Shown in pieces: positions 1-64,000 of a DNA stretch of 64,000 nt. Source of the DNA: Alphaproteobacteria bacterium (GTDB lineage Bacteria; Pseudomonadota; Alphaproteobacteria; MPNO01; UBA830). The notes beneath the pieces are model-generated. The model searched no databases. It was not told the DNA's origin and saw nothing but the letters and a program-made list of their open reading frames with translations. The stretch's first letter is position 1, and the number at the start of each line of letters is the position of its first letter. Position numbers and translations under genes: made by a program. The DNA is taken from assembly GCA_964291215.2 (NCBI GenBank), contig OZ219791.1, positions 2,816,001-2,880,000 on the forward strand, given 5' to 3'.

Positions 1-645
1 GGTCTGGACCCACTTGTCGAGGAGGAAGTTCGCCGAGATAGGGAGGAAGCCCTTGCGGCCCATCTCGATGACGCCCTTGGAGAAGGGGGCGACGACGGTG
101 CCGAGCACGGGCGGGTGGGGCTTCTGGTAGGGCTTGGCGATCGGGCCGAGCCCGATCTCGGGAAACAGCGTCTCGCGGGTGGTGATGTTCCAGTGCTCGC
201 CCTCGAGGTCGTAGGGCGGTTCGCCCTGCCATATGTCGAGGATGTGGCCTATGGATTCGGCGAACATCTCGTTGCGGTCGATGCCGCGGATGCCCAGCGC
301 TTCGGCATCCGATTCGAGGGCGCCGGGGCTGACGCCGAACAGGAAACGGCCCTTCAGCAGATGATCCAGCATCGCTGCCTGGGCGGCGACCAGTACCGGG
401 TGGGTGTGCGACAGGTTGGTGGTTCCGGTGCCGAGCTTGATCTGGCTGGTCTCGGAGATCAGGCTTGCCTGAAAGAGCATCGAGTTGGTGATGCTCTCTG
501 CCGCGTCCGTGACGTGCTCGCCGACATAGGCCTCGGAATAGCCGAGCCGGTCGGCAAGTATGATGGCTTCGCGGTCTTCCTGCAGGACCTCCGTGTAGTC
601 GCGATCCAGCCGATGTACCGGCATCGTGAAAAAACCAAGTTTCAT
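1..645 (-). CDS. LLM-class (luciferase-like) flavin-dependent oxidoreductase, 3' part runs off the window
   Basis: Not in the ORF track. Manual translation from ATG 645 (GGAGA RBS at 651-655) gives MKLGFFTMPVH...ADRLGYSEAYVGEHVTD...IKLGTGTTNLSHTHPVLVAAQAAMLDHLLKGRFLFGVSPG, a typical LLM N-terminus. The frame is open to position 1. Confidence 0.85.
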   Translation of the reverse strand, partial: MKLGFFTMPVHRLDRDYTEVLQEDREAIILADRLGYSEAYVGEHVTDAAESITNSMLFQASLISETSQIKLGTGTTNLSHTHPVLVAAQAAMLDHLLKGRFLFGVSPGALESDAEALGIRGIDRNEMFAESIGHILDIWQGEPPYDLEGEHWNITTRETLFPEIGLGPIAKPYQKPHPPVLGTVVAPFSKGVIEMGRKGFLPISANFLLDKWVQT

Positions 646-812
646 CGCTGTCTCCAAAATCCGCGTTCCGGCATGGCGCCGCACATCGGCGGCCAGTTGT
701 CCGCAGGAAATATATATCCGACACGACCGCCCATTGCATGTCCCCTTTTCGCGCCGTTTTCAAGGCGGCCGCAGCCCGTCCGCGCGACCGGAATCCGGGC
801 GCTGCCGCGCGG

Positions 813-2159
813 TCAGGCCAGCGACAGGATCACGCGAAGCCCGGGATGGTTGTCCTCAAGCCGTATCTCGCCGCCGTGGAGGTGCACCACCGCGCGCACC
901 AGCGCCAGCCCTAGCCCGCTTCCGGGCTCGCTGCGGCTGGCGTCGAGGCGGCGGAAGCGCTCGAACACTGCCTCGCGGTTCTCCTCCGGGATTCCCGGCC
1001 CGGTGTCCCAAACGATGACGTCGCCGCGCCGCGCCGCGATGCCGATTGCGCCCGGCGCCGGCGTGTATTTGACCGCATTGTCGACGAGGTTTGTCACGGC
1101 TTGGAAGATCAGGTCGCGGTCGCCGGTGATCTCCGCCGCCGCGCTGACGTCGAGCGAGAACCCGAGCCTGTCTTCCTGCGCCAGCGGCTCGTAGAGCTCG
1201 GCGACATCGCGAACGAGCCCGCCAAGATCGACTGCACCGAAGCTCTCGCGGCGTCCGCCAGCCTCGATCCGCGCGATGCGCATGAGGGCGTTGAAGACCG
1301 CAATGAGGCCGTCGGCCTCGCCGATGGCGTCGGCTACCCGCCGCCCGCGTTCATCGCTGCTGAGTTCGCCGTCCTCAAGGCTCTCGAGGCGGCTCCTGAG
1401 GCGCGCGAGTGGTGTGCGGAGGTCGTGGGCAATGTTGTCCGATACATGGCGCAGCCCTTCCATCAACGTCTGGATTCGGTCGAGCATGTCGTTGAGATTG
1501 CCGGCGAGCTGGTCGAAATCGTCGCCGCTGCCGCGCACCGGAATGCGCTGCGCCAGGTCGCCGGTCATGATTTCGCGGCTCGTCTGGTTGATCGCCTCGA
1601 TCCTGCGGGTGGTCCCGCGGCTTAGCGCGATGCCGCCGGCGAGCGCCAGCGCCAGCGTGATCAGTACCCCCCATACCAGGGCGTCCTTGATGCTGCGCCG
1701 CGTTTGTTCGAGCTCGTGCACCTCGCGCCCGACCAGCAGCCTGAGCCCGCCGTCGAGCGCAAACGCCATCGCCCGCGCGAGATGGGGTTTGCCCTCCGGG
1801 GACTGGCGGTCGACGAGCGCAAAGGTCATCCAGCCTTCATCGTCCGGCTGGATGTCCGGCCACGAGCCGACATTGCCGACGAGTGGCCGCCCGATCGGAT
1901 CGGTAAGGAGGTACACGGTGCGGCCGCCCGGGTCGCGGCGGAGCCGGCCGGTGATGATGCGCGCTATGCCGGCCGCGCCGCCGGCCGCGTACTGTTCGTT
2001 CAGCCCCTTGATGTCGGCGCGGATGGTCTCGTCCATCTGCTCCACGAGGGTGCCGACCGTGGCTTGCCACAGGAATCCGAGGAGCACCGTCACCGAGACC
2101 GCGAACACGGCCATGTAAATCAGCGCGAGCCGGAAGGTCGAGCTCCTAAGGAGGCGCAT
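813..2159 (-). CDS. Two-component sensor histidine kinase (2 TM, HAMP, HisKA, HATPase)
   Basis: H-box NIAHDLRTPL, N-box NLVDNAVKYT, DTGPGI, GSGLGLA. The start could alternatively be 2177. Confidence 0.93.
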   Translation of the reverse strand: MRLLRSSTFRLALIYMAVFAVSVTVLLGFLWQATVGTLVEQMDETIRADIKGLNEQYAAGGAAGIARIITGRLRRDPGGRTVYLLTDPIGRPLVGNVGSWPDIQPDDEGWMTFALVDRQSPEGKPHLARAMAFALDGGLRLLVGREVHELEQTRRSIKDALVWGVLITLALALAGGIALSRGTTRRIEAINQTSREIMTGDLAQRIPVRGSGDDFDQLAGNLNDMLDRIQTLMEGLRHVSDNIAHDLRTPLARLRSRLESLEDGELSSDERGRRVADAIGEADGLIAVFNALMRIARIEAGGRRESFGAVDLGGLVRDVAELYEPLAQEDRLGFSLDVSAAAEITGDRDLIFQAVTNLVDNAVKYTPAPGAIGIAARRGDVIVWDTGPGIPEENREAVFERFRRLDASRSEPGSGLGLALVRAVVHLHGGEIRLEDNHPGLRVILSLA

Positions 2160-2835
2160 CGCCATTGCGAATGACATATCCGGCTCCGCGCACGGTGTGT
2201 ATCAGCGGCCTGTCGGCCCCCTTGTCGATCTTGCGCCGCAGGCGGCTGATATGGACATCGATGACGTTGGTCTGGGGATCGAAGTTATAGTCCCAGACTC
2301 CCTCGAGGAGCATCGCGCGGGTCATCACCGTGCCGGCGTTGCGGGCGAGGAATTCGAGCAGCCGGAACTCGCGCGGCTGAAGCTCTATCTTCCGGTTGCC
2401 GCGGCTTGCGCTCCGGGTGAGGAGGTTTATTTCGAGGTCTCCGACGCGGAGCGCTGTCTCGCTGGCGGTGCGACCGGACGAACGCCGCGCCAGGGCCTCG
2501 ATCCGGGCGAGCAGTTCGGTCGCGGCGAACGGCTTGGCCAGGTAGTCGTCGCCGCCGGCCCTGAGCCCCTTTACCCGGTCCGTCACTTCGCCGAGTGCGC
2601 TCAGGATGAGGACGGGGACGCGGCAGTCCGAGGCGCGGAGTGCCTGGATGAGCGCGAGGCCGTCGAGCCGCGGCAGCATCCGGTCCACGACTAGCGCGTC
2701 GAACTCCTCCGATGTCGCCATCACCAGCCCGTCCGTGCCGTCCTCCGCGATCGTGGCAAGGTGCCCCGCCTCGGTCAGCACCTTCGCGACATAGTCGGCG
2801 ACTTCTCGGTCGTCCTCGATGACGAGCACACGCAT
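2146..2835 (-). CDS. OmpR/PhoB-family response regulator
   Basis: Receiver motifs (IEDD, VDRMLP, KPF) plus a winged-helix C-terminus (NVIDVHISRLRRKID, IHTVRGAGY); overlaps the kinase gene. Confidence 0.95.
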   Translation of the reverse strand: MRVLVIEDDREVADYVAKVLTEAGHLATIAEDGTDGLVMATSEEFDALVVDRMLPRLDGLALIQALRASDCRVPVLILSALGEVTDRVKGLRAGGDDYLAKPFAATELLARIEALARRSSGRTASETALRVGDLEINLLTRSASRGNRKIELQPREFRLLEFLARNAGTVMTRAMLLEGVWDYNFDPQTNVIDVHISRLRRKIDKGADRPLIHTVRGAGYVIRNGDAPP

Positions 2836-2868
2836 GGCTGTTCGGCGGTTGCAGCGGCGAAGTGGGGT

Positions 2869-3264
2869 CTAGAGTGCCGCCACGGCCGCAATCTCGATCA
2901 GGAATTCGGGCCAGGCGAACGCCGAGACCTCGACAATGGCTGACGCCGGTCCGTCCTTCGGGAAATAGCGCTCACGGATGTCGGAGACTGACTCGAAGGC
3001 GCCGATGTCGCGGACATAGACGGTCACTTGCACGATGTCGGCCATGGCTCCGCCGTTGGCCTCGACGATGTTCCGGATGTTCTCGAGGACCTGCGTCGCC
3101 TGGGTGCGGATATCGTCCTTGCCGACCAGATTCCCCTCGGCGTCGATCGCGACCTGCCCGGCAATGAACAGCAGCGGGCCGGCATCGACGCGCACGCTGT
3201 TCGAATAGTGCGGCTTGAGCGGCGCCGCCACCGAATTCGGGTTCCTTCCGATCGATTTGGTCAT
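2869..3264 (-). CDS. RidA/YjgF family protein
   Basis: LFIAGQVA...QATQVLENI...IVQVTVYV...PASAIVEV...LIEIAAVA; the start overlaps the stop of the upstream gene. Confidence 0.88.
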   Translation of the reverse strand: MTKSIGRNPNSVAAPLKPHYSNSVRVDAGPLLFIAGQVAIDAEGNLVGKDDIRTQATQVLENIRNIVEANGGAMADIVQVTVYVRDIGAFESVSDIRERYFPKDGPASAIVEVSAFAWPEFLIEIAAVAAL

Positions 3265-5645
3265 GAGTTCGCTCCTTGTCCTGTTGCGTTGCGGATAGCC
3301 TGCCACACCGCCTGCGAGGTGATGGGCAATGGCACGTGGCGCACGCCGAGATGCCAGAGCGCGTCGACAACGGCGTTGCCGATGGCGGCCGGAGCGCCGA
3401 TGGTCCCGGTTTCGCTGCCGCCCTTGACGCCGAGGGGATTCGACGGCGCCGGCGTTTCCTGGAAGGCGAGACGGAAGGACGGAAGATCGTCGGCTCTCGG
3501 CATGCAGTAGTCGACGAAGCTGCCCGAGAGCAGTTGGCCGCTGCCGTCATAGGCGACATGCTCCATCAACGCCTGGCCCACGCCCTGGCCGAGGCCGCCA
3601 TGAACCTGCCCCTCCACGATCATCGGATTGACCACCACGCCGCAATCATCGGCCGTGAAGTAGTCGCGCAGCGTCACCGCTCCGGTCTCGGCGTCGACGA
3701 GCACGGCCGCCAGATGCATTGCCTGCGGGTCGTTGGTGTCGCGGGGCTCCCAGAACACGGTCTCCTCAAGCCCTGGCTCGACAGTGCCGTCGGGTGCGGG
3801 CGGCAGCATCGCGCCGTGATAGGCGTTGGCGGCGATCTCGCGGAAGGTGGCTTCGCGGTCGGTGCCGCGGACGCGGTAGACCGGACCGTGCCGCTCGATG
3901 TCCTCTTCGGCGCATTCGAGCATGTGGGCCGCGATCCGGCGCGCGCGTCTCACGACCCGGTCGGCGGCGATCATGATCGCCGAGCCCCCGACCGTCATCG
4001 ACCGCGAGCCCCATGTGCCGTTGCCGAAGGGGATCATGTCGGTGTCGCCCTCGATCAGCGCGATGTCGTCGACCGGAATGCCGAGGCGGTCGGCGGCCAC
4101 CTGGGAATAGGTGATGTCGTGCCCCTGGCCGTGGCTGTGGCTTCCCGAGAATAGCGTGACCCTGCCGTCCGAATGCACGCGCACGATCGCGCTCTCGTAG
4201 CCGCCATGGAGTCCGCCCCGTGCGGCGAGGTTGGCGCTGCTGCCGGTTCCGGACTTGTCGAGGAAACACGAGATGCCGAGCCCCATGTGCTGTCCGCGGG
4301 CGCGCCGCCCGGACTGTTCGGCGCGCAGCGCCCGGTAGTCGGCCAACTCGAGCAGGCGCGCAAGAAGCGCGGGGGGATCGCCCGAATCGTAGGTGCGGCC
4401 ACCCGGCGCCGGATAGGGGAAGTCGGTGGCCGCGATCAGGTTGCGGCGCCGGAGCGCGGCGACATCGATGTCGAGTTCGCGGGCGCCGTTCTCGGCTAGG
4501 CGCTCGTTGACCCAGGTCGCTTCCGGGCGCCCTGAACCGCGATAGGCGTCCACCGGGAGCGTGTTGGTGTAGGCGCCGCGCACCCTGAGGTGTGCGGCCG
4601 GCGTACGGTAGAGGCCGGTCAGGGTCTGGGGGTAGGAATTTCCCGGGATGCTGGGCGCGAAATTCGAGAGGTAACCGCCGAGCGCGGCGATGGTGTCGAC
4701 CTGGAGGGCGACGATCTCGCCGTCGGGCCCGAAACCCATGCGCCCGACCGTGTGGTGATCGCGCGCTTGGGTGTCCGACATCAGGCATTCCGACCGCGTC
4801 GCCGTCCACTTGACGGGGCGCTGCAGAAGGCCGGCGGCCCAGGCGACGGTCGAGACCTCGACCGCGAAATGCACCTTGAGCCCGAATCCGCCGCCGACAT
4901 CGGGCGCGATCACCCGAATCTTGTGCTCGGGCACGAACAGCGTGTAGTTGGCAAGCCAGCGGCGCAGGTAATGGGGCGTCTGGGTGGTGGCGTAGAGCGT
5001 ATAGCGGCCGCTTTCGCGCTCGAAATCGCACAGGTAGCTGCGCGGCTCCATCGGGTTTCCCGCGACCCGGTTGGACGGCAGCGTCATCTCGACCACATGG
5101 TGGGCGTCGGCAAGGGCGGCTTCGGTCGCAGCGCGGTCGCCCCTCTCGATCTCGAACACGAGGTTGGTGCCGAAGCGCTCGTGCACGCAGGGGGCATCCG
5201 CATCAAGGGCGCACGCGACATCGGTCACCGCCGGAAGGGGGGCGTAGTTGACGGTGACGCGCTCGGCTGCGTCGAGGGCGGCGTGGCGAGTCTCGGCGAT
5301 GACGGCGGCGACGACGTCGCCGACATGGCGGACGGTGTCCGGGGCGAAAGCCGGACGCGGAGCCTCGTTCATCGGCCGCCCGTCGCCGAACGGCATCGGG
5401 TGGACGACGGTAAGCTCGCCGAGCCCTGCGGCCTCCCAGTCGCGGTGATCGAGGATACGGAGAACTCCGTCGAGTGCCGCGGCTTCCGACCAATCGATCC
5501 GTTCGATGCGGGCATGGGCGTGGGGTGAACGGACAAAGGCGCACCACGCCATGCCGGGCAGCGTCACGTCGTCGACATAGCGCCCGCGGCCGCGCAGGAA
5601 GCGGACATCCTCGCGGCGTGCGAGCGGCTGGCCGATATAGCTCAT
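3261..5645 (-). CDS. Xanthine dehydrogenase/CoxL-family molybdopterin-binding large subunit
   Basis: MSYIGQPLARRED start, RSPHAHARI, PDVGGGFG, AYRGSGRPEA, EGQVHGG, GVKGGSE. The real start is placed at 5645, not 6287. Confidence 0.92.
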   Translation of the reverse strand: MSYIGQPLARREDVRFLRGRGRYVDDVTLPGMAWCAFVRSPHAHARIERIDWSEAAALDGVLRILDHRDWEAAGLGELTVVHPMPFGDGRPMNEAPRPAFAPDTVRHVGDVVAAVIAETRHAALDAAERVTVNYAPLPAVTDVACALDADAPCVHERFGTNLVFEIERGDRAATEAALADAHHVVEMTLPSNRVAGNPMEPRSYLCDFERESGRYTLYATTQTPHYLRRWLANYTLFVPEHKIRVIAPDVGGGFGLKVHFAVEVSTVAWAAGLLQRPVKWTATRSECLMSDTQARDHHTVGRMGFGPDGEIVALQVDTIAALGGYLSNFAPSIPGNSYPQTLTGLYRTPAAHLRVRGAYTNTLPVDAYRGSGRPEATWVNERLAENGARELDIDVAALRRRNLIAATDFPYPAPGGRTYDSGDPPALLARLLELADYRALRAEQSGRRARGQHMGLGISCFLDKSGTGSSANLAARGGLHGGYESAIVRVHSDGRVTLFSGSHSHGQGHDITYSQVAADRLGIPVDDIALIEGDTDMIPFGNGTWGSRSMTVGGSAIMIAADRVVRRARRIAAHMLECAEEDIERHGPVYRVRGTDREATFREIAANAYHGAMLPPAPDGTVEPGLEETVFWEPRDTNDPQAMHLAAVLVDAETGAVTLRDYFTADDCGVVVNPMIVEGQVHGGLGQGVGQALMEHVAYDGSGQLLSGSFVDYCMPRADDLPSFRLAFQETPAPSNPLGVKGGSETGTIGAPAAIGNAVVDALWHLGVRHVPLPITSQAVWQAIRNATGQGANS

Positions 5646-5902
5646 CGCGGCCTCCGGCTGCCGCGGACGTTCGCTGGCCGCAGCGAACATGAAGACGGAT
5701 CGATGGTCGGAGCGAATTGCGGGAATTGGCGGGCAGGCACGGGCAACCCCGCTGCGTTCAGACCGGTGCGCGACAGTCCCGGGTCGCTGTCTGTCTCCCG
5801 GCCCCCGGCGCGGCCTTGAATCTCCGCGACGACGCCGCACTCGCATGGACAGCCTCACATAGGCGATTGTCTTGCAGCAGTCAATCGGCGCCCGCCCGGC
5901 GC

Positions 5903-6095
5903 CATGATGATCCCATGCTAATTCGGAGACGCGAAATCCGAGTGCGTTGGCGCTCGCGTCATCACAGATCGCCTCCTTGATCGCAATTTTTCCCGCCGGG
6001 AAGGCCCCGTCGAGCCTTGGCGGCACGATTGCAGCGCGACGCAGACTGAAAAATCTCGCCAGTCGCTGCTGGATTGGCAGCGTCGGATCACCGTC
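5903..6095 (-). mobile_element. 193-bp MITE, copy 1
   Basis: Inverted near-copy of 38976-39168. Imperfect terminal inverted repeats (CATGATGATCCC / GGATCACCGTC), flanked by a 9-bp direct repeat GCCCGGCGC (5894-5902) / GTCCGGCGC (6096-6104). Confidence 0.8.
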
Positions 6096-6275
6096 GTCCG
6101 GCGCCGCCGGGAGATGCCGGAAATTGCGGCCCATGGCCGCGGATGCTAAGATCGTTGTCGGCGTGCATCCTTGATGGGGTGCGCCGTCAGGCAGATGATG
6201 ATTCTGCGCACCATGTGCCCCGGCTCCGCGCCGCGGAGGCGACCGACCATCGGGCAGACACGAAAGGGAGGAGTA

Positions 6276-7283
6276 ATGCGAGTTCACACGATTTTAGGCG
6301 CGCTGACCGGTCTGGCAGTCGCAGCTTTTGCGGGCGCCGCGGGCGCTGCCAGCATGACGATGAAGGTCGGCTACGCAACGATCAACGATCCGCAGCACGC
6401 CGTTGCGCAGGAACTTCAGAAGCGCTTTGCCGCCAACAAGGAGGCAGGCATCGAGGTCAAGATCTTTCCGGCGGGACAGATCGGAAAGATACCGCGCATG
6501 ATCGAGGGCCTTCAGCTTGGCACGCTCGAGCTGATGATCTCGCCGCCCGGCTTCATGGTCGGTATCAACCCCGCCTTCCAGGTTCCCGACGCCCCCGGCG
6601 TCTTCACCGATGTCCTCCATGCCCACCGCACGCTCAACGACCCGACCTTCTACGGCAAGTTCTCGAAACTCGCCGCGAACAAGGGTATCGGGATGCCGGC
6701 GCTCTACGTCTACGGCCCGACCTCGTTTGCGAGCAAGCAGCCGCTGCGCAAGCTCGCGGACTTCAAGGGAAAGAAGATCCGCGTGCTGGCGACCAAGATG
6801 GAAAGCTCGCTTGTCGGCAAGTTCGGCGCGGCCGGCGTTCCCATCCCCTACACCGAAGTGTTGCCGGCGCTGCAGCGCGGCACCATTGACGGGGTGCGGA
6901 GCTCGATCATCGTCATGGGCGGCTCGAAGTTCTTCACCGTCACCAAGTTCATCACCGTGGTCGAGAGCGGATTTATTCCGAGCGCGCTCTTGGTGAGCGA
7001 AGCCTGGCGGAAGAAGCTGTCCGCCAAGCAGGCGAAGGCCGTGAACACGGTGCTCGCCGACATGAGCGAATGGGCCACCAAGACGGCTGCCGAGTTCGGC
7101 AAGAAGGCCGAGAAGCTGTGGCAGGATAACGGCGCGGAGGTGATCAGGCTGTCGGCGGCTGAACAGAAGCAGTTCATGGACACAGTCCGCCCGCTCGGCG
7201 ACGAGTTTCTCGGCAAGCATGCCAACGCCGGAGTGCGCGAGGTCTATGCGCTTCTCAAGGAATCGGCCAAGCGCAACATGTAG
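6276..7283 (+). CDS. dctP: TRAP transporter substrate-binding protein (DctP family)
   Basis: GGAGGAG RBS, signal peptide, KIFPAGQIG, DFKGKKIRV, EVLPALQRGTIDG; no dctQM adjacent. Confidence 0.88.
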   Translation: MRVHTILGALTGLAVAAFAGAAGAASMTMKVGYATINDPQHAVAQELQKRFAANKEAGIEVKIFPAGQIGKIPRMIEGLQLGTLELMISPPGFMVGINPAFQVPDAPGVFTDVLHAHRTLNDPTFYGKFSKLAANKGIGMPALYVYGPTSFASKQPLRKLADFKGKKIRVLATKMESSLVGKFGAAGVPIPYTEVLPALQRGTIDGVRSSIIVMGGSKFFTVTKFITVVESGFIPSALLVSEAWRKKLSAKQAKAVNTVLADMSEWATKTAAEFGKKAEKLWQDNGAEVIRLSAAEQKQFMDTVRPLGDEFLGKHANAGVREVYALLKESAKRNM

Positions 7284-7291
7284 CGCTTGGC

Positions 7292-7326
7292 CGCCGGACC
7301 CGGGCGCTTGCCGCCCGGGTCCGGCG
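7292..7326 (+). terminator. Strong GC hairpin immediately after dctP (terminator/stability element)
   Basis: Perfect 15-bp stem CGCCGGACCCGGGCG-cttgc-CGCCCGGGTCCGGCG without a U-tract; a second 10-bp stem (7265-7292) spans the stop codon. Confidence 0.45.
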
Positions 7327-7476
7327 AGTGTGATGTCCCCGGGGGCGGCCGGAATCGGGACGCGCCCCCGGGCCGATTGCGGACGGGGTTGAGGCTGCCC
7401 GCCCGCAGTCGGCCTGCGCCTCCGCGAGGGGCGTGCCGGTGCGGCAATGTGGCCTCGGGAGCTAGGAGGTGACGCG

Positions 7477-8439
7477 ATGTTAACGAGATCCAGACCGGCG
7501 TGGTCGCTGCCGGAAACGGCAGCGACGCCGGAGTCCGTGTTCCTGAACCGGCGTGAACTCTGCAGGTCGGTTGCCGCCGGATCGATCTTGGCTGCCGTGC
7601 CCGCGCTGTCCGGGATCGCGTTTGCTGCCACCGACCCGTCGGCAGAGCTGTACCCGGCGAAGCGGAACGACGCCTACAAGCTAGACCGCGCCGTGACCCC
7701 GGAAAAGATCGCGACGACCTACAACAACTTCTACGAGTTCGGCTCCAACAAGAACATATGGAAGGCGGCGCAGAAGCTGAAGGTCCGACCTTGGACGGTG
7801 ACTATCGACGGCATGGTCGAGAACGAGCGGACGGTCGATATCGACACGCTCCTGCGGGCGATGCGGCTCGAGGAGCGGCTCTATCGCCACCGCTGCGTCG
7901 AAGCCTGGGCGATCGCCGTTCCTTGGACCGGTTTCCCGATGAAGGACTTCCTCGACTATGCGCGTCCGCTGTCGGGCGCCCGTTATGTCGTGATGGAGAC
8001 CTTCAACGACAAGTCGGTTGCCCCTGGTCAGCGTCAGACCTGGTATCCGTGGCCCTATCTTGAGGGGCTCACCATCGCCGAGGCCGCGAACGAGCTGTCG
8101 ATGATCGGCACCGGCGCTTACGGTAAGCCGATGCCGAAGCAGAACGGCGCGCCGCTGCGCCTCGTTGCGCCATGGAAGTACGGCTTCAAGCAGATCAAGT
8201 CGATCGTCCGCTTCACCTTTACCGACAAGCGGCCGAAGAGCTTCTGGGAGAAGATTCAGGGCAACGAGTACGGGTTCTGGGCCAATGTCAACCCGGAGGT
8301 GCCGCATCGGCGCTGGAGTCAGGCCAGCGAACGGCTGCTAGGCACCGACAAGCGGGTGCCGACGCTGCTCTATAATGGCTATGCGGAGCAGGTGGCGCAC
8401 ATGTACAAGGACATGAAGGGCGAGAGGCTCTTCATGTAG
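7477..8439 (+). CDS. msrP: Protein-methionine-sulfoxide reductase catalytic subunit MsrP (YedY)
   Basis: Tat-like NRRE signal, YNNFYEFG, RHRCVEAW, QNGAPLRLVAPWKYGFKQIKSIV, EYGFWANVNPEVPHRRWSQASER. Confidence 0.93.
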   Translation: MLTRSRPAWSLPETAATPESVFLNRRELCRSVAAGSILAAVPALSGIAFAATDPSAELYPAKRNDAYKLDRAVTPEKIATTYNNFYEFGSNKNIWKAAQKLKVRPWTVTIDGMVENERTVDIDTLLRAMRLEERLYRHRCVEAWAIAVPWTGFPMKDFLDYARPLSGARYVVMETFNDKSVAPGQRQTWYPWPYLEGLTIAEAANELSMIGTGAYGKPMPKQNGAPLRLVAPWKYGFKQIKSIVRFTFTDKRPKSFWEKIQGNEYGFWANVNPEVPHRRWSQASERLLGTDKRVPTLLYNGYAEQVAHMYKDMKGERLFM

Positions 8440-8471
8440 CGGCGTCCGCCGCGCCGGACACCGCTGGCCGG

Positions 8472-9437
8472 TCAACCGGCCATGGCTGCCGAGTCCTCGT
8501 GTTCGGCGATGAACTTCTCGGCTTCCAGCGCCGCCATGCAGCCGGTGCCCGCGGCGGTGACGGCCTGGCGGTAGACCTTGTCCTGGACATCGCCAGCCGC
8601 GAACACGCCGGGCACGCTCGTGCGCGTCGAATCGGCAGCCGTCCGGATGTAGCCCTCGTCGTCCATGTCGAGCTTGCCGCGGAACAGTTGCGTCGCCGGA
8701 TCGTGGCCGATGGCCACGAACACGCCGTCGACGGCAAGCTCGCCGATTCCGCCCGACTTGACGTTGCGCGTGCGCACGCCGGTCACGGTCGGCGGATCGT
8801 CGGTTCCGAGCACCTCGTCGACGACCGTGTCCCACAGGATCTCGGTCTTTTCGTTGTCGAACAGGCGCCGCTGCAGGATCTTCTCGGCCCTGAGCGCGTC
8901 GCGGCGATGGATCAGTGTCACCTTTGCGACATGGTTGGTCAGATAGAGCGCCTCTTCCACCGCCGTGTTGCCGCCGCCGACGACGGCGACCTCTCGGTCA
9001 CGGAAGAAGAACCCGTCACAGGTGGCGCAGGCCGAGACACCGAAACCGACGAATTTCTGCTCGCTCTCGAGGCCGAGCCACCGCGCCCTGGCTCCGGTCG
9101 AGACGATCACCGTGTCGGCGACATAGGTTGCTCCCGAATCTCCGGTGCAGGTGAAGGGGCGCTGCGTCAAATCGACATCGACGACCAGGTCGCTGACCAT
9201 CGCTGTGCCGACATGCTCGGCCTGCTCGTGCATCTGGGTCATCAGCCAGGGGCCCTGGATGACGTCGGCGAAACCCGGGTAGTTTTCGACATCGGTCGTG
9301 ATGCTCATCTGCCCGCCGACCTCGATGCCGGTGACGAGCACTGGCTGGAGCGACGCACGGGCTGCGTAGATGGCCGCCGTGTAGCCGGCGGGCCCCGACC
9401 CGACGATGAGCACTCTTGTCCGATAGCTTTCTGCCAT
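8472..9437 (-). CDS. trxB: Thioredoxin-disulfide reductase
   Basis: GSGPAGYTAAIYAARA, CATCDG active site, GGGNTAVEEA, YRQAVTAAGTGCMAALEA. Confidence 0.97.
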   Translation of the reverse strand: MAESYRTRVLIVGSGPAGYTAAIYAARASLQPVLVTGIEVGGQMSITTDVENYPGFADVIQGPWLMTQMHEQAEHVGTAMVSDLVVDVDLTQRPFTCTGDSGATYVADTVIVSTGARARWLGLESEQKFVGFGVSACATCDGFFFRDREVAVVGGGNTAVEEALYLTNHVAKVTLIHRRDALRAEKILQRRLFDNEKTEILWDTVVDEVLGTDDPPTVTGVRTRNVKSGGIGELAVDGVFVAIGHDPATQLFRGKLDMDDEGYIRTAADSTRTSVPGVFAAGDVQDKVYRQAVTAAGTGCMAALEAEKFIAEHEDSAAMAG

Positions 9438-9504
9438 GGAGAGGTTCCCGCGGCCCGATGGCCGGGCCCTGTCCTGGATTTCCCGCGCCGCAGCCCGCGG
9501 GCGC

Positions 9505-9978
9505 CTACCTGTAGCGCACCGAGACGACCTCGTAGGACTTCACGCCGCCGGGCGTGACGACCTCTATGGGGTCCCCGACGGTCTTGCCGATCAGGGCCCG
9601 CGCCATCGGCGACATGACTGACAGCCGTCCCGATCTGACGTCGGATTCGTGCTCGCCGACGATCTTGTAGGTGGTCTTGATGTCGGTCTCGTCTTCAATG
9701 ACGGCGACTGTCGCCCCGAACCTGATGACCTTGCCCCTCAGCGTCTTGACATCGATGACCTCGGCGCGGCTCAGCAGGTCCTCGATCGTTTCGACCCGGC
9801 CTTCGATGAAGGCCTGTCGCTCGCGGGCGGCGTGATATTCGGCGTTTTCGGACAAGTCGCCATGTTCGCGCGCTGCGGCGATCGCCTGAATCACGGCCGG
9901 CCGCTCCTCGGACTTGAGATGCCGAAGCTCCTGCTCGAGCTTGGTGTGGCCCTCCAGTGTCATCGGCGCCTTTTCCAT
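9505..9978 (-). CDS. greA: Transcription elongation factor GreA
   Basis: [30 protein letters not shown]; lies downstream of carB as usual. Confidence 0.97.
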
Positions 9979-9996
9979 GGTCTGCCCCCTGCTGTT

Positions 9997-13303
<3,307 letters not shown>

Positions 13304-13320
<17 letters not shown>

Positions 13321-14488
13321 GGTCAGCGATCGTGGCGGCGAAGCGCTCGAACAGGTAGTGGCTGTCCTGCGGGCCTGGTGAGGCCTCGGGGTGGTACTGG
13401 ACGGCGAAGACCGGCGCTCCCGAAACCCTGAACCCCTCGAGCGAGCCGTCGAAGAGCGAGACATGGGTCGTCTCGAGGCTGGCGGGCAACGAGTCGCCGG
13501 CAACCACGAAGCCATGATTCTGGCTTGTGATCTCGACCCGCCCGGTCTCGAGATCCTTGACCGGGTGGTTGGCGCCACGGTGGCCGAGATGCATCTTCTC
13601 CGTGCGTGCCCCTAGCGCCAGCGCCAGCATCTGGTGGCCAAGGCAGATCCCGAACATCGGAATCCCGAAGGCAAGGAGTTGACGGATCACGGGCACGGCA
13701 TAAATGCCGGTTGCTGCCGGATCGCCGGGGCCGTTCGAAAGGAAAATGCCGTCCGGCCGGTGGCGAAGGATGTCCTCGGCGCTTGCGTCGGCGCGCTCCA
13801 CTGTGATCCGGCAGCCGGCCGAAGCGAGGGCGCGCAGGATGTTGCGCTTCGCGCCGTAGTCGATTGCGACGACATGGTGGCGTGCATCGGCGCGGCTGTC
13901 GTAGCCGGTATGCGGCTGCCACAGCGCCTCGGTCCATTCATGGGCCACGTCGCAGGTAACGTCGCGCGCAAGGTCCATGCCCTCGAGGCCGGGCCACGTC
14001 GCAGCCGCGCTTCTGAGCGCGTTGAGATCGAACCTGCCGTCGGGCGCGTGATGAAGCACACCATTCGGGGCTCCGGTGTCGCGGATGGCCCGCGTCAGGC
14101 GGCGCGTGTCGGCGCCCGCAAGCCCGACCAGACCGTGCGAGTTCAGCCAGTCGTCGAAATGCCGGGTGGCGCGCCAGCTCGATGGCTGCGTGATATCGGC
14201 GCGCAGCACGAGGCCGCGCGCCGCCGGTCCGGCGGTCTCGATGTCGTCGGCATTGGCTCCGACATTGCCGATGTGCGGAAAGGTGAAGGTGACGATCTGG
14301 CCGGCATAGGACGGGTCGGTGAGTATTTCCTGGTACCCGGTGATCGAGGTGTTGAAGCAAATCTCGCCGGTCGCGCTGCCCGCCGCGCCAACGCCCCGGC
14401 CCCAGAGCACGGTGCCGTCGGCGAGCACGAGCGCCGCGGTCGCACCCTCGGGCGGACAAGGCCGGATGTCGGGGGTGATTCGGGTCAT
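13304..14488 (-). CDS. carA: Carbamoyl-phosphate synthase small subunit
   Basis: [49 protein letters not shown]. Confidence 0.97.
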
Positions 14489-14720
14489 TGCCGCCTTTCT
14501 CGCGTTCGGGCGCACCGTGCTGCCTTGCGGCCGCGCCCAGATGTTGTCCGCCCGCATATCGGGCGCACGGCCATGCTTCATAGGTCATCGCCGGATATTC
14601 GTCAATAGCGATCTGTCGGGAAAGATGGGTCAAATCATATGGTTAGACATTTCCGGCAAGCTTGCAACGGTTCCAGAACTGCGCTATGGTGCCGCTCTTT
14701 CCTAGTGCATGGTCGGATTG

Positions 14721-15179
14721 ATGCTGCGGGACCGATTGAACGGAAAACTCAAGTCCGCGATGAAGGAAAAGGATCAGGTGGCAGTGTCGACATTGCGCCT
14801 GATTCTTGCGGCGGTCAAGGACCGCGATATTGCGAAGCGGTCTGAGGGCAGCGACAAGGGCATCGATGACGCCACCATCCTGCAGGTGCTGCAGACGCTG
14901 ATCCGCCAGCGGCGGGAATCGATCGTGCTCTACCGCCAGGGCGGGCGCGAGGAGCTTGCGGATCGTGAGGCCCGCGAGATCGCGGTGATCGAGCAGTTCC
15001 TGCCGCGCCAGCTCGATGATGGCGAGGTGGCGGACGTCATAGAGAGCGCACTCGCCGAGACCGGTGCCGGTTCCGTGAAGGACATGGGCAGGGTGATGGG
15101 TCTGCTGCGCGAGCGTTATGCCGGGCGCATGGATTTCGGCCGGGCGGGGGCTGCGCTGAAGGCGCGGCTTGCCGGCTGA
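14721..15179 (+). CDS. yqeY: GatB/YqeY domain protein
   Basis: LKSAMKEKD...LRLILAAVKDRDI...QRRESI...FLPRQL...KDMGRVMG; divergent from carA and upstream of dnaG. Confidence 0.9.
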   Translation: MLRDRLNGKLKSAMKEKDQVAVSTLRLILAAVKDRDIAKRSEGSDKGIDDATILQVLQTLIRQRRESIVLYRQGGREELADREAREIAVIEQFLPRQLDDGEVADVIESALAETGAGSVKDMGRVMGLLRERYAGRMDFGRAGAALKARLAG

Positions 15180-15196
15180 TCGGGCGGCCCGGGCGC

Positions 15197-17017
15197 ATGG
15201 CATTCCCGCCGCAGTTTCTCGACGAGCTCCGGGCGCGGATCCGCCTGTCCGACCTGATCGGGCGCCGCGTCAAGCTGACGAAGAAGGGCCGCGAGTTCGT
15301 CGGCCTTTGCCCGTTTCACAGCGAGAAGACGCCCTCGTTCACCATCAATGACGACAAGGGATTTTTCCACTGTTTCGGCTGTGGTGCGCATGGCGACGTG
15401 ATCGGCTTCACGATGCAGGGTGCGCATCTGTCGTTTCCCGACGCGGTTGCGCAGCTGGCGGCGGAGGCCGGGCTCGAGGTGCCGGTGGCGACGCCGGAAG
15501 AGCGCGCGCGCGAGCAGCGCCGCGCCGGGCTCCTTGAGGCGATGGAGGCGGCCTGCGGGTTCTACCAGCGGATGCTGCGTTCGGCGGAAGGAGATGCGGC
15601 GCGCGCCTACCTTGCCGGCCGCGGGCTGACCGACGAAACGATCTCGCGGTTCCGCCTCGGTTTCGCCCCCGGCGGCAACCGTCTCGGTGCGGAGCTGACG
15701 AGTGCCGAGATGCCGGAATCGCTGCTCGCCGAAGCCGGCCTCGTGCGCCGGCGGGATGACGGCGGCAGCCACGATTTCTTCCGCAGCCGCGTCATCTTTC
15801 CGATTACCGACCACCGAGGCCGTGTCGTCGCCTTCGGCGGGCGCATCATCGGCGATGGCGAACCGAAATACCTGAACTCGCCGGACACGCCGCTTTTCGA
15901 CAAGCGGCGGACGCTTTATGGCCTTGCGACGGCACGCTCTGCGGCCCACGAGAGGGGCCGCGTCATCGTCACCGAAGGCTACATGGACGTGATCGCGCTC
16001 GCCCAGGCCGGGTTGACGGAGGCCGTGGCGCCGCTGGGCACGGCGCTGACCGAGAGTCATCTCCACATGCTGTGGCGCCTCGCGGCGGAGCCGGTGCTGT
16101 GCTTCGACGGCGACCACGCGGGCGCGCGCGCGGCGGTTCGCGCAGCCGAGCGCGCGCTGCCGCTGCTGGCGCCGGAGCGATCCCTGGCCTTCGTGACGCT
16201 CCCTGCCGGTGAGGATCCCGACAGCCTAGTGCGCGCGCACGGGCCGGCCGTCATCGAACGGTTGGTGGCCGGCGCGCGGACGCTTGCCGAGGTGATCTGG
16301 ACGACGCAGGTCGAAGGCCGCGACCTCGGCACACCGGAACGGCTTGCCGGCCTCGAGCAGAGACTGGACGATCTCGTGTCGTCGATAGCCGACCGCAAGG
16401 TGCAGTTCGGCTACCGTGCGCATTTCCGGAACCGGCTCCGCGACCTCACCGGCTGGCGGCGCCGGGGCGGGGGTGGTGCCGCGCCGGGAACGGGCGCCCC
16501 GTCGGCGCTGCGGCGTGGTTCCGGCAAGGCGGCGCTCGACCGCCGGCGTGAACAGGTGCTGCTGGCGACCATCATCAACCATCCGGCGGTGATCGACGAG
16601 CACGCCGAGATGCTGGCGATGGTGGAGATCGGCGATCCGGCGCGGGCAGGCCTTTTCCGCGATGCCGTGGCCGCCTGCGGGAGCGACCCGGATATTGACT
16701 CCGAGCGGCTTAAGAACCAGATCATTGAGCGTGGAAACGGAGAGGCTCTGGGCGCGCTGCTCGAGGCGGACATCTTTGTCCATGCCGCATTCGCCCGTGT
16801 CGATGCCGAACTGGATGACGCCAGGGCGGGTTTCAGGGAGGTGCTCGCGCATTCCCTGAAGCGGATGCGCGAGGAAGAGGCAAGGCTCGTGCGCGACAAT
16901 TTCGTGAACGATCCGAGCGAGGAAAACTGGCGGAAGATGGAAGCGCTTCAGGCCGAGACCGTAGCGGGACCGGACGGCATCATGTTCCCGGCGGAGCATG
17001 AACGGCAGCGTTACTGA
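15197..17017 (+). CDS. dnaG: DNA primase
   Basis: [11 protein letters not shown]...CFGCG zinc finger, [33 protein letters not shown]. Confidence 0.97.
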
Positions 17018-17072
17018 TGCGGCGTATCACGCCCGCGGCAGAGGCCGGGCTGAATCAGGGAAACGAATAACG

Positions 17073-18968
<1,896 letters not shown>

Positions 18969-19088
18969 ATGCCGTAGGCCGCCCGGAATGCTCCAGGCAA
19001 TCTCACTCCTCCGGGCCCCTCCTGCCAGGCCGCCGGTCGGCGCATCGGTATGCGGCGCCCGGTGCCGCACGATGACAGGAGACAGAAC

Positions 19089-20558
19089 ATGACCGAGAGC
19101 CCGGCGCCGGAAGCATCGGCGCCGCAGAACGAGGGATATCTCGACCTTCGTGAGCTTGTCGCCCGATTCGAGGAGATGGGCGAGCTCGAACGAGTCGAGG
19201 GCGCGGACTGGAATCTGGAGATCGGCGCGCTGTCGGAGACGATCGCGGCCGCGGCCCCGGGGCGTGCGAAGGCATTGCTCTTCGACCGCATTCCGGGCTA
19301 CCCGGAGGGGTTCCGCATCATGTCGGGCGCGGCCAACGCCTTCCGGCGGCTGGCGCTGGTGCTTGGCCTGCCCGAGCCGGAGACCGAGATGGACCTCGTG
19401 CGCGCCTACCGGAGCCGCGCCAGGGCAGGCTTCAAGCCCATTCCGCCGGTCGAGATGGCGACGGGTCCGATTCTCGAGAATGTCGACCGGGACGAAGATG
19501 TCGACGTGCTCAAATTTCCCGCACCGTTCGTTCACGAGCTTGACGGCGGACGCTACATCGGGACCGACGACCTAGTGATCATGCGCGATCCCGATACCGG
19601 CTGGACCAATGTCGGCACCTATCGGGTAATGGTCCACGACCGCAACACGGTTGCGATCTGGATGTCGCCCGGCAAGCACGGGCGCCTTATCAGCGAGAAG
19701 TACTTTGCGAGAAACGAGCCCTGCCCGGTGCTCATATCCTGCGGTCAGGATCCCAACCTCTTCCTCGTAGCCCATCAGGAGGTGGATCACGAGCTTGACG
19801 AACTCGCCTATGCGGGCGGCCAGCGCGGCCGCGCCATCGAGGTCATCCCGAGCGAGTTGCACGGTCTGCCGATACCGGCCTATGCCGAGGTGGTTCTCGA
19901 GGGCGAGATGCTTCCGGGAGAGTTGCGCGAGGAGGGGCCCTTCGGCGAATTCATGGGCTACTACGCGTCGAACGCGTCGGAACTGCCGATCGTGCGCGTG
20001 CGGCGCGTCTACTGGAGGAACTCGCCCATCCTCACCCTGGCAATTCCGTCGCGCCCGCCGGAGAACTTCACGTTCGCGCGCGCAACCGTGAAGTCTGCAA
20101 TGATCTGGGACGAGGTGGAGAAGGCGGGTCTGCCGGGCGTCAAGGGCGTGTGGTGCCACGAATCGGGTGCCGGGCGGCTGTTCAACGTCGTCGCCATCGA
20201 GCAGCTCTATCCCGGTCACGCCTCGCAGGCGGGCATGCTGGCAGCCAGCTGCCATGCCGGCAACTATGCCGGGCGCTGGGTCGTCGTCGTCGACGACGAC
20301 ATCGATCCTTCGAATCTCTTTGACGTGACCTGGGCGATGTCAACGCGCTGCGATCCGCCCGAGGACATCCAGTACATCAAGCGATCATGGTCGACGCCGC
20401 TGGACCCGCTCCTGCGCGAGCCGCCGTGGCAAAATAACCGCGCCGTCGTCGATGCATGCAGGCCCTATGGCTGGAAGGACGAGTTTCCGAAGGTTGCCGA
20501 GGCGAGCCCGGAACTCAAGGCGTCGATCCGCCGCAAATGGCCGCAACTCTATGGGTGA
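19089..20558 (+). CDS. UbiD-family (prFMN-dependent) decarboxylase
   Basis: DGGRYIGT, NVGTYRVMVHD, EGPFGEFMGYY, VVVVDDDIDP, WAMSTRCDP. Confidence 0.92.
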   Translation: MTESPAPEASAPQNEGYLDLRELVARFEEMGELERVEGADWNLEIGALSETIAAAAPGRAKALLFDRIPGYPEGFRIMSGAANAFRRLALVLGLPEPETEMDLVRAYRSRARAGFKPIPPVEMATGPILENVDRDEDVDVLKFPAPFVHELDGGRYIGTDDLVIMRDPDTGWTNVGTYRVMVHDRNTVAIWMSPGKHGRLISEKYFARNEPCPVLISCGQDPNLFLVAHQEVDHELDELAYAGGQRGRAIEVIPSELHGLPIPAYAEVVLEGEMLPGELREEGPFGEFMGYYASNASELPIVRVRRVYWRNSPILTLAIPSRPPENFTFARATVKSAMIWDEVEKAGLPGVKGVWCHESGAGRLFNVVAIEQLYPGHASQAGMLAASCHAGNYAGRWVVVVDDDIDPSNLFDVTWAMSTRCDPPEDIQYIKRSWSTPLDPLLREPPWQNNRAVVDACRPYGWKDEFPKVAEASPELKASIRRKWPQLYG

Positions 20559-20661
20559 GGTGCGCGGCGCGTACAATCCGCTTGAGGCGAGTCGCCTCGG
20601 GGTGAAATTCTCCGGGGTAACTCGACTTGAAACCCGTCGGTGGCGGTGGCAATTTGCCTGC

Positions 20662-20738
20662 GGGCCCGTAGTTCAGTTGGTCAGAACGCTCCGCTCATAA
20701 CGGAGTTGTCGGGGGTTCGAGTCCCTCCGGGCCCACCA
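20662..20738 (+). tRNA. tRNA-Ile2 (anticodon CAT, lysidine-type; could be labelled Met)
   Basis: GGGCCCG acceptor stem, anticodon loop CTCATAA, GTTCGAGTC T-loop, 3' ACCA. Has a G1-C72 pair and lacks the initiator GGG/CCC anticodon stem; position near rpoD is typical of Ile2. Confidence 0.9.
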
Positions 20739-20746
20739 TTCGACGT

Positions 20747-21286
20747 TCAGTCGAACGTGCCGTCGACGAGCACGAATATCATGTAGCAGTCGCTGTCTGT
20801 GCGGTTGCTCCAGGCATGGTTGGTGCCGCGCTGCACGCAACTGTCCCCCGCCTTCATCAGCACTTCGGAATCGTCGAGGACCAGATAGATCTCGCCCGAC
20901 AGGCAGACGGCGTAATCGACCGTTTCTGTCCGGTGCATCAGGGGATGGGGCGCCTCGCCGGCTTCAGCCGCCGCCGCCTCAGCGCCGATCGAGGCGAAGC
21001 TCTGCTTCGCCGCGTTTCGGTCGATGCTGTCGATCCAGTCCTTCTCCGGCGGAAACCTGATGATGCGGAAGACCGAGCCGTTCTGTGGCGGCAGGAGCCC
21101 GATCTGTCGGTCGGTCGTCTCTTCCGGCCCGTGAACCTTGGCCGGCGATTCGTCGAGCACCCAGAGGTTGTTGATCTCGACTCCGGGGCGGTTGGCCGGG
21201 CGGACCACGTTGATGGTCTCGCCGTCTGACACCACGATCGCCTTGCCGTTCTCGTCATGTCCGGTAACGATTCGTCTCACAGCCAT
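20747..21286 (-). CDS. Cupin domain protein
   Basis: RRIVTGHDENGKA, MHRTETVDY, GDSCVQRGTNHAWSN. Confidence 0.9.
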   Translation of the reverse strand: MAVRRIVTGHDENGKAIVVSDGETINVVRPANRPGVEINNLWVLDESPAKVHGPEETTDRQIGLLPPQNGSVFRIIRFPPEKDWIDSIDRNAAKQSFASIGAEAAAAEAGEAPHPLMHRTETVDYAVCLSGEIYLVLDDSEVLMKAGDSCVQRGTNHAWSNRTDSDCYMIFVLVDGTFD

Positions 21287-21328
21287 CGCCGGTATTCCTC
21301 CCTGCAACCCCTCCTCACGCGCCGCCGA

Positions 21329-21480
21329 TCAGCGTTCTGTCGGCATGCCTCGTTCGAGATCGGTCTCGATTCCTTTTATCACCTCTCTGACGCTGCCGCA
21401 AAGCGGCAGGCTGAGCCGGAGCGCGTCGGCTTCCCTCAGGATGGTCGACATGTCCTTCTCGGCCCATGGCATCGGCCAGT
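21329..21480 (-). pseudogene. C-terminal remnant of an NAD(P)-dependent oxidoreductase (3-hydroxyisobutyrate DH-like)
   Basis: PMPWAEKDMSTILREADALRLSLPLCGSVREVIK resembles the C-terminal helices of this family; no N-terminal Rossmann fold upstream. Confidence 0.5.
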
Positions 21481-21574
21481 TGTAGACTTCGATTGGAGCA
21501 GCGCGTCGCGGAGTGGACCGGTCTCGACGCCGAGGCTCTTGGCCAGCCTCATGCTTTCGACGTTGGTTGAGATA

Positions 21575-21680
21575 CAGGCCCAGACCACCGCGATCTACGC
21601 CCATCTTGACGATGGCGCGCTGCAGGATGCCGCCACGCAGGCCGCAGCCGTTATTACGCGCGCCATGGGATACAGGCGCC
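21575..21680 (+). pseudogene. Tyrosine recombinase/integrase C-terminal remnant
   Basis: QTTAIYAHLDDGALQDAATQAAAVITRAMGY contains the TTxxYAHL catalytic-Tyr motif; the rest of the gene is missing. Confidence 0.55.
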
Positions 21681-21832
21681 TCCAATGCCGGACGGGGCGG
21701 AACACGGCGATGCATCGACCGACATACCTGCGCCGTCTAGGCCTGGTGCGTCGGCCTCACCGGAGGGAGAGCGATCCTCTCTCCGGGGCAGAGCCTTTCA
21801 ACGAACCATGATCGAGTCTTCGTTCATGAGGC

Positions 21833-23345
21833 GTAACTGCTCACCCCCTGGTTCCGGCTTGATGTCGGGGTAGAGCAACGAACGGGGTTCCGTGGAGATT
21901 TGACACTGCATGCCGATTCGCTTAGTGGTGGTCATCGAGAACGACGGGGACCGCCAGTGGGCTACTTTGGATCGAAGGCGACGAGCGGGCTGTGCCAGCT
22001 GCTTCCGGGGCTCCAGCCTCCGCATGATCTGTATGTGGAAACGCATTTCGGAGGCGGCGCGCTGATGAAGCGCAAGGCCGGGTGATGGCGACGGTCAACG
22101 CGGCGCGCGAGGAGTTCGAAGCGGCCAAGACCGCGGCGCTGCCGGCAAGGTGGCGGAAGAGGCCGTCATCCGCGTCCTTGTCATCCTGCTCGACATCATC
22201 ATCGTCGTCCTTCTGGAGAAGACCACGCACGAGCCGGAACTCCGGTCTGCCGCCGTCACAGACGGACAAGAGCGTGCCGGAAGCAACGGCCCGAAGCCGA
22301 ACCGGCAGATGGGCGACAACCTGCGCAAGATCATCGTCGAGGAGACGGTCGCGGCCTGCGACGCCTGCGGCGCTGACGGCCCCGTCGATCGGGAGCGCCG
22401 CACGACATCGTGTTCGAGGTCGTCGAGCGCCGCGCCGAGATCAAGGAATGCCCGAAGTGCAAGGCCCGGGGCCGGTTCCCCGACAACATCCCGTGCAGTA
22501 CGGCATCGGCATTCAGGCCCTCGTCATCAACCTGCTGGTCGCCCAGATGCTGTCCCTGCGCCGTGCCGTCGCGTTCGTGCAGGCGATCTCCGGCATCAAG
22601 CTCTCCGAGGCCTCGGCTATGCTTTCACGATGCGTCATGGGAGGAGGCCGCCGTGGCGCACCTCCTGCAACGCCCGATGTCGACGAGACCGGATTTCGGA
22701 TCAACAGCAAGTGGCTCCATGTCGTCGGGACCCTGACGTGCAAGTTCCCGCACCGCAAGCGCGGGCAAGAGATCGGCATCATCCCGTGCTACAAGGGCGT
22801 CCTGGACCTCGTACATGGGCCAGTGTAGCCACCAGCTGTGCGGCAGCCACCTGCTGCGCGAACTGACCTTTGTCGTCGAGGCTACCGCGCGACTGATGAA
22901 GAGCCTGCTCCGCGAGGTCTGCCACAAGGTCAACAAGATCGCATCCAAAACCCTGAACGACGACGTGCGCAAGCGCTACCGCACCATCAGGGCGCCAGGG
23001 AACTGCCCGACATCCCGCCGAAAGGAAAACGTGGACGCAAGTCCGACGCGCACAACCTGCACGAACGTCTCGTGAAACACGCAAACCTGCGCTTCACAGA
23101 CGACCCCAACGTCAGCTTCACCAACAATGCCGGAGAACAGAAGATCAGGATGGCAAAGGTCAAGGTGTCCGGGTGCTTCCGCTCCACGCAAAAGCATGGT
23201 GCCGGGGCTCGAGCTACCTCACCTCCATGGCCGCACTCGGCTACAACCCACTCGTCGCCACCCAGATCGCCCTCGACGGAAAAGCCGCAGACATCATCAA
23301 CGAGCACTATGGCCAATCAGAACCCAACTAGGGGTGAGTAGATAC
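21833..23345 (+). mobile_element. Decayed IS66-family element (copy A) with methyltransferase remnant and frameshifted transposase
   Basis: TIRs GTAACTGCTCACCCC / GGGGTGAGTAGATAC; perfect 8-bp TSD CATGAGGC (21825-21832, 23346-23353). Fragments: CPKC, VDETGFRI, HQLCGSHLLREL, FTNNAGEQKIRMAKVK-VSGCFRS. Confidence 0.92.
21957..22085 (+). pseudogene. Internally deleted Dam/D12-class DNA adenine methyltransferase inside IS66 copy A
   Basis: (M)GYFGSKATSGLCQ...PPHDLYVETHFGGGALMKRK parallels the YxGGK...YVEPFxGGG N-terminal motifs; a perfect TTGACA lies upstream at 21900-21905. Confidence 0.6.
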
Positions 23346-24061
23346 CATGAGGCCTTATATAGTAGCCCATGAGAATTGGCTTTCGACATCTGTCCACGAC
23401 GACGGTTGATTGGCTGAAGGTGGCGCCGGTTGCCGAGAGCGGCACGCCCTGGCGCAGGGATTGTGCGAACGCGAGGCGCAACGCGAAGGGCGAGCTGTGG
23501 CTTGCCGCGTGCGGCCCTGCCTGGTCTTGCCTCGGCGCTCGGCATCGTCCTTCCTGCACCAAGGCCTCGACATTGGCACCCTTGAGCGGGACTATCCCGA
23601 CAAGCCACTCGCATGTTCTCCGGAGGAGCTTGGCGAGGTCACCGTAGAGCCGGTCGGCGACGACGAGGACAAGCGCCTGGCGATGATGACGACCTGGCAT
23701 CCCGAGGCGCGCGCACCCGGATGAGCTACCGGATCACCTCGTCGTGCTACGGCCGCCTCGGCGGCCTGGTGTTCCGTGCGGCCAATTGGCATCAGAAGGC
23801 GCGCGACGACTTCTGGTCCCGGGGAGCGCGTGACGTTCACCTCGGCAAGGTCGTCAACAACGCCCGCTTGCTGATACTTCCGTCGGTGAATGTTCCGGAG
23901 CTGGCCTCCCATGTCCTGGCCTGCCGGCGGCTTGCTGCGGACTGAGAAGTGACGCCGGTTCCGGCCTACGCCTATGTGAGCCCCGAAGACACCGGCACGA
24001 GCTACAGGGCGGCAGGCCGGGAGCGTTGTGAGAAGATGACCTCGGGCCGACCTCCCGGGGC

Positions 24062-26002
24062 CTTTCAACTGAGCACTGTAAACTCGAAGCAACTGACGCC
24101 GTATACACAGTTCCATGAGAATCGGCCTGCGACATTATGGCGGCGAGACGGTTGACTGGCTGAAGGCACGGCTTGGTGCCGGGGATTGCACGCGGACCTT
24201 CCTGGCACGTGAGCTCTGCGAGCGTGAGGACTGGCGGAACGCGAAGGGAGAACTGTGCCTCGACCCGGGCCGCGCTTCCAAAGTTCTCCGCCGCACTCGG
24301 TCTGCCTCTGCCGGAGGCTCGGTAACCCCGGAGTCCCTGGCCCCGTCGCCGGATTATCCCGACAGGCACCTGTCGTGCCGTCTTGGCGAGACCGGCGTGG
24401 TTCCGGTTGCCGACGAGGACAAGTCGCTGGCGTGGTCGATGATGGCATCGCATCATCCCGAGGCGGCCTGTCCCGGGCATCCGCTACTGGATTCTCTCGT
24501 CCCTGCACGGCGTCCTCGGCGGCCTGGTGCTGCGTCTTGGCATCACAAGGCGCGGGACCTCCACATCGGCTGGCGGCGCGGGACGCCAACATCGGGCGGG
24601 TTGTCAACAATGACAGGTTTCTTCCCGGCGTCCACGGGCTTGCGTCCGTGGCGCTGTTCCATGGTCGCGTGACCGGGAGGAGCGCTACGGTGTTCGCCTG
24701 GCGTACAGCTACGTGGGTGCGGAGCCTACCGTGCTGCGGCGTGCTGCAAGGGGTTGCGGGTGTACGTGAAGCCGCTGTCGGCGGACTGGTCTCTCGGGCG
24801 GGCCGGGTGATCGGTTCAGGCCCGCGTCGAGGGAGGATGGCGGAGTACGGACGGAGCGCGCACAGCGACGCGCGCTTTGTCACGATGGGCGAGGCCTGGT
24901 GCGGTCGTCCGGGTGTGCCGGTGATCTTTCCCGGCGAGGCGGAGCAGCTTGCAGGTTCCTGTCGAACCCGAGGATCGGCATGCAAGACATCTTTGAGCCG
25001 CGTCAGGAGGCGATGCGTTGCCGCAGCCAGTCTGTTGCGGTTCAGGGATGCTGAACTACAGCGAGGCAACGCAGGGCCTTGTCGACATCGGCGGCTCTGG
25101 AAGCAAGGGGCTCATGTCGGCGTTGCGTTCAGCGGTTGCGCACTGGGGGTATTCAGCCTTGATTCCGCGCGGAGGACAAGGCAACGGCGGGCGAGGAAAG
25201 CGGACGGACGCCTTCGCCAAGTCCGCCGAGGCGGCCTGCCCGCGAACCCGCCCGTCTGCGACCGTGAGGGCGACATGTGGTCTCTCCTGTCCGGAGGCCT
25301 GCGCCGTCGCGCCCGGCGGCTCCTGGTCCGCGCCAGCCGTTCAGGCGGGCCATCACGGCGGACGGCAAGGCCAGGGACCTGTTCGCGGCCGAATTGGACA
25401 TCGTCGCGGAGAAGACGGTCGACATCGCCGCCTGTGGCGGCCCCCGGACGCGCAAGGGGCGCAACAAGCTGCGGGCCGATCTCGTCCCGCCCTGGACACG
25501 GCCCCACTCACCATGCTCGCGGTGCGCGTCCTGGAGAAGACGCCGCCGACAGGACCGGCTGGTTGCTCCTGACCACCGAAGGTGAGCCCACGCAGGAGAA
25601 CGCGATCCGTGCCTGGAAACGCTGGCTGAGAGTGGTTCGCGGCCGTCAAGACCGGAACGCGGATCAAGGGGCTCAACGCCGCCGACGACCTGAGGAAGTG
25701 CCTCGTCTGCCATTACCGCATGCACCGTCATCCTCGCGCGGAGGCCGGCGCGCACGATCGTCCACGAGATCCATGTCCTCGCCGTCCACATACCGAACCA
25801 CCGCAGGCAACGCGGCCCACCCGACCCGGATCAGGCGATCGCGGAGTTCGCCGTCAACACCGCGCGCCTCGCCGGATTCATCCCGTCGAAGCGCCAGCCC
25901 ATGCCGGGTACTCACAAATTCTGGGAAGGATACCTGATCCTGTTCATTGAAAACTACCGGCGCGACTACGCCAACATCGATTCGACAGTGTACCATTGAA
26001 AG
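24062..26002 (+). mobile_element. Decayed IS4-family (IS50/Tn5-like) element with N-terminal DUF4338 domain
   Basis: Ends CTTTCAACTGAGCACTGT / ACAGTGTACCATTGAAAG. DUF4338 fragments (ARDLHIGW, VVNNDRFL) are followed by Tn5-type fragments (EYGRSAHSDAR, VCDREGD, LLVRASRS, WLLLTTEG, KTGTRIK, LAGFIPSKRQPMPG). No TSD found. Confidence 0.8.
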
Positions 26003-26394
26003 GCCGCCGCCGATCGCAACCGAATCCGTGCGGCTAAAGCCGCGGTAACGGCTGCGCCGTGAACCTCTGCGCTCGCGGCACAAGTGAACGCAGACCGCAT
26101 CGCCAGCAATACCGGCGCTGTCTTTGTCCATCGGTGCGATGCGGGAACATGTGAAACGCAATCTCCAGGCGCATGGACCATGTGAGACGGAACGTCTGTG
26201 CTGCGGGAACAACTCCGTCTCTGTCCGGCGTCCGGTGCGCCCTGTGTGACGGACGGCGCAACGCCTTTCCGCTGCGCGGCCCGTTCTGTTATCGTGGCTC
26301 ACGAACGACAACGCGGAACGCGCTCGAAGATCGCGGACCGGTCGTCTCGCTCAATTGCCGCGACGGCTCCATCTCCTTGTGACGCCGGCGTTTC

Positions 26395-27546
26395 GGATTC
26401 TCGCCAGAATAGGTTGATCATTATTTCCGTGGCGTGAGGGTATGGTTCCACTCGCCGTGGAACGGGTCTCTGCGGATGGCGAGGCCGTCCATCTGATCGT
26501 CGGTGACCTTGACCCCGAGCGGATAGCTGTTCTCGTCGAGGTCCGAGCGTATGGTGAGGCCGGTGGTGGTCGCGGCGATCAGCTTGACGATCACCTGGTA
26601 GCTGACGAGGGGCCGGCCGCGCCAGTTCCGGGTGATATGGCAGAACATCCGGTGCTCGATCTTGTTCCACTTTCCGGGCGGGAAGTAGGCCACCGACACC
26701 TTCAACCCGAGTTCGTCGGCGAGGTGCTGCAGCTTCCACAGCCGGTTGCGGCTGCTGCCGTCGGCGGTGATCAGCAGGCGCCTCGCATCGGGATAGACCA
26801 GCTGGCCCATCTGCCGCCACCAGCGGCCTCGACCGCAAACGCCGCCGTGTCGTGTCCGACGCTGACCCGGCCGGCATTGGCGGTGAGATCGTAGAGCCCG
26901 CAGGGGATCCGAGCTCCGGATCGGGGAAGTCATGTACGTTGACGGCTTCAGGGTCGCCCTCGGGGCCCGGCCGCCATTGCGGTACTGGATTTCCTTCTTC
27001 TTGGTGTCACCACAGGCTGGCCCAGCCTCCGGAACGCGCGCACCCGGCGCGTCGGAACTGCGCATCCCGGGCTGGCGGCCTTCCAGCGTCTTGCGATTGG
27101 CCTGGAGGCTGTACCCCGGATCGTGGAGCAGCCGGTTCACCGTGCGCTCGCTGACGCCCTTGACCGCAAGACGGTCCGCCAGCGGCACTGTGACACCGCA
27201 GCGAACTCTCCGGATCGCCGCGCGTCATCGGTTCAAGCTCGCGCGCCGCCACCAACCCCGGATCCGCCACCCGCTTGCGCCCGCCGCCGGGGCGACGCAA
27301 ACGTCCTGAAGGAATCTCACTCGAAGACTCCGAATCAAGCTCCTCCGGCGCGAACGGTGCCCATCCCCGTCGCCTCGACCACTCGCCCGATGGCACGGGC
27401 CTCCGTCGCCGCCCACAGGCGCCGCGCACGTTCGTTCAGAACCGGACGCAACACTACAAACTTGGATCGCAGCGTATCGACCATCGCTTCCATGACATCA
27501 TTGATAGTAGATCCACGCCAAAAACAATCTATTTTGGCGAGGGACC
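26395..27546 (-). mobile_element. Decayed ISAzo13-family element
   Basis: Imperfect TIRs (CTCGCCAGAATAGGTTG / CAATCTATTTTGGCGAG). Transposase pseudogene 26421-27493 with LNERARRLWAA, RRPGGGRK, GYSLQANRKT, KWNKIEHRMF, NWRGRPL, FHGEWN. Confidence 0.85.
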
Positions 27547-27649
27547 TTCAGGCGATGGTGGTGTGCAGGGCAACCTCGCTCGATCTCGACTCCGTTCGGA
27601 GTTTTTCCGGCCCACCCGACGCTTTTGATCTCCACCACTCTTCTTTCCG

Positions 27650-29692
27650 TCATGAAATTCCGGTCGAAGGCCTCGGAACCTCGGACACGTCCACGAGCCT
27701 GCCGCATGCGGTACAGGAGGTTTCGACCAGTTCGAAGTTCGGGCCATCGCCGCCATGGCGGAGCGCGACCCAGGGGCCGGCGTGGCCTATCGGATGGCGG
27801 GCCGCGACCAGCTCCGAGGCGCGGCCGCAGGATGGGCAGTAAAGGTGCGCCGGCGGGTCCGCAGCCTGTTCCGGCGCCGTCCGGGCGCGCCGCATTGCGG
27901 CGCGCTTGCGCGATGTCGTATCGGCGTCCGGCCGACCGGTCCCGTCGAGCGCCACACCGTAAGCGTTTTCCGCGGCAGCCCGCGACACCACGCCGTCGGC
28001 GACATCTCGGGCGACGCTCTCCGGAAGCCTGTCCAGGGGATCACCGAAACCGCCTCCGCCAGCCGCCCAGTAGCCGAAGACATCGTGCCTTCCGATGGTC
28101 TCGTCGGCCTTCGACGGCAGCCAGCGGACGGCACCCGGAAAATCCGGCAGTGGCGGGATGTCGGCAGTGGCGCCGAGAGGCCCGTTCCGTTCCGCGTCCC
28201 GCACGATCGCCGCCTGCGAGCCGGCTCCCGGATAGCCGCCTTCCATGCCGTGCGCGTTGGTCTGTTCGGTTCCGGCAGTATTCGTTGACTTGAGCACGAG
28301 TTCGTCGACCCCGAACGGTACAAGCGCCGCCTCGCAGGTCACGCCGCCGCGGTACTGCCCGGCGCCGCCCGAATCCCGCAGGCGCCGACGGTAGAGGTAG
28401 CGGACAGGGAGCTTCCATTCGGCACTCTCGACGTTGCCAATGCTGCTTGCATAGGAGGTGATGGTGCCGGCATGGTCGAACCCGTCGGCGAAGGACCGTC
28501 CGGCGGCGCCCGAGCCACGGTGGTCGGACAGCATGGCGCCGGTGCGGCTGCCGTCGGCGCGGAGGGCGAAGATGTTGTTGCAGTTACTCGAGACGTTCCA
28601 GGACGGGCAGGCACGGTCGCGAAAAGTCTCCGACGAGCTGAACATGCGGGCGACGGCCTGCGCCGCGGCCACGGTCGCAAGCCACCGGAAGCCGACCGTC
28701 GAGATGCTCACCGGCGCGGGATGGCGGGCGTTGACGACGGTGCCCTCCGGCGCGGTCACGCGCATGCATCGCTTCAGTCCGTCATTCCAGTCGATACCGC
28801 CCTGGCAGAGGAACGAATAGAGGGGCACCGCCGATCCGGCGAAAGTCGCCGACGCGGTGCAGTTGACGGCGGCGTCGACCTGTGCGGACGACCCCGTGTA
28901 ATCGAAATGCAGGCCGTCGTCCTCGCAGGTCAGGGTGACGGCGACGCGGCACACGCGGTCATCGCCGACGCGAACGCCGTCCATGAAAGCGGCGCCAGTC
29001 CAGGAGCCGTCCGGCAGGGCGCGGACGAAGTCGCGCACCTGCCGTTCGGCGATGTCGATCGAGCGGACCATGACCGTGCGCACGAGCTCGTCGTCGCGCT
29101 CGTCGAGCAACGCGCGGAGGCGCTCGCCGGCGACGTTGAGCGCACCGATCTGGGCGCGGAGGTCGATGGCCACGGACTCCGGTAGCCGCGAGTTGGCGAG
29201 CATCGTGTGCTCAGCTTCCCGGACCAGAATGCCGCGGTCGACGATTTTCATGAAGAACCGCGGCGGATCCTCGAAGATCGTCCGTGCGTTTATGCAGAAG
29301 CTCCCGGCGTCGATACCGCCGACATCTGCATGGTGCAGCACGTTCGCCATCCACATGAATATCCTGCCCTCGCGGAAGACGGGAGCGGCGAGAACGATAT
29401 CGTTCTGGTGGAGGGCGCCGAGGAAGGGGTCATTGGTCAGGAATGCATCGCCGTCGCGGATCTCGCTGGCGTTTCGGACAATCGAGGCGACCGCGTCGCC
29501 CATCGTCGTGACATGAACCAGCGAGCCGATGCCCGCGGTAACCAGCTCGGCATCGGCAGTGAAGAGGCCGACATTGTAGTCATTGCCTTCAACCACGATC
29601 GGCGACGCCGATATGGTCTTGATCGCAAGCCCCTGCTCGTCGTTGATCTGCCACAGGCGATGCTTGATCACCTCGAAGGTCACGGGATCCAT
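27650..29692 (-). CDS. Hydantoinase B/oxoprolinase-family protein with C-terminal CxxC..CxxC domain
   Basis: MDPVTFEVIKHRL, NDPFLGALHQND, HHADVGG, DSGGAGQYRGG, GGGGFGDPLDR; tail YCPSCG...SCTACG. Confidence 0.9.
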   Translation of the reverse strand: MDPVTFEVIKHRLWQINDEQGLAIKTISASPIVVEGNDYNVGLFTADAELVTAGIGSLVHVTTMGDAVASIVRNASEIRDGDAFLTNDPFLGALHQNDIVLAAPVFREGRIFMWMANVLHHADVGGIDAGSFCINARTIFEDPPRFFMKIVDRGILVREAEHTMLANSRLPESVAIDLRAQIGALNVAGERLRALLDERDDELVRTVMVRSIDIAERQVRDFVRALPDGSWTGAAFMDGVRVGDDRVCRVAVTLTCEDDGLHFDYTGSSAQVDAAVNCTASATFAGSAVPLYSFLCQGGIDWNDGLKRCMRVTAPEGTVVNARHPAPVSISTVGFRWLATVAAAQAVARMFSSSETFRDRACPSWNVSSNCNNIFALRADGSRTGAMLSDHRGSGAAGRSFADGFDHAGTITSYASSIGNVESAEWKLPVRYLYRRRLRDSGGAGQYRGGVTCEAALVPFGVDELVLKSTNTAGTEQTNAHGMEGGYPGAGSQAAIVRDAERNGPLGATADIPPLPDFPGAVRWLPSKADETIGRHDVFGYWAAGGGGFGDPLDRLPESVARDVADGVVSRAAAENAYGVALDGTGRPDADTTSRKRAAMRRARTAPEQAADPPAHLYCPSCGRASELVAARHPIGHAGPWVALRHGGDGPNFELVETSCTACGRLVDVSEVPRPSTGIS

Positions 29693-29705
29693 TGCCGGCC
29701 CTCCG

Positions 29706-31814
29706 TCACGGCCCCTGTTCCGGCGTCAGCCGGATGTTGCCGAACCGGTCGCGCACGGCCACGGCTCCGGCCGGCACCCAGATCGTTGTCGTGTCCCGTT
29801 CTATGATGGCCGGACCCTCGATCCCGGTGTCGGGCGCGAGGGTGGAGAAGTCGATGACGCCGGCGTCTGTCCAGCCCGCCCCCCGGACATGGACCCGGCG
29901 GGTGCCGCGGCGACTGCTGCCGGTGGCCGCGAGTGGTGCCAGTGCCGGCTGGTATGCGGGATGCGATGCGTCGACGCGGAAGCTGATCAGCTCAAGCGGT
30001 GTTCCGGGCCGCGCGACGCCGGCGCCGAAGCGCGCGCCGTATTCGGCCTCGAACAGCGCCTCGAGCGCGCCGGCGTCCGCTGGCGCCAGATCGGGGCGTG
30101 GCCAGTCAATGGTGATCTCGTTCATCTGGTTGCGGTAACGCATCTCGATGCGGAAGCGGAAGGTGCAACGTCCGGGGTCGAGCCCGGCGTCGATCATGTC
30201 CCGGTGCGTCGCCGCCTTCAGCTCACCGAAGCTGCGCGTCGCGACCTCGGCGGCCTCCGCGCCGAGCGCGATCGGCTCCGATCTCGCATGGCTGTAGGTG
30301 ATGTCGGCTATGGCGACTCCGAGCGCTGAAAATACGGGTCCGGCATGGGGCAGTACGACCTCGCGGATACCAAGTTGGCGGGCCAGTTCCGCGCAGTGTG
30401 CGCCGGTGGCGCCGCCATAGGCGTAGAGCGCGAAGGCTCCGGGATCGTGCCCGCTCTCGATCGAGACCTTGCGGATCAGATTGGCCATCATCGCGTTGAC
30501 GACCTCGATCGCGCCGGCGGCGGCGTCCAGCGCGGTCATGTCGAGCGGTGCGCCGACCTCTCCGAGCGCGTCCAGCGCGCGTTCGGGGTCAAGCCGGAAG
30601 CGCCCGCCGAAGAAACCGTCAGGGTCGATGATGCCGCAAGCGACCAACGCGTCGGTCACGGTCGCCCGGGTGCCGCCGCGGCCATAGGCCGCAGGGCCGG
30701 GATCGGCTGCCATGCTCTCTGGGCCGACATGGAGGCGGTAGCCGTCGGTGCGGATCACGCTGCCGCCGCCCGCGCCGATGGTGACAAGCCGGGCGGCCGG
30801 GAGCAGCACTGGCAGGCCTTGGTCGAGATAGGGCCTCGGGTCCTCCTCGAAGTCGCCGCCGTCAATCAGCCCGACGTCAAAGCTCGTGCCGCCCATGTCG
30901 GCGGTGATGATGTGGTCGTGGTCGAGTTCGCGGCCGAGATGGCGGGCAGCGATCAGCCCGCCGGCGGGACCGGAATTGATGATCGACACCGCGCGGCGTC
31001 CGGCATCACCGACGCGCGCGGCAGTGCCGCTCGACGTAACGACCTGAAGCGGAGTCCGAAGGCCGGCGGCGCCGAGGTGGGTGTCCAGGCTCGCAAGATA
31101 GCGTTTGGTGACGGGGCCGACATGGGCGTTGACGACAGTTGTCACCGCACGCTCGAACTCGCCCATTTTCGGTGCGATCTCGGATGACAGGCTGAGCGGC
31201 AGCGCAGGCGCCATTTCATGGGCGATTTCCCCGACCCGGCGTTCATGCGCGGGATTGCGGAACGACCAGAGAAGGCAAACCGCGAGGCTCTCGGCGCCGA
31301 CCTCCAGAAGTTCGGCGACCGCGGTGCGCAGATGGATTTCGTCGAGTGCCACCACGACCTCGCCGTCGGATCCGATCCGTTCTCGGACCCCGCGCACCAT
31401 ACGCCGCGGGACCAGAGGCGGCGGCGGCTCGGTATGGACGAAGTTCATGGCCAGCGCCGGGCTGAGGCCGCCGACGCGGCCGACCGGGCCCCGTCCGATC
31501 GCCAGCGTGTCCTCGAAACCGTGCGTGAACAGTGCGCCGACCCGGGCGCCCTTGCGTTCGATGAGGGCGTTGGTCGAGACCGTAGTTCCGTGGGCAAACG
31601 TGGCCGTGCGGGTGAGGATCTCGGGAACTGCGAGCCCGACTGTGGCTGAGGCGCGTTCGAGCACCTCGAGCACGCCGGCATCGGGCGCGTCCGGCTTCGA
31701 GAAGGCCTTTGCGGTGACGATTCCGCCCTGGCCGTCGATCAGGACCAGATCGGTGAAGGTGCCGCCGGCGTCTACGCCGATACGGCAATCGCGCACGGGC
31801 GGGGAGTCGTTCAT
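29706..31814 (-). CDS. Hydantoinase A/oxoprolinase-family ATP-binding subunit
   Basis: GVDAGGTFTD, HGTTVSTNALI, SGPAGG, DMGGTSFDV, GAGGGS, GPAIIE. Confidence 0.93.
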   Translation of the reverse strand: MNDSPPVRDCRIGVDAGGTFTDLVLIDGQGGIVTAKAFSKPDAPDAGVLEVLERASATVGLAVPEILTRTATFAHGTTVSTNALIERKGARVGALFTHGFEDTLAIGRGPVGRVGGLSPALAMNFVHTEPPPPLVPRRMVRGVRERIGSDGEVVVALDEIHLRTAVAELLEVGAESLAVCLLWSFRNPAHERRVGEIAHEMAPALPLSLSSEIAPKMGEFERAVTTVVNAHVGPVTKRYLASLDTHLGAAGLRTPLQVVTSSGTAARVGDAGRRAVSIINSGPAGGLIAARHLGRELDHDHIITADMGGTSFDVGLIDGGDFEEDPRPYLDQGLPVLLPAARLVTIGAGGGSVIRTDGYRLHVGPESMAADPGPAAYGRGGTRATVTDALVACGIIDPDGFFGGRFRLDPERALDALGEVGAPLDMTALDAAAGAIEVVNAMMANLIRKVSIESGHDPGAFALYAYGGATGAHCAELARQLGIREVVLPHAGPVFSALGVAIADITYSHARSEPIALGAEAAEVATRSFGELKAATHRDMIDAGLDPGRCTFRFRIEMRYRNQMNEITIDWPRPDLAPADAGALEALFEAEYGARFGAGVARPGTPLELISFRVDASHPAYQPALAPLAATGSSRRGTRRVHVRGAGWTDAGVIDFSTLAPDTGIEGPAIIERDTTTIWVPAGAVAVRDRFGNIRLTPEQGP

Positions 31815-31823
31815 GCGCAGCGG

Positions 31824-33293
31824 TCAGAGGCGGTCGAGGAGATGGCCGAACTTCTTCCGGGTCCGTGCGCGTTCCTCCGGGCTCGCCTCGGCGACATGCG
31901 GGAACTCGTCCATCCATTCGAACGGTCGGCAGGCGTCGATCAGGGCGCGCGAATTCATGTTTTCGCCGGGCCGCTTCATGGGATCGAGTGGGCCCGACCA
32001 GGTGCGGCGGATGATGTCGATGTCGTGCTCGGGGTCGCAGCGCGATGCCATCGCCCACATCACGTCGTGGACGCTGGTCGGGTCGATGTCGTGGTCGACG
32101 ACGACGACGAAGCGGCCGAGATAGTTGGCGGCGTGCGATCCCGCGGTCAGAAGCAGCGCCTGGCGCGCGTGACCGGGATATTTCTGCTCGATGGCGACGA
32201 CGTTGAACATGCGGCCGCCGCCGAATTCCATGCTCCAGACGCCATGCACGCCGGGGAGGCCGGCGCGTTCGACGTCGTCCCAGATCATCGCCGCCTTCAC
32301 GGTGCACTTGGAGAACGAATAGTCCGACGGTGGGCGGCCGGGGCGGGCCATGGTGTGGATCGGGTTGTCGCGGTGATAGACACGTCGGATCCTGACCGCG
32401 TAGTCCTCCCGTTCGGCGCTGGCGTAGTAGCCGGTCCACTCACCGAAGGGGCCCTCGATCCGCTTCTCGTCGGGCATGATCTCGCCCTCGAGAACGATCT
32501 CTGCCGCCGCCGCCATCGGCAGCCCGTGCAGCTCGGTATTGGTGATCTCGAACGGTATGCCGCGATGGCCGCCGGCGTGCGAGAACTCCGGCGTGCCCCA
32601 GTGGACCTCGTTCGCGGCCGAAAGAAACAGAAGCGGATCCTGGCCGACGCTGATGGCTACCGGGCAGGGCTCGCCTTTCGCAAAGTACTTGTCACGGATC
32701 TGGCGTCCGTGCTTGCCCGGCGACATCCACAGCCCGACGGTGTTCTTGTCGTGCACCATGACGCGGTAGGTTCCGAGATTGACCCAGCCGCTCTCGGGGT
32801 CGCGGATGGTGACGAGGTCGGCTGTCCCGAAATACCGCCCGCCATCCTCTTCATGAAGTAGCGGAACCGGAAACTTGTAGAGGTCGACGGCGTCATCGCG
32901 GTCGATGTTCTCCATGACCGGGCCGGTGTTGCGCTCCTGCGGCGGGATGATCTCGAACTCTTTCAGGCGGTTGCGGTAGCTCTGCACAACGTCGAGCGGG
33001 CTCTCGGGCTTCGGAAAGCCGAGGGTCATGGCGAGCCGGTTCATGGAATTGGTCGCGCCCGAAAGCACGCTGTATTCGGGCCCGTAATTCGGAATGTTCT
33101 CGAACAGGATGGCCGGCGGGTTGTCGGGCTTGGCGTGGTAGATCATCTCGGCGACCGACCCCATCTCGAGGTTCCAGTCGACGCCGTCGACGCGGATCAG
33201 TTCGCCGAGTTCCTCGGCGCGCCCGATCCATTCCCGGAGGTCCTCGTGGGGTTTCTCATATTCGCCGTAAGCCTTCGTGCTCCGCGCCGTCAT
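31824..33293 (-). CDS. UbiD-family decarboxylase (paralog of 19089-20558)
   Basis: DGGRYFGT, NLGTYRVMVHD, EGPFGEWTGYY, WAMASRCDP; start placed at MTARSTK. Confidence 0.92.
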   Translation of the reverse strand: MTARSTKAYGEYEKPHEDLREWIGRAEELGELIRVDGVDWNLEMGSVAEMIYHAKPDNPPAILFENIPNYGPEYSVLSGATNSMNRLAMTLGFPKPESPLDVVQSYRNRLKEFEIIPPQERNTGPVMENIDRDDAVDLYKFPVPLLHEEDGGRYFGTADLVTIRDPESGWVNLGTYRVMVHDKNTVGLWMSPGKHGRQIRDKYFAKGEPCPVAISVGQDPLLFLSAANEVHWGTPEFSHAGGHRGIPFEITNTELHGLPMAAAAEIVLEGEIMPDEKRIEGPFGEWTGYYASAEREDYAVRIRRVYHRDNPIHTMARPGRPPSDYSFSKCTVKAAMIWDDVERAGLPGVHGVWSMEFGGGRMFNVVAIEQKYPGHARQALLLTAGSHAANYLGRFVVVVDHDIDPTSVHDVMWAMASRCDPEHDIDIIRRTWSGPLDPMKRPGENMNSRALIDACRPFEWMDEFPHVAEASPEERARTRKKFGHLLDRL

Positions 33294-33454
33294 CCTGCTC
33301 TCCGTCAACCTGTCCCTGCCGGGGCCGACCCTGCGCCCGATGCCGCGGGGATCCGCCAAACGCGTTCGGCGCACCAGCAAGGGGTGTTCGTGGAGCGCTA
33401 CGGGGATGAAACCGTTCGGTGCGTCGGGGTGATATAGGAGCGCAACATATGCGC

Positions 33455-35131
33455 TCAGTCGGGTGCCGTCAAAATTTCGCGGCCGTAATCGCGCCGGGCG
33501 CCGTTCAGTGAAACATAGCCTTCCGCGATGTCGCGGCGCAGCGCGTCGGAATCGCGCCGGCCGGCATCGCCATAACCGCCTCCGCCTGCCGTCCTGAGGC
33601 TGAAGCGGGTGCCGGGGCCGAAATCGTCGCGGAACGATGACGGGCAACGGCGCTCGCCGCAGGTGTCGGGATCGATGACGAAGCCGCTGGTGGCGCCGTT
33701 GCCGCCGCCGGCGAGGCCGCTTGGCGCGACGGCGGCACGGTCACCGCGATAGACGACACTGGCGTGGTCGAGCAGTTCGTAGTCGCGCCTGAAGGCGAGA
33801 CCGCCGCGGAACTCGCCGGCACCACCGGAATCGGTGATCGGCTCGTAGCGGGTCACGCGGCAGGGGAATTCCGATTCGACGATCTCGATCGGCGTGCTGT
33901 AGAGATTGGCAAGATGGGTGGTCACGCCGGTCGCCCCGTCCTGTCCGCGGCCGGCACCATAGGCCGAGCCAAAGATCTCATACTGGTTCCCGCGGCCCGG
34001 CTGCCGATCTCGCCATGCCATGACGATGCTGCCGCCGCTGCCGCCGGCATTCGCGATCGCACGGCCGGGGATGAACGGGTCAAGGGCCTGCAGGATGACG
34101 TCCACGAGCTTGTGGCAGGTCTTCATGTATGACGAGCACGGCGCGGGCGGTTCGGGGCTGACGATCGATCGCGGCGCGAAGGTGAGGTCCACGAGATTCC
34201 GCGCCGCGTCACTGTAGGGAATCTCAGGATCGAGAAACCCCATGAGGCAGTAGAAGCAGCAGGATTCGACCATGGCAATGCGCAGGTTGGCCGGCCCCCG
34301 GGTTTGGGGTGCGCATCCCGAAAAGTTGAAACCGAGCCTTCCGTCTTCCGCCGTGATCGCGACATGGAGGCGCACGCGGGTTTGGCCGATGCCGTCATTG
34401 TCGAGGAAGCCCTCGGCTTCGTGCCGGCCTTCGGGAAGGCGCTGCATGGCCGACCGAAAGCTGCGCGCCGATGCGTCGATAACGGCTCCGATGGCGGCAA
34501 CAACAACGCTGGCGCCGAACTGTGTGCACAGCGCCTGAAGGCGTTCCCGGCCCTTGCCGATGACGCCGATCTGGGCATGCATGTCGCCGAGCACGAGATC
34601 GGGCGCACGTGAATTGGCCGCGATCACGCGCTCGAGACCGCGGTTTGGCGCGGCGCCGCGGGTGATCCGCACGGGCGGCAGCAGCAGGCCTTCCTGGAAC
34701 AGCTCCGTCGCCTGTCCCCAGGTACTGCCCGGCACCGCGCCGCCCATGTCGGCCTTGTGGGCGATGCTTGCGGTAAACGCTACGAGCTCCCCGTCGTGGA
34801 AGACCGGCGCCGCGAACGCCATGTCGGGCACGTGCGGGAGGTTGCCCTCGTAGGGATGGTTGCAGACGAAGACATCGCCGTTTGCGAGTCCGTCCATGCC
34901 GTAGAGGTCGAAGATGCGCTGTATGAGATGGTAGTAGACCGGGCCGTGGAAGAACATGGGCGGTGCCACGGCGAGGCGGCCATTGCGGTCGGTGATGACG
35001 CAGCTGAAATCTCGCGACTCGCGCACGATCGTGGAATATCCCGACCGGTAGAAGCGGTAGTCCATCTCCTCCATCACGCTCGCGATGCGGTTGCGGACGA
35101 TCTGGACGGTAACAATATCCGGGGCAGCCAT
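33455..35131 (-). CDS. Hydantoinase B/oxoprolinase-family protein
   Basis: YSTIVRESRDFS, HKADMGGAVPGS, TPIEIVE, DSGGAGEFRGG, TAGGGGYGD. Confidence 0.92.
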   Translation of the reverse strand: MAAPDIVTVQIVRNRIASVMEEMDYRFYRSGYSTIVRESRDFSCVITDRNGRLAVAPPMFFHGPVYYHLIQRIFDLYGMDGLANGDVFVCNHPYEGNLPHVPDMAFAAPVFHDGELVAFTASIAHKADMGGAVPGSTWGQATELFQEGLLLPPVRITRGAAPNRGLERVIAANSRAPDLVLGDMHAQIGVIGKGRERLQALCTQFGASVVVAAIGAVIDASARSFRSAMQRLPEGRHEAEGFLDNDGIGQTRVRLHVAITAEDGRLGFNFSGCAPQTRGPANLRIAMVESCCFYCLMGFLDPEIPYSDAARNLVDLTFAPRSIVSPEPPAPCSSYMKTCHKLVDVILQALDPFIPGRAIANAGGSGGSIVMAWRDRQPGRGNQYEIFGSAYGAGRGQDGATGVTTHLANLYSTPIEIVESEFPCRVTRYEPITDSGGAGEFRGGLAFRRDYELLDHASVVYRGDRAAVAPSGLAGGGNGATSGFVIDPDTCGERRCPSSFRDDFGPGTRFSLRTAGGGGYGDAGRRDSDALRRDIAEGYVSLNGARRDYGREILTAPD

Positions 35132-35248
35132 GGCCGCGACAGGATAGGCGGCGCACCGGTGGTGGCAACATGCGCTCGAGGCCATGGGCGCTTATACTGC
35201 GCGTGCGGTCGGCGTGACCAGCCGTAGTCGTCCGGCGGGGGAAGGATC

Positions 35249-37579
35249 GTGGGGGAATACGGAATTAACCAGTCTGTTCGGCGCTTCGAGGACGCGCGCT
35301 TGCTCACTGGCGGCGGTGACTATGTCGCCGACGGGAATGCGCACGGCCAACTCCACGGCTTCATGGTGCGCTCGCCGTACGGCCATGCCGCGATCCGGAA
35401 CATCGACGCCGCCGCGGCGTTGGCGGCGCCCGGCGTGGCGGCTGTCGTCACCGGACAGGATTATGCGGATCTCGGCTGGGGACCAATTCCGCATGTCGGT
35501 CCGGCGGTGAAGCGCCGGGGCGGTGCCGACCTTGCCGTCCCCGAGTTCTGGCCGGTGGCGGTCGACCGCGTCCGCATGGTCGGGGAGGGGGTTGCCTTCA
35601 TTGTTGCCGAGACGGTGGATCAGGCGCGCGACGCAGGCGAGCTGGTCGGGATCAAGTACGAACAGCTGCCCGTGGTATCGGGGGCCGAACCAGCGCTTGC
35701 CGCCGGCACATCTGTGCTCTGGCCCGCGATCGGGGACAACGAGGCGCTGGTCCACGAGATCGGTGACCGTGCGGCGACGGACGCGGCGTTCGCCGCCGCC
35801 CATTATGTGGTCGCACGCCGCTTCGACATCAGCCGCGTGCTCGCGAACGCGATGGAGCCTCGGGCCTGTCTGGCGGCCTGGGACGGCCGTGCCGACCGCT
35901 ACACGCTGCGGGCCCCTGTACAGCATCCGTGGATGGTACGCCGCATCTTGGCGGCGAGGATCCTCGGTGTCGACGAACTGCAGGTGCGCGTGATCACGCC
36001 CGATGTCGGCGGCAGTTTCGGGATCAGGTCAAACATCTATCCCGAGTATCTCGCGGCACTCGCGGCATCGCGGCTGACGGGGCGTCCGGTCAAGTGGACG
36101 GGCGACCGGAGCGAGGGCTTTGTCAGTGACTACCACGGCCGCGACAACATCGCCGAGGCGGCGCTGGCGCTTGACGCGGAAGGCGGGTTTCTCGGTTTTC
36201 GGCTCAGGAACCTGGTCGATATAGGCGCCTATTTTTCACCGATGGGCGCCGGCCCGGCGACCAACAACCTCGGGACGCTGTCCGGGGTCTACACGACCCC
36301 GGCCTCGCACGTCGAAGTCGTCGGCGTCTTCACCAACAGCCATCCGACGGCTCCCTACCGCGGAGCCGGGCGCCCGGAAGCGGCCTACATCATCGAATGC
36401 CTCGTCGATGAGGCGGCGCGGGAACTCGACTTCGATCCGGTGGAATTGCGGCGCCACAACATCATTCCGCCGTCTGGGATGCCATTCAAAACGGCACTGA
36501 CCTTCAACTACGATTCGGGAGAATTCGAGAAGAACATGGACGATGCAGTGCGGCTCGTGGACCGTGAGGGCTTTCCGGCGCGGCGTGCGGCGTCCGAGGT
36601 GTCCGGGCGGCTGCGCGGGCTCGGTTTTGCCTACGCCATAGAGCGGGCAGCTCCGCCGGGCCTTGAGGCTGCGGAGATCCGCTTCGATCCGGGCGGCACG
36701 GTGACTGTGCTCTCCGGCACGACGCAGCAGGGTCAGGGCCATGTGACGATGTACACGCAGCTGCTCTGCGGCTGGCTGGGGATCGAGCCGGACCGGGTGC
36801 GGGTGGTCCAGGGCGATACTGACCGGCTGGCTTTCGGCCAGGGGGCAGGCGGGTCGCGGTCGTCGGCAATGGGGACAGCGGCGCTCCAGATGGCGAAGGA
36901 CAAGGTCATTGCCAAGGGGTGCGAACTTGCGGCCCATCTTCTTGAGGCGGCCGTCGACGACATCGTCTTTGCTGATGGAGAATTCACGGTTGCGGGGACC
37001 GACCGTTCCCTGCCACTTGGCGAGATTGTCCGGGTGGCGTTCAGTCCGGGTAGCCTGCCCGACGGGATCGAGCCGGGCCTTTCGGCGCACGCCGTCTACA
37101 GGGGGTCGGTGGCGAGCTATCCGAACGGGTGTCACGCCTGTGAGGTCGAGATTGATCCCGAGACCGGCGCCGTGGAGCTGTTGCAGTATGTGGTGGTCGA
37201 TGATTTCGGAACGGTGCTGAATCCGCTCATGGTCAAGGGCCAGGTCCATGGCGGGGTCGCCCAGGGCCTCGGGCAGATCACCCTGGAGAACGCCGTCTAT
37301 GACGTCGACGGACAGTTGCTGACAGCGTCGTTCATGGATTACGGAATGCCTCGGGCCGATGATATGTCCGGTTTTGCGGTAGTCACCAATCCGGTGCCGA
37401 CGGCAGCGAACCCCCTTGGTGTCAAAGGTGCCGGCGAGGCGGGAACGGTCGGCGCCATGCCCTGCGTCATGAACGCAATCAGGGATGCGCTGACATCTGC
37501 CGGTGCGGAAGCTCTCGACATGCCGGCGACGCCGGCCCGCGTCTGGTCAGCCATTCAGGCCGCGAAGGACACCGGATAG
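35249..37579 (+). CDS. Xanthine dehydrogenase/CoxL-family Mo-binding large subunit
   Basis: GINQSVRRFED, RSPYGHA, PDVGGSFG, PYRGAGRPEA, GQVHGG, GVKGAGEAG. Confidence 0.93.
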   Translation: MGEYGINQSVRRFEDARLLTGGGDYVADGNAHGQLHGFMVRSPYGHAAIRNIDAAAALAAPGVAAVVTGQDYADLGWGPIPHVGPAVKRRGGADLAVPEFWPVAVDRVRMVGEGVAFIVAETVDQARDAGELVGIKYEQLPVVSGAEPALAAGTSVLWPAIGDNEALVHEIGDRAATDAAFAAAHYVVARRFDISRVLANAMEPRACLAAWDGRADRYTLRAPVQHPWMVRRILAARILGVDELQVRVITPDVGGSFGIRSNIYPEYLAALAASRLTGRPVKWTGDRSEGFVSDYHGRDNIAEAALALDAEGGFLGFRLRNLVDIGAYFSPMGAGPATNNLGTLSGVYTTPASHVEVVGVFTNSHPTAPYRGAGRPEAAYIIECLVDEAARELDFDPVELRRHNIIPPSGMPFKTALTFNYDSGEFEKNMDDAVRLVDREGFPARRAASEVSGRLRGLGFAYAIERAAPPGLEAAEIRFDPGGTVTVLSGTTQQGQGHVTMYTQLLCGWLGIEPDRVRVVQGDTDRLAFGQGAGGSRSSAMGTAALQMAKDKVIAKGCELAAHLLEAAVDDIVFADGEFTVAGTDRSLPLGEIVRVAFSPGSLPDGIEPGLSAHAVYRGSVASYPNGCHACEVEIDPETGAVELLQYVVVDDFGTVLNPLMVKGQVHGGVAQGLGQITLENAVYDVDGQLLTASFMDYGMPRADDMSGFAVVTNPVPTAANPLGVKGAGEAGTVGAMPCVMNAIRDALTSAGAEALDMPATPARVWSAIQAAKDTG

Positions 37580-37703
37580 AGAACTCGTTCCGATCCGACG
37601 CGGCCCGGATTTCGGGTGTGTGCCATGCCACGGCGAATCTGCCGTGGTCGATTCCGTCCTTCAGGCAACCGTGCCGGCAAGTGTCATCGGATTTTGCATC
37701 CGG

Positions 37704-38477
37704 TCAGTGCATCTGCTGTCCGCCGTCCACATTGAGCGTCTGGCCGGAAATGAAGTCGCTTCCGGGCGAGAGCAGGAACATGACGGCGCCTACCAGGTCC
37801 TCGGGATACTGATGGCGCTGGATGCAGCGGTCCTCCGGCGGCGCATTGGTCCGGGCATATTCTCCGGACGAGGCGACTTGGGTATCCGAGAGCGTGAAGC
37901 CCGGCGTGATCGCATTGACGCAGATGTTTTCGGGTCCGACTTCCCGCGCCAGCGATCTCGTGAGGCCGATGACACCCGCCTTCGACGTCGAGTAGTGAAG
38001 GCGGTTGGGTGCGCCGTTCCAGAACCGGCCTGACGAGATATTGATGATCTTGCCGCCGCCCTGCTCCTTCATGTAGGGAAACACGGCCTTGCAGCACATG
38101 AAGATGCCGCGCAGATTCACTTCCATTACCCGGTCCCACTCGTCGCCGGGTATGAGCTTCCAGTCGCGGCGCTCGAGGACGCTCATCAGCGAGGCGTTGT
38201 TCACGAGGCCGTCGATGCGGCCGAACGCCTCGGCGACCGTCCGCGCCATTTCGGCGGTCTGCCGTTCGTCGGCGACATCGGCCGTTGCCGTGATTGCCTC
38301 ACCGCCGGCTTCCCTGATCTCGGCAACCGTATCCTCGTTGGCGTCGTGGTCGATATCGGCGGCCACCACCCTGGCTCCGGCCCTGGCCAGTTCACGGCAA
38401 TAGACCCGTCCGATTCCCTTTCCCCCGCCGGTCACGATGACGACGCGTCCCTCGATGCTAAGCAGGTACTGGCTCAT
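37704..38477 (-). CDS. Short-chain dehydrogenase/reductase
   Basis: TGGGKGIG, LVNNAS, YSTSK catalytic motif, ISGQTLNVDGG. Confidence 0.93.
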   Translation of the reverse strand: MSQYLLSIEGRVVIVTGGGKGIGRVYCRELARAGARVVAADIDHDANEDTVAEIREAGGEAITATADVADERQTAEMARTVAEAFGRIDGLVNNASLMSVLERRDWKLIPGDEWDRVMEVNLRGIFMCCKAVFPYMKEQGGGKIINISSGRFWNGAPNRLHYSTSKAGVIGLTRSLAREVGPENICVNAITPGFTLSDTQVASSGEYARTNAPPEDRCIQRHQYPEDLVGAVMFLLSPGSDFISGQTLNVDGGQQMH

Positions 38478-38699
38478 ATACGGCGATTCCTTCGCTGATT
38501 CTGGTCCGGGAGAGTCCTTGGTCGGTGGAACGGACACTGTGCGTGGGGTCCATGGTTGTCAAGCTGGGCGAATGGTTGCTTGCCCTCACCATAATCCCAC
38601 AGTCCTGTTGGGTGGCGATCACGAGCTGCTCGCCCGATCGCTGCCTTGCGCCCGTTTCGCGGTGACGGGAGAAGGCGGGTCGGCTGGAGGATCATCCGG

Positions 38700-38930
38700 A
38701 ACTGGCCGAGGTTCCGGAAGGACACGGAATCGGCCGGAGCGTGCAGGTGCATGGCGGGATGACCGAGGCGGATGGAGCGTTCTGTGAGCGGGTGCCTTTG
38801 GCGGCCGGCAGGTCACCGCTGGCGAAGCGGATGCCGGAGGTTGTGAATGCTCGTATTGTCGAACTCCGTCTGGACCCCGATGTGCCACCCGGGATTCTGC
38901 AGATCCGGGGATTGACGGCCAGAGCCTGGT
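38700..38930 (-). pseudogene. Possible highly decayed tyrosine integrase C-terminus
   Basis: Minus-strand fragments DLQNPGW...IHNLRH / FASG...LGH...HL..DSV echo the DLQ.PW...IHDLRHSFAS...LGH...YAHL motif series across frameshifts. Confidence 0.3.
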
Positions 38931-38975
38931 CTCCCCGCGGGAGGGAGTTCCGACGACCGCACCACTGACGGCATC

Positions 38976-39168
38976 CACGATGATCCCACGCTGCTAATCC
39001 GGCGACGACTGGCGAGATTTTCTCAGTTTGCGTCGCGCTGCAATCGTGCCGCCAAGGCTTGATGGGGCCTTCTTGGCACGAAAATTTCGATCAAGGAGGC
39101 GATCTGTGATGACGCGAGCTCCAACGCATTCGGATTTCGCGTCTCCGAATTAGCATGGGATTGTCGTG
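38976..39168 (+). mobile_element. 193-bp MITE, copy 2
   Basis: TIRs CACGATGATCCCA / TGGGATTGTCGTG; perfect 9-bp TSD GACGGCATC (38967-38975, 39169-39177); homologous to 5903-6095. Confidence 0.85.
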
Positions 39169-39261
39169 GACGGCATCGGTGGAATATTGCAGTCCGGCAC
39201 ATCGCCATCTATTTCTAACAGCGCAGCTTCCAGCTGCCGCCCGCCCCTCTTGAGAAGGCTC

Positions 39262-40542
39262 ATGGTCCGGCCACTTCATGAACTGTCGGCCACGGAAATA
39301 GCTGAAGGCGTCCGATCCGGCGCGTTCTGCGCGGAAGCCGTGGCCGAGTCCTGCCTCGAGTGGATTTCGATCCGCGATGGCGCGGTCATGGCTTGGGAAT
39401 TCCTCGACCCCGAACTGGTGCACCGGCAGGCGCGCGCGATCGACGCGTCGAAGCACGTGGGGGCGATGGCCGGCGTGCCGGTCGGCATCAAGGACATCAT
39501 CGACACGTCCGAGATGCCCACGGAGATGGGCTCGCCGATATACGCGGCCAACCGGCCGGAAAGGGATGCGGACTGCGTTGCCCTGCTGCGCGCGGCGGGT
39601 GCGGTAATCGTCGGCAAGACGGTCACCTGCGAATTCGCCGGCCTTGCCCCCGGCAAGACCGCCAATCCGCATGATCCGGGCTGCAGTCCCGGAGGATCGT
39701 CGAGTGGTTCCGCTGCTGCGGTGGCCGACCGGATGGTGCCGGTTGCTCTCGGGACCCAGACCGGCGGATCCGTCATCCGCCCATCGTCCTATTGCGGCAT
39801 TGTTGGCTACAAGCCGAGTTTTGGAACATTCAGCCTTGCCGGGGTGTTTCCCGCTGCGCCGAGCCTCGATACGCTCGGCCTTCATGCACGGACAATTGAC
39901 GACCTCGATCTTGTGGCTTCGGTGCTGACCGGTCGCAGTGCAGGGCCTGCGGTTCCGCCCGCCAAGCCGCCGGAGATCGGCGTGGTACGGACCTGGTTGT
40001 GGGACGAAGCAGAGCCGGAAACCCGGCGCGCCGTCGAGAGCGCCGCGCGGCGGCTTGAGGCTTCCGGGGCCGGTGTCCCGGATGTGGAACTTTCCGGAGA
40101 ATTTCGCGAGCTAGCCGAGGTCCGCGGCATCATCAACGCCGTGGAAAGAGCTGCGACGCTCAAGGACGCCTGGGCCGGCGATCGCGAACGGATCTCCGCC
40201 GGAATGCAGAAGACCATCGAGGAAGGCCTTGCGGTTTCGCAGTCGGAGTATAAGGACGCGCTGCGGCTCATGGAGGCCTGCCGGAAGGCAAGTGACACGG
40301 CTTTTGGGACCTGCGATGCCTTCCTGACGCCTGCCGTGGACGGCGAGGCGCCAGCGGGGCTCGGCGATACCGGAAGCCCGCGCTTCCAGGCGCTCTGGAC
40401 CATGCTCCGTACGCCGACCGTCACCTTGCCGGCCGGCACCGGGCCCGGAGGATTGCCGGTCGGAATCCAGCTGGTCGCGCGGTACCGTCAGGACGACGTG
40501 CTGCTCGGACTTGTCCGCTGGGCCGAGGAGGTCCTGCGGTGA
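39262..40542 (+). CDS. Amidase signature family protein
   Basis: GVPVGIKD, GKTVTCEFA, PGGSSSGSAAAVA, GTQTGGSVIRPSSYCG, GLPVGIQLV. Confidence 0.93.
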   Translation: MVRPLHELSATEIAEGVRSGAFCAEAVAESCLEWISIRDGAVMAWEFLDPELVHRQARAIDASKHVGAMAGVPVGIKDIIDTSEMPTEMGSPIYAANRPERDADCVALLRAAGAVIVGKTVTCEFAGLAPGKTANPHDPGCSPGGSSSGSAAAVADRMVPVALGTQTGGSVIRPSSYCGIVGYKPSFGTFSLAGVFPAAPSLDTLGLHARTIDDLDLVASVLTGRSAGPAVPPAKPPEIGVVRTWLWDEAEPETRRAVESAARRLEASGAGVPDVELSGEFRELAEVRGIINAVERAATLKDAWAGDRERISAGMQKTIEEGLAVSQSEYKDALRLMEACRKASDTAFGTCDAFLTPAVDGEAPAGLGDTGSPRFQALWTMLRTPTVTLPAGTGPGGLPVGIQLVARYRQDDVLLGLVRWAEEVLR

Positions 40543-42800
40543 AAGCACGGGCACAGGATCCTGTCGGCCGGCCTCTACCTCGCCTGGAGGACGGGCCGCT
40601 TCTGGCAGGTGCGGGGACGTTCGCGGCCGACTGGCGGTTTCCCGGCGAGATTCACATGCGCATCGTTCGTTCGGATCGTGCGCATGGCGAACTTCGCGGC
40701 GTCGACATCTGTGCGGCGGAAGGCCTCGACGGCGTGATCGGCGTATGGCGTGCTGCCGATGTCGCCGAAATCCCGCCGATCGGCTTCCGGGCCACAAAGT
40801 ACCAGGGCCTGGAGCCCTACCGGCAGCCGGTTCTGGCGGCGCGCAAGGTGCGCTATGCGGGCGAACCGGTGGCCGCGGTCTTTGCCGAGACCCCGGGCAT
40901 TGCCGAGGACGGTGCGGCCGCGGTAACGATCGATGCGGCCGAAATGCCGCCACTTCTTGACGCAAGCAACCCTCCGGAGGCGTTCGATTCTGGACACAAT
41001 ACCGAGGCGGCCGTCATCCGGAAGGGGTACGGCGATGTCGAGGGCGCTTTCCGCGACGCGCATGACGAGGTTGCGCTCGATCTTGTCGTCGGGCGCCATA
41101 CCGGAGTTCCGCTCGAATGCCGGGGCGGCGTCGCCCGCGTCGATCCCGACACCGGCATTCTGGAGCTCTACGGCGCGACCAAGCGCGCGCATCCCAACCG
41201 GAACCAGATCGCCGCTGCTTTTGGCCGCGAACCCGAAACCGTCAATCTCTTCGAGGGAAATGTCGGCGGCGGATTCGGGATCCGGGGAGAGCTCTACCCC
41301 GAGGACTTCCTGATCTGCGCCGCGGCTCTCCGCTACGACCGTCCCGTCAGATGGATCGAGGATCGCCGCGAACATCTTGCGGCCGTCAACCATTCCCGCC
41401 AGCAGCGCCACCGCATCCGGGCCGCGGTTGACGGGGAAGGACGCATCCTTGCCATCGACAGTGAGTTCTTCCACGACCAGGGCGCGTATCTGCGCACCCA
41501 TGGCGTCCGGGTGCCGGACATGACGGCCGGCCTGATGCTTGGCCCCTACCATGTCCCGGCCTACCGCGTGGCCGGCCACGTCCGCCTGACCAACAAGACG
41601 CCGGCCGCCACCTACCGCTCGCCCGGCCGGTTCGAGGGCACGTTCGTGCGCGAGCGTCTCCTCGACGCCATAGCCGCCCGCGTCGGGGTTTCGCCGGTGG
41701 AGATCCGCGAGCGCAACATGGTGCCCGCCAGCGCCATGCCGCACGCGCGGCCGCTCGACGCGCTCGAAGTCGATGTCGTCCTCGATTCGGGTGATTATGC
41801 GGGCCTCCTCGCCAAGGCCCGGGACGCGATCGGCTGGCCGGCTCTCAACAAGGAGCTTGCAGGACGCCGCGCTGCCGGCGAACGGGTGGGGGCCGGTCTC
41901 GGTTTCTTCGTCGAGAAGTCCGGCCTCGGGCCCACCGACAAGGTCCGCATCGAGATCGACGGGGAGGGACGCATCGAGATCGTTACCGGTGCGGCCGATC
42001 TCGGACAGGGTGTGCAGACGGTCATGGCGCAGATCTGTGCCGCCTCCCTCGGTGTTGACTACGCGTCGCTGAGCGTCGTGCAGGGACGCACCGACCGCAT
42101 CGACGAGGGGTATGGATCCCATGCGTCGCGGACCACGGTGGTGACCGGCGAGGCGGCGAGGCTGGCCACGGAGGCGCTGCGCGAGAAGCTTGCTGCCGTC
42201 GCGGCGCCGCTTCTCCAGGCGGAAACGGACGAGCTGGAGGTCTCGGGCGGCATCGCACGAAAGGACGGGGCGTCGCTCTCCTGGGCGGAGATCGTCCGCC
42301 AGTCCGGGGAGACGCTCATCGCCGCGGAAGGGCGTTACGACACCGATCACATGAACTATCCCTATGGCGTCCACATGGCCGTGGTTTCGGTTGACGGTGA
42401 TACTGGAATCGTCACTGTGGAACGATTCCTCGTCGCCTACGACATCGGCCGCGCCATCAACCCGCTGCTGGTGGCGGGCCAGCTCTCCGGCGGCCTGGCC
42501 CAGGGAATCGGGGGCGCGCTGTTCGAGGAGTTCCTTTATGACGATAGCGGCCAGCCGCTGTCGCTGACTCTGGCCGACTACGTGATGCCGGGGCCGACGG
42601 AAGTGCCGCGGCCCGACATCTTGCTTACCGAGGACGCGCCGAGCCCGCTCAATCCGCTGGGCGTCAAGGGTGCTGGGGAGGGCGGCATCAATGCCGTCGG
42701 CGCTGCCGTGGCGTCGGCCATCGACGATGCGATCGGAAGGCCTGGAGCGGTGACGGAACTGCCGGTGACGCCGCGGCGAATGCTGGAACTGCTGGCTTGA
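40539..42800 (+). CDS. Xanthine dehydrogenase/CoxL-family Mo-binding large subunit
   Basis: VGGGFGIRGELYPED, TYRSPGRFEG, GQLSGG, GVKGAGEGG; GTGA overlap with the amidase stop. Confidence 0.92.
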   Translation: MKARAQDPVGRPLPRLEDGPLLAGAGTFAADWRFPGEIHMRIVRSDRAHGELRGVDICAAEGLDGVIGVWRAADVAEIPPIGFRATKYQGLEPYRQPVLAARKVRYAGEPVAAVFAETPGIAEDGAAAVTIDAAEMPPLLDASNPPEAFDSGHNTEAAVIRKGYGDVEGAFRDAHDEVALDLVVGRHTGVPLECRGGVARVDPDTGILELYGATKRAHPNRNQIAAAFGREPETVNLFEGNVGGGFGIRGELYPEDFLICAAALRYDRPVRWIEDRREHLAAVNHSRQQRHRIRAAVDGEGRILAIDSEFFHDQGAYLRTHGVRVPDMTAGLMLGPYHVPAYRVAGHVRLTNKTPAATYRSPGRFEGTFVRERLLDAIAARVGVSPVEIRERNMVPASAMPHARPLDALEVDVVLDSGDYAGLLAKARDAIGWPALNKELAGRRAAGERVGAGLGFFVEKSGLGPTDKVRIEIDGEGRIEIVTGAADLGQGVQTVMAQICAASLGVDYASLSVVQGRTDRIDEGYGSHASRTTVVTGEAARLATEALREKLAAVAAPLLQAETDELEVSGGIARKDGASLSWAEIVRQSGETLIAAEGRYDTDHMNYPYGVHMAVVSVDGDTGIVTVERFLVAYDIGRAINPLLVAGQLSGGLAQGIGGALFEEFLYDDSGQPLSLTLADYVMPGPTEVPRPDILLTEDAPSPLNPLGVKGAGEGGINAVGAAVASAIDDAIGRPGAVTELPVTPRRMLELLA

Positions 42801-42806
42801 TGGGGC

Positions 42807-43205
42807 TCAGCCCCCGGTCACGGCGACGGCTTGGATCTCCACCATCATTTCCGGCTGGGCGAAGCCGGCTACTGTGATGAGGGCGCTGCCCGGATAGTTG
42901 CCGTCGGGATAGTAGTCCTTGCGGATTTCGACAAAACGGTTCCCGTGGCGTACGTCGAGAATGAAGACCGTCATCTGGACGATGTCGGCGAGTCCGGCCC
43001 CACATTTTGCCAGGGTGGTCTGCAGGTTGGCGAAGGACTGGCGCGCCTGGGCCTCGAAGTCGCCGGCGAGCGACATGCCGTCCGGGGTCTGCGGGGCGCC
43101 GTGTCCGGCAAGCCAGATGATCCTCTGGTCAGCGCCGGCGGTGATGACGGCGGGTGAAAACGACCTGTTTTGCTGCCAGGTCCCGGCAACATGCGTGGAT
43201 TCCAT
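42807..43205 (-). CDS. RidA/YjgF family protein
   Basis: IWLAGHG, QARQSFANL, IVQMTVFI, YPGSALITV, MVEIQAVAV. Confidence 0.87.
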   Translation of the reverse strand: MESTHVAGTWQQNRSFSPAVITAGADQRIIWLAGHGAPQTPDGMSLAGDFEAQARQSFANLQTTLAKCGAGLADIVQMTVFILDVRHGNRFVEIRKDYYPDGNYPGSALITVAGFAQPEMMVEIQAVAVTGG

Positions 43206-43242
43206 ATCGCTCCTCCGTCGCGATGCCTGATCCGGGCGCCGG

Positions 43243-44313
43243 TCAGTTGCGGATGTCCTGCTGAAACCAGGCCATCGGTATCTCCACGCCGAGGCCCTGT
43301 TCCCGCGCCTTGTCGTAGACTACCCGCCCCACGGCAGCGAACTGCAACCCGGCCGAGTTGTTGTCGAAATAAATGGTCTCGGTGTCGTTCTCGCGGCCGG
43401 GAATCTCCCCGGCGATCACGTCGGCGAGGAACGGATAGTCGCGGATCTCGTAACGCCGCCGGTATTCCCGGTTGGCGGGCCGGCGCTCCCGTTCCTGGCG
43501 CGGTCCGAGCACCAGGTCGGTATAGGGCTCGCGCTGGTTTCCGAAGATCTTGTCCACGGCCTTCAGCACCGGCTCGTCGATCTCGTCGATCCGGCAGCGG
43601 ATGAAGGTTCCGCCCGGCGCCTGGGCTTCCAACATGTCCATCGTGTAGACTGGAACCCGCGAATCCGTGCACAGCGCCACGATGTCGGCGTCGTGGGCTA
43701 TGTCGAGTCCGCTGTCCTTGGCGATTACCGGGATTCCGAGCCGGTCCGACATCTTTTCCGCGTAGGCGTCGCGGTTGCTGCGCGTCGGGCTGTAGACACG
43801 GATTTCCTCGATCGCCCGGACTGCGCAGATGGCTTCGGCATAGGTTTTCGCCATGCCGCCGGAACCGACGACGCCGAGTACGGCCGAATCTGCTCGCGCA
43901 AGGAATTTTGCGCCCACGCCAGCGGTGGCGCCGACCCTGACATGCTGCAGGATTCCGTCGTTGAGAAGCCCGATGATCTCGCCGTTCGCCATGTCGATCA
44001 GGATGACGAAGCCACAATACGTACCGGGCTTCATGTTGTGCCATTCCTCCGTGACCCCGCCGTCGTATTCGGTCCAGCTGATCAGGTCAGACTTGAAGCG
44101 GAAAGCGAGCGTCGGCGGGTCGTACATGGCACCGAGAAGCGAGCCCCAGCGATAATAGTCCGCGCCGACGGCGGTCGGCGCCCAGAGATCGGTGCGGGGC
44201 TGGAAAGTGGCGAGGCCTTGGGCATATTGGCGCAACACGTTTTCCATCGCGTTGACCGCATCCTTCATGGCCAGAACCCGGGCGGTCACATCGTTGCTGA
44301 TCAAAAGTGCCAT
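43243..44313 (-). CDS. Ornithine cyclodeaminase/mu-crystallin family protein
   Basis: LQHVRVGATAGVGAKFLAR, GVVGSGGMA, RVYSPT, ADIVALCTDS, GLQFAAVG. Confidence 0.88.
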   Translation of the reverse strand: MALLISNDVTARVLAMKDAVNAMENVLRQYAQGLATFQPRTDLWAPTAVGADYYRWGSLLGAMYDPPTLAFRFKSDLISWTEYDGGVTEEWHNMKPGTYCGFVILIDMANGEIIGLLNDGILQHVRVGATAGVGAKFLARADSAVLGVVGSGGMAKTYAEAICAVRAIEEIRVYSPTRSNRDAYAEKMSDRLGIPVIAKDSGLDIAHDADIVALCTDSRVPVYTMDMLEAQAPGGTFIRCRIDEIDEPVLKAVDKIFGNQREPYTDLVLGPRQERERRPANREYRRRYEIRDYPFLADVIAGEIPGRENDTETIYFDNNSAGLQFAAVGRVVYDKAREQGLGVEIPMAWFQQDIRN

Positions 44314-44466
44314 GAATTCTCCATTCGAACCTGCCGGCCGCAGCGCCACGCCGCTTCCGCTTACAGGACGGAATTACCCGGACAATCTGGCGCCGAGCGA
44401 GTGTGCGGGTTCTGTCGACAACTTGCCTTCCGACGAAGGCCGTGCTAACTGCGCATCTAGGTTAGC

Positions 44467-44542
<76 letters not shown>

Positions 44543-44929
44543 TCCCTCCCGAAAATCGGCCGCTCCGGCGTCGTCGAACCGCTGCGCTTTGACGAATTCT
44601 CTGATCGACGCGTCCGGCGGTTTCGACCAGCGTTGAAAGCTTCCCGACCGGTTTCTGCCAACGGCTCGAATGCCGCCGCGCATTGCAGAGATGTTGCGTT
44701 CGCGTCGAATGTGCAGTGGATAGCCGCTGCCGAGGCGGAGGTGTTCTCGCTAACGCTGCGGTATAGCCCGTCATGGATACGCAAGACGCCAAGGTTCAGA
44801 AAGGGGCGGTCCGTGTATCCGTGCCGGCGTCCCGGCGGTCGTACGCGAGTTCCCCTTGGGAACAGCGTTGGCATGGATGGAATCTTCGAATATTCGGCTG
44901 GTTGGCCATGATTTTCGCTATAAATTAAT

Positions 44930-46750
44930 GTATCTACTCACCCCTTGTTGGGTTCTGATTGGCCATAGTGCTCGTTGATGATGTCTGCGGCTTTTCCGTC
45001 GAGGGCGATCTGGGTGGCGACGTGATGATTGTAGCCGAGTGCGGCCATGGAGGTGAGGTAGCTTGGCACCATGCTTTTGCGTGGAGCGGAAGCATCCGGA
45101 CACCTTGAGCTTTGCCATCCTGATCTTCTGTTCTCCGGCATTGTTGGTGAAGCTGACGTCGGGTGCGCCAGGCAAACTGGTGGAATGTGGCCGGGTGCAA
45201 GTCCCGAGAGAGGCTAATTTCTCCGTGAACCATGCGTCGCCAGGCGAAGCGTTGGGGAGCGGCAGGCTATTGAGCCACGAGATGCTTTGAAACCGGAGTG
45301 CCGAGGTCGTGGCCGAAGGCAACGAGCCGCGTTGGTGAGGGGGGCTCCGCGGGGTCCGAGAACCATGGCCGAAGCAGGGACCTGGGAGGTCTTGCCCCTC
45401 TGTCGTGGAGGGGCCGCAGAGGAAATTCCGTAAGCCGATGATGAACGAGAAGTCAGATTCGGCCATAGTACCGCTGAAGGCGGCGAACAAGGGCTCTCCG
45501 GAGCCTGCGGAGTTGCTGGAGGGAAGGGCAATGCGGTTGGCCCGCGCCGCGCGCAGAAGCGGGGGTCACAGGCGGCAGGTAGCGAAGAGGAACCCGGAAG
45601 AGCGTCTTTACTCCACCACGTGATGTTCTGCGTTCCATTCCTTGAGGAAGGATGCGGCGGCGGGGCGTTGTGTGGCAAACGTACGGGGTGGAACTGCTGC
45701 ACGCCCGTGTGCACAGGGGCGGGCGCCTCCAGGGTCTACATTCCCAAGGAGGGGCAACTTGCCTCGGACAAGATTCTTCAGCGGGCGGTGTGATTCTGGT
45801 GCCGCGAAACGGAGTTCCTCGGTTCCGGCCGGGGCGCATCATGCGCCGTCACGGTGGAACGGCGGAAGGTCAACTGGATCGTTGACGCCCCTTCGACAAC
45901 CGCGACCATCTGGTTGCGATGCTCGGGAAACGGATCGGGGGGTCTGATCATCAAGTGACGCCGGCGTCATGGAAGGGGCCGACTGGCAAGGGAACACCGC
46001 AAGGGGCGGCGCCTTGCGAACCTGCACTACGTGCGACTGGTTCCAGAACCACTGGCGCAAGCGGGACACGATCATTATGCGGACGACTTCGTGTGCGGCT
46101 TTCAGAATCTGGGCGACGCTGAGACCTTGGGGAGAGACTGGCCCACTTGAACTGCACCCGGAAAATCATCGAGTTCGGTCGGTTTGCCAGAGCGAACCGC
46201 CGGAAGCGTGGACAAGACGTTCGACTTCCTCGGCATGACGCACTTCTGCGAACAGACGAGGAAAGGCAGGTTCAGGGTCGGTCGCAAACGGGCACCCTGC
46301 GGCGGATCAAAAAGGCCTTGCGCAAGCGGTGGCACGATAACCGGCACGAAACGGCCAAGTGGTGAGTTATCAACGGCTGCTACTACGCCGTTCCAGGAAG
46401 CAGCCTGCAGAAGTTCATACACCAATGCAAACAGCTGCGTGCCCTTCGGCGACGCTCCCAAAAGGACTTCACCGGGGACATAGACACCCTCACCGCTGCC
46501 CACTGAGCCCGTGGCCAAACCAGCGCCTTGTCGTCAGGGGAGGAGCGAACAGCGCACGTCCGGTTCTGTGCGGGGGGTAACCCGGTTCCCTACCGCGATG
46601 GTCGTCTGTGAAGCGCAGGTTTTCGTATTTCACGAGACGTTCGTGCAGGTTGTGCGCGTTTGCGATGCGTCCACGTTTTCCTTTCGTCGGCGGCGGGATG
46701 TCGGGCAGTTCCCTGGCGCCCTGATGGTGCGCTTGCGCACGGCCCGGCGG
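44930..46750 (-). mobile_element. Partial IS66 element (copy C, 3' end) interrupted by a group II intron
   Basis: Right TIR GTATCTACTCACCCC at 44930; 44930-45162 and 46600-46750 join seamlessly into the sequence seen in copies A and B. Confidence 0.85.
45163..46599 (+). mobile_element. Decayed group II intron (RT pseudogene)
   Basis: 5' GTGCG. 3' domain V/VI-like GCACGTCCGGTTCTGTGCGGGGG...CCCTACCGCGAT. RT fragments GTPQG, YADDFVCGFQ (about 46076), LELHPE, IEFGRFA, TFDFLGMTH. Precise insertion without duplication. Confidence 0.88.
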
Positions 46751-46771
46751 TCGGCCTTATATGATCAGGTT

Positions 46772-46829
46772 TTATCCCCATGATGATGAAATCATCCACA
46801 GCGGTTGGGGTGGGAAAAAATGTGGATAA
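46772..46829. promoter_or_regulatory. Cluster of three DnaA-box-like 9-mers
   Basis: TTATCCCCA (46772-80), TCATCCACA (46792-800), TGTGGATAA (46821-29, perfect consensus on the minus strand). Confidence 0.3.
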
Positions 46830-46835
46830 CCTCGA

Positions 46836-47799
46836 CTATGGGAGAGCTATGGTTGCAGAGAGATTCCGCTCCCCTGTGTGAGAACGTACAGGGGAGCGGG
46901 GATCAAACGATCTCCGCGGAGATTGCCGTTCCGTCCTTGGCTTTATAGAGCCGTTCCCGAGCGTGGCAACCTCCTTTGGCGTCCCTTGCGTCCTGAATGG
47001 ATGCTTGAGTTTGAACCGTATCATCATAAGGCGAGGAACAAGGGACGATGGTAGCAGGGGTCAGCCAGTCTGGACATCTGGGGCGTCGTTTTACGAACGA
47101 CGCCACGGGCACGTGGCTTCGCAGCCTCGAGGTAACCCGTGTGGTGGGCGACAGGCCGCTATCACCGCAAGGTTCACCAGTGTCTTCATGACCGGGGCTT
47201 CGAGGTTGTCCTGCCCGTTGAGGGCTTCGCCGAGGCTTTGGGCCAACCGCGTTGACGCCAAGATCGGCACGGTGCGATCTCGAGCCTGTGGCCCCTCAGG
47301 AAGCCTTCCTCAACTGCCTGGGGGATCTCCTGGTGCCGCGCTTGTCGACGTGCGGACCAAGTTGAGGCAAGTGGCAGATGAGGTGGATGGCGAGACCGTC
47401 ACAAGGGCTTCGGCGGCCGATCTCGATGATTGCCGGTGCGGCGATCAAAGCGGTGATCGCCGGTGATCCCGAGCAGAGGTACCCTGACCTCGATCCCCGG
47501 TCCAGTGACCGCCGCAGCCCTTCCTTGTTGGATGCCCGAACTCGGCAGCGTCGGCAGCCTTGATCGGGGTGGCGCCGATGGCCAACGACAGTGGCCAGCA
47601 CCACGGTGCTCGGCATATCCGTGGCGGGCGCCGGAGGCCACGTGATCTCCTGTTCATGGCCGCGACCTCGGCAGCACGCTTCAACGCGGATCTAGTGCGC
47701 CACAAGGCCTACAAAGTCGCCATTGTCGCCGTGATGCGCAAGCTCTGGCGAACACCTTGCTGCGACAGCAGCGTTGCTGGTCGCCCGAAGCACCGGTGA
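46836..47799 (+). mobile_element. Decayed IS110-family element with structured 5' non-coding region
   Basis: MVAGV...LDI...RRFTNDATG start at about 47048; C-terminal PELGS, GVAPMANDSGQHHGARHIRGGR, AATSAARFN, KVAIVAVMRKL. Boundaries approximate. Confidence 0.75.
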
Positions 47800-48092
47800 G
47801 TGAGCGAAGGAGACACGGCCCTCACCTCTGCCGAGAAACAGCGCCGTTATCGGGAACGCCGCAAATCTCTGCCCACGGAAAGCCCCGTCGTTCCCGTGCG
47901 CAACGCTGGCGCGATGCGGTGGCTCGGTGCAGTGCAGGAGCACTGTCGGGACTGTCTCGACAGTCTCCCCGACTCCCTGCGCGACACGGCTTGCGGAGAA
48001 CGTCTGCAGATCATCGTCGAGGCTGACATCGCGGATCTTGAGGACATCGAACCGCCGCGCGGCTACGGACGGAACACCTGGAACCCCATTGA
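47800..48092 (+). pseudogene. Small conserved hypothetical protein (mobile-element associated), frameshifted
   Basis: LTSAEKQRRYRERRK / RSRAQRWRDAV / LDSLPDSLRDT...IEPPRGYGR split over two frames; recalled as a recurrent alphaproteobacterial hypothetical family. Confidence 0.45.
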
Positions 48093-48299
48093 CCACGGTA
48101 ACGTTACCATGCACGGGGACGCTGGACGGCAAGGTGGCCGCGCTCACGTGACCGTGAGCAATGGACGGCAACCCGCCGCCGGGACCACAAGCTGCATCTC
48201 GTCTCACTCGCAGGACATCGACAAGGCGGAACCTCGGACCGCCTGTGGACAACCACAGAAAAAATCACCGCGGACACCCGCAAAAACCTTGCCTGGAAA

Positions 48300-48710
48300 C
48301 ATGGATGCTCGGGATGCCAGGTCGCCATCATCGCCAGGCGCTTGTCCTCGCCGTCGCTCCACGGTGACCTCGCCAAGCTCCTCCGGAGAACATGCGAGTT
48401 CCTTGTCGGGACAGTCCTGCTCAAAGGTGCCGGTGTCGAGGCCATGAGGCCCTGGTGCAGGAAGGACGATGCCGAGCGACGAGGCAAGATCAGGCAGCGC
48501 CGCACGCGGCAAGGCACAACTCGCCCTTCGCGTTGCGCCAGTCCTCGCGTTCGCACAATCCCTGCGCCAGGGGCGAGCGCGTGTTGCCCTCGGCAACCGA
48601 CGCCGCCTTCAGCCAATCAACCGTCGTCGTGGATAGATGTCGAAAGCCAATTCTCATGGGCCACTATATAAGGCCTCATGAACGACGATTCGATCATGGT
48701 TCGTTGAAAG
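48300..48710 (-). mobile_element. 5' remnant of the DUF4338-IS4 element (uninterrupted left end)
   Basis: Inverted homolog of 21795-21832 plus 23354-23705; begins CTTTCAACGAACCATG at 48710. Confidence 0.8.
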
Positions 48711-48711
48711 G

Positions 48712-49151
48712 ATGAGGGTCGACCTCCTCGACTGCATCCGCCGAGCGGAGGGCGCTGATGAAATCCGCGCCATCGTCATCACCGGCAACGGCGACCGGGC
48801 ATTCTGCGCAGGTGCGAACGTCCCCGAACTCGCAAAGCGGACGCCGGGACGGGGACTGCAGCAACGCCAAGAAAGGAACTGCCGACAGCCCTCGAACGGC
48901 CCGGCAAGCCGTCCGTGGCTGCAATCAACGGATACTGCTTCGGCAAAGGGCTTGAGCTGGCGTTGTGCGGCACGCTCCGCATCGCCAGCGAGAACGTCAC
49001 CTTCGCCCAGCCTGAAATCACGCTGGGCCAGATATCCGGCGGCGGCGGAACGCGGCGGCTCTACCGGTTCGTCGGCCCGGGCCGGGCCATGCAGATGATC
49101 CTCACCGACCCGCTTCATCGAACCGCCACAATTCCCGCGCCTCAGCGATAA
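48712..49151 (+). pseudogene. Enoyl-CoA hydratase/isomerase fragment
   Basis: IRAIVITGNGDRAFCAGAN, then a frameshift to KPSVAAINGYCFGKGLELALCG...FAQPEITLG...GGTRRL; 5' end cut by the IS. Confidence 0.8.
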
Positions 49152-49308
49152 CAGGATCGACAGGAAAGCGCTCCTTGGCATGGTTTCGCCGCCACAGGTC
49201 GATTCGGCAGTCAGGGATGCACGGCACCGGCAGGTCAACATCGCGGGACCGGTACTTCCGTCCCCCCGCCGGTTGCCTTTTTCCGCGCCAGCGCTGATGC
49301 TTGCGGCC

Positions 49309-51057
49309 ATGTGGAAATTAGAATGGCGAGACGATCCGGGAGAGGGCAGCCCGCTCTACAGGATCCTCGTGCTTACCGCGACGGCTCTCGTGCTCGGTTT
49401 CGCCGCCTCCTTCGCTGCGATCCTGTTTGTCGAATGCGTCGCCTGGTTCAACAATGTTCTGCTGATCTCTCCGAGAACGCGCATACAATACGAGGATGTG
49501 CCGTGGATCGTGCCCACGGCAACCGTCGCAGTTCCCACGGCCGGCGGCCTCATTGTCGGAATCCTGCTCCGCCACTGTTCCCGCACGAAGCGCCCCCTCG
49601 GGCCGCCGGATGTAATTCAGGCCGTGCAGTTCCGGGTGCCGTTGCCGGACGCGCGGTCGGGCACGGTTTCGATAGCCGCGGCCACGATCTCGCTTGGTTT
49701 CGGCGCTTCGGTCGGCCAGTACGGACCAATGGTCTATCTGGGCGCGATGTTCGGAAACGCGGTGTCCCGACTCCGGCTGCGCGTCAGCAATCTGCCGGCC
49801 ATTGCCGTCGCCTGCGGCGTCGCGGCCGCCATCTCGACCGCCTTCAACGCGCCGATTGCCGGACTGGTCTTCGCGCACGAGGTGGTCCTGCGCCACTATT
49901 CCACCCAGGCCTTCGCGCCGACGACGATTGCTGCGGCTGCAGGATATGTAGTCGCCAACGTCGTGTTCGAACGGCCGGCCCTGTTTCTGGTCGATTTCAC
50001 GGGCGTGGGCCACGGACACGAATTCGTCCTGTTCGGCCTGCTGGGGGCTCTTGCCGCCGGCGTGGCCATCGCCTTCATGTCGGCGGTACTCGGCGGCGCG
50101 AGGCTTGCGACGAGGTTTCCCGGCCCCGCAACGCTCCGGCCTGCAGCCGCAGGCATCGTGCTGGGCCTGACCGCGCTCTGGCTTCCGGAGATCCTCGGAA
50201 TTGGCCAAGAGTTGCTGCGTTTCGCGACCATCGAGGGCGCTTTCGACCTGGCCGAACTGCCGGTACTCTTGATCGCCAAGATCGCGTTGACGGCGCTGTG
50301 CGTCGGTTTCGGATTTGCGGGCGGCGTTTTCAGCCCGGCCCTTGTCATCGGCGCGCTGTTCGGCGCACTTTTCTGGGGCGCCGTGACGGCCGCCACTCAG
50401 ACTGAAAATTCGGGTGTCGCGGTCTACGCCATCTGCGGCATGATGGCGGTGGCGAGCCCGGTGACCGGCGCCCCGCTGACGATGATCCTGGTTGTGTTCG
50501 AGCTCACGCGAAACTACGACATCACGATCGCGGCCATGGTCGCGATCGTGATGTCCAACCTGATCGCCCACCGCGTGTTCGGCCGGTCGCTGTACGATGT
50601 GCAGCTCGCGGACCGGGGTATAGACCTGTTCCAAGGGCGCGACCGAGCCCGCCTCGCCGCCGCCAAGGTAGTGGAGTACGGCGTCGACAGCTTCGCCCGG
50701 GCTGACGCGAACGAGCCGGTTCGGGACGTGCTGGAACGGCTGGCCGGCACGCTCCAGCGCGAGGCGTTCGTGGTCGATTGCAACGGCTGCCTCCTAGGCG
50801 TCATCCGCGAGGTTTCAAGCGCCGGCGACACTCCCGCCCTTGTGGGCGACGCCATGGAAGCACCGGCCGTCCGTTTCGACGAAACGACAACGGTCTGGCA
50901 GGCCATCGGGCAGATGGACACCCTTGCCGACGAAGCGATTCCGGTTGTCGATTCGAAGTCGGATGTCCTGATCGGCGTCGTCACGAAATCGGCGCTCGTC
51001 CAAGCCTACCAGGACATCTCTCAGCAACTCAGGCGAGAAGAAAATGCGCCGCTCTGA
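49309..51057 (+). CDS. ClC-family (chloride channel/transporter) protein with C-terminal CBS-like domains
   Basis: SVGQYGP, AFNAPIAGLVFAHEVVL, GGVFSPAL, GAPLTMILVVFELT, SLY; start uncertain (49180-49309). Confidence 0.88.
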   Translation: MWKLEWRDDPGEGSPLYRILVLTATALVLGFAASFAAILFVECVAWFNNVLLISPRTRIQYEDVPWIVPTATVAVPTAGGLIVGILLRHCSRTKRPLGPPDVIQAVQFRVPLPDARSGTVSIAAATISLGFGASVGQYGPMVYLGAMFGNAVSRLRLRVSNLPAIAVACGVAAAISTAFNAPIAGLVFAHEVVLRHYSTQAFAPTTIAAAAGYVVANVVFERPALFLVDFTGVGHGHEFVLFGLLGALAAGVAIAFMSAVLGGARLATRFPGPATLRPAAAGIVLGLTALWLPEILGIGQELLRFATIEGAFDLAELPVLLIAKIALTALCVGFGFAGGVFSPALVIGALFGALFWGAVTAATQTENSGVAVYAICGMMAVASPVTGAPLTMILVVFELTRNYDITIAAMVAIVMSNLIAHRVFGRSLYDVQLADRGIDLFQGRDRARLAAAKVVEYGVDSFARADANEPVRDVLERLAGTLQREAFVVDCNGCLLGVIREVSSAGDTPALVGDAMEAPAVRFDETTTVWQAIGQMDTLADEAIPVVDSKSDVLIGVVTKSALVQAYQDISQQLRREENAPL

Positions 51058-52123
51058 GTTCGTGATCGCGCTGCTCGCAGCCGGGCTGGCGGCCGGACAT
51101 GCGCATGCCCGGGAGGCCGTAACGGTGGTGACATGGGGCGGCGCGTACGAGGAGGCGCAGAGAGCCGCGATATTCGAACCGTTCACGGGCAAGACCGGAA
51201 TCGGAGTCGGCGTGCGCCGTCACGACGGCAGACCCGAGACCCTGCGCACGCGCTCGGAACCCGAAGCATGGGACGTTGTCGACCTCACCGAGGACCAGGC
51301 GATCGCGGCCTGCGAGTCCGGCCTTCTGCAGCGCCTGGACCACGCTGCCATTTTCAAGACGGTGCCGGCAGCTTCGCTCAAGGCGGACTTCGCGGCAGGC
51401 GCTTTCCGCGACTGTTCGATAGCCCAGAACGCGTTTGCATCGGTGATCGCCTACAACGACGACGCGTTTCCCGGCGTAAAGCCTCGTCGCATAGAGGATT
51501 TCTTCGATCTCACCTCCTTCCCCGGCAAACGGGCCATCGAGCGCAGTCCCGACGCGATCCTGGAATGGGCGCTGCTTGCCGAGGGCGTTCCGCCAAGTCA
51601 GGTCTACGATCTGCTGAGTACACCCCGCGGACTGCAGCTGGCTTTCCGGAAACTCGACACGATTCGCGCTTCCGTCATCTGGTGGACCGATGTCACGGCA
51701 CCGGCCGAACTGTTGCGGAGCGGCCGGGCGAGCATGGCGAGCGGCTACAACGGTCGTTTCTTCGCGGCCGCCCGGGACCAAGGCACCCCGATCATCATCG
51801 TCTGGGACGGTCAGGTCATTGGCTACGAGGTCTGGGCGATTTCTGCAGCATCGCAAAACACCAAGGCAGCGGAGAGGTTCATCCGCTTCGCCACCGCGCC
51901 AGAGCGGATGGCGCGCCTCGCCGAGAAGATCCCCTACGGTCCGACGCGGCGCTCGGCCATGGAACGGATAGGCCTCGATGCCGACAGGCGGATTCCGATG
52001 CGCCTCCACCTGCCCAACGCCCCCGGACACATGAAGCGGGCCCTGGTGCGCGACAGCGCTTGGTACGCCCATACGGCAACAATTCGGAACAAACGTTTCG
52101 CCAACTGGCTTGAAGGGAAATGA
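51044..52123 (+). CDS. ABC transporter substrate-binding protein (PotD/PotF-like)
   Basis: Signal peptide, TWGGAYEEAQ, FPGKRA, LEWALLAEGV, GYNGRFF, IPYGPTR; overlaps the ClC stop; no permease or ATPase nearby. Confidence 0.88.
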   Translation: MRRSEFVIALLAAGLAAGHAHAREAVTVVTWGGAYEEAQRAAIFEPFTGKTGIGVGVRRHDGRPETLRTRSEPEAWDVVDLTEDQAIAACESGLLQRLDHAAIFKTVPAASLKADFAAGAFRDCSIAQNAFASVIAYNDDAFPGVKPRRIEDFFDLTSFPGKRAIERSPDAILEWALLAEGVPPSQVYDLLSTPRGLQLAFRKLDTIRASVIWWTDVTAPAELLRSGRASMASGYNGRFFAAARDQGTPIIIVWDGQVIGYEVWAISAASQNTKAAERFIRFATAPERMARLAEKIPYGPTRRSAMERIGLDADRRIPMRLHLPNAPGHMKRALVRDSAWYAHTATIRNKRFANWLEGK

Positions 52124-52126
52124 TCC

Positions 52127-53686
52127 TCAGTCCCCGCCAACCGCACCGCCGCCACCGATCCGCTCCTCGATCCAAGCCTTGGCGAGCGCACGATCAATCT
52201 TGCCGGCCCCGTTCAGCGGCATCTCGTCGACAACGAAGACTCGTCGCGGATGGGCATAGGCCGGGCCGTTGTCGAGCGCGAAGCGTTTCAGTTCCTCCTC
52301 GTCCGGTTCCGACCCCTCGCCCAGGACAACCAAGGCAGCCGGCGCCAGGCCCTTGACCACATGGGCTACCGGAGCCACCACAGCGTCGATCACGTCGGGA
52401 TGCTGGACCAACAGCAGCTCCACTTCCTTGGGGTTTATGTTCTCGCCACCGCAGGAGAACTGGTCGTCCGTTCGCCCCATGAAATAGAAGAAACCGTCTT
52501 CGTCGCGCCGGAAGATGTCGCCGGTGCGGAGATAGCCATCAACGAGCCATTCGGCATCGAGTTCCGGCCGGTTGTTGTAGCCTTCGAGCACCGCAGGCGA
52601 ACGCACCCATAGTTCCCCCTCACCGTCGGCTACATCACCATCTGCTGACACCAGCCGGACATCGACTTCGGGTGCTACAAGGCCGCAGCTGCCGCGCGGC
52701 ACCGGCCGCGAATCAACGGGTTCACGCAACGGCCCTCCGCCTTCGGTAAGGCCGTAGGCCTCGATCACCGGAGCGCCGAAGGCCTCTTCCACCGCGACTA
52801 TCAGGTCGGCTCCCACCACGGCCGAACCCATCTCCAGGCTGCAAAGCTTGGCAAACGAGAGCGTCCGCAGCAGGTCGCGTTCCGCCAATACCATGCGGTA
52901 CATCGCTGGAACGCCGCCAGCATGCGTACATTCGTATTCGCAAAGCGCCTGCAGGAACGATCTCGGCTCGAACCTCGGAAGGATGACGACGGATCCCCCG
53001 ACCCGGAGCTTTGGCTTGATCGAAACCCGCATCGCGTTCTTGTGAAAGAGCGGCCCGGCGATCAGCGCACGGTCATCCGGTGCCGCGGGCCAGTATTTCT
53101 GTGCATGGCGGATGCCCCAGAGCATGCCGTCATGGGTAAGCAGTACGCCCTTCGGCTTGCCGGTCGATCCCGACGTATAGGGCAGGAACGCCGTCTGGCG
53201 CGGAGCAATCGTAGGCGCCCTGACCGGCAGGACTACGGACGCGAGCATGGTCTCATAGTCTTCCCATCCCGCAATGCCGGGAGCCGTCGCGATCTTCGGT
53301 CCGAGACCAGTTTCTTCGACGATTTCCGCGATTCGAGGATGGCATCCAGGCGAGACGATCGCAGATCCGGCGCCAGAATCGGCAATGATGAACCGTATGG
53401 TATCGGCACCGAGGCGGTGGTTCAGCGGTATCGGCACGACACCGGCGCGCATCGCCCCGAAGAAGACCTCGATGAATTCGAACCGGTTCTCCATCGCGAG
53501 GAGCAGACGGTCGCCGGGTACGAGGCCCAGACCCTGCAATGCTGCTCCGACCCGTTCCATCCGTTCGTTGAGCAGGCCGTGGGAAAGCTCCGCCGGCTGG
53601 TCACGCGACAGATCAACGATGGCAAGGCGCTCCGAATGATCGTGGGCAGCCTGCCGATTGAAATAGCCTAGGTTCCTACCGTTCAT
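52127..53686 (-). CDS. Acyl-CoA synthetase (class I adenylate-forming enzyme)
   Basis: YTSGSTGKPKGV, EAYGLTEGG, RTGDIF, GENINPKEVE, GAGKIDR. Confidence 0.93.
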   Translation of the reverse strand: MNGRNLGYFNRQAAHDHSERLAIVDLSRDQPAELSHGLLNERMERVGAALQGLGLVPGDRLLLAMENRFEFIEVFFGAMRAGVVPIPLNHRLGADTIRFIIADSGAGSAIVSPGCHPRIAEIVEETGLGPKIATAPGIAGWEDYETMLASVVLPVRAPTIAPRQTAFLPYTSGSTGKPKGVLLTHDGMLWGIRHAQKYWPAAPDDRALIAGPLFHKNAMRVSIKPKLRVGGSVVILPRFEPRSFLQALCEYECTHAGGVPAMYRMVLAERDLLRTLSFAKLCSLEMGSAVVGADLIVAVEEAFGAPVIEAYGLTEGGGPLREPVDSRPVPRGSCGLVAPEVDVRLVSADGDVADGEGELWVRSPAVLEGYNNRPELDAEWLVDGYLRTGDIFRRDEDGFFYFMGRTDDQFSCGGENINPKEVELLLVQHPDVIDAVVAPVAHVVKGLAPAALVVLGEGSEPDEEELKRFALDNGPAYAHPRRVFVVDEMPLNGAGKIDRALAKAWIEERIGGGGAVGGD

Positions 53687-54299
53687 GGCCCTCGGGATTC
53701 CACATCGCCCATCAGGCAGCCGGGACTGTGCGATCGCAATCCACATTCGGTCCGCGAGCCGTCCGCAGCGTCCATTTTACCCCAACCGAATTCCAGCGGG
53801 CTGCACGTCACCATAGCCGGCGCGATGAATCGCGGTCCATGACGGTCGGATACCAGATTCGGGGCAACGCGAGCCCGGTCTCTCGGATCACTTCTGTAGC
53901 AGGCGGAACAGCGAGAAGAAACCTCTCCGGCCTATCGACTCCCGAATGGAAAAGAGCATCACATATCGAGCATCGCCAACCAACAGAACCGCCGCGCATG
54001 CGGTCACCACAAGGTCGGCGCAAGGCGTTCCGAAATGGTGCGAGGAATCATGTCGATACTTCGAATTCTGCCTGATCGCTCCCAAGCCAGCGATCCAGTT
54101 CGCTAGCGACGCCAACTTCCTCACTATTTCGCGACACACATTCCCGCACGATCGCCACTCGCCTCCCGGAACTTCCCTCTGATGCCGCTGTTCGCGCACG
54201 ACATTGGCATCAAATTTTGCCTGCCAGAAATCCCGGCGAGTCGCAGGCGTCGTGACGGACCGTGACGTACCGGCAATTCGGATGACAACGTCTACAGGT

Positions 54300-54416
54300 T
54301 TGCCTGATCCAGACGCGCATCAAGACCGTTCTGGCCCCCTCCCGAACAAAGGTCTCAGCATGCGGATAATCGACACGATCGAATATTTTCGAATCAACGC
54401 CTTGATTTATTTGCAT
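54300..54416 (-). pseudogene. Possible GHKL-type ATPase N-terminal remnant
   Basis: ETFVRE / QNGLDARLD across a frameshift resembles the ExxQNxxDA N-box. Confidence 0.3.
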
Positions 54417-54451
54417 TTACCCAACAACAAACCATATTCATATCTGACATT

Positions 54452-54691
54452 TTATATTGGATATATTGATTTTATAAGAAATTCTTCTTCAATCAGGTCA
54501 TCATCTCTACCAAACCGGTTCTTGGCGGCATCTAACTCCTTTTGGAGAGTCTTGAAAATTTTCCGGACATCATCATTGCCGTAAGCATAGGCACTACGGT
54601 TGGAAAGATTGCCTATCAGACGAATATTTTTGATCGTCCGGTTAACGCGCAATTAGGCGAGTTCCACGAATTTTGCTCGTTTGTCCCGCAT
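54452..54691 (-). pseudogene. Small AT-rich hypothetical protein with internal stop
   Basis: MRDKRAKFVELA*LRVNRTIKNIRLIGNLSNRSAYAYGNDDVRKIFKTLQKELDAAKNRF; in-frame TAA at codon 13; low-GC segment. Confidence 0.6.
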
Positions 54692-54816
54692 TACTCGTCC
54701 TCGAGAATCCAGCATAGATTTTACTGACATTCCGTGGATGTGTCTAACATTTCATAGATATTAAATTTTTCCCAACAATATTTCTCATATTCTTCTTCTG
54801 TGAGCTATGAGAGCTC

Positions 54817-55170
54817 TCAGATCGTCAGGACAATACCCCTCCGACAGCCTTCGTTCCTGACCTCATTCATGAAAGACATGTCGCTCCTGCCATCGCGCGA
54901 CTGCGCTACCGTGAAATCGCTCTCGTGGACGCGGTCGCCGAAGAGCAGGCAGGCGTCGTCGGGGTCGCACTGGTTGGAGGTCCAGACGAGACTATCAGCG
55001 CTGGCATTATCGCGGTGGATGGCCGCGGCCCACAACACGGTCTGACCGTACAGGACCGGACTCGACGAGATCAGGTCACTGCGCGAGATACCGCATTGGC
55101 TCAGTATAACACTGCGCAGTTCGACCAATTGCAGCTCACGGTTCGTCAGAAGCTCCGAATTTTTTGCGTA
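54817..55170 (-). pseudogene. RES-domain (NAD+ phosphorylase-like) protein, 5'-truncated
   Basis: RELQLVELR...LISSSPVLYGQTVLWAAAIH...DSLVWTSNQCD...LLFGDRV, typical of a RES C-terminus; cut by the IS end at 55171. Confidence 0.7.
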
Positions 55171-56427
55171 GGTACTGTAACTTGATGTCTGGAAATTTGT
55201 CTGAGGTTTGCGCTTTGAGGCGTTTCACTGGGGGGCTAGTGTCTTGTCATTCGTCAAATGTCGAATAAGGGCGTTTGAGTTTCACGCGGGCATCGTCGGT
55301 GGTGAACTGCCAATCCACCTTGGCCTGAATGCGGTCGCCTGCCAGGCGGCAACTTCCCGGCGTAGCACCTCGATGCAGTCGATGCGGCGGTTCAGGCGGA
55401 TCATGACGTTGAGTTCCACCACGTTCAGCCAACTGCCGTGCTTGGGGGTGTAGACGAACTCGAAGCGGTCCCACAAGGCCTCGTCCGGCGGGTAGGCCTC
55501 GTAGAGGGCGCCGGGGAGTGTTGAGATTGTCCATCACCAGGGTGATGGTGGTGGCGTCCTGGTAGCGCCCGGCGATGTCGGCCAGGAACTGCGCCCAGTC
55601 GATCTTGCGCTCGGTTACCTTGGTCATGCGCTTGCCGGCCAGGGGTTCCGTGAAGACGTTGCAGGTGCCGCAACGTCGATACTCGTAGTCGTTACGTCCG
55701 TCCCGGCGCCATGGCGATCGGTTGCCGTGTCTCGCCGGTCGGGGCGTTTCGTCCATGCAGACCACGGGGAAGGCGGCGGGACGGCGATAGACATCGAGCA
55801 CCTTCTCCATCGCCGCGGCGAAGTCGGCGTTCCCTTGAGGAGGAATTACCCACCCGCTGCCATGGCTTGAGGCAGTTTTTTTTAGAACACGCCGCACCGT
55901 CTCGTGTGACACGGTATCAATGTAACCAAGCTCGACAACGCGGTTGGCCAGCAGCCGCAACGACCATTGCGCGTAACCCTCAGGCGGTTCACCACAACTC
56001 AGGGCCACGCGCCTCGAAGGTGCCGTCGGCTTTTCGCATGTAGGTAGGACGGCGTCCTTGCCGGCCACCCAATGCCGCCTCCAACCCCTCGAAACGCTTT
56101 TTCACCCGGTCTACTTTGCGCATGCTGATGCGCAGAATCTCGGCAATGACCTTCCCGGTCATCTGGCATTCATTGAACGCGCCCTCGTCGCAGTTAAGCA
56201 GGGCGTTGATTACCTTTTGCGACAGGTGCGAGCCCTTGATCTCCGAAAGTTCTGCCCGTTCGTCCAGGGTCACCACGTAGCGTTTCATACTCCGACCTCC
56301 ATCCCGAATGGACGGACAGTCTAGCACCAAATGTACGACATATCATTGCTGACATAACACTAGCCCCCAGTGAAACGCCTCAAAGCGCAAACCTCAGACA
56401 AATTTCCAGACATCAAGTTACAGTACC
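55171..56427. repeat. About 68-bp inverted repeat (IS256-type left end) flanking an IS630
   Basis: 55171-55239 and 56360-56427 are reverse complements, differing by one G in a run; they share ..TGATGTCTGGAAATT with the IS256 right end at 56934-56959. Confidence 0.85.
55240..56359 (-). mobile_element. Decayed IS630-family element
   Basis: CTAG on both sides; MKRYVVTL, WSLRLLA, VSHETVRRVLKK, VVCMDE, DYEYRRCGT, LVMDNLNT, TPKHGSWLN, VDWQFTTDDARVKL. Confidence 0.88.
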
Positions 56428-56439
56428 CCCCGTTGTTGG

Positions 56440-56959
56440 CCTGCATGGTACGACCTTCATCGTCTCGGATGACCATGCTGGGCTGAAAGCAGCACGACGC
56501 GCGGTGCTGGGCGCGGCGACGTGGCAGCGCTGCCAGTTCCACCTGGCGCAAAACGCCGTGCAGCACGCACCGAACAATGACATCAGGAAACGTATTGGAA
56601 AACAGCTCGGAGCCATGCGTCCTCACTCCAAACCGCCGAGGCTGAACTGGGCGTCCTCGTGGCCAGCTATCGCGACAAGCATCCGGGCTTCCTGGCTGGA
56701 AAACAATGCGGGGCTCGCTGTCTTCACCTTGCCCGATGCTCACCGCAAGCGCATGCGAACCTCGAACGGCATCGAGCGACCGATCCAGCAAGAACTCAAG
56801 CGGCGCACCTCCAAAGTCAGGGTCTTTCCAAACCTCGCCTCGTTGGAGCGCCTCTCAACCGCGGTCCTCATCGACGAAAAATGGGAAACCGAAACCAAGA
56901 TCAAATGGGAACAGCTCGATCAGCTTCACGACAATTTCCAGACATCAGGTTGCGTAATC
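56440..56959 (+). mobile_element. IS256-family 3' remnant
   Basis: SDDHAGLKAAR, WQRCQFHLAQNA, RMRTSNGIER, ELKRRTSKVRVFPN; terminal TTTCCAGACATCAGGTTGCGTAATC. Confidence 0.85.
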
Positions 56960-57196
56960 GGCTTGAACCCGGGGTTCGGTGCGGTGATGGCGGGCGGTGA
57001 GGAGCGGTTGGGGACGGATTCGATATACATGGCCACTATATATGGCTGATATATTTTTCTCTGTCAAAAATCGGCCCACAATTACATGGGTATACTTTGA
57101 TGTATGGAAAATCCGATAAACCACGCCAAATCAATAACTTGAGGTGGAAATCAGCCGAAATTTTCTGGAACTTCGGATTAGGAGATTCCCGAGATC

Positions 57197-57475
57197 CCGA
57201 AAAGGGCCGCCGGGGACCGGTCGCCAGGTCCGATGCCCACAACCTTCTCGAACGCCTCGCCGCCCGGAGACGGAACGTCCTGTGCTTCACAAGGCGTGCC
57301 GACATCCCGTTCTCCAACAATCGCGTTGAACGCGACTTCCGCATGGCCAAGGTCAGGCATAAGGTCTCCGGCTGTTTGCGAACCATCGCCTTCGCAAACG
57401 CTTGGTGCCGCATATCCAGCTACCTGCGGACAATGACGGCACTCGGATACAACCTGCTCGTCGCCATTGATATCG
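57197..57475 (+). pseudogene. 3' fragment of a second, distinct IS66-family transposase
   Basis: KGRRGPVARSDAHNLLERL...PFSNNRVERDFRMAKVRHKVSGCLRT...WCRISSYLRTM. Confidence 0.75.
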
Positions 57476-57578
57476 GAGCAAGCGGTCACTCTAGAATTTC
57501 GTATCGCGTACCCTGAATGTTGATGACGTTCCGACCGTCCTGAAAGTCCACGATCGTGTCGCTGCCGATTTGTCCAGA

Positions 57579-60134
57579 TTATCCGAAATCGAAGTCCCCG
57601 GCATTCACCTCGGTCACGCCTTCAAGAACGATCAGGCTGCCGCCCACATCCGTCAGATCAATGACTGTTTCGCTTCCGTCTCTCGTGGTGATTCTGCTCT
57701 CGAGATCGCTGAAGTCATCTATGCTGGCGTAGCCGGAAATCTGGATGGTGTCTTCCCCGTGTCTGCCGAAATCCTGGATCGTGTGAACAGCGCCACTGGT
57801 GCCGCCAATTCTGTTGAGGAAGACGAATGTGTCGTCGCCGTGCTCGCCGTACATGGTGTCGTCACCGGCGCCGCCACGCAAGGTGTCATCGCCCCAGCCA
57901 CCGTTCAGGGTGTCATCGCCGTCGCCGCCATGCAAGGTGTTATCGCCCCAGGAATTTTCCAAGGTGTCGTCGCCGTCGCCACCGTACATGGTGTCGTCGC
58001 CGTGGCCGCCGTACATGGCGTCGTCACCGGCGCCGCCATGCAAGGTGTCATCGCCCCAGCCACCGTGCAGGGTGTCGTCGCCGTCATCGCCATACAGCGT
58101 ATCGCCGCCCCTGTCGCTCCAACCGGCGAACAGCATGTCGTTGCCATGACCGCCATGTAGTGTGTCGTAGCCCTTGCCACCGAACAGGGCGTCGTCGCCA
58201 GCGCTGCCGTGTAAGGTGTCGTCGCCGTCGTGGCCGTACAGGATATCGTCGCCGTGGCTGCCATCCAGATGGTCGTCGCCGGTGCCGCCATGCAGGATTT
58301 CGCCGGCACTGGCCTTTATTTGGAAATTGCCGGTTGTTTCATCGAGCCCCAGGGAGATGCCCGACACATTCAACAACCTGATCATGACATCATCGTCGAC
58401 GGAGTCGTAGCGAATGACAGTATCGGCACCGTCTCGACTGATATCAAGCTTGATACCGGATCCTTGGATAAGAATCGTGTCGTCCGCCGTGAAATCGGCG
58501 ATGGTGTCGCTTCCATCTGCCGCAGGGTACCGGACGAGGTAGCCATCAGGGCCAAGGTACGACGGTCCTCCCGTCCAGAACACGAAGGTGTCAGCGCCCG
58601 AGCCGCCGTACAGGACATCGTCGCCGCCATCGCCCTCCAGAGTATCGTCGCCCGAACCGCCGTACATGGTATCGTCGTCGTCGCCGCCCGTCAGCGTGTC
58701 GTCGCCGTCATGGCCGTACAGGATATCGTCGCCGTCGTGGCCGTGCAGGATATCGTCGCCCGTGCCGCCGTTCAGGATTTCGCCGACACCGGCCTTTATT
58801 TGCAAATTGCCGGTTGTTTGATTGCCCTCCAAGGAGAGGCCCGACACATTCAACAACCTGATCGTGGCACCACCGTCGACGGAGTCGTAGCGGATGACGG
58901 TATCGGCACCGTCTCGACTGATGTCAAGCGTGTGTTTGATATGGATTCCTTGGATAAGAATCGTGTCGTCCGCCGTGAAATCGGCAATGGTGTCTCTTCC
59001 ATCTGCCGGATTGTACCGGCGTCCCCCTCCCGTCCAGAACACGAAGGTGTCAGCGCCCGAGCCGCCGTACAGGACATCGTCGCCGCGACCGCCCTTCAGA
59101 GTATCGTCGCCCGAACCGCCGTACATGGTGTCGTCGCCTTCGTCGCCGTGGAGTATGTCGTCGCCCTTGCCGCCCCCCAGCGTATCGTCGCCAGCCCCGC
59201 CGCGCAGGGTGTCGGCACCCCTGGCGCCGCGCAGCGTGTCGTCGCCCGCGCCGCCGTCCAGCGTGTCGTTGCCCTTGCCGCCCCCCAGCGTATCGTCGCC
59301 AGCCCCGCCGGTCAGCGTGTCGGCGCCCAGGCCGCCATAGAGGAGGTCGTCGCCGGCCCCGCCGGTCAGCGTGTCGGCGCCCCCGTAGCCACGCAGGGTG
59401 TCGGCGCCATCACCACCGGTGAGCGTGTCCGCGTCCTTGCTACCCTTCAGCACCTCGCCGCCAGAAGGCCCGCCGCTCGAGGCGTCGCCGGACGTGCCCT
59501 CCGGCGGCGCGCCCTGTGCAAGAGCGTCCTCGCCGCCGCCCTCCGGCGGGGCTGCCTCGACGGGAAGGAACCGGAAGTCGTCCGCGCCAAGGGAGGCCGC
59601 CGTCACGCCCTCCAGCTTGATCGTGTCGCCGTCGCCGTAGCGGATGACGGTATAGAAGCCCTTCTGCTCGATCACCAGATCCCCGAAACCGCCGGACACC
59701 CCGGCAATCTCGATGATGTCGCCAGCCTCGAAATCGCCGATGTAGTCGGCCCCGTCGCCGACCGCGAACGCAAAGACGTCATGGCCACTGCCGCCATAGA
59801 GCGAGTCCGTGCCCCGGCCGCCGGTCAGCCTGTCGGCGCCCCGGCCGCCTTCCAGACGGTCGTTGCCCGCACCGCCATCGACCGTGTCGTCACCGTCGCC
59901 GCCATAGAGCGTGTCGTTGCCCGTGCCGCCGTCCAGCGTGTCATCGTCCGAGCTGCCGGGGTTCATGAGGAGAAAGTCCGCGTCGGCTCCCGCGCTTGCG
60001 GTTCCGCCCGTCAGCGTGTCGTCGCCGTCGCCGCCCGTCAGGATGTCGTCGCCGAGGCCGCCCTTCAGGATGTCATTGCCGAGGCCACCCGTCAGGGTGT
60101 CGTCGCCAGCACCGCCGGTCCGCTCGATAGCCAT
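57579..60134 (-). CDS. RTX (hemolysin-type Ca2+-binding repeat) secreted protein
   Basis: Many GGxGxDxLx nonapeptides interspersed with DTIADF..DTI modules; AGGAGG RBS; no signal peptide; C-terminal ..DFDFG typical of T1SS substrates. Confidence 0.92.
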   Translation of the reverse strand: MAIERTGGAGDDTLTGGLGNDILKGGLGDDILTGGDGDDTLTGGTASAGADADFLLMNPGSSDDDTLDGGTGNDTLYGGDGDDTVDGGAGNDRLEGGRGADRLTGGRGTDSLYGGSGHDVFAFAVGDGADYIGDFEAGDIIEIAGVSGGFGDLVIEQKGFYTVIRYGDGDTIKLEGVTAASLGADDFRFLPVEAAPPEGGGEDALAQGAPPEGTSGDASSGGPSGGEVLKGSKDADTLTGGDGADTLRGYGGADTLTGGAGDDLLYGGLGADTLTGGAGDDTLGGGKGNDTLDGGAGDDTLRGARGADTLRGGAGDDTLGGGKGDDILHGDEGDDTMYGGSGDDTLKGGRGDDVLYGGSGADTFVFWTGGGRRYNPADGRDTIADFTADDTILIQGIHIKHTLDISRDGADTVIRYDSVDGGATIRLLNVSGLSLEGNQTTGNLQIKAGVGEILNGGTGDDILHGHDGDDILYGHDGDDTLTGGDDDDTMYGGSGDDTLEGDGGDDVLYGGSGADTFVFWTGGPSYLGPDGYLVRYPAADGSDTIADFTADDTILIQGSGIKLDISRDGADTVIRYDSVDDDVMIRLLNVSGISLGLDETTGNFQIKASAGEILHGGTGDDHLDGSHGDDILYGHDGDDTLHGSAGDDALFGGKGYDTLHGGHGNDMLFAGWSDRGGDTLYGDDGDDTLHGGWGDDTLHGGAGDDAMYGGHGDDTMYGGDGDDTLENSWGDNTLHGGDGDDTLNGGWGDDTLRGGAGDDTMYGEHGDDTFVFLNRIGGTSGAVHTIQDFGRHGEDTIQISGYASIDDFSDLESRITTRDGSETVIDLTDVGGSLIVLEGVTEVNAGDFDFG
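58214..59166 (-). repeat. Tandem internal duplication (about 480-bp unit) within the RTX gene
   Basis: The block DVLYGGSGADTFVFWTGG...DTIADFTADDTILIQG...DISRDGADTVIRYDSVD...IRLLNVSG...TTGN.QIKA..GEIL occurs twice, near-identical at DNA level. Confidence 0.8.
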
Positions 60135-60173
60135 GATAAAATCCTCCTGATTCTGTTACGGACGCAAAGTCTA

Positions 60174-60197
60174 CCCCCCCCCCCCCCCCCCCCCCCC
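60174..60197. repeat. C24 homopolymer (G24 on the RTX coding strand) 40 bp upstream of the RTX start
   Basis: Direct count of 24 C residues. Confidence 0.8.
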
Positions 60198-60341
60198 GCC
60201 GTCAAGCAAGTCCAGAAGTAACTGCTCACCCCCTGGTTCCGGCTTGATGTCGGGGTAGAGTAATGAACGGGTTTTCGTGGAGATTTGACACTGCAAGCCG
60301 ATTCGTTTAGTGGTGGTAATCGAGAACGACGGGGACCGCCA

Positions 60342-60536
60342 GGGGGCTACTTTGGATCGAAGGCGACGAGCGGGCTGTGCCAGCTGCTTCCGGGGCTCCA
60401 GCCCCCGCATGATCTGTATGTGGAAACGCATCTCGGAGGCGGCGTGCTGATGAAGCGCAAGGCGGAGTACCGGAAGATGCCGCCGGGCGAGCGCCAAGCG
60501 ATGCTCGCGACGATCATGACCGTCGAGGCCGGGTGA
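60342..60536 (+). pseudogene. Internally deleted Dam/D12-class DNA adenine methyltransferase inside IS66 copy B
   Basis: GYFGSKATSGLCQ...PPHDLYVETHLGGGVLMKRK joined to AEYRKMPPGERQAMLATIMTVEAG*; TGATG overlap with the transposase start. Confidence 0.62.
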
Positions 60537-61806
60537 TGGCGACGGTCAACGCGGCGCGCGAGGAGTTCGAAGCGGCCAAGACCGCGGCGCTGCCGGCAAG
60601 GTGCCGAAAGAGGCCGTGATCCGCGTCTTCGTCATCCTGCTCGACATCCTCATCGTCGTCCTTCTGGAGAAGACCACGCACGAGCCGGAACTCCGGTCTG
60701 CCGTCGTCACAGACGGACAAGGACGAGAGCGCGAAGCATGCCGGGAGCAACGGCAAGGGCCCGAAGCCGAACCGGCAGATGGGCGACAACCTGCGCAAGA
60801 CCATCGTCGAGGAAACGGTCGCGGCCTGCGACGCCTGCGGCGCCGACATCGACGGCCCCGTCGATCAGGAGCGCCGCGTCCTCTATGACATCGTGTTCGA
60901 GGTTGTCGAGCGCCGCGCCGAGATCAAGGAATGCCCGAAGTGCAAGGCCCGGACCAAGGGCCGGTTCCCCGACAACATCCCGTGCAGTACGGCATCGACA
61001 TCCAAGCCCTCGTCATCAACCTGCTGGTCGCCCAGATGCTGTCCCTGCGCCGTCGCGTTCGTGCAGGCGATCTCCGGCATCAAGCTCTCCGAGGCCTCGG
61101 CTATGCTTTCACGATGCGTCATGGGAGGAGGCCGCCGTGGCGCACCTCCTGCAACGCCCGATGTCGATGATTTCGGATCAACAGCAAGTGGTTTCATGTC
61201 GTGGGACCCTGACGTGCAAGTTCCCGCACCGCAAGCGCGGGCAAGAGATCGGCCCGTGCTACAAGGACGTCTTGGGCCTCGTACATGGGCCAGTGTAGCC
61301 ACCAGCTGTGTGGCAGCCACCTGCTGCGCGAACTGACCTTTGTCGTCGAGGCTGCTGCGCGACTGATGAAGAGCCTGCTCCGCGAGGTCTGCCACAAGGT
61401 CAACAAGAGCGCATCCAAAACCCTGAACGAGGCCGTGCCGTGCGCAAGCGCTACCGCACCATCAGGGCGCCAGGGAACTGCCCGACATCCCGCCGAAAGG
61501 AAAACGTGGACGCAAGTCCGACGCGCACAACCTGCACGAACGTCTCGTGAAACACGAAAACCTGCGCTTCACAGACGACCCCGACGTCAGCTTCACCAAC
61601 AATGCCGGAGAACAGAAGATCAGGATGGCAAAGGTCAAGGTGTCCGGATGCTTCCGCTCCACGCAAAAGCATGGTGCCGGGGCTCAAGCTACCTCACCTC
61701 CATGGCCGCACTCGGCTACAACCCACTCGTCGCCACCCAGATCGCCCTCGACGGAAAAGCCGCAGACATCATCAACGAGCACTACGACCAATCAGAACCC
61801 AACTAG

Positions 61807-63014
61807 TAGTCTGGCATTATTGGATTGACGGATATAGAGACTTCAGTTTCGTCCGGGCATCCTTCGTCGTGAAACGCCAGTCGACAGTGACATCGGCCGC
61901 ATTGCGGCGCTCGACCCACGCCACGGTCTCCCGCAGCATGGTGTCGCGGTCGGGAATGCGTCGCCGAAGGCATTGCCGCGACAGCGCGCCGATCTCGGCC
62001 ATGTTGAGCCAGCTTCGGCGTATAGCGAAACTCGAACCGCTTTCGTACCCGCCTCCTCGGGCTCGAAGGCTTCATACAGTGACTGTGCGTGTTCAGATTG
62101 TCCAGCACGATCTTCCTGTCGGGGAAATGGTCGTCGGCAAGCTCCCGGATGAAGTGCGCCCAGTCCCGCGGCGGTCGGTGACTTTCACCGTGCGCCAGTT
62201 TTCGTTGGGCGCAAAGGCCATGAAGAGGTTGGCCGTGCCGTTGCGCTCATATTCATAGTCGACCACCTCCGGCTGACCGGAGGACGGGGGGGGGGGGGGG
62301 GGGTCCTTCGTCTGCTGCCGGCTGGTCTCAGCACCTCGTCCCTGGCAAAGTCCCGCTGACAAATGTCAAGCACGTCCGCCGCCACGAACTGTGCGCTCCG
62401 GTGCGGTGGAATGCACCAGTTCAGCCACGGCTTGATCTTTTTTTTTAGCGTCTTCCTGACCGTCTCTTCCGAAATGCGCTCGACGATCTCCACCAGACGG
62501 CCGGCGAGCAGCTTCAGCGTCCACAGCCCTCGGGCGGGGACGAGACCAGCTTCGCCTCCATCGCCCCCGTTTTGGCCGGCGGTTCACCTGCTCCTTGCGG
62601 CTGAGGGCGGCGTCCAGCCCCTCCAGGACGCAGCGCTTGCGCAAGCGCTCGACCGTCGCCGTGCCGATGCCCAGCCCTTGCGCAATGTCGGCATCGACAA
62701 GCGCCCCCTCAGCATCAGGATTTGTGTCCGGCGCCAGGCAGCCCCGGTGCCGTCGACAATCGCCTTCAGATCCCGGCGCTCCTGCGCTGAAAGGGTCACC
62801 CGGTAGAGCTTCCTGCCCCGAGAGTTGGCCATATGCGCTGCTCCTGTCATTGCGCCGAAGACCTGCGGGCATGCCCGTTGTCCGGACCTGCGCATGGGGC
62901 TGCCTGCCTGTTCGGCATCTTGCCCGTGTGGATATCGGCACTGTCCAGATTCCAACGAACGCCGACACGAAAATACTACCCACAAAAAACCATCAATACA
63001 ATGCCGGTGGACTA
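61807..63014 (-). mobile_element. Decayed IS630-family element inserted at a CTAG near the IS66 right end
   Basis: CTAG duplicated (61803-61806, 63015-63018); ends TAGTC.TGGCATT / AATGCCGGTGGACTA; KLYRVTLSAQER, TVERLRKRCV, ISEETVRKTLKK, DYEYERNGTANLFM, LDNLNTH, VDWRFTTKDARTKLKSLYP. Confidence 0.88.
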
Positions 63015-63073
63015 CTAGGGGTGAGTAGATACGTCCAGAAAATAAAATTTGCGCTCATGGTGCCTGTTCGGCC

Positions 63074-64000
63074 GCAGGGGATGGGGCTCCATGGCAAGGC
63101 ATGATATGCATCCCGCGCCGAAAGGCTATTCCATGCCGGCAGCCGGGGCAAGCGCCCCGGCGGCCACAACACGGTGATCCCATGCCAGGTTTGTTGGAAG
63201 GATTGATTCCGCTTGTTCAGGATGATTCGCATTTTCGCAGGCTTTTTGTGAAGCGGCGCAGTATCCGTTGTCGTGGAGGCAGCGGATTTTTTTGAGACGA
63301 CTCCGGAGGGTTTTGCGCTCCGGGATGTGGTTGTGCGCCTTGCGCGGCCTAGTGCCGCTGGAACCGTGTGGTTGACCGTCATCACTATCCTGGTTTCAAG
63401 CAGTTTGCCGGTCGAGGTCTGCGTGTTCACTTGGCGCGGGCGGTGGATTGGTGCTGCGGGCTGGCAGACGGGCGCCCTCAGCTGCGCACCGCGGGACCGT
63501 TGGATTGGCTGGCGCCGCGAGGAACAGTTCAGGCGGTTGCCGGGAACAACACGAGGTTTGTTGTTCCTGGTGGTCGCCGGGTGTTTCCGGGCCTCGTTTG
63601 CGTTGTCGCGGATGGTGCGGCGGCGACCGGGAGGCTGCCGTTGCTTGTTGCGGAGAAGTTTGTCTCGCCGACGAAGTTCAGCGGCACCATGTACAAGGCG
63701 GCGAACCGGGAGGGCGTTGGCAGGGGCCATGCGCGCGCCATACCGACCGGCACGGGAAGGCGAAGGATCCTTACGTGTTTCCACTGCGTCGTGACGCGGG
63801 ATCGTTCGCCGCTTCCTGCGGCGTGGGAGTTGCGGGCGCCGCTGGTCGGCGCAGGAGTTGCGCTCGATTTATCAGCGGCGCTTTCCGGCGCGCGCAGGGG
63901 CACCGCATCGCCTCGGTACTGTGCGTGATTTTGCTGGCTTGCGAACCGGCGCGGTTGCGGCAGCGCACTACGACGCAGAAGGAGCTGGAGCAGCATGGAA
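63074..64000 (+). mobile_element. Decayed DUF4338(DruA-like)-transposase element, probably ISAs1 family; runs off the window
   Basis: LRDVVVRL, DRHHYPGF, APRDRWIGW, NNTRFVV, GTMYKAAN, then a G.RHRL.TV...LAG fragment like the H-repeat/ISAs1 N-terminus; left boundary approximate. Confidence 0.6.

Follow-up and report, generated by a model that had tools for sequence, protein, structure and literature searches.

Bacterial insertion sequences (IS) are usually either intact and near-identical within a genome or lost whole. In filamentous fungi, being repeated is enough to bring on repeat-induced point mutation (RIP), which kills mobile elements through new C-to-T changes and which short repeats escape. 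Among bacteria, IS copies of Wolbachia are reportedly subject to gene conversion, which, going by the title of Cordaux's 2009 report, maintains the copies rather than shrinking them. NER-dependent short-patch mismatch repair is known from Drosophila and S. pombe (PMC4154643) and short-patch conversion from Sulfolobus (PMC3367456); in the portion of the Drosophila account drawn on here, mismatches and short indels are treated alike and no loss bias is reported (PMC4154643). Microhomology-associated deletions in symbiont pseudogenes have been assigned to alternative end joining in the sections used of Danneels et al. 2018 (PMC6054270). The open-access literature yielded no bacterial account of a size-locked, copy-number-dependent spread of deletions.

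Such a pattern is nevertheless what the mobile elements of this alphaproteobacterial genome (G000) suggest. The features of the window, that is, of the whole 64,000-nt stretch analysed, are as follows.

5903..6094, plus strand: MITE copy 1, 192 nt, spared; 105 full copies genome-wide; the sister species carries no MITE at the orthologous site
19062..20558, plus strand: single-copy host gene; 6 nt missing near 19069 relative to the sister species
21833..23345, plus strand: IS66 copy A, single-ORF type, complete; flanked by target duplication CATGAGGC; relative to the family reference, 25 substitutions and 28 deletions, the latter mostly common to tens of other copies
26401..27541, minus strand: ISAzo13-family element; 18 full copies; 13 deletions of 5-7 nt, 30 substitutions
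29706..31814, minus strand: single-copy host gene; in-frame 6-nt loss near 29923 relative to the sister species
38976..39168, minus strand: MITE copy 2; a single 1-nt deletion only
44930..46757 (44930-45163 and 46600-46757), minus strand: IS66 copy C, 3' end only, split by a group II intron
45164..46600, plus strand: group II intron (RF02005); 1437 nt remaining of about 1866
46755..48312, plus strand: IS110-family element, confirmed by Pfam/Rfam; 28 deletions in this copy; 57 full copies in the family, median loss 21%
48712..49151, plus strand: enoyl-CoA hydratase pseudogene, single-copy control; 7-nt deletion near 48849
55236..56363, minus strand: IS630-family element (second family); 36 full copies; 18 substitutions and 13 deletions, every one of 5-7 nt and shared
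56440..56959, plus strand: IS256-family element, 3' part; 69 full copies; 9.8 deletions of 5-7 nt per kb per copy
60218..63032 (60218-61806 plus 63019-63032), plus strand: IS66 copy B; target duplication GTCCAGAA; IS630 inserted in its right end; 27 deletions, 26 substitutions
61802..63018, minus strand: IS630-family element nested in B; DDE_3 and HTH matches weak, below cut-off; 54 full genome copies; 18 deletions, 22 substitutions

The mobile elements among these are all absent from the orthologous sites of the sister species (G001). A preliminary description of the window had already recognized that copies A and B differ by few substitutions and many indels lost in both directions, and the comparison bears this out (49 substitutions in 1485 aligned bases, 11 internal indels), including the losses of 66 nt in A with a 4-nt AGGC homology, two of 6 nt in A, and GCCGT and CATCAT in B. 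Its view that the target duplications of A and B are intact also stands (8 bp each), as does its use of the MITE pair as a control (16 substitutions in 196 aligned bases, two internal 1-nt indels). The assignment of A and B to IS66 is retained, with the corrections that B carries a nested IS630 and that C is what remains of an IS66 3' end, with the intron inside it; among its family calls, IS66, the two IS630, ISAzo13, IS256, IS110 and the group II intron are supported by Pfam or Rfam, and IS4 and ISAs1 went unconfirmed. Microhomology is not the rule it was taken for, since 7 of the 11 A/B indels have 0-1 nt of it. The erosion is physical, as the description supposed: over most bins, contigs built from three public runs are 100% identical to copy A, and both short and long alleles occur in them. 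The contigs leave holes in some bins, which were set aside as evidence, and break inside repeats.

The pattern is genome-wide, as the IS66 family to which A and B belong illustrates. Of the family's 114 full-length copies, 0 are intact, and deletions of 5-7 nt number about 24 in each (13.6 per kb) against 26 substitutions, with 1-4-nt deletions and insertions rare. Compared with a 118-protein IS66 profile, the copies show 2009 net losses (115 of 5 nt, 1061 of 6 nt and 833 of 7 nt), as against 38 losses of 1-4 nt and only 16 gains; loss and gain were polarized in IS66 families only, by comparison with proteins or with an intact copy. Longest-ORF restoration as a test of direction outside IS66 proved uninformative in this high-GC DNA. 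Tandem duplications rather than deletions are ruled out by the protein profile, and perfect tandem units occur in only 11 of 372 common events. The defining feature of the erosion, which the preliminary description had missed, is size, 5-7 nt and sums thereof, and up to one fifth of the length of old mobile elements and multi-copy DNA has gone in this form. In the group II intron, 49 full copies hold 1671 deletions of 5-7 nt against 30 of 1-4 nt.

Repeats account for about 30% of the 6.15-Mb genome, and most of the families examined (52 seeds of about 9 copies or more, from which 30 families and the intron were analysed) are shredded to a degree that scales with their own copy number. That erosion depends on repetition, an earlier surmise, is upheld by the indels of 5-7 nt per 100 substitutions, which in eight bins running from 2 to more than 100 copies, for pairs at 1-8% divergence only, are 3.5, 5.8, 4.2, 8.1, 8.0, 18.0, 21.1 and 28.5; indels of 1-4 nt stay flat across the same range (2.5-6.5). 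Single-copy non-coding DNA, by comparison, has 81 deletions of 5-7 nt in 75 kb (1.1 per kb, the IS66 family being about 13-fold denser), or about 1.6 per 100 substitutions, and the enoyl-CoA hydratase pseudogene has one, of 7 nt, per 45 substitutions in 404 aligned bases; the other proposed control, at 54452-54691, gave no alignment to G001 and no Pfam match. Single-copy frameshifted genes reverse the balance seen in repeats, with 14 deletions of 5-7 nt against 50 of 1-4 nt in 71 kb. The genome as a whole has a background excess of 5-10-nt losses. Isolated singleton deletions of 5-7 nt in repeats number 11 per 1652 singleton substitutions, about the single-copy rate: new deletions arise at a normal rate in repeats, and the excess lies in their spread.

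Despite 62 substitutions per kb, the MITE family has 0.7 deletions of 5-7 nt per kb. Elements carry 0.7-4.3 per kb in their outermost 50 nt, compared with 10-21 at more than 150 nt from the end; in the intron, where homology runs on into the IS host, the first 150 nt have 19.6. Physical distance between copies has no effect (rho -0.07 to 0.09). The idea that transposase DNA is targeted finds no support: the non-coding RNA domains of the intron erode as heavily as ORFs, and a young IS66 family, 99.4-100% identical and intact, has no 5-7-nt gaps.

How the deletions are distributed among copies is a further departure from simple decay. In seven families, 224 of 345 alleles of 5-7 nt (65%) are found in at least 10% of copies, versus 454 of 2901 substitutions (16%); for 1-4-nt deletions the figure is 10 of 85, or at most 31 of 106 when minority short insertions are counted. 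Identical indels are common to paralogs in a non-tree pattern by four-gamete tests and splits, with violations in 44-68% of deletion pairs beyond 10 nt. Shuffling affects substitutions too, in patches some 9-15 nt long: pairs violating the four-gamete rule rise from 12-18% at 4 nt or less to 50% at 5-6 nt and about 75% at 13 nt or more, and 1145 pairs fit a patch of 14.7 nt (12-19, linear) or 8.5 nt (6-11, exponential) equally well. The intron was left out of this fit because its subfamilies keep linkage flat, with r2 about 0.46 at all distances. Around deletions, linkage is limited to 3-4 flanking bases (deletion-to-substitution r2 of 0.54, 0.33, 0.30 and 0.19 at 1-4 nt, then about 0.13), so that loop plus flanks come to about 11-15 nt. 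In one case a deletion and a private base 3 nt away occur together in 16 of 16 carriers and 0 of 30 non-carriers, the carriers being as diverse as the family; a near-fixed flanking difference accompanies only 32 of 209 testable deletions, several of these being shifted alignments. This linkage could partly reflect a nearby mismatch blocking the event instead of co-copying, as non-carriers have the greater diversity beside the site.

At the junctions, microhomology of at least 2 nt marks 44% of the 372 common deletions genome-wide (21% by chance), and 56% have 0-1 nt; the proportion among 158 single-copy deletions is the same as in repeats, at 45%. Common deletions have a weak preference that is the same at their two ends: going inward from either one, a base other than C and then a pyrimidine, a pattern present at 53-72% of deletion ends versus 23-28%. 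Cross-validation between families gives mean percentiles of 0.65 and 0.68, with the preference absent from rare alleles (0.52-0.55) and from single-copy non-coding deletions (0.46) and weak in coding ones (0.59); its EM log-likelihood over 301 events is 245, against about 100 in three nulls. A strong recognition site, of restriction type or otherwise, was rejected, k-mer enrichment being weak and the motif low in information, and hairpin pairing inside the deleted piece is not above composition expectation.

Host genes, described earlier as spared, are not fully so: in 803 kb of coding DNA there are 50 six-nt gaps in G000, two of them in the window, versus 1 in the sister species, the host losses being in-frame, and single-copy proteins show an excess of two-residue losses. 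G001, compared over about 1.3 of the 5.0 Mb of its genome, has no excess of 5-7-nt deletions. In the congener G002, an independent assembly, sizes (569 gaps of 5 nt, 726 of 6 nt, 108 of 7 nt), motif and patchwork recur; the motif predicts its deletions (0.75, 0.70), and 16 informative deletions in five copies fall on six splits where a tree permits two.

These patterns, taken from one assembly per species rather than from direct events, favor, at a probability of about 0.7, a deletion-biased, very-short-patch gene conversion that spreads 5-7-nt deletions one way between repeats. Deletions of this size would arise at a low rate anywhere in the genome and then likely pass between copies. RecA-type pairing of a shorter with a longer copy would leave 5-7 bases of the longer strand looped out; a short patch containing the loop would be excised by a nuclease, and fill-in from the shorter strand would fix the loss. 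Mismatches would be patched in either direction and loops only toward loss. Erosion would proceed faster in copies with more partners and more flanking homology, which would explain why short MITEs and element ends are spared, and the fixed in-frame 6-nt losses of host genes may represent the same bias acting between alleles.

Which enzyme might act is a more tentative matter. Bacterial NER (UvrABC) excises a patch of 12-13 nt and MutS handles loops of 4 nt or less; a 5-7-nt loop with about 3 nt on each side would fill the UvrABC patch, smaller loops being left to MutS. UvrABC is a possible, if doubtful, candidate for the excision, another loop nuclease being the candidate otherwise. In G000, recA, uvrA, uvrB, uvrC, mutS and mutL are present with open frames, and RuvC, RecJ and ExoVII are present too, so that loss of RecA, RuvC, RecJ, ExoVII or UvrABC was discarded as a cause; the suggestion that mismatch repair had been lost fared no better, as MutS and MutL hold their mismatch-binding, Walker A and endonuclease motifs. 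UvrABC, MutS and MutL look ordinary and are shared with G001, and uvrA, uvrB and uvrC occur in relatives that have no deletion excess; because the NER genes are shared with G001, NER alone does not explain a lineage-limited erosion. Slightly less probable, and speculative, is a nuclease dedicated to clipping loops, acquired more than once and measuring off 5-7 bases (5-6 in G002), a one-way ratchet on repeat pairing that would be a bacterial counterpart of fungal RIP, needing no guide or knowledge of the invader and leaking into host genes as two-residue losses. NucS and Vsr were found in G002 and neither in G000, where VRR-NUC, S1/P1 and topoisomerase IB were likewise not found.

Among other explanations, the preliminary description had proposed repeated cutting with microhomology end joining. 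In a precise-cut form of this idea, a dimeric or guided nuclease would make staggered cuts 5-7 nt apart at fixed hot spots, with overhangs trimmed and rejoined, so that the same deletion arose independently in many copies. The symmetric motif at both ends does resemble a dimeric cut, microhomology is twice that expected by chance, and non-carriers are more diverse beside the site (52 versus 37 per kb), as escape mutants would be. This remains unlikely, however, as most junctions lack microhomology, the singleton supply is not raised in repeats, deletion-plus-private-base alleles are scattered across the family, and substitutions are shuffled in short patches as well; the motif is moreover too weak to define 56 sites in 1.77 kb. 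The search for the machinery that had been suggested returned no Ku (0 of 5 genomes), ATP-dependent ligase (0 of 6) or Piwi domain (0 of 5), and none of 112 CRISPR spacers matches an IS, the best match to an IS reference being 15 nt. Distinctly less probable is the amplification in trans of a few eroded masters, with shared deletions reflecting descent through transposition. Target duplications were scored intact in 81 of 114 IS66 copies (8-9 bp), two sites hold identical copies of one eroded IS630, and deletion and substitution distances are weakly correlated (rho 0.28-0.38). Duplication lengths were also set against the notion that the deletions are target-site footprints of a transposase: where exact ends allowed a reading, which they did in a minority of families, most were 8-10 bp, and four small families had 6-7 bp. 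Yet the non-tree pattern has already largely refuted descent through transposition, the size lock is left unexplained, and at the single-copy ratio the 56 shared sites would need thousands of shared substitutions where 639 substitution alleles exist. No near-identical pair occurs among the 114 IS66 copies (the closest differs by 13 substitutions and 4 deletions), so the earlier notion that eroded elements were still being copied does not apply to this family and may hold for the IS630 pair.

Nor is host selection for shorter or dead elements, acting on unbiased short-patch conversion, any more probable. Conversion is evident and a host may gain from dead transposases; yet deletions of 6 nt, the most frequent class, keep the frame, frameshifting 1-2-nt deletions are rare, about 28 deletions per copy go long past inactivation, and non-coding intron domains erode too. 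Ordinary neutral decay with a bacterial deletion bias, by alternative end joining and with a 3n excess like that of Burkholderia symbiont pseudogenes, quite possibly supplies the new alleles, given the background excess of 5-10-nt losses and a microhomology share of 44-45% that resembles the 171 of 396 in the portion of PMC6054270 used. As a full explanation it is refuted: it predicts neither copy-number dependence nor the frequency skew, single-copy DNA is far sparser in 5-7-nt deletions, with the opposite size balance in frameshifted genes, and sizes in that portion of PMC6054270 follow a power law, whereas in the repeats of G000 losses of 5 and of 7 nt are far more numerous than those of 1-4 nt. 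An artefact of assembly or polishing is just as hard to credit. Mis-mapped reads can create patchwork haplotypes, and the run contigs do have holes in some bins, but both alleles appear in contigs of three runs, 1652 singleton substitutions survive, the young IS66 family is free of 5-7-nt gaps, G002 repeats the pattern, and the two-residue excess extends to single-copy proteins.

If one-way spread by conversion is correct, it would slowly destroy any highly repeated DNA, and shredding scaled to copy number would amount to a negative feedback on mobile DNA and a route to genome reduction without selection or large deletions. Host proteins in three lineages of a single genus also seem to have had two-residue losses fixed by a directional force. 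Limits on IS expansions in IS-rich bacteria and the resolution of heteroduplex loops too large for MutS become testable, and a nuclease or pathway that always removed 5-7-nt loops would be a useful tool.

As in RIP, damage depends on copy number and short repeats (here MITEs) are spared; unlike RIP, existing deletions appear to be copied, the supply of new mutations is not raised, and no context-specific C-to-T change is seen (singleton C-to-T contexts 0.66-1.49 fold, none standing out). Conversion among IS copies is shared with Wolbachia, again by the title of the 2009 report. The symbiont pseudogenes share a similar proportion of microhomology and degraded IS archives; they differ, in the sections used, in a power law of sizes, a 3n excess and single-copy DNA (PMC6054270). 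Helicobacter pylori offers UvrC-dependent microimports, very short homologous transfers in a bacterium involving an NER protein, a role only putative here; the passages drawn on give a mean of 28-51 bp, transforming DNA, a species without mismatch repair and dispensable UvrC catalytic sites, and describe no deletion bias (PMC9426483). In Drosophila, S. pombe and Sulfolobus, heteroduplex markers are repaired independently unless within one excision tract, as appears to be the case here, and tract size is obtained in the same way from co-repair distance; those short-patch events, in the parts of the accounts used, were seen without MutS-type repair and with no loss bias, whereas MutS and MutL of G000 look intact (PMC4154643, PMC3367456). 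Another parallel is the deletion-biased nonallelic gene conversion of eukaryotes, in which, by the portion of that account used, deletions are copied between paralogs more than insertions, independently of distance, with a bias of about 3.4-fold and no size lock described. Here the setting is a bacterium, gains are nearly absent, and a 5-7-nt lock, a patch of less than about 15 nt and an end motif are added; a predicted cooperative shrinkage of neutral paralogs is common to both.

The genome that carries the window (G000; 6.15 Mb in two contigs, 64% G+C, alphaproteobacterial) has about 30% of its length covered by at least three other copies of itself. The closest relative compared, its sister species G001, is syntenic with it at ~92-94% identity; the congener G002 and G004 stand at ~78-79%, and G003 at ~71-74%. 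All mobile elements of the window are missing at the orthologous sites of G001 and thus arrived after the two lineages split. The features that matter here, by position in the window, are as follows.

5903-6094 and 38976-39168, the two copies of a MITE
21833-23345, A, a full-length IS66 copy
23586-23942 and 63252-63791, matches to Pfam DruA (PF14236) in two eroded repeat families, one of them above the cut-off
44930-46757, C, a 3' remnant of IS66 that carries a group II intron and is adjoined by IS110
45164-46600, the group II intron itself
55171-55234 and 56364-56427, a perfect 64-bp inverted repeat around an IS630 copy, matching an IS256-family start
57579-60134, an intact 851-aa open reading frame made of 27-nt repeats, belonging to a multi-copy host family
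60218-63032, B, an IS66 copy with an IS630 inserted in its right end

The preliminary description had taken C for a plain IS66 copy, which it is not; its assignments of ISAzo13, IS256, and the second IS630 are confirmed, and those of IS4 and ISAs1 are unconfirmed. The DruA matches possibly reflect a transposase-associated use of that domain.

Between copies A and B there are 49 substitutions and 11 internal indels, and the indels run in both directions as had been claimed. The MITE pair, with 16 substitutions and two indels of 1 nt each, stands as the spared control it was proposed to be. The microhomology said often to flank the A/B deletions is present (3-5 nt) at only 4 of the 11 and amounts to 0-1 nt at the other 7. 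The indels are physical, because contigs from one public sequencing run (X1) match unique window DNA without a difference across 6540 bases and both the short and the long alleles occur at high depth in contigs of all three runs compared. Contigs of another run, X3, hold two further joins. One, ~98.7% identical to the window, passes from 44929 through ~1 kb of other sequence into an inverted 48879-55160, with the IS66-intron-IS110 cluster absent; another, at roughly single-copy depth, joins the IS66 right end (23345) to its left end (21833) with 6 bases between, as a tandem or circle junction.

The IS66 family of A and B comprises 114 full-length copies in G000, none of them intact. Scored for direction with a profile built from 118 intact homologues, these copies show 115, 1061, and 833 net losses of 5, 6, and 7 nt, respectively, whereas losses of 1-4 nt total 38 and gains 16; summed losses appear at 12 nt (331) and 14 nt (164). 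The mean copy has 24 deletions of 5-7 nt and 26 substitutions. In most of 29 further families a copy has 4-16 such deletions per kb; lower values belong to the three MITE families (0-2.9), a family of 425 nt (3.0), and two families that are divergent and low in copy number (0.4-1.0). The median length lost is 4-21% in most IS families. The group II intron, with 1671 deletions of 5-7 nt versus 30 of 1-4 nt in 49 copies, is eroded in its non-coding part as well. In contrast, a young IS66 family (12 copies, 0-8 substitutions) has no 5-7-nt deletions, although its older relatives share them; erosion is thus a slow process, and a transposase gene is not in itself its target. This young family (C1:476943-478868 and 11 other sites), whose transposase frame is open in 10 of 12 copies, is itself without a few 5-6-nt segments that its older relatives have, as if its ancestor had been a copy with light erosion that had kept its reading frame.

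For controls, ~920 kb of single-copy DNA was aligned between G000 and G001, drawn from 1.34 Mb of G001. Within 75 kb of single-copy non-coding DNA, gaps of 5-7 nt number 81 in G000 versus 20 in G001. The resulting G000 rate is ~1.1 per kb or 1.6 per 100 lineage substitutions (taken as half of 10,202). In the IS66 family the density is 13.6 per kb, or 92 for every 100 substitutions, which argues against ordinary neutral decay as the full explanation. Microhomology of at least 2 nt is equally frequent at common repeat deletions (44%) and at single-copy deletions (45%), both above the 21-22% expected by chance. In frameshifted single-copy genes (71 kb) the longer class is the rarer one, with 14 deletions of 5-7 nt against 50 of 1-4 nt. 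For pairs of repeats that diverge by 1-8%, the frequency of 5-7-nt indels climbs with copy number from 3.5 to 28.5 per 100 substitutions, whereas that of 1-4-nt indels stays at 2.5-6.5.

In coding DNA, six-nt gaps number 50 in G000 versus 1 in G001 and three-nt gaps 17 versus 11; of six two-residue gaps testable with an outgroup, five are G000 losses. Two-residue gaps outnumber one-residue gaps in orthologues of G004 (34 versus 22) and G002 (10 versus 5), and the excess is not seen in G003 (2 versus 5). Control pairs, 101 of them and unrelated, show the reverse (28 versus 70), so that the excess found in G000, G002, and G004 is a cheap marker with which to screen other genomes. The independently assembled G002 shows the same deletion peak, shifted to 5-6 nt, and its five copies yield six incompatible splits with short-range linkage. 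The few repeats of G004 show little of the pattern; in the IS-rich G030, of another family, IS66 frames are open. This patchy distribution of the excess (G000, G002, and G004, but neither G001 nor G003) may reflect a mobile factor or else conditions peculiar to certain lineages, with small populations, high ploidy, and frequent recombination as candidates.

What distinguishes repeats is how far a deletion spreads. Across seven families there are 345 alleles of 5-7 nt, of which 224 reach a frequency of 10% of copies or more and 111 a frequency of half or more. The 10% level is reached by 454 of 2901 substitutions (folded by majority reference) and by 10 of 85, or at most 31 of 106, deletions of 1-4 nt. 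Sizes of 8-9 nt reach half or more of copies at 7 of 32 alleles, and size 10 at none of 4. Outside common sites there are 11 singleton 5-7-nt deletions for 1652 singleton substitutions, a supply that does not exceed the single-copy rate, even when one considers that this filter masks some of every element. Repeats thus do not produce new deletions at a higher pace; it is in them that deletions rise to high frequency.

Spread by descent would account for shared alleles, but the four-gamete rule is broken in 44-68% of deletion pairs beyond 10 nt, and the closest two IS66 copies still differ by 13 substitutions and 4 deletions. Linkage between deletions and substitutions is 0.54, 0.33, 0.30, and 0.19 at 1, 2, 3, and 4 nt (14-21 pairs per distance) and then background; that between substitutions, with gap-adjacent bases masked, decays over 9-15 nt. 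All 16 carriers of one deletion, although they span the family, have a private base 3 nt from it that none of 30 non-carriers has; for a second deletion the counts are 6 of 6 and 0 of 7. Diversity beside deletions is lower in carriers only within 4 nt and higher there in non-carriers, which fits short co-copying, blocking by nearby mismatches, or both. Selection for mobility might spare element ends and MITEs. Deletion density, however, falls toward element ends but not at the intron 5' end, where homology continues into the usual host site (the same 5' flank, here inside IS66, adjoins 35 of 49 full copies, a single preferred target), so that a need for flanking homology is the better explanation; the MITE copies have also diverged further, with 23-62 substitutions per kb. 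Read inward from either side, common deletions tend to start with a base other than C followed by a pyrimidine (the two ends both fit in 53-72% versus 23-28%). This preference holds up in cross-validation, is not seen among rare alleles, and also predicts deletions of G002.

The observed features (size lock, direction of loss, dependence on copy number, a normal supply of new events, spread in a patchwork, linkage over short distances, and the end motif) could be joined as follows. A short copy would pair with a long one, looping out 5-7 nt; a short patch containing the loop would be excised; and fill-in templated by the short strand would fix the loss. With 3-4 nt added to either side, the loop comes to 11-15 nt, near the patch estimated from substitutions and close to the 12-13-nt excision product of UvrABC, and the lower size limit of the deletions matches the 4-nt loop limit of MutS. 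In Drosophila, co-repair was used in the same way to document short-patch repair by nucleotide excision repair (PMC4154643). UvrABC excision is nonetheless a tentative and rather doubtful candidate, since UvrABC, MutS, and MutL look ordinary in G000 and are common to G001, which has no excess.

Cutting of repeats followed by microhomology-mediated joining, the defence originally suggested, fares poorly. Searches of G000 for candidate proteins found no Ku, ATP-dependent ligase, Piwi, NucS, Vsr, VRR-NUC, S1/P1, or topoisomerase IB (G002 has eight Vsr-family and two NucS-family matches), and none of the 112 spacers in its two CRISPR arrays (C1:574173-581202 and C2:2068487-2069557; 97 and 17 repeats of 36 nt, with two cas1 genes adjoining) matches the genome's IS families. 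The process, which may be a defence or a by-product, fails the tests for end joining, CRISPR targeting, and Argonaute targeting, and likewise for membership in fungal RIP, whose outcome it has but not its chemistry. A bacterial precedent was not found in the open-access literature. In its way of working the process resembles deletion-biased nonallelic gene conversion (PMC3280953), here via very short patches. The phenomenon is real and unusual, and is best regarded as a form of biased gene conversion.
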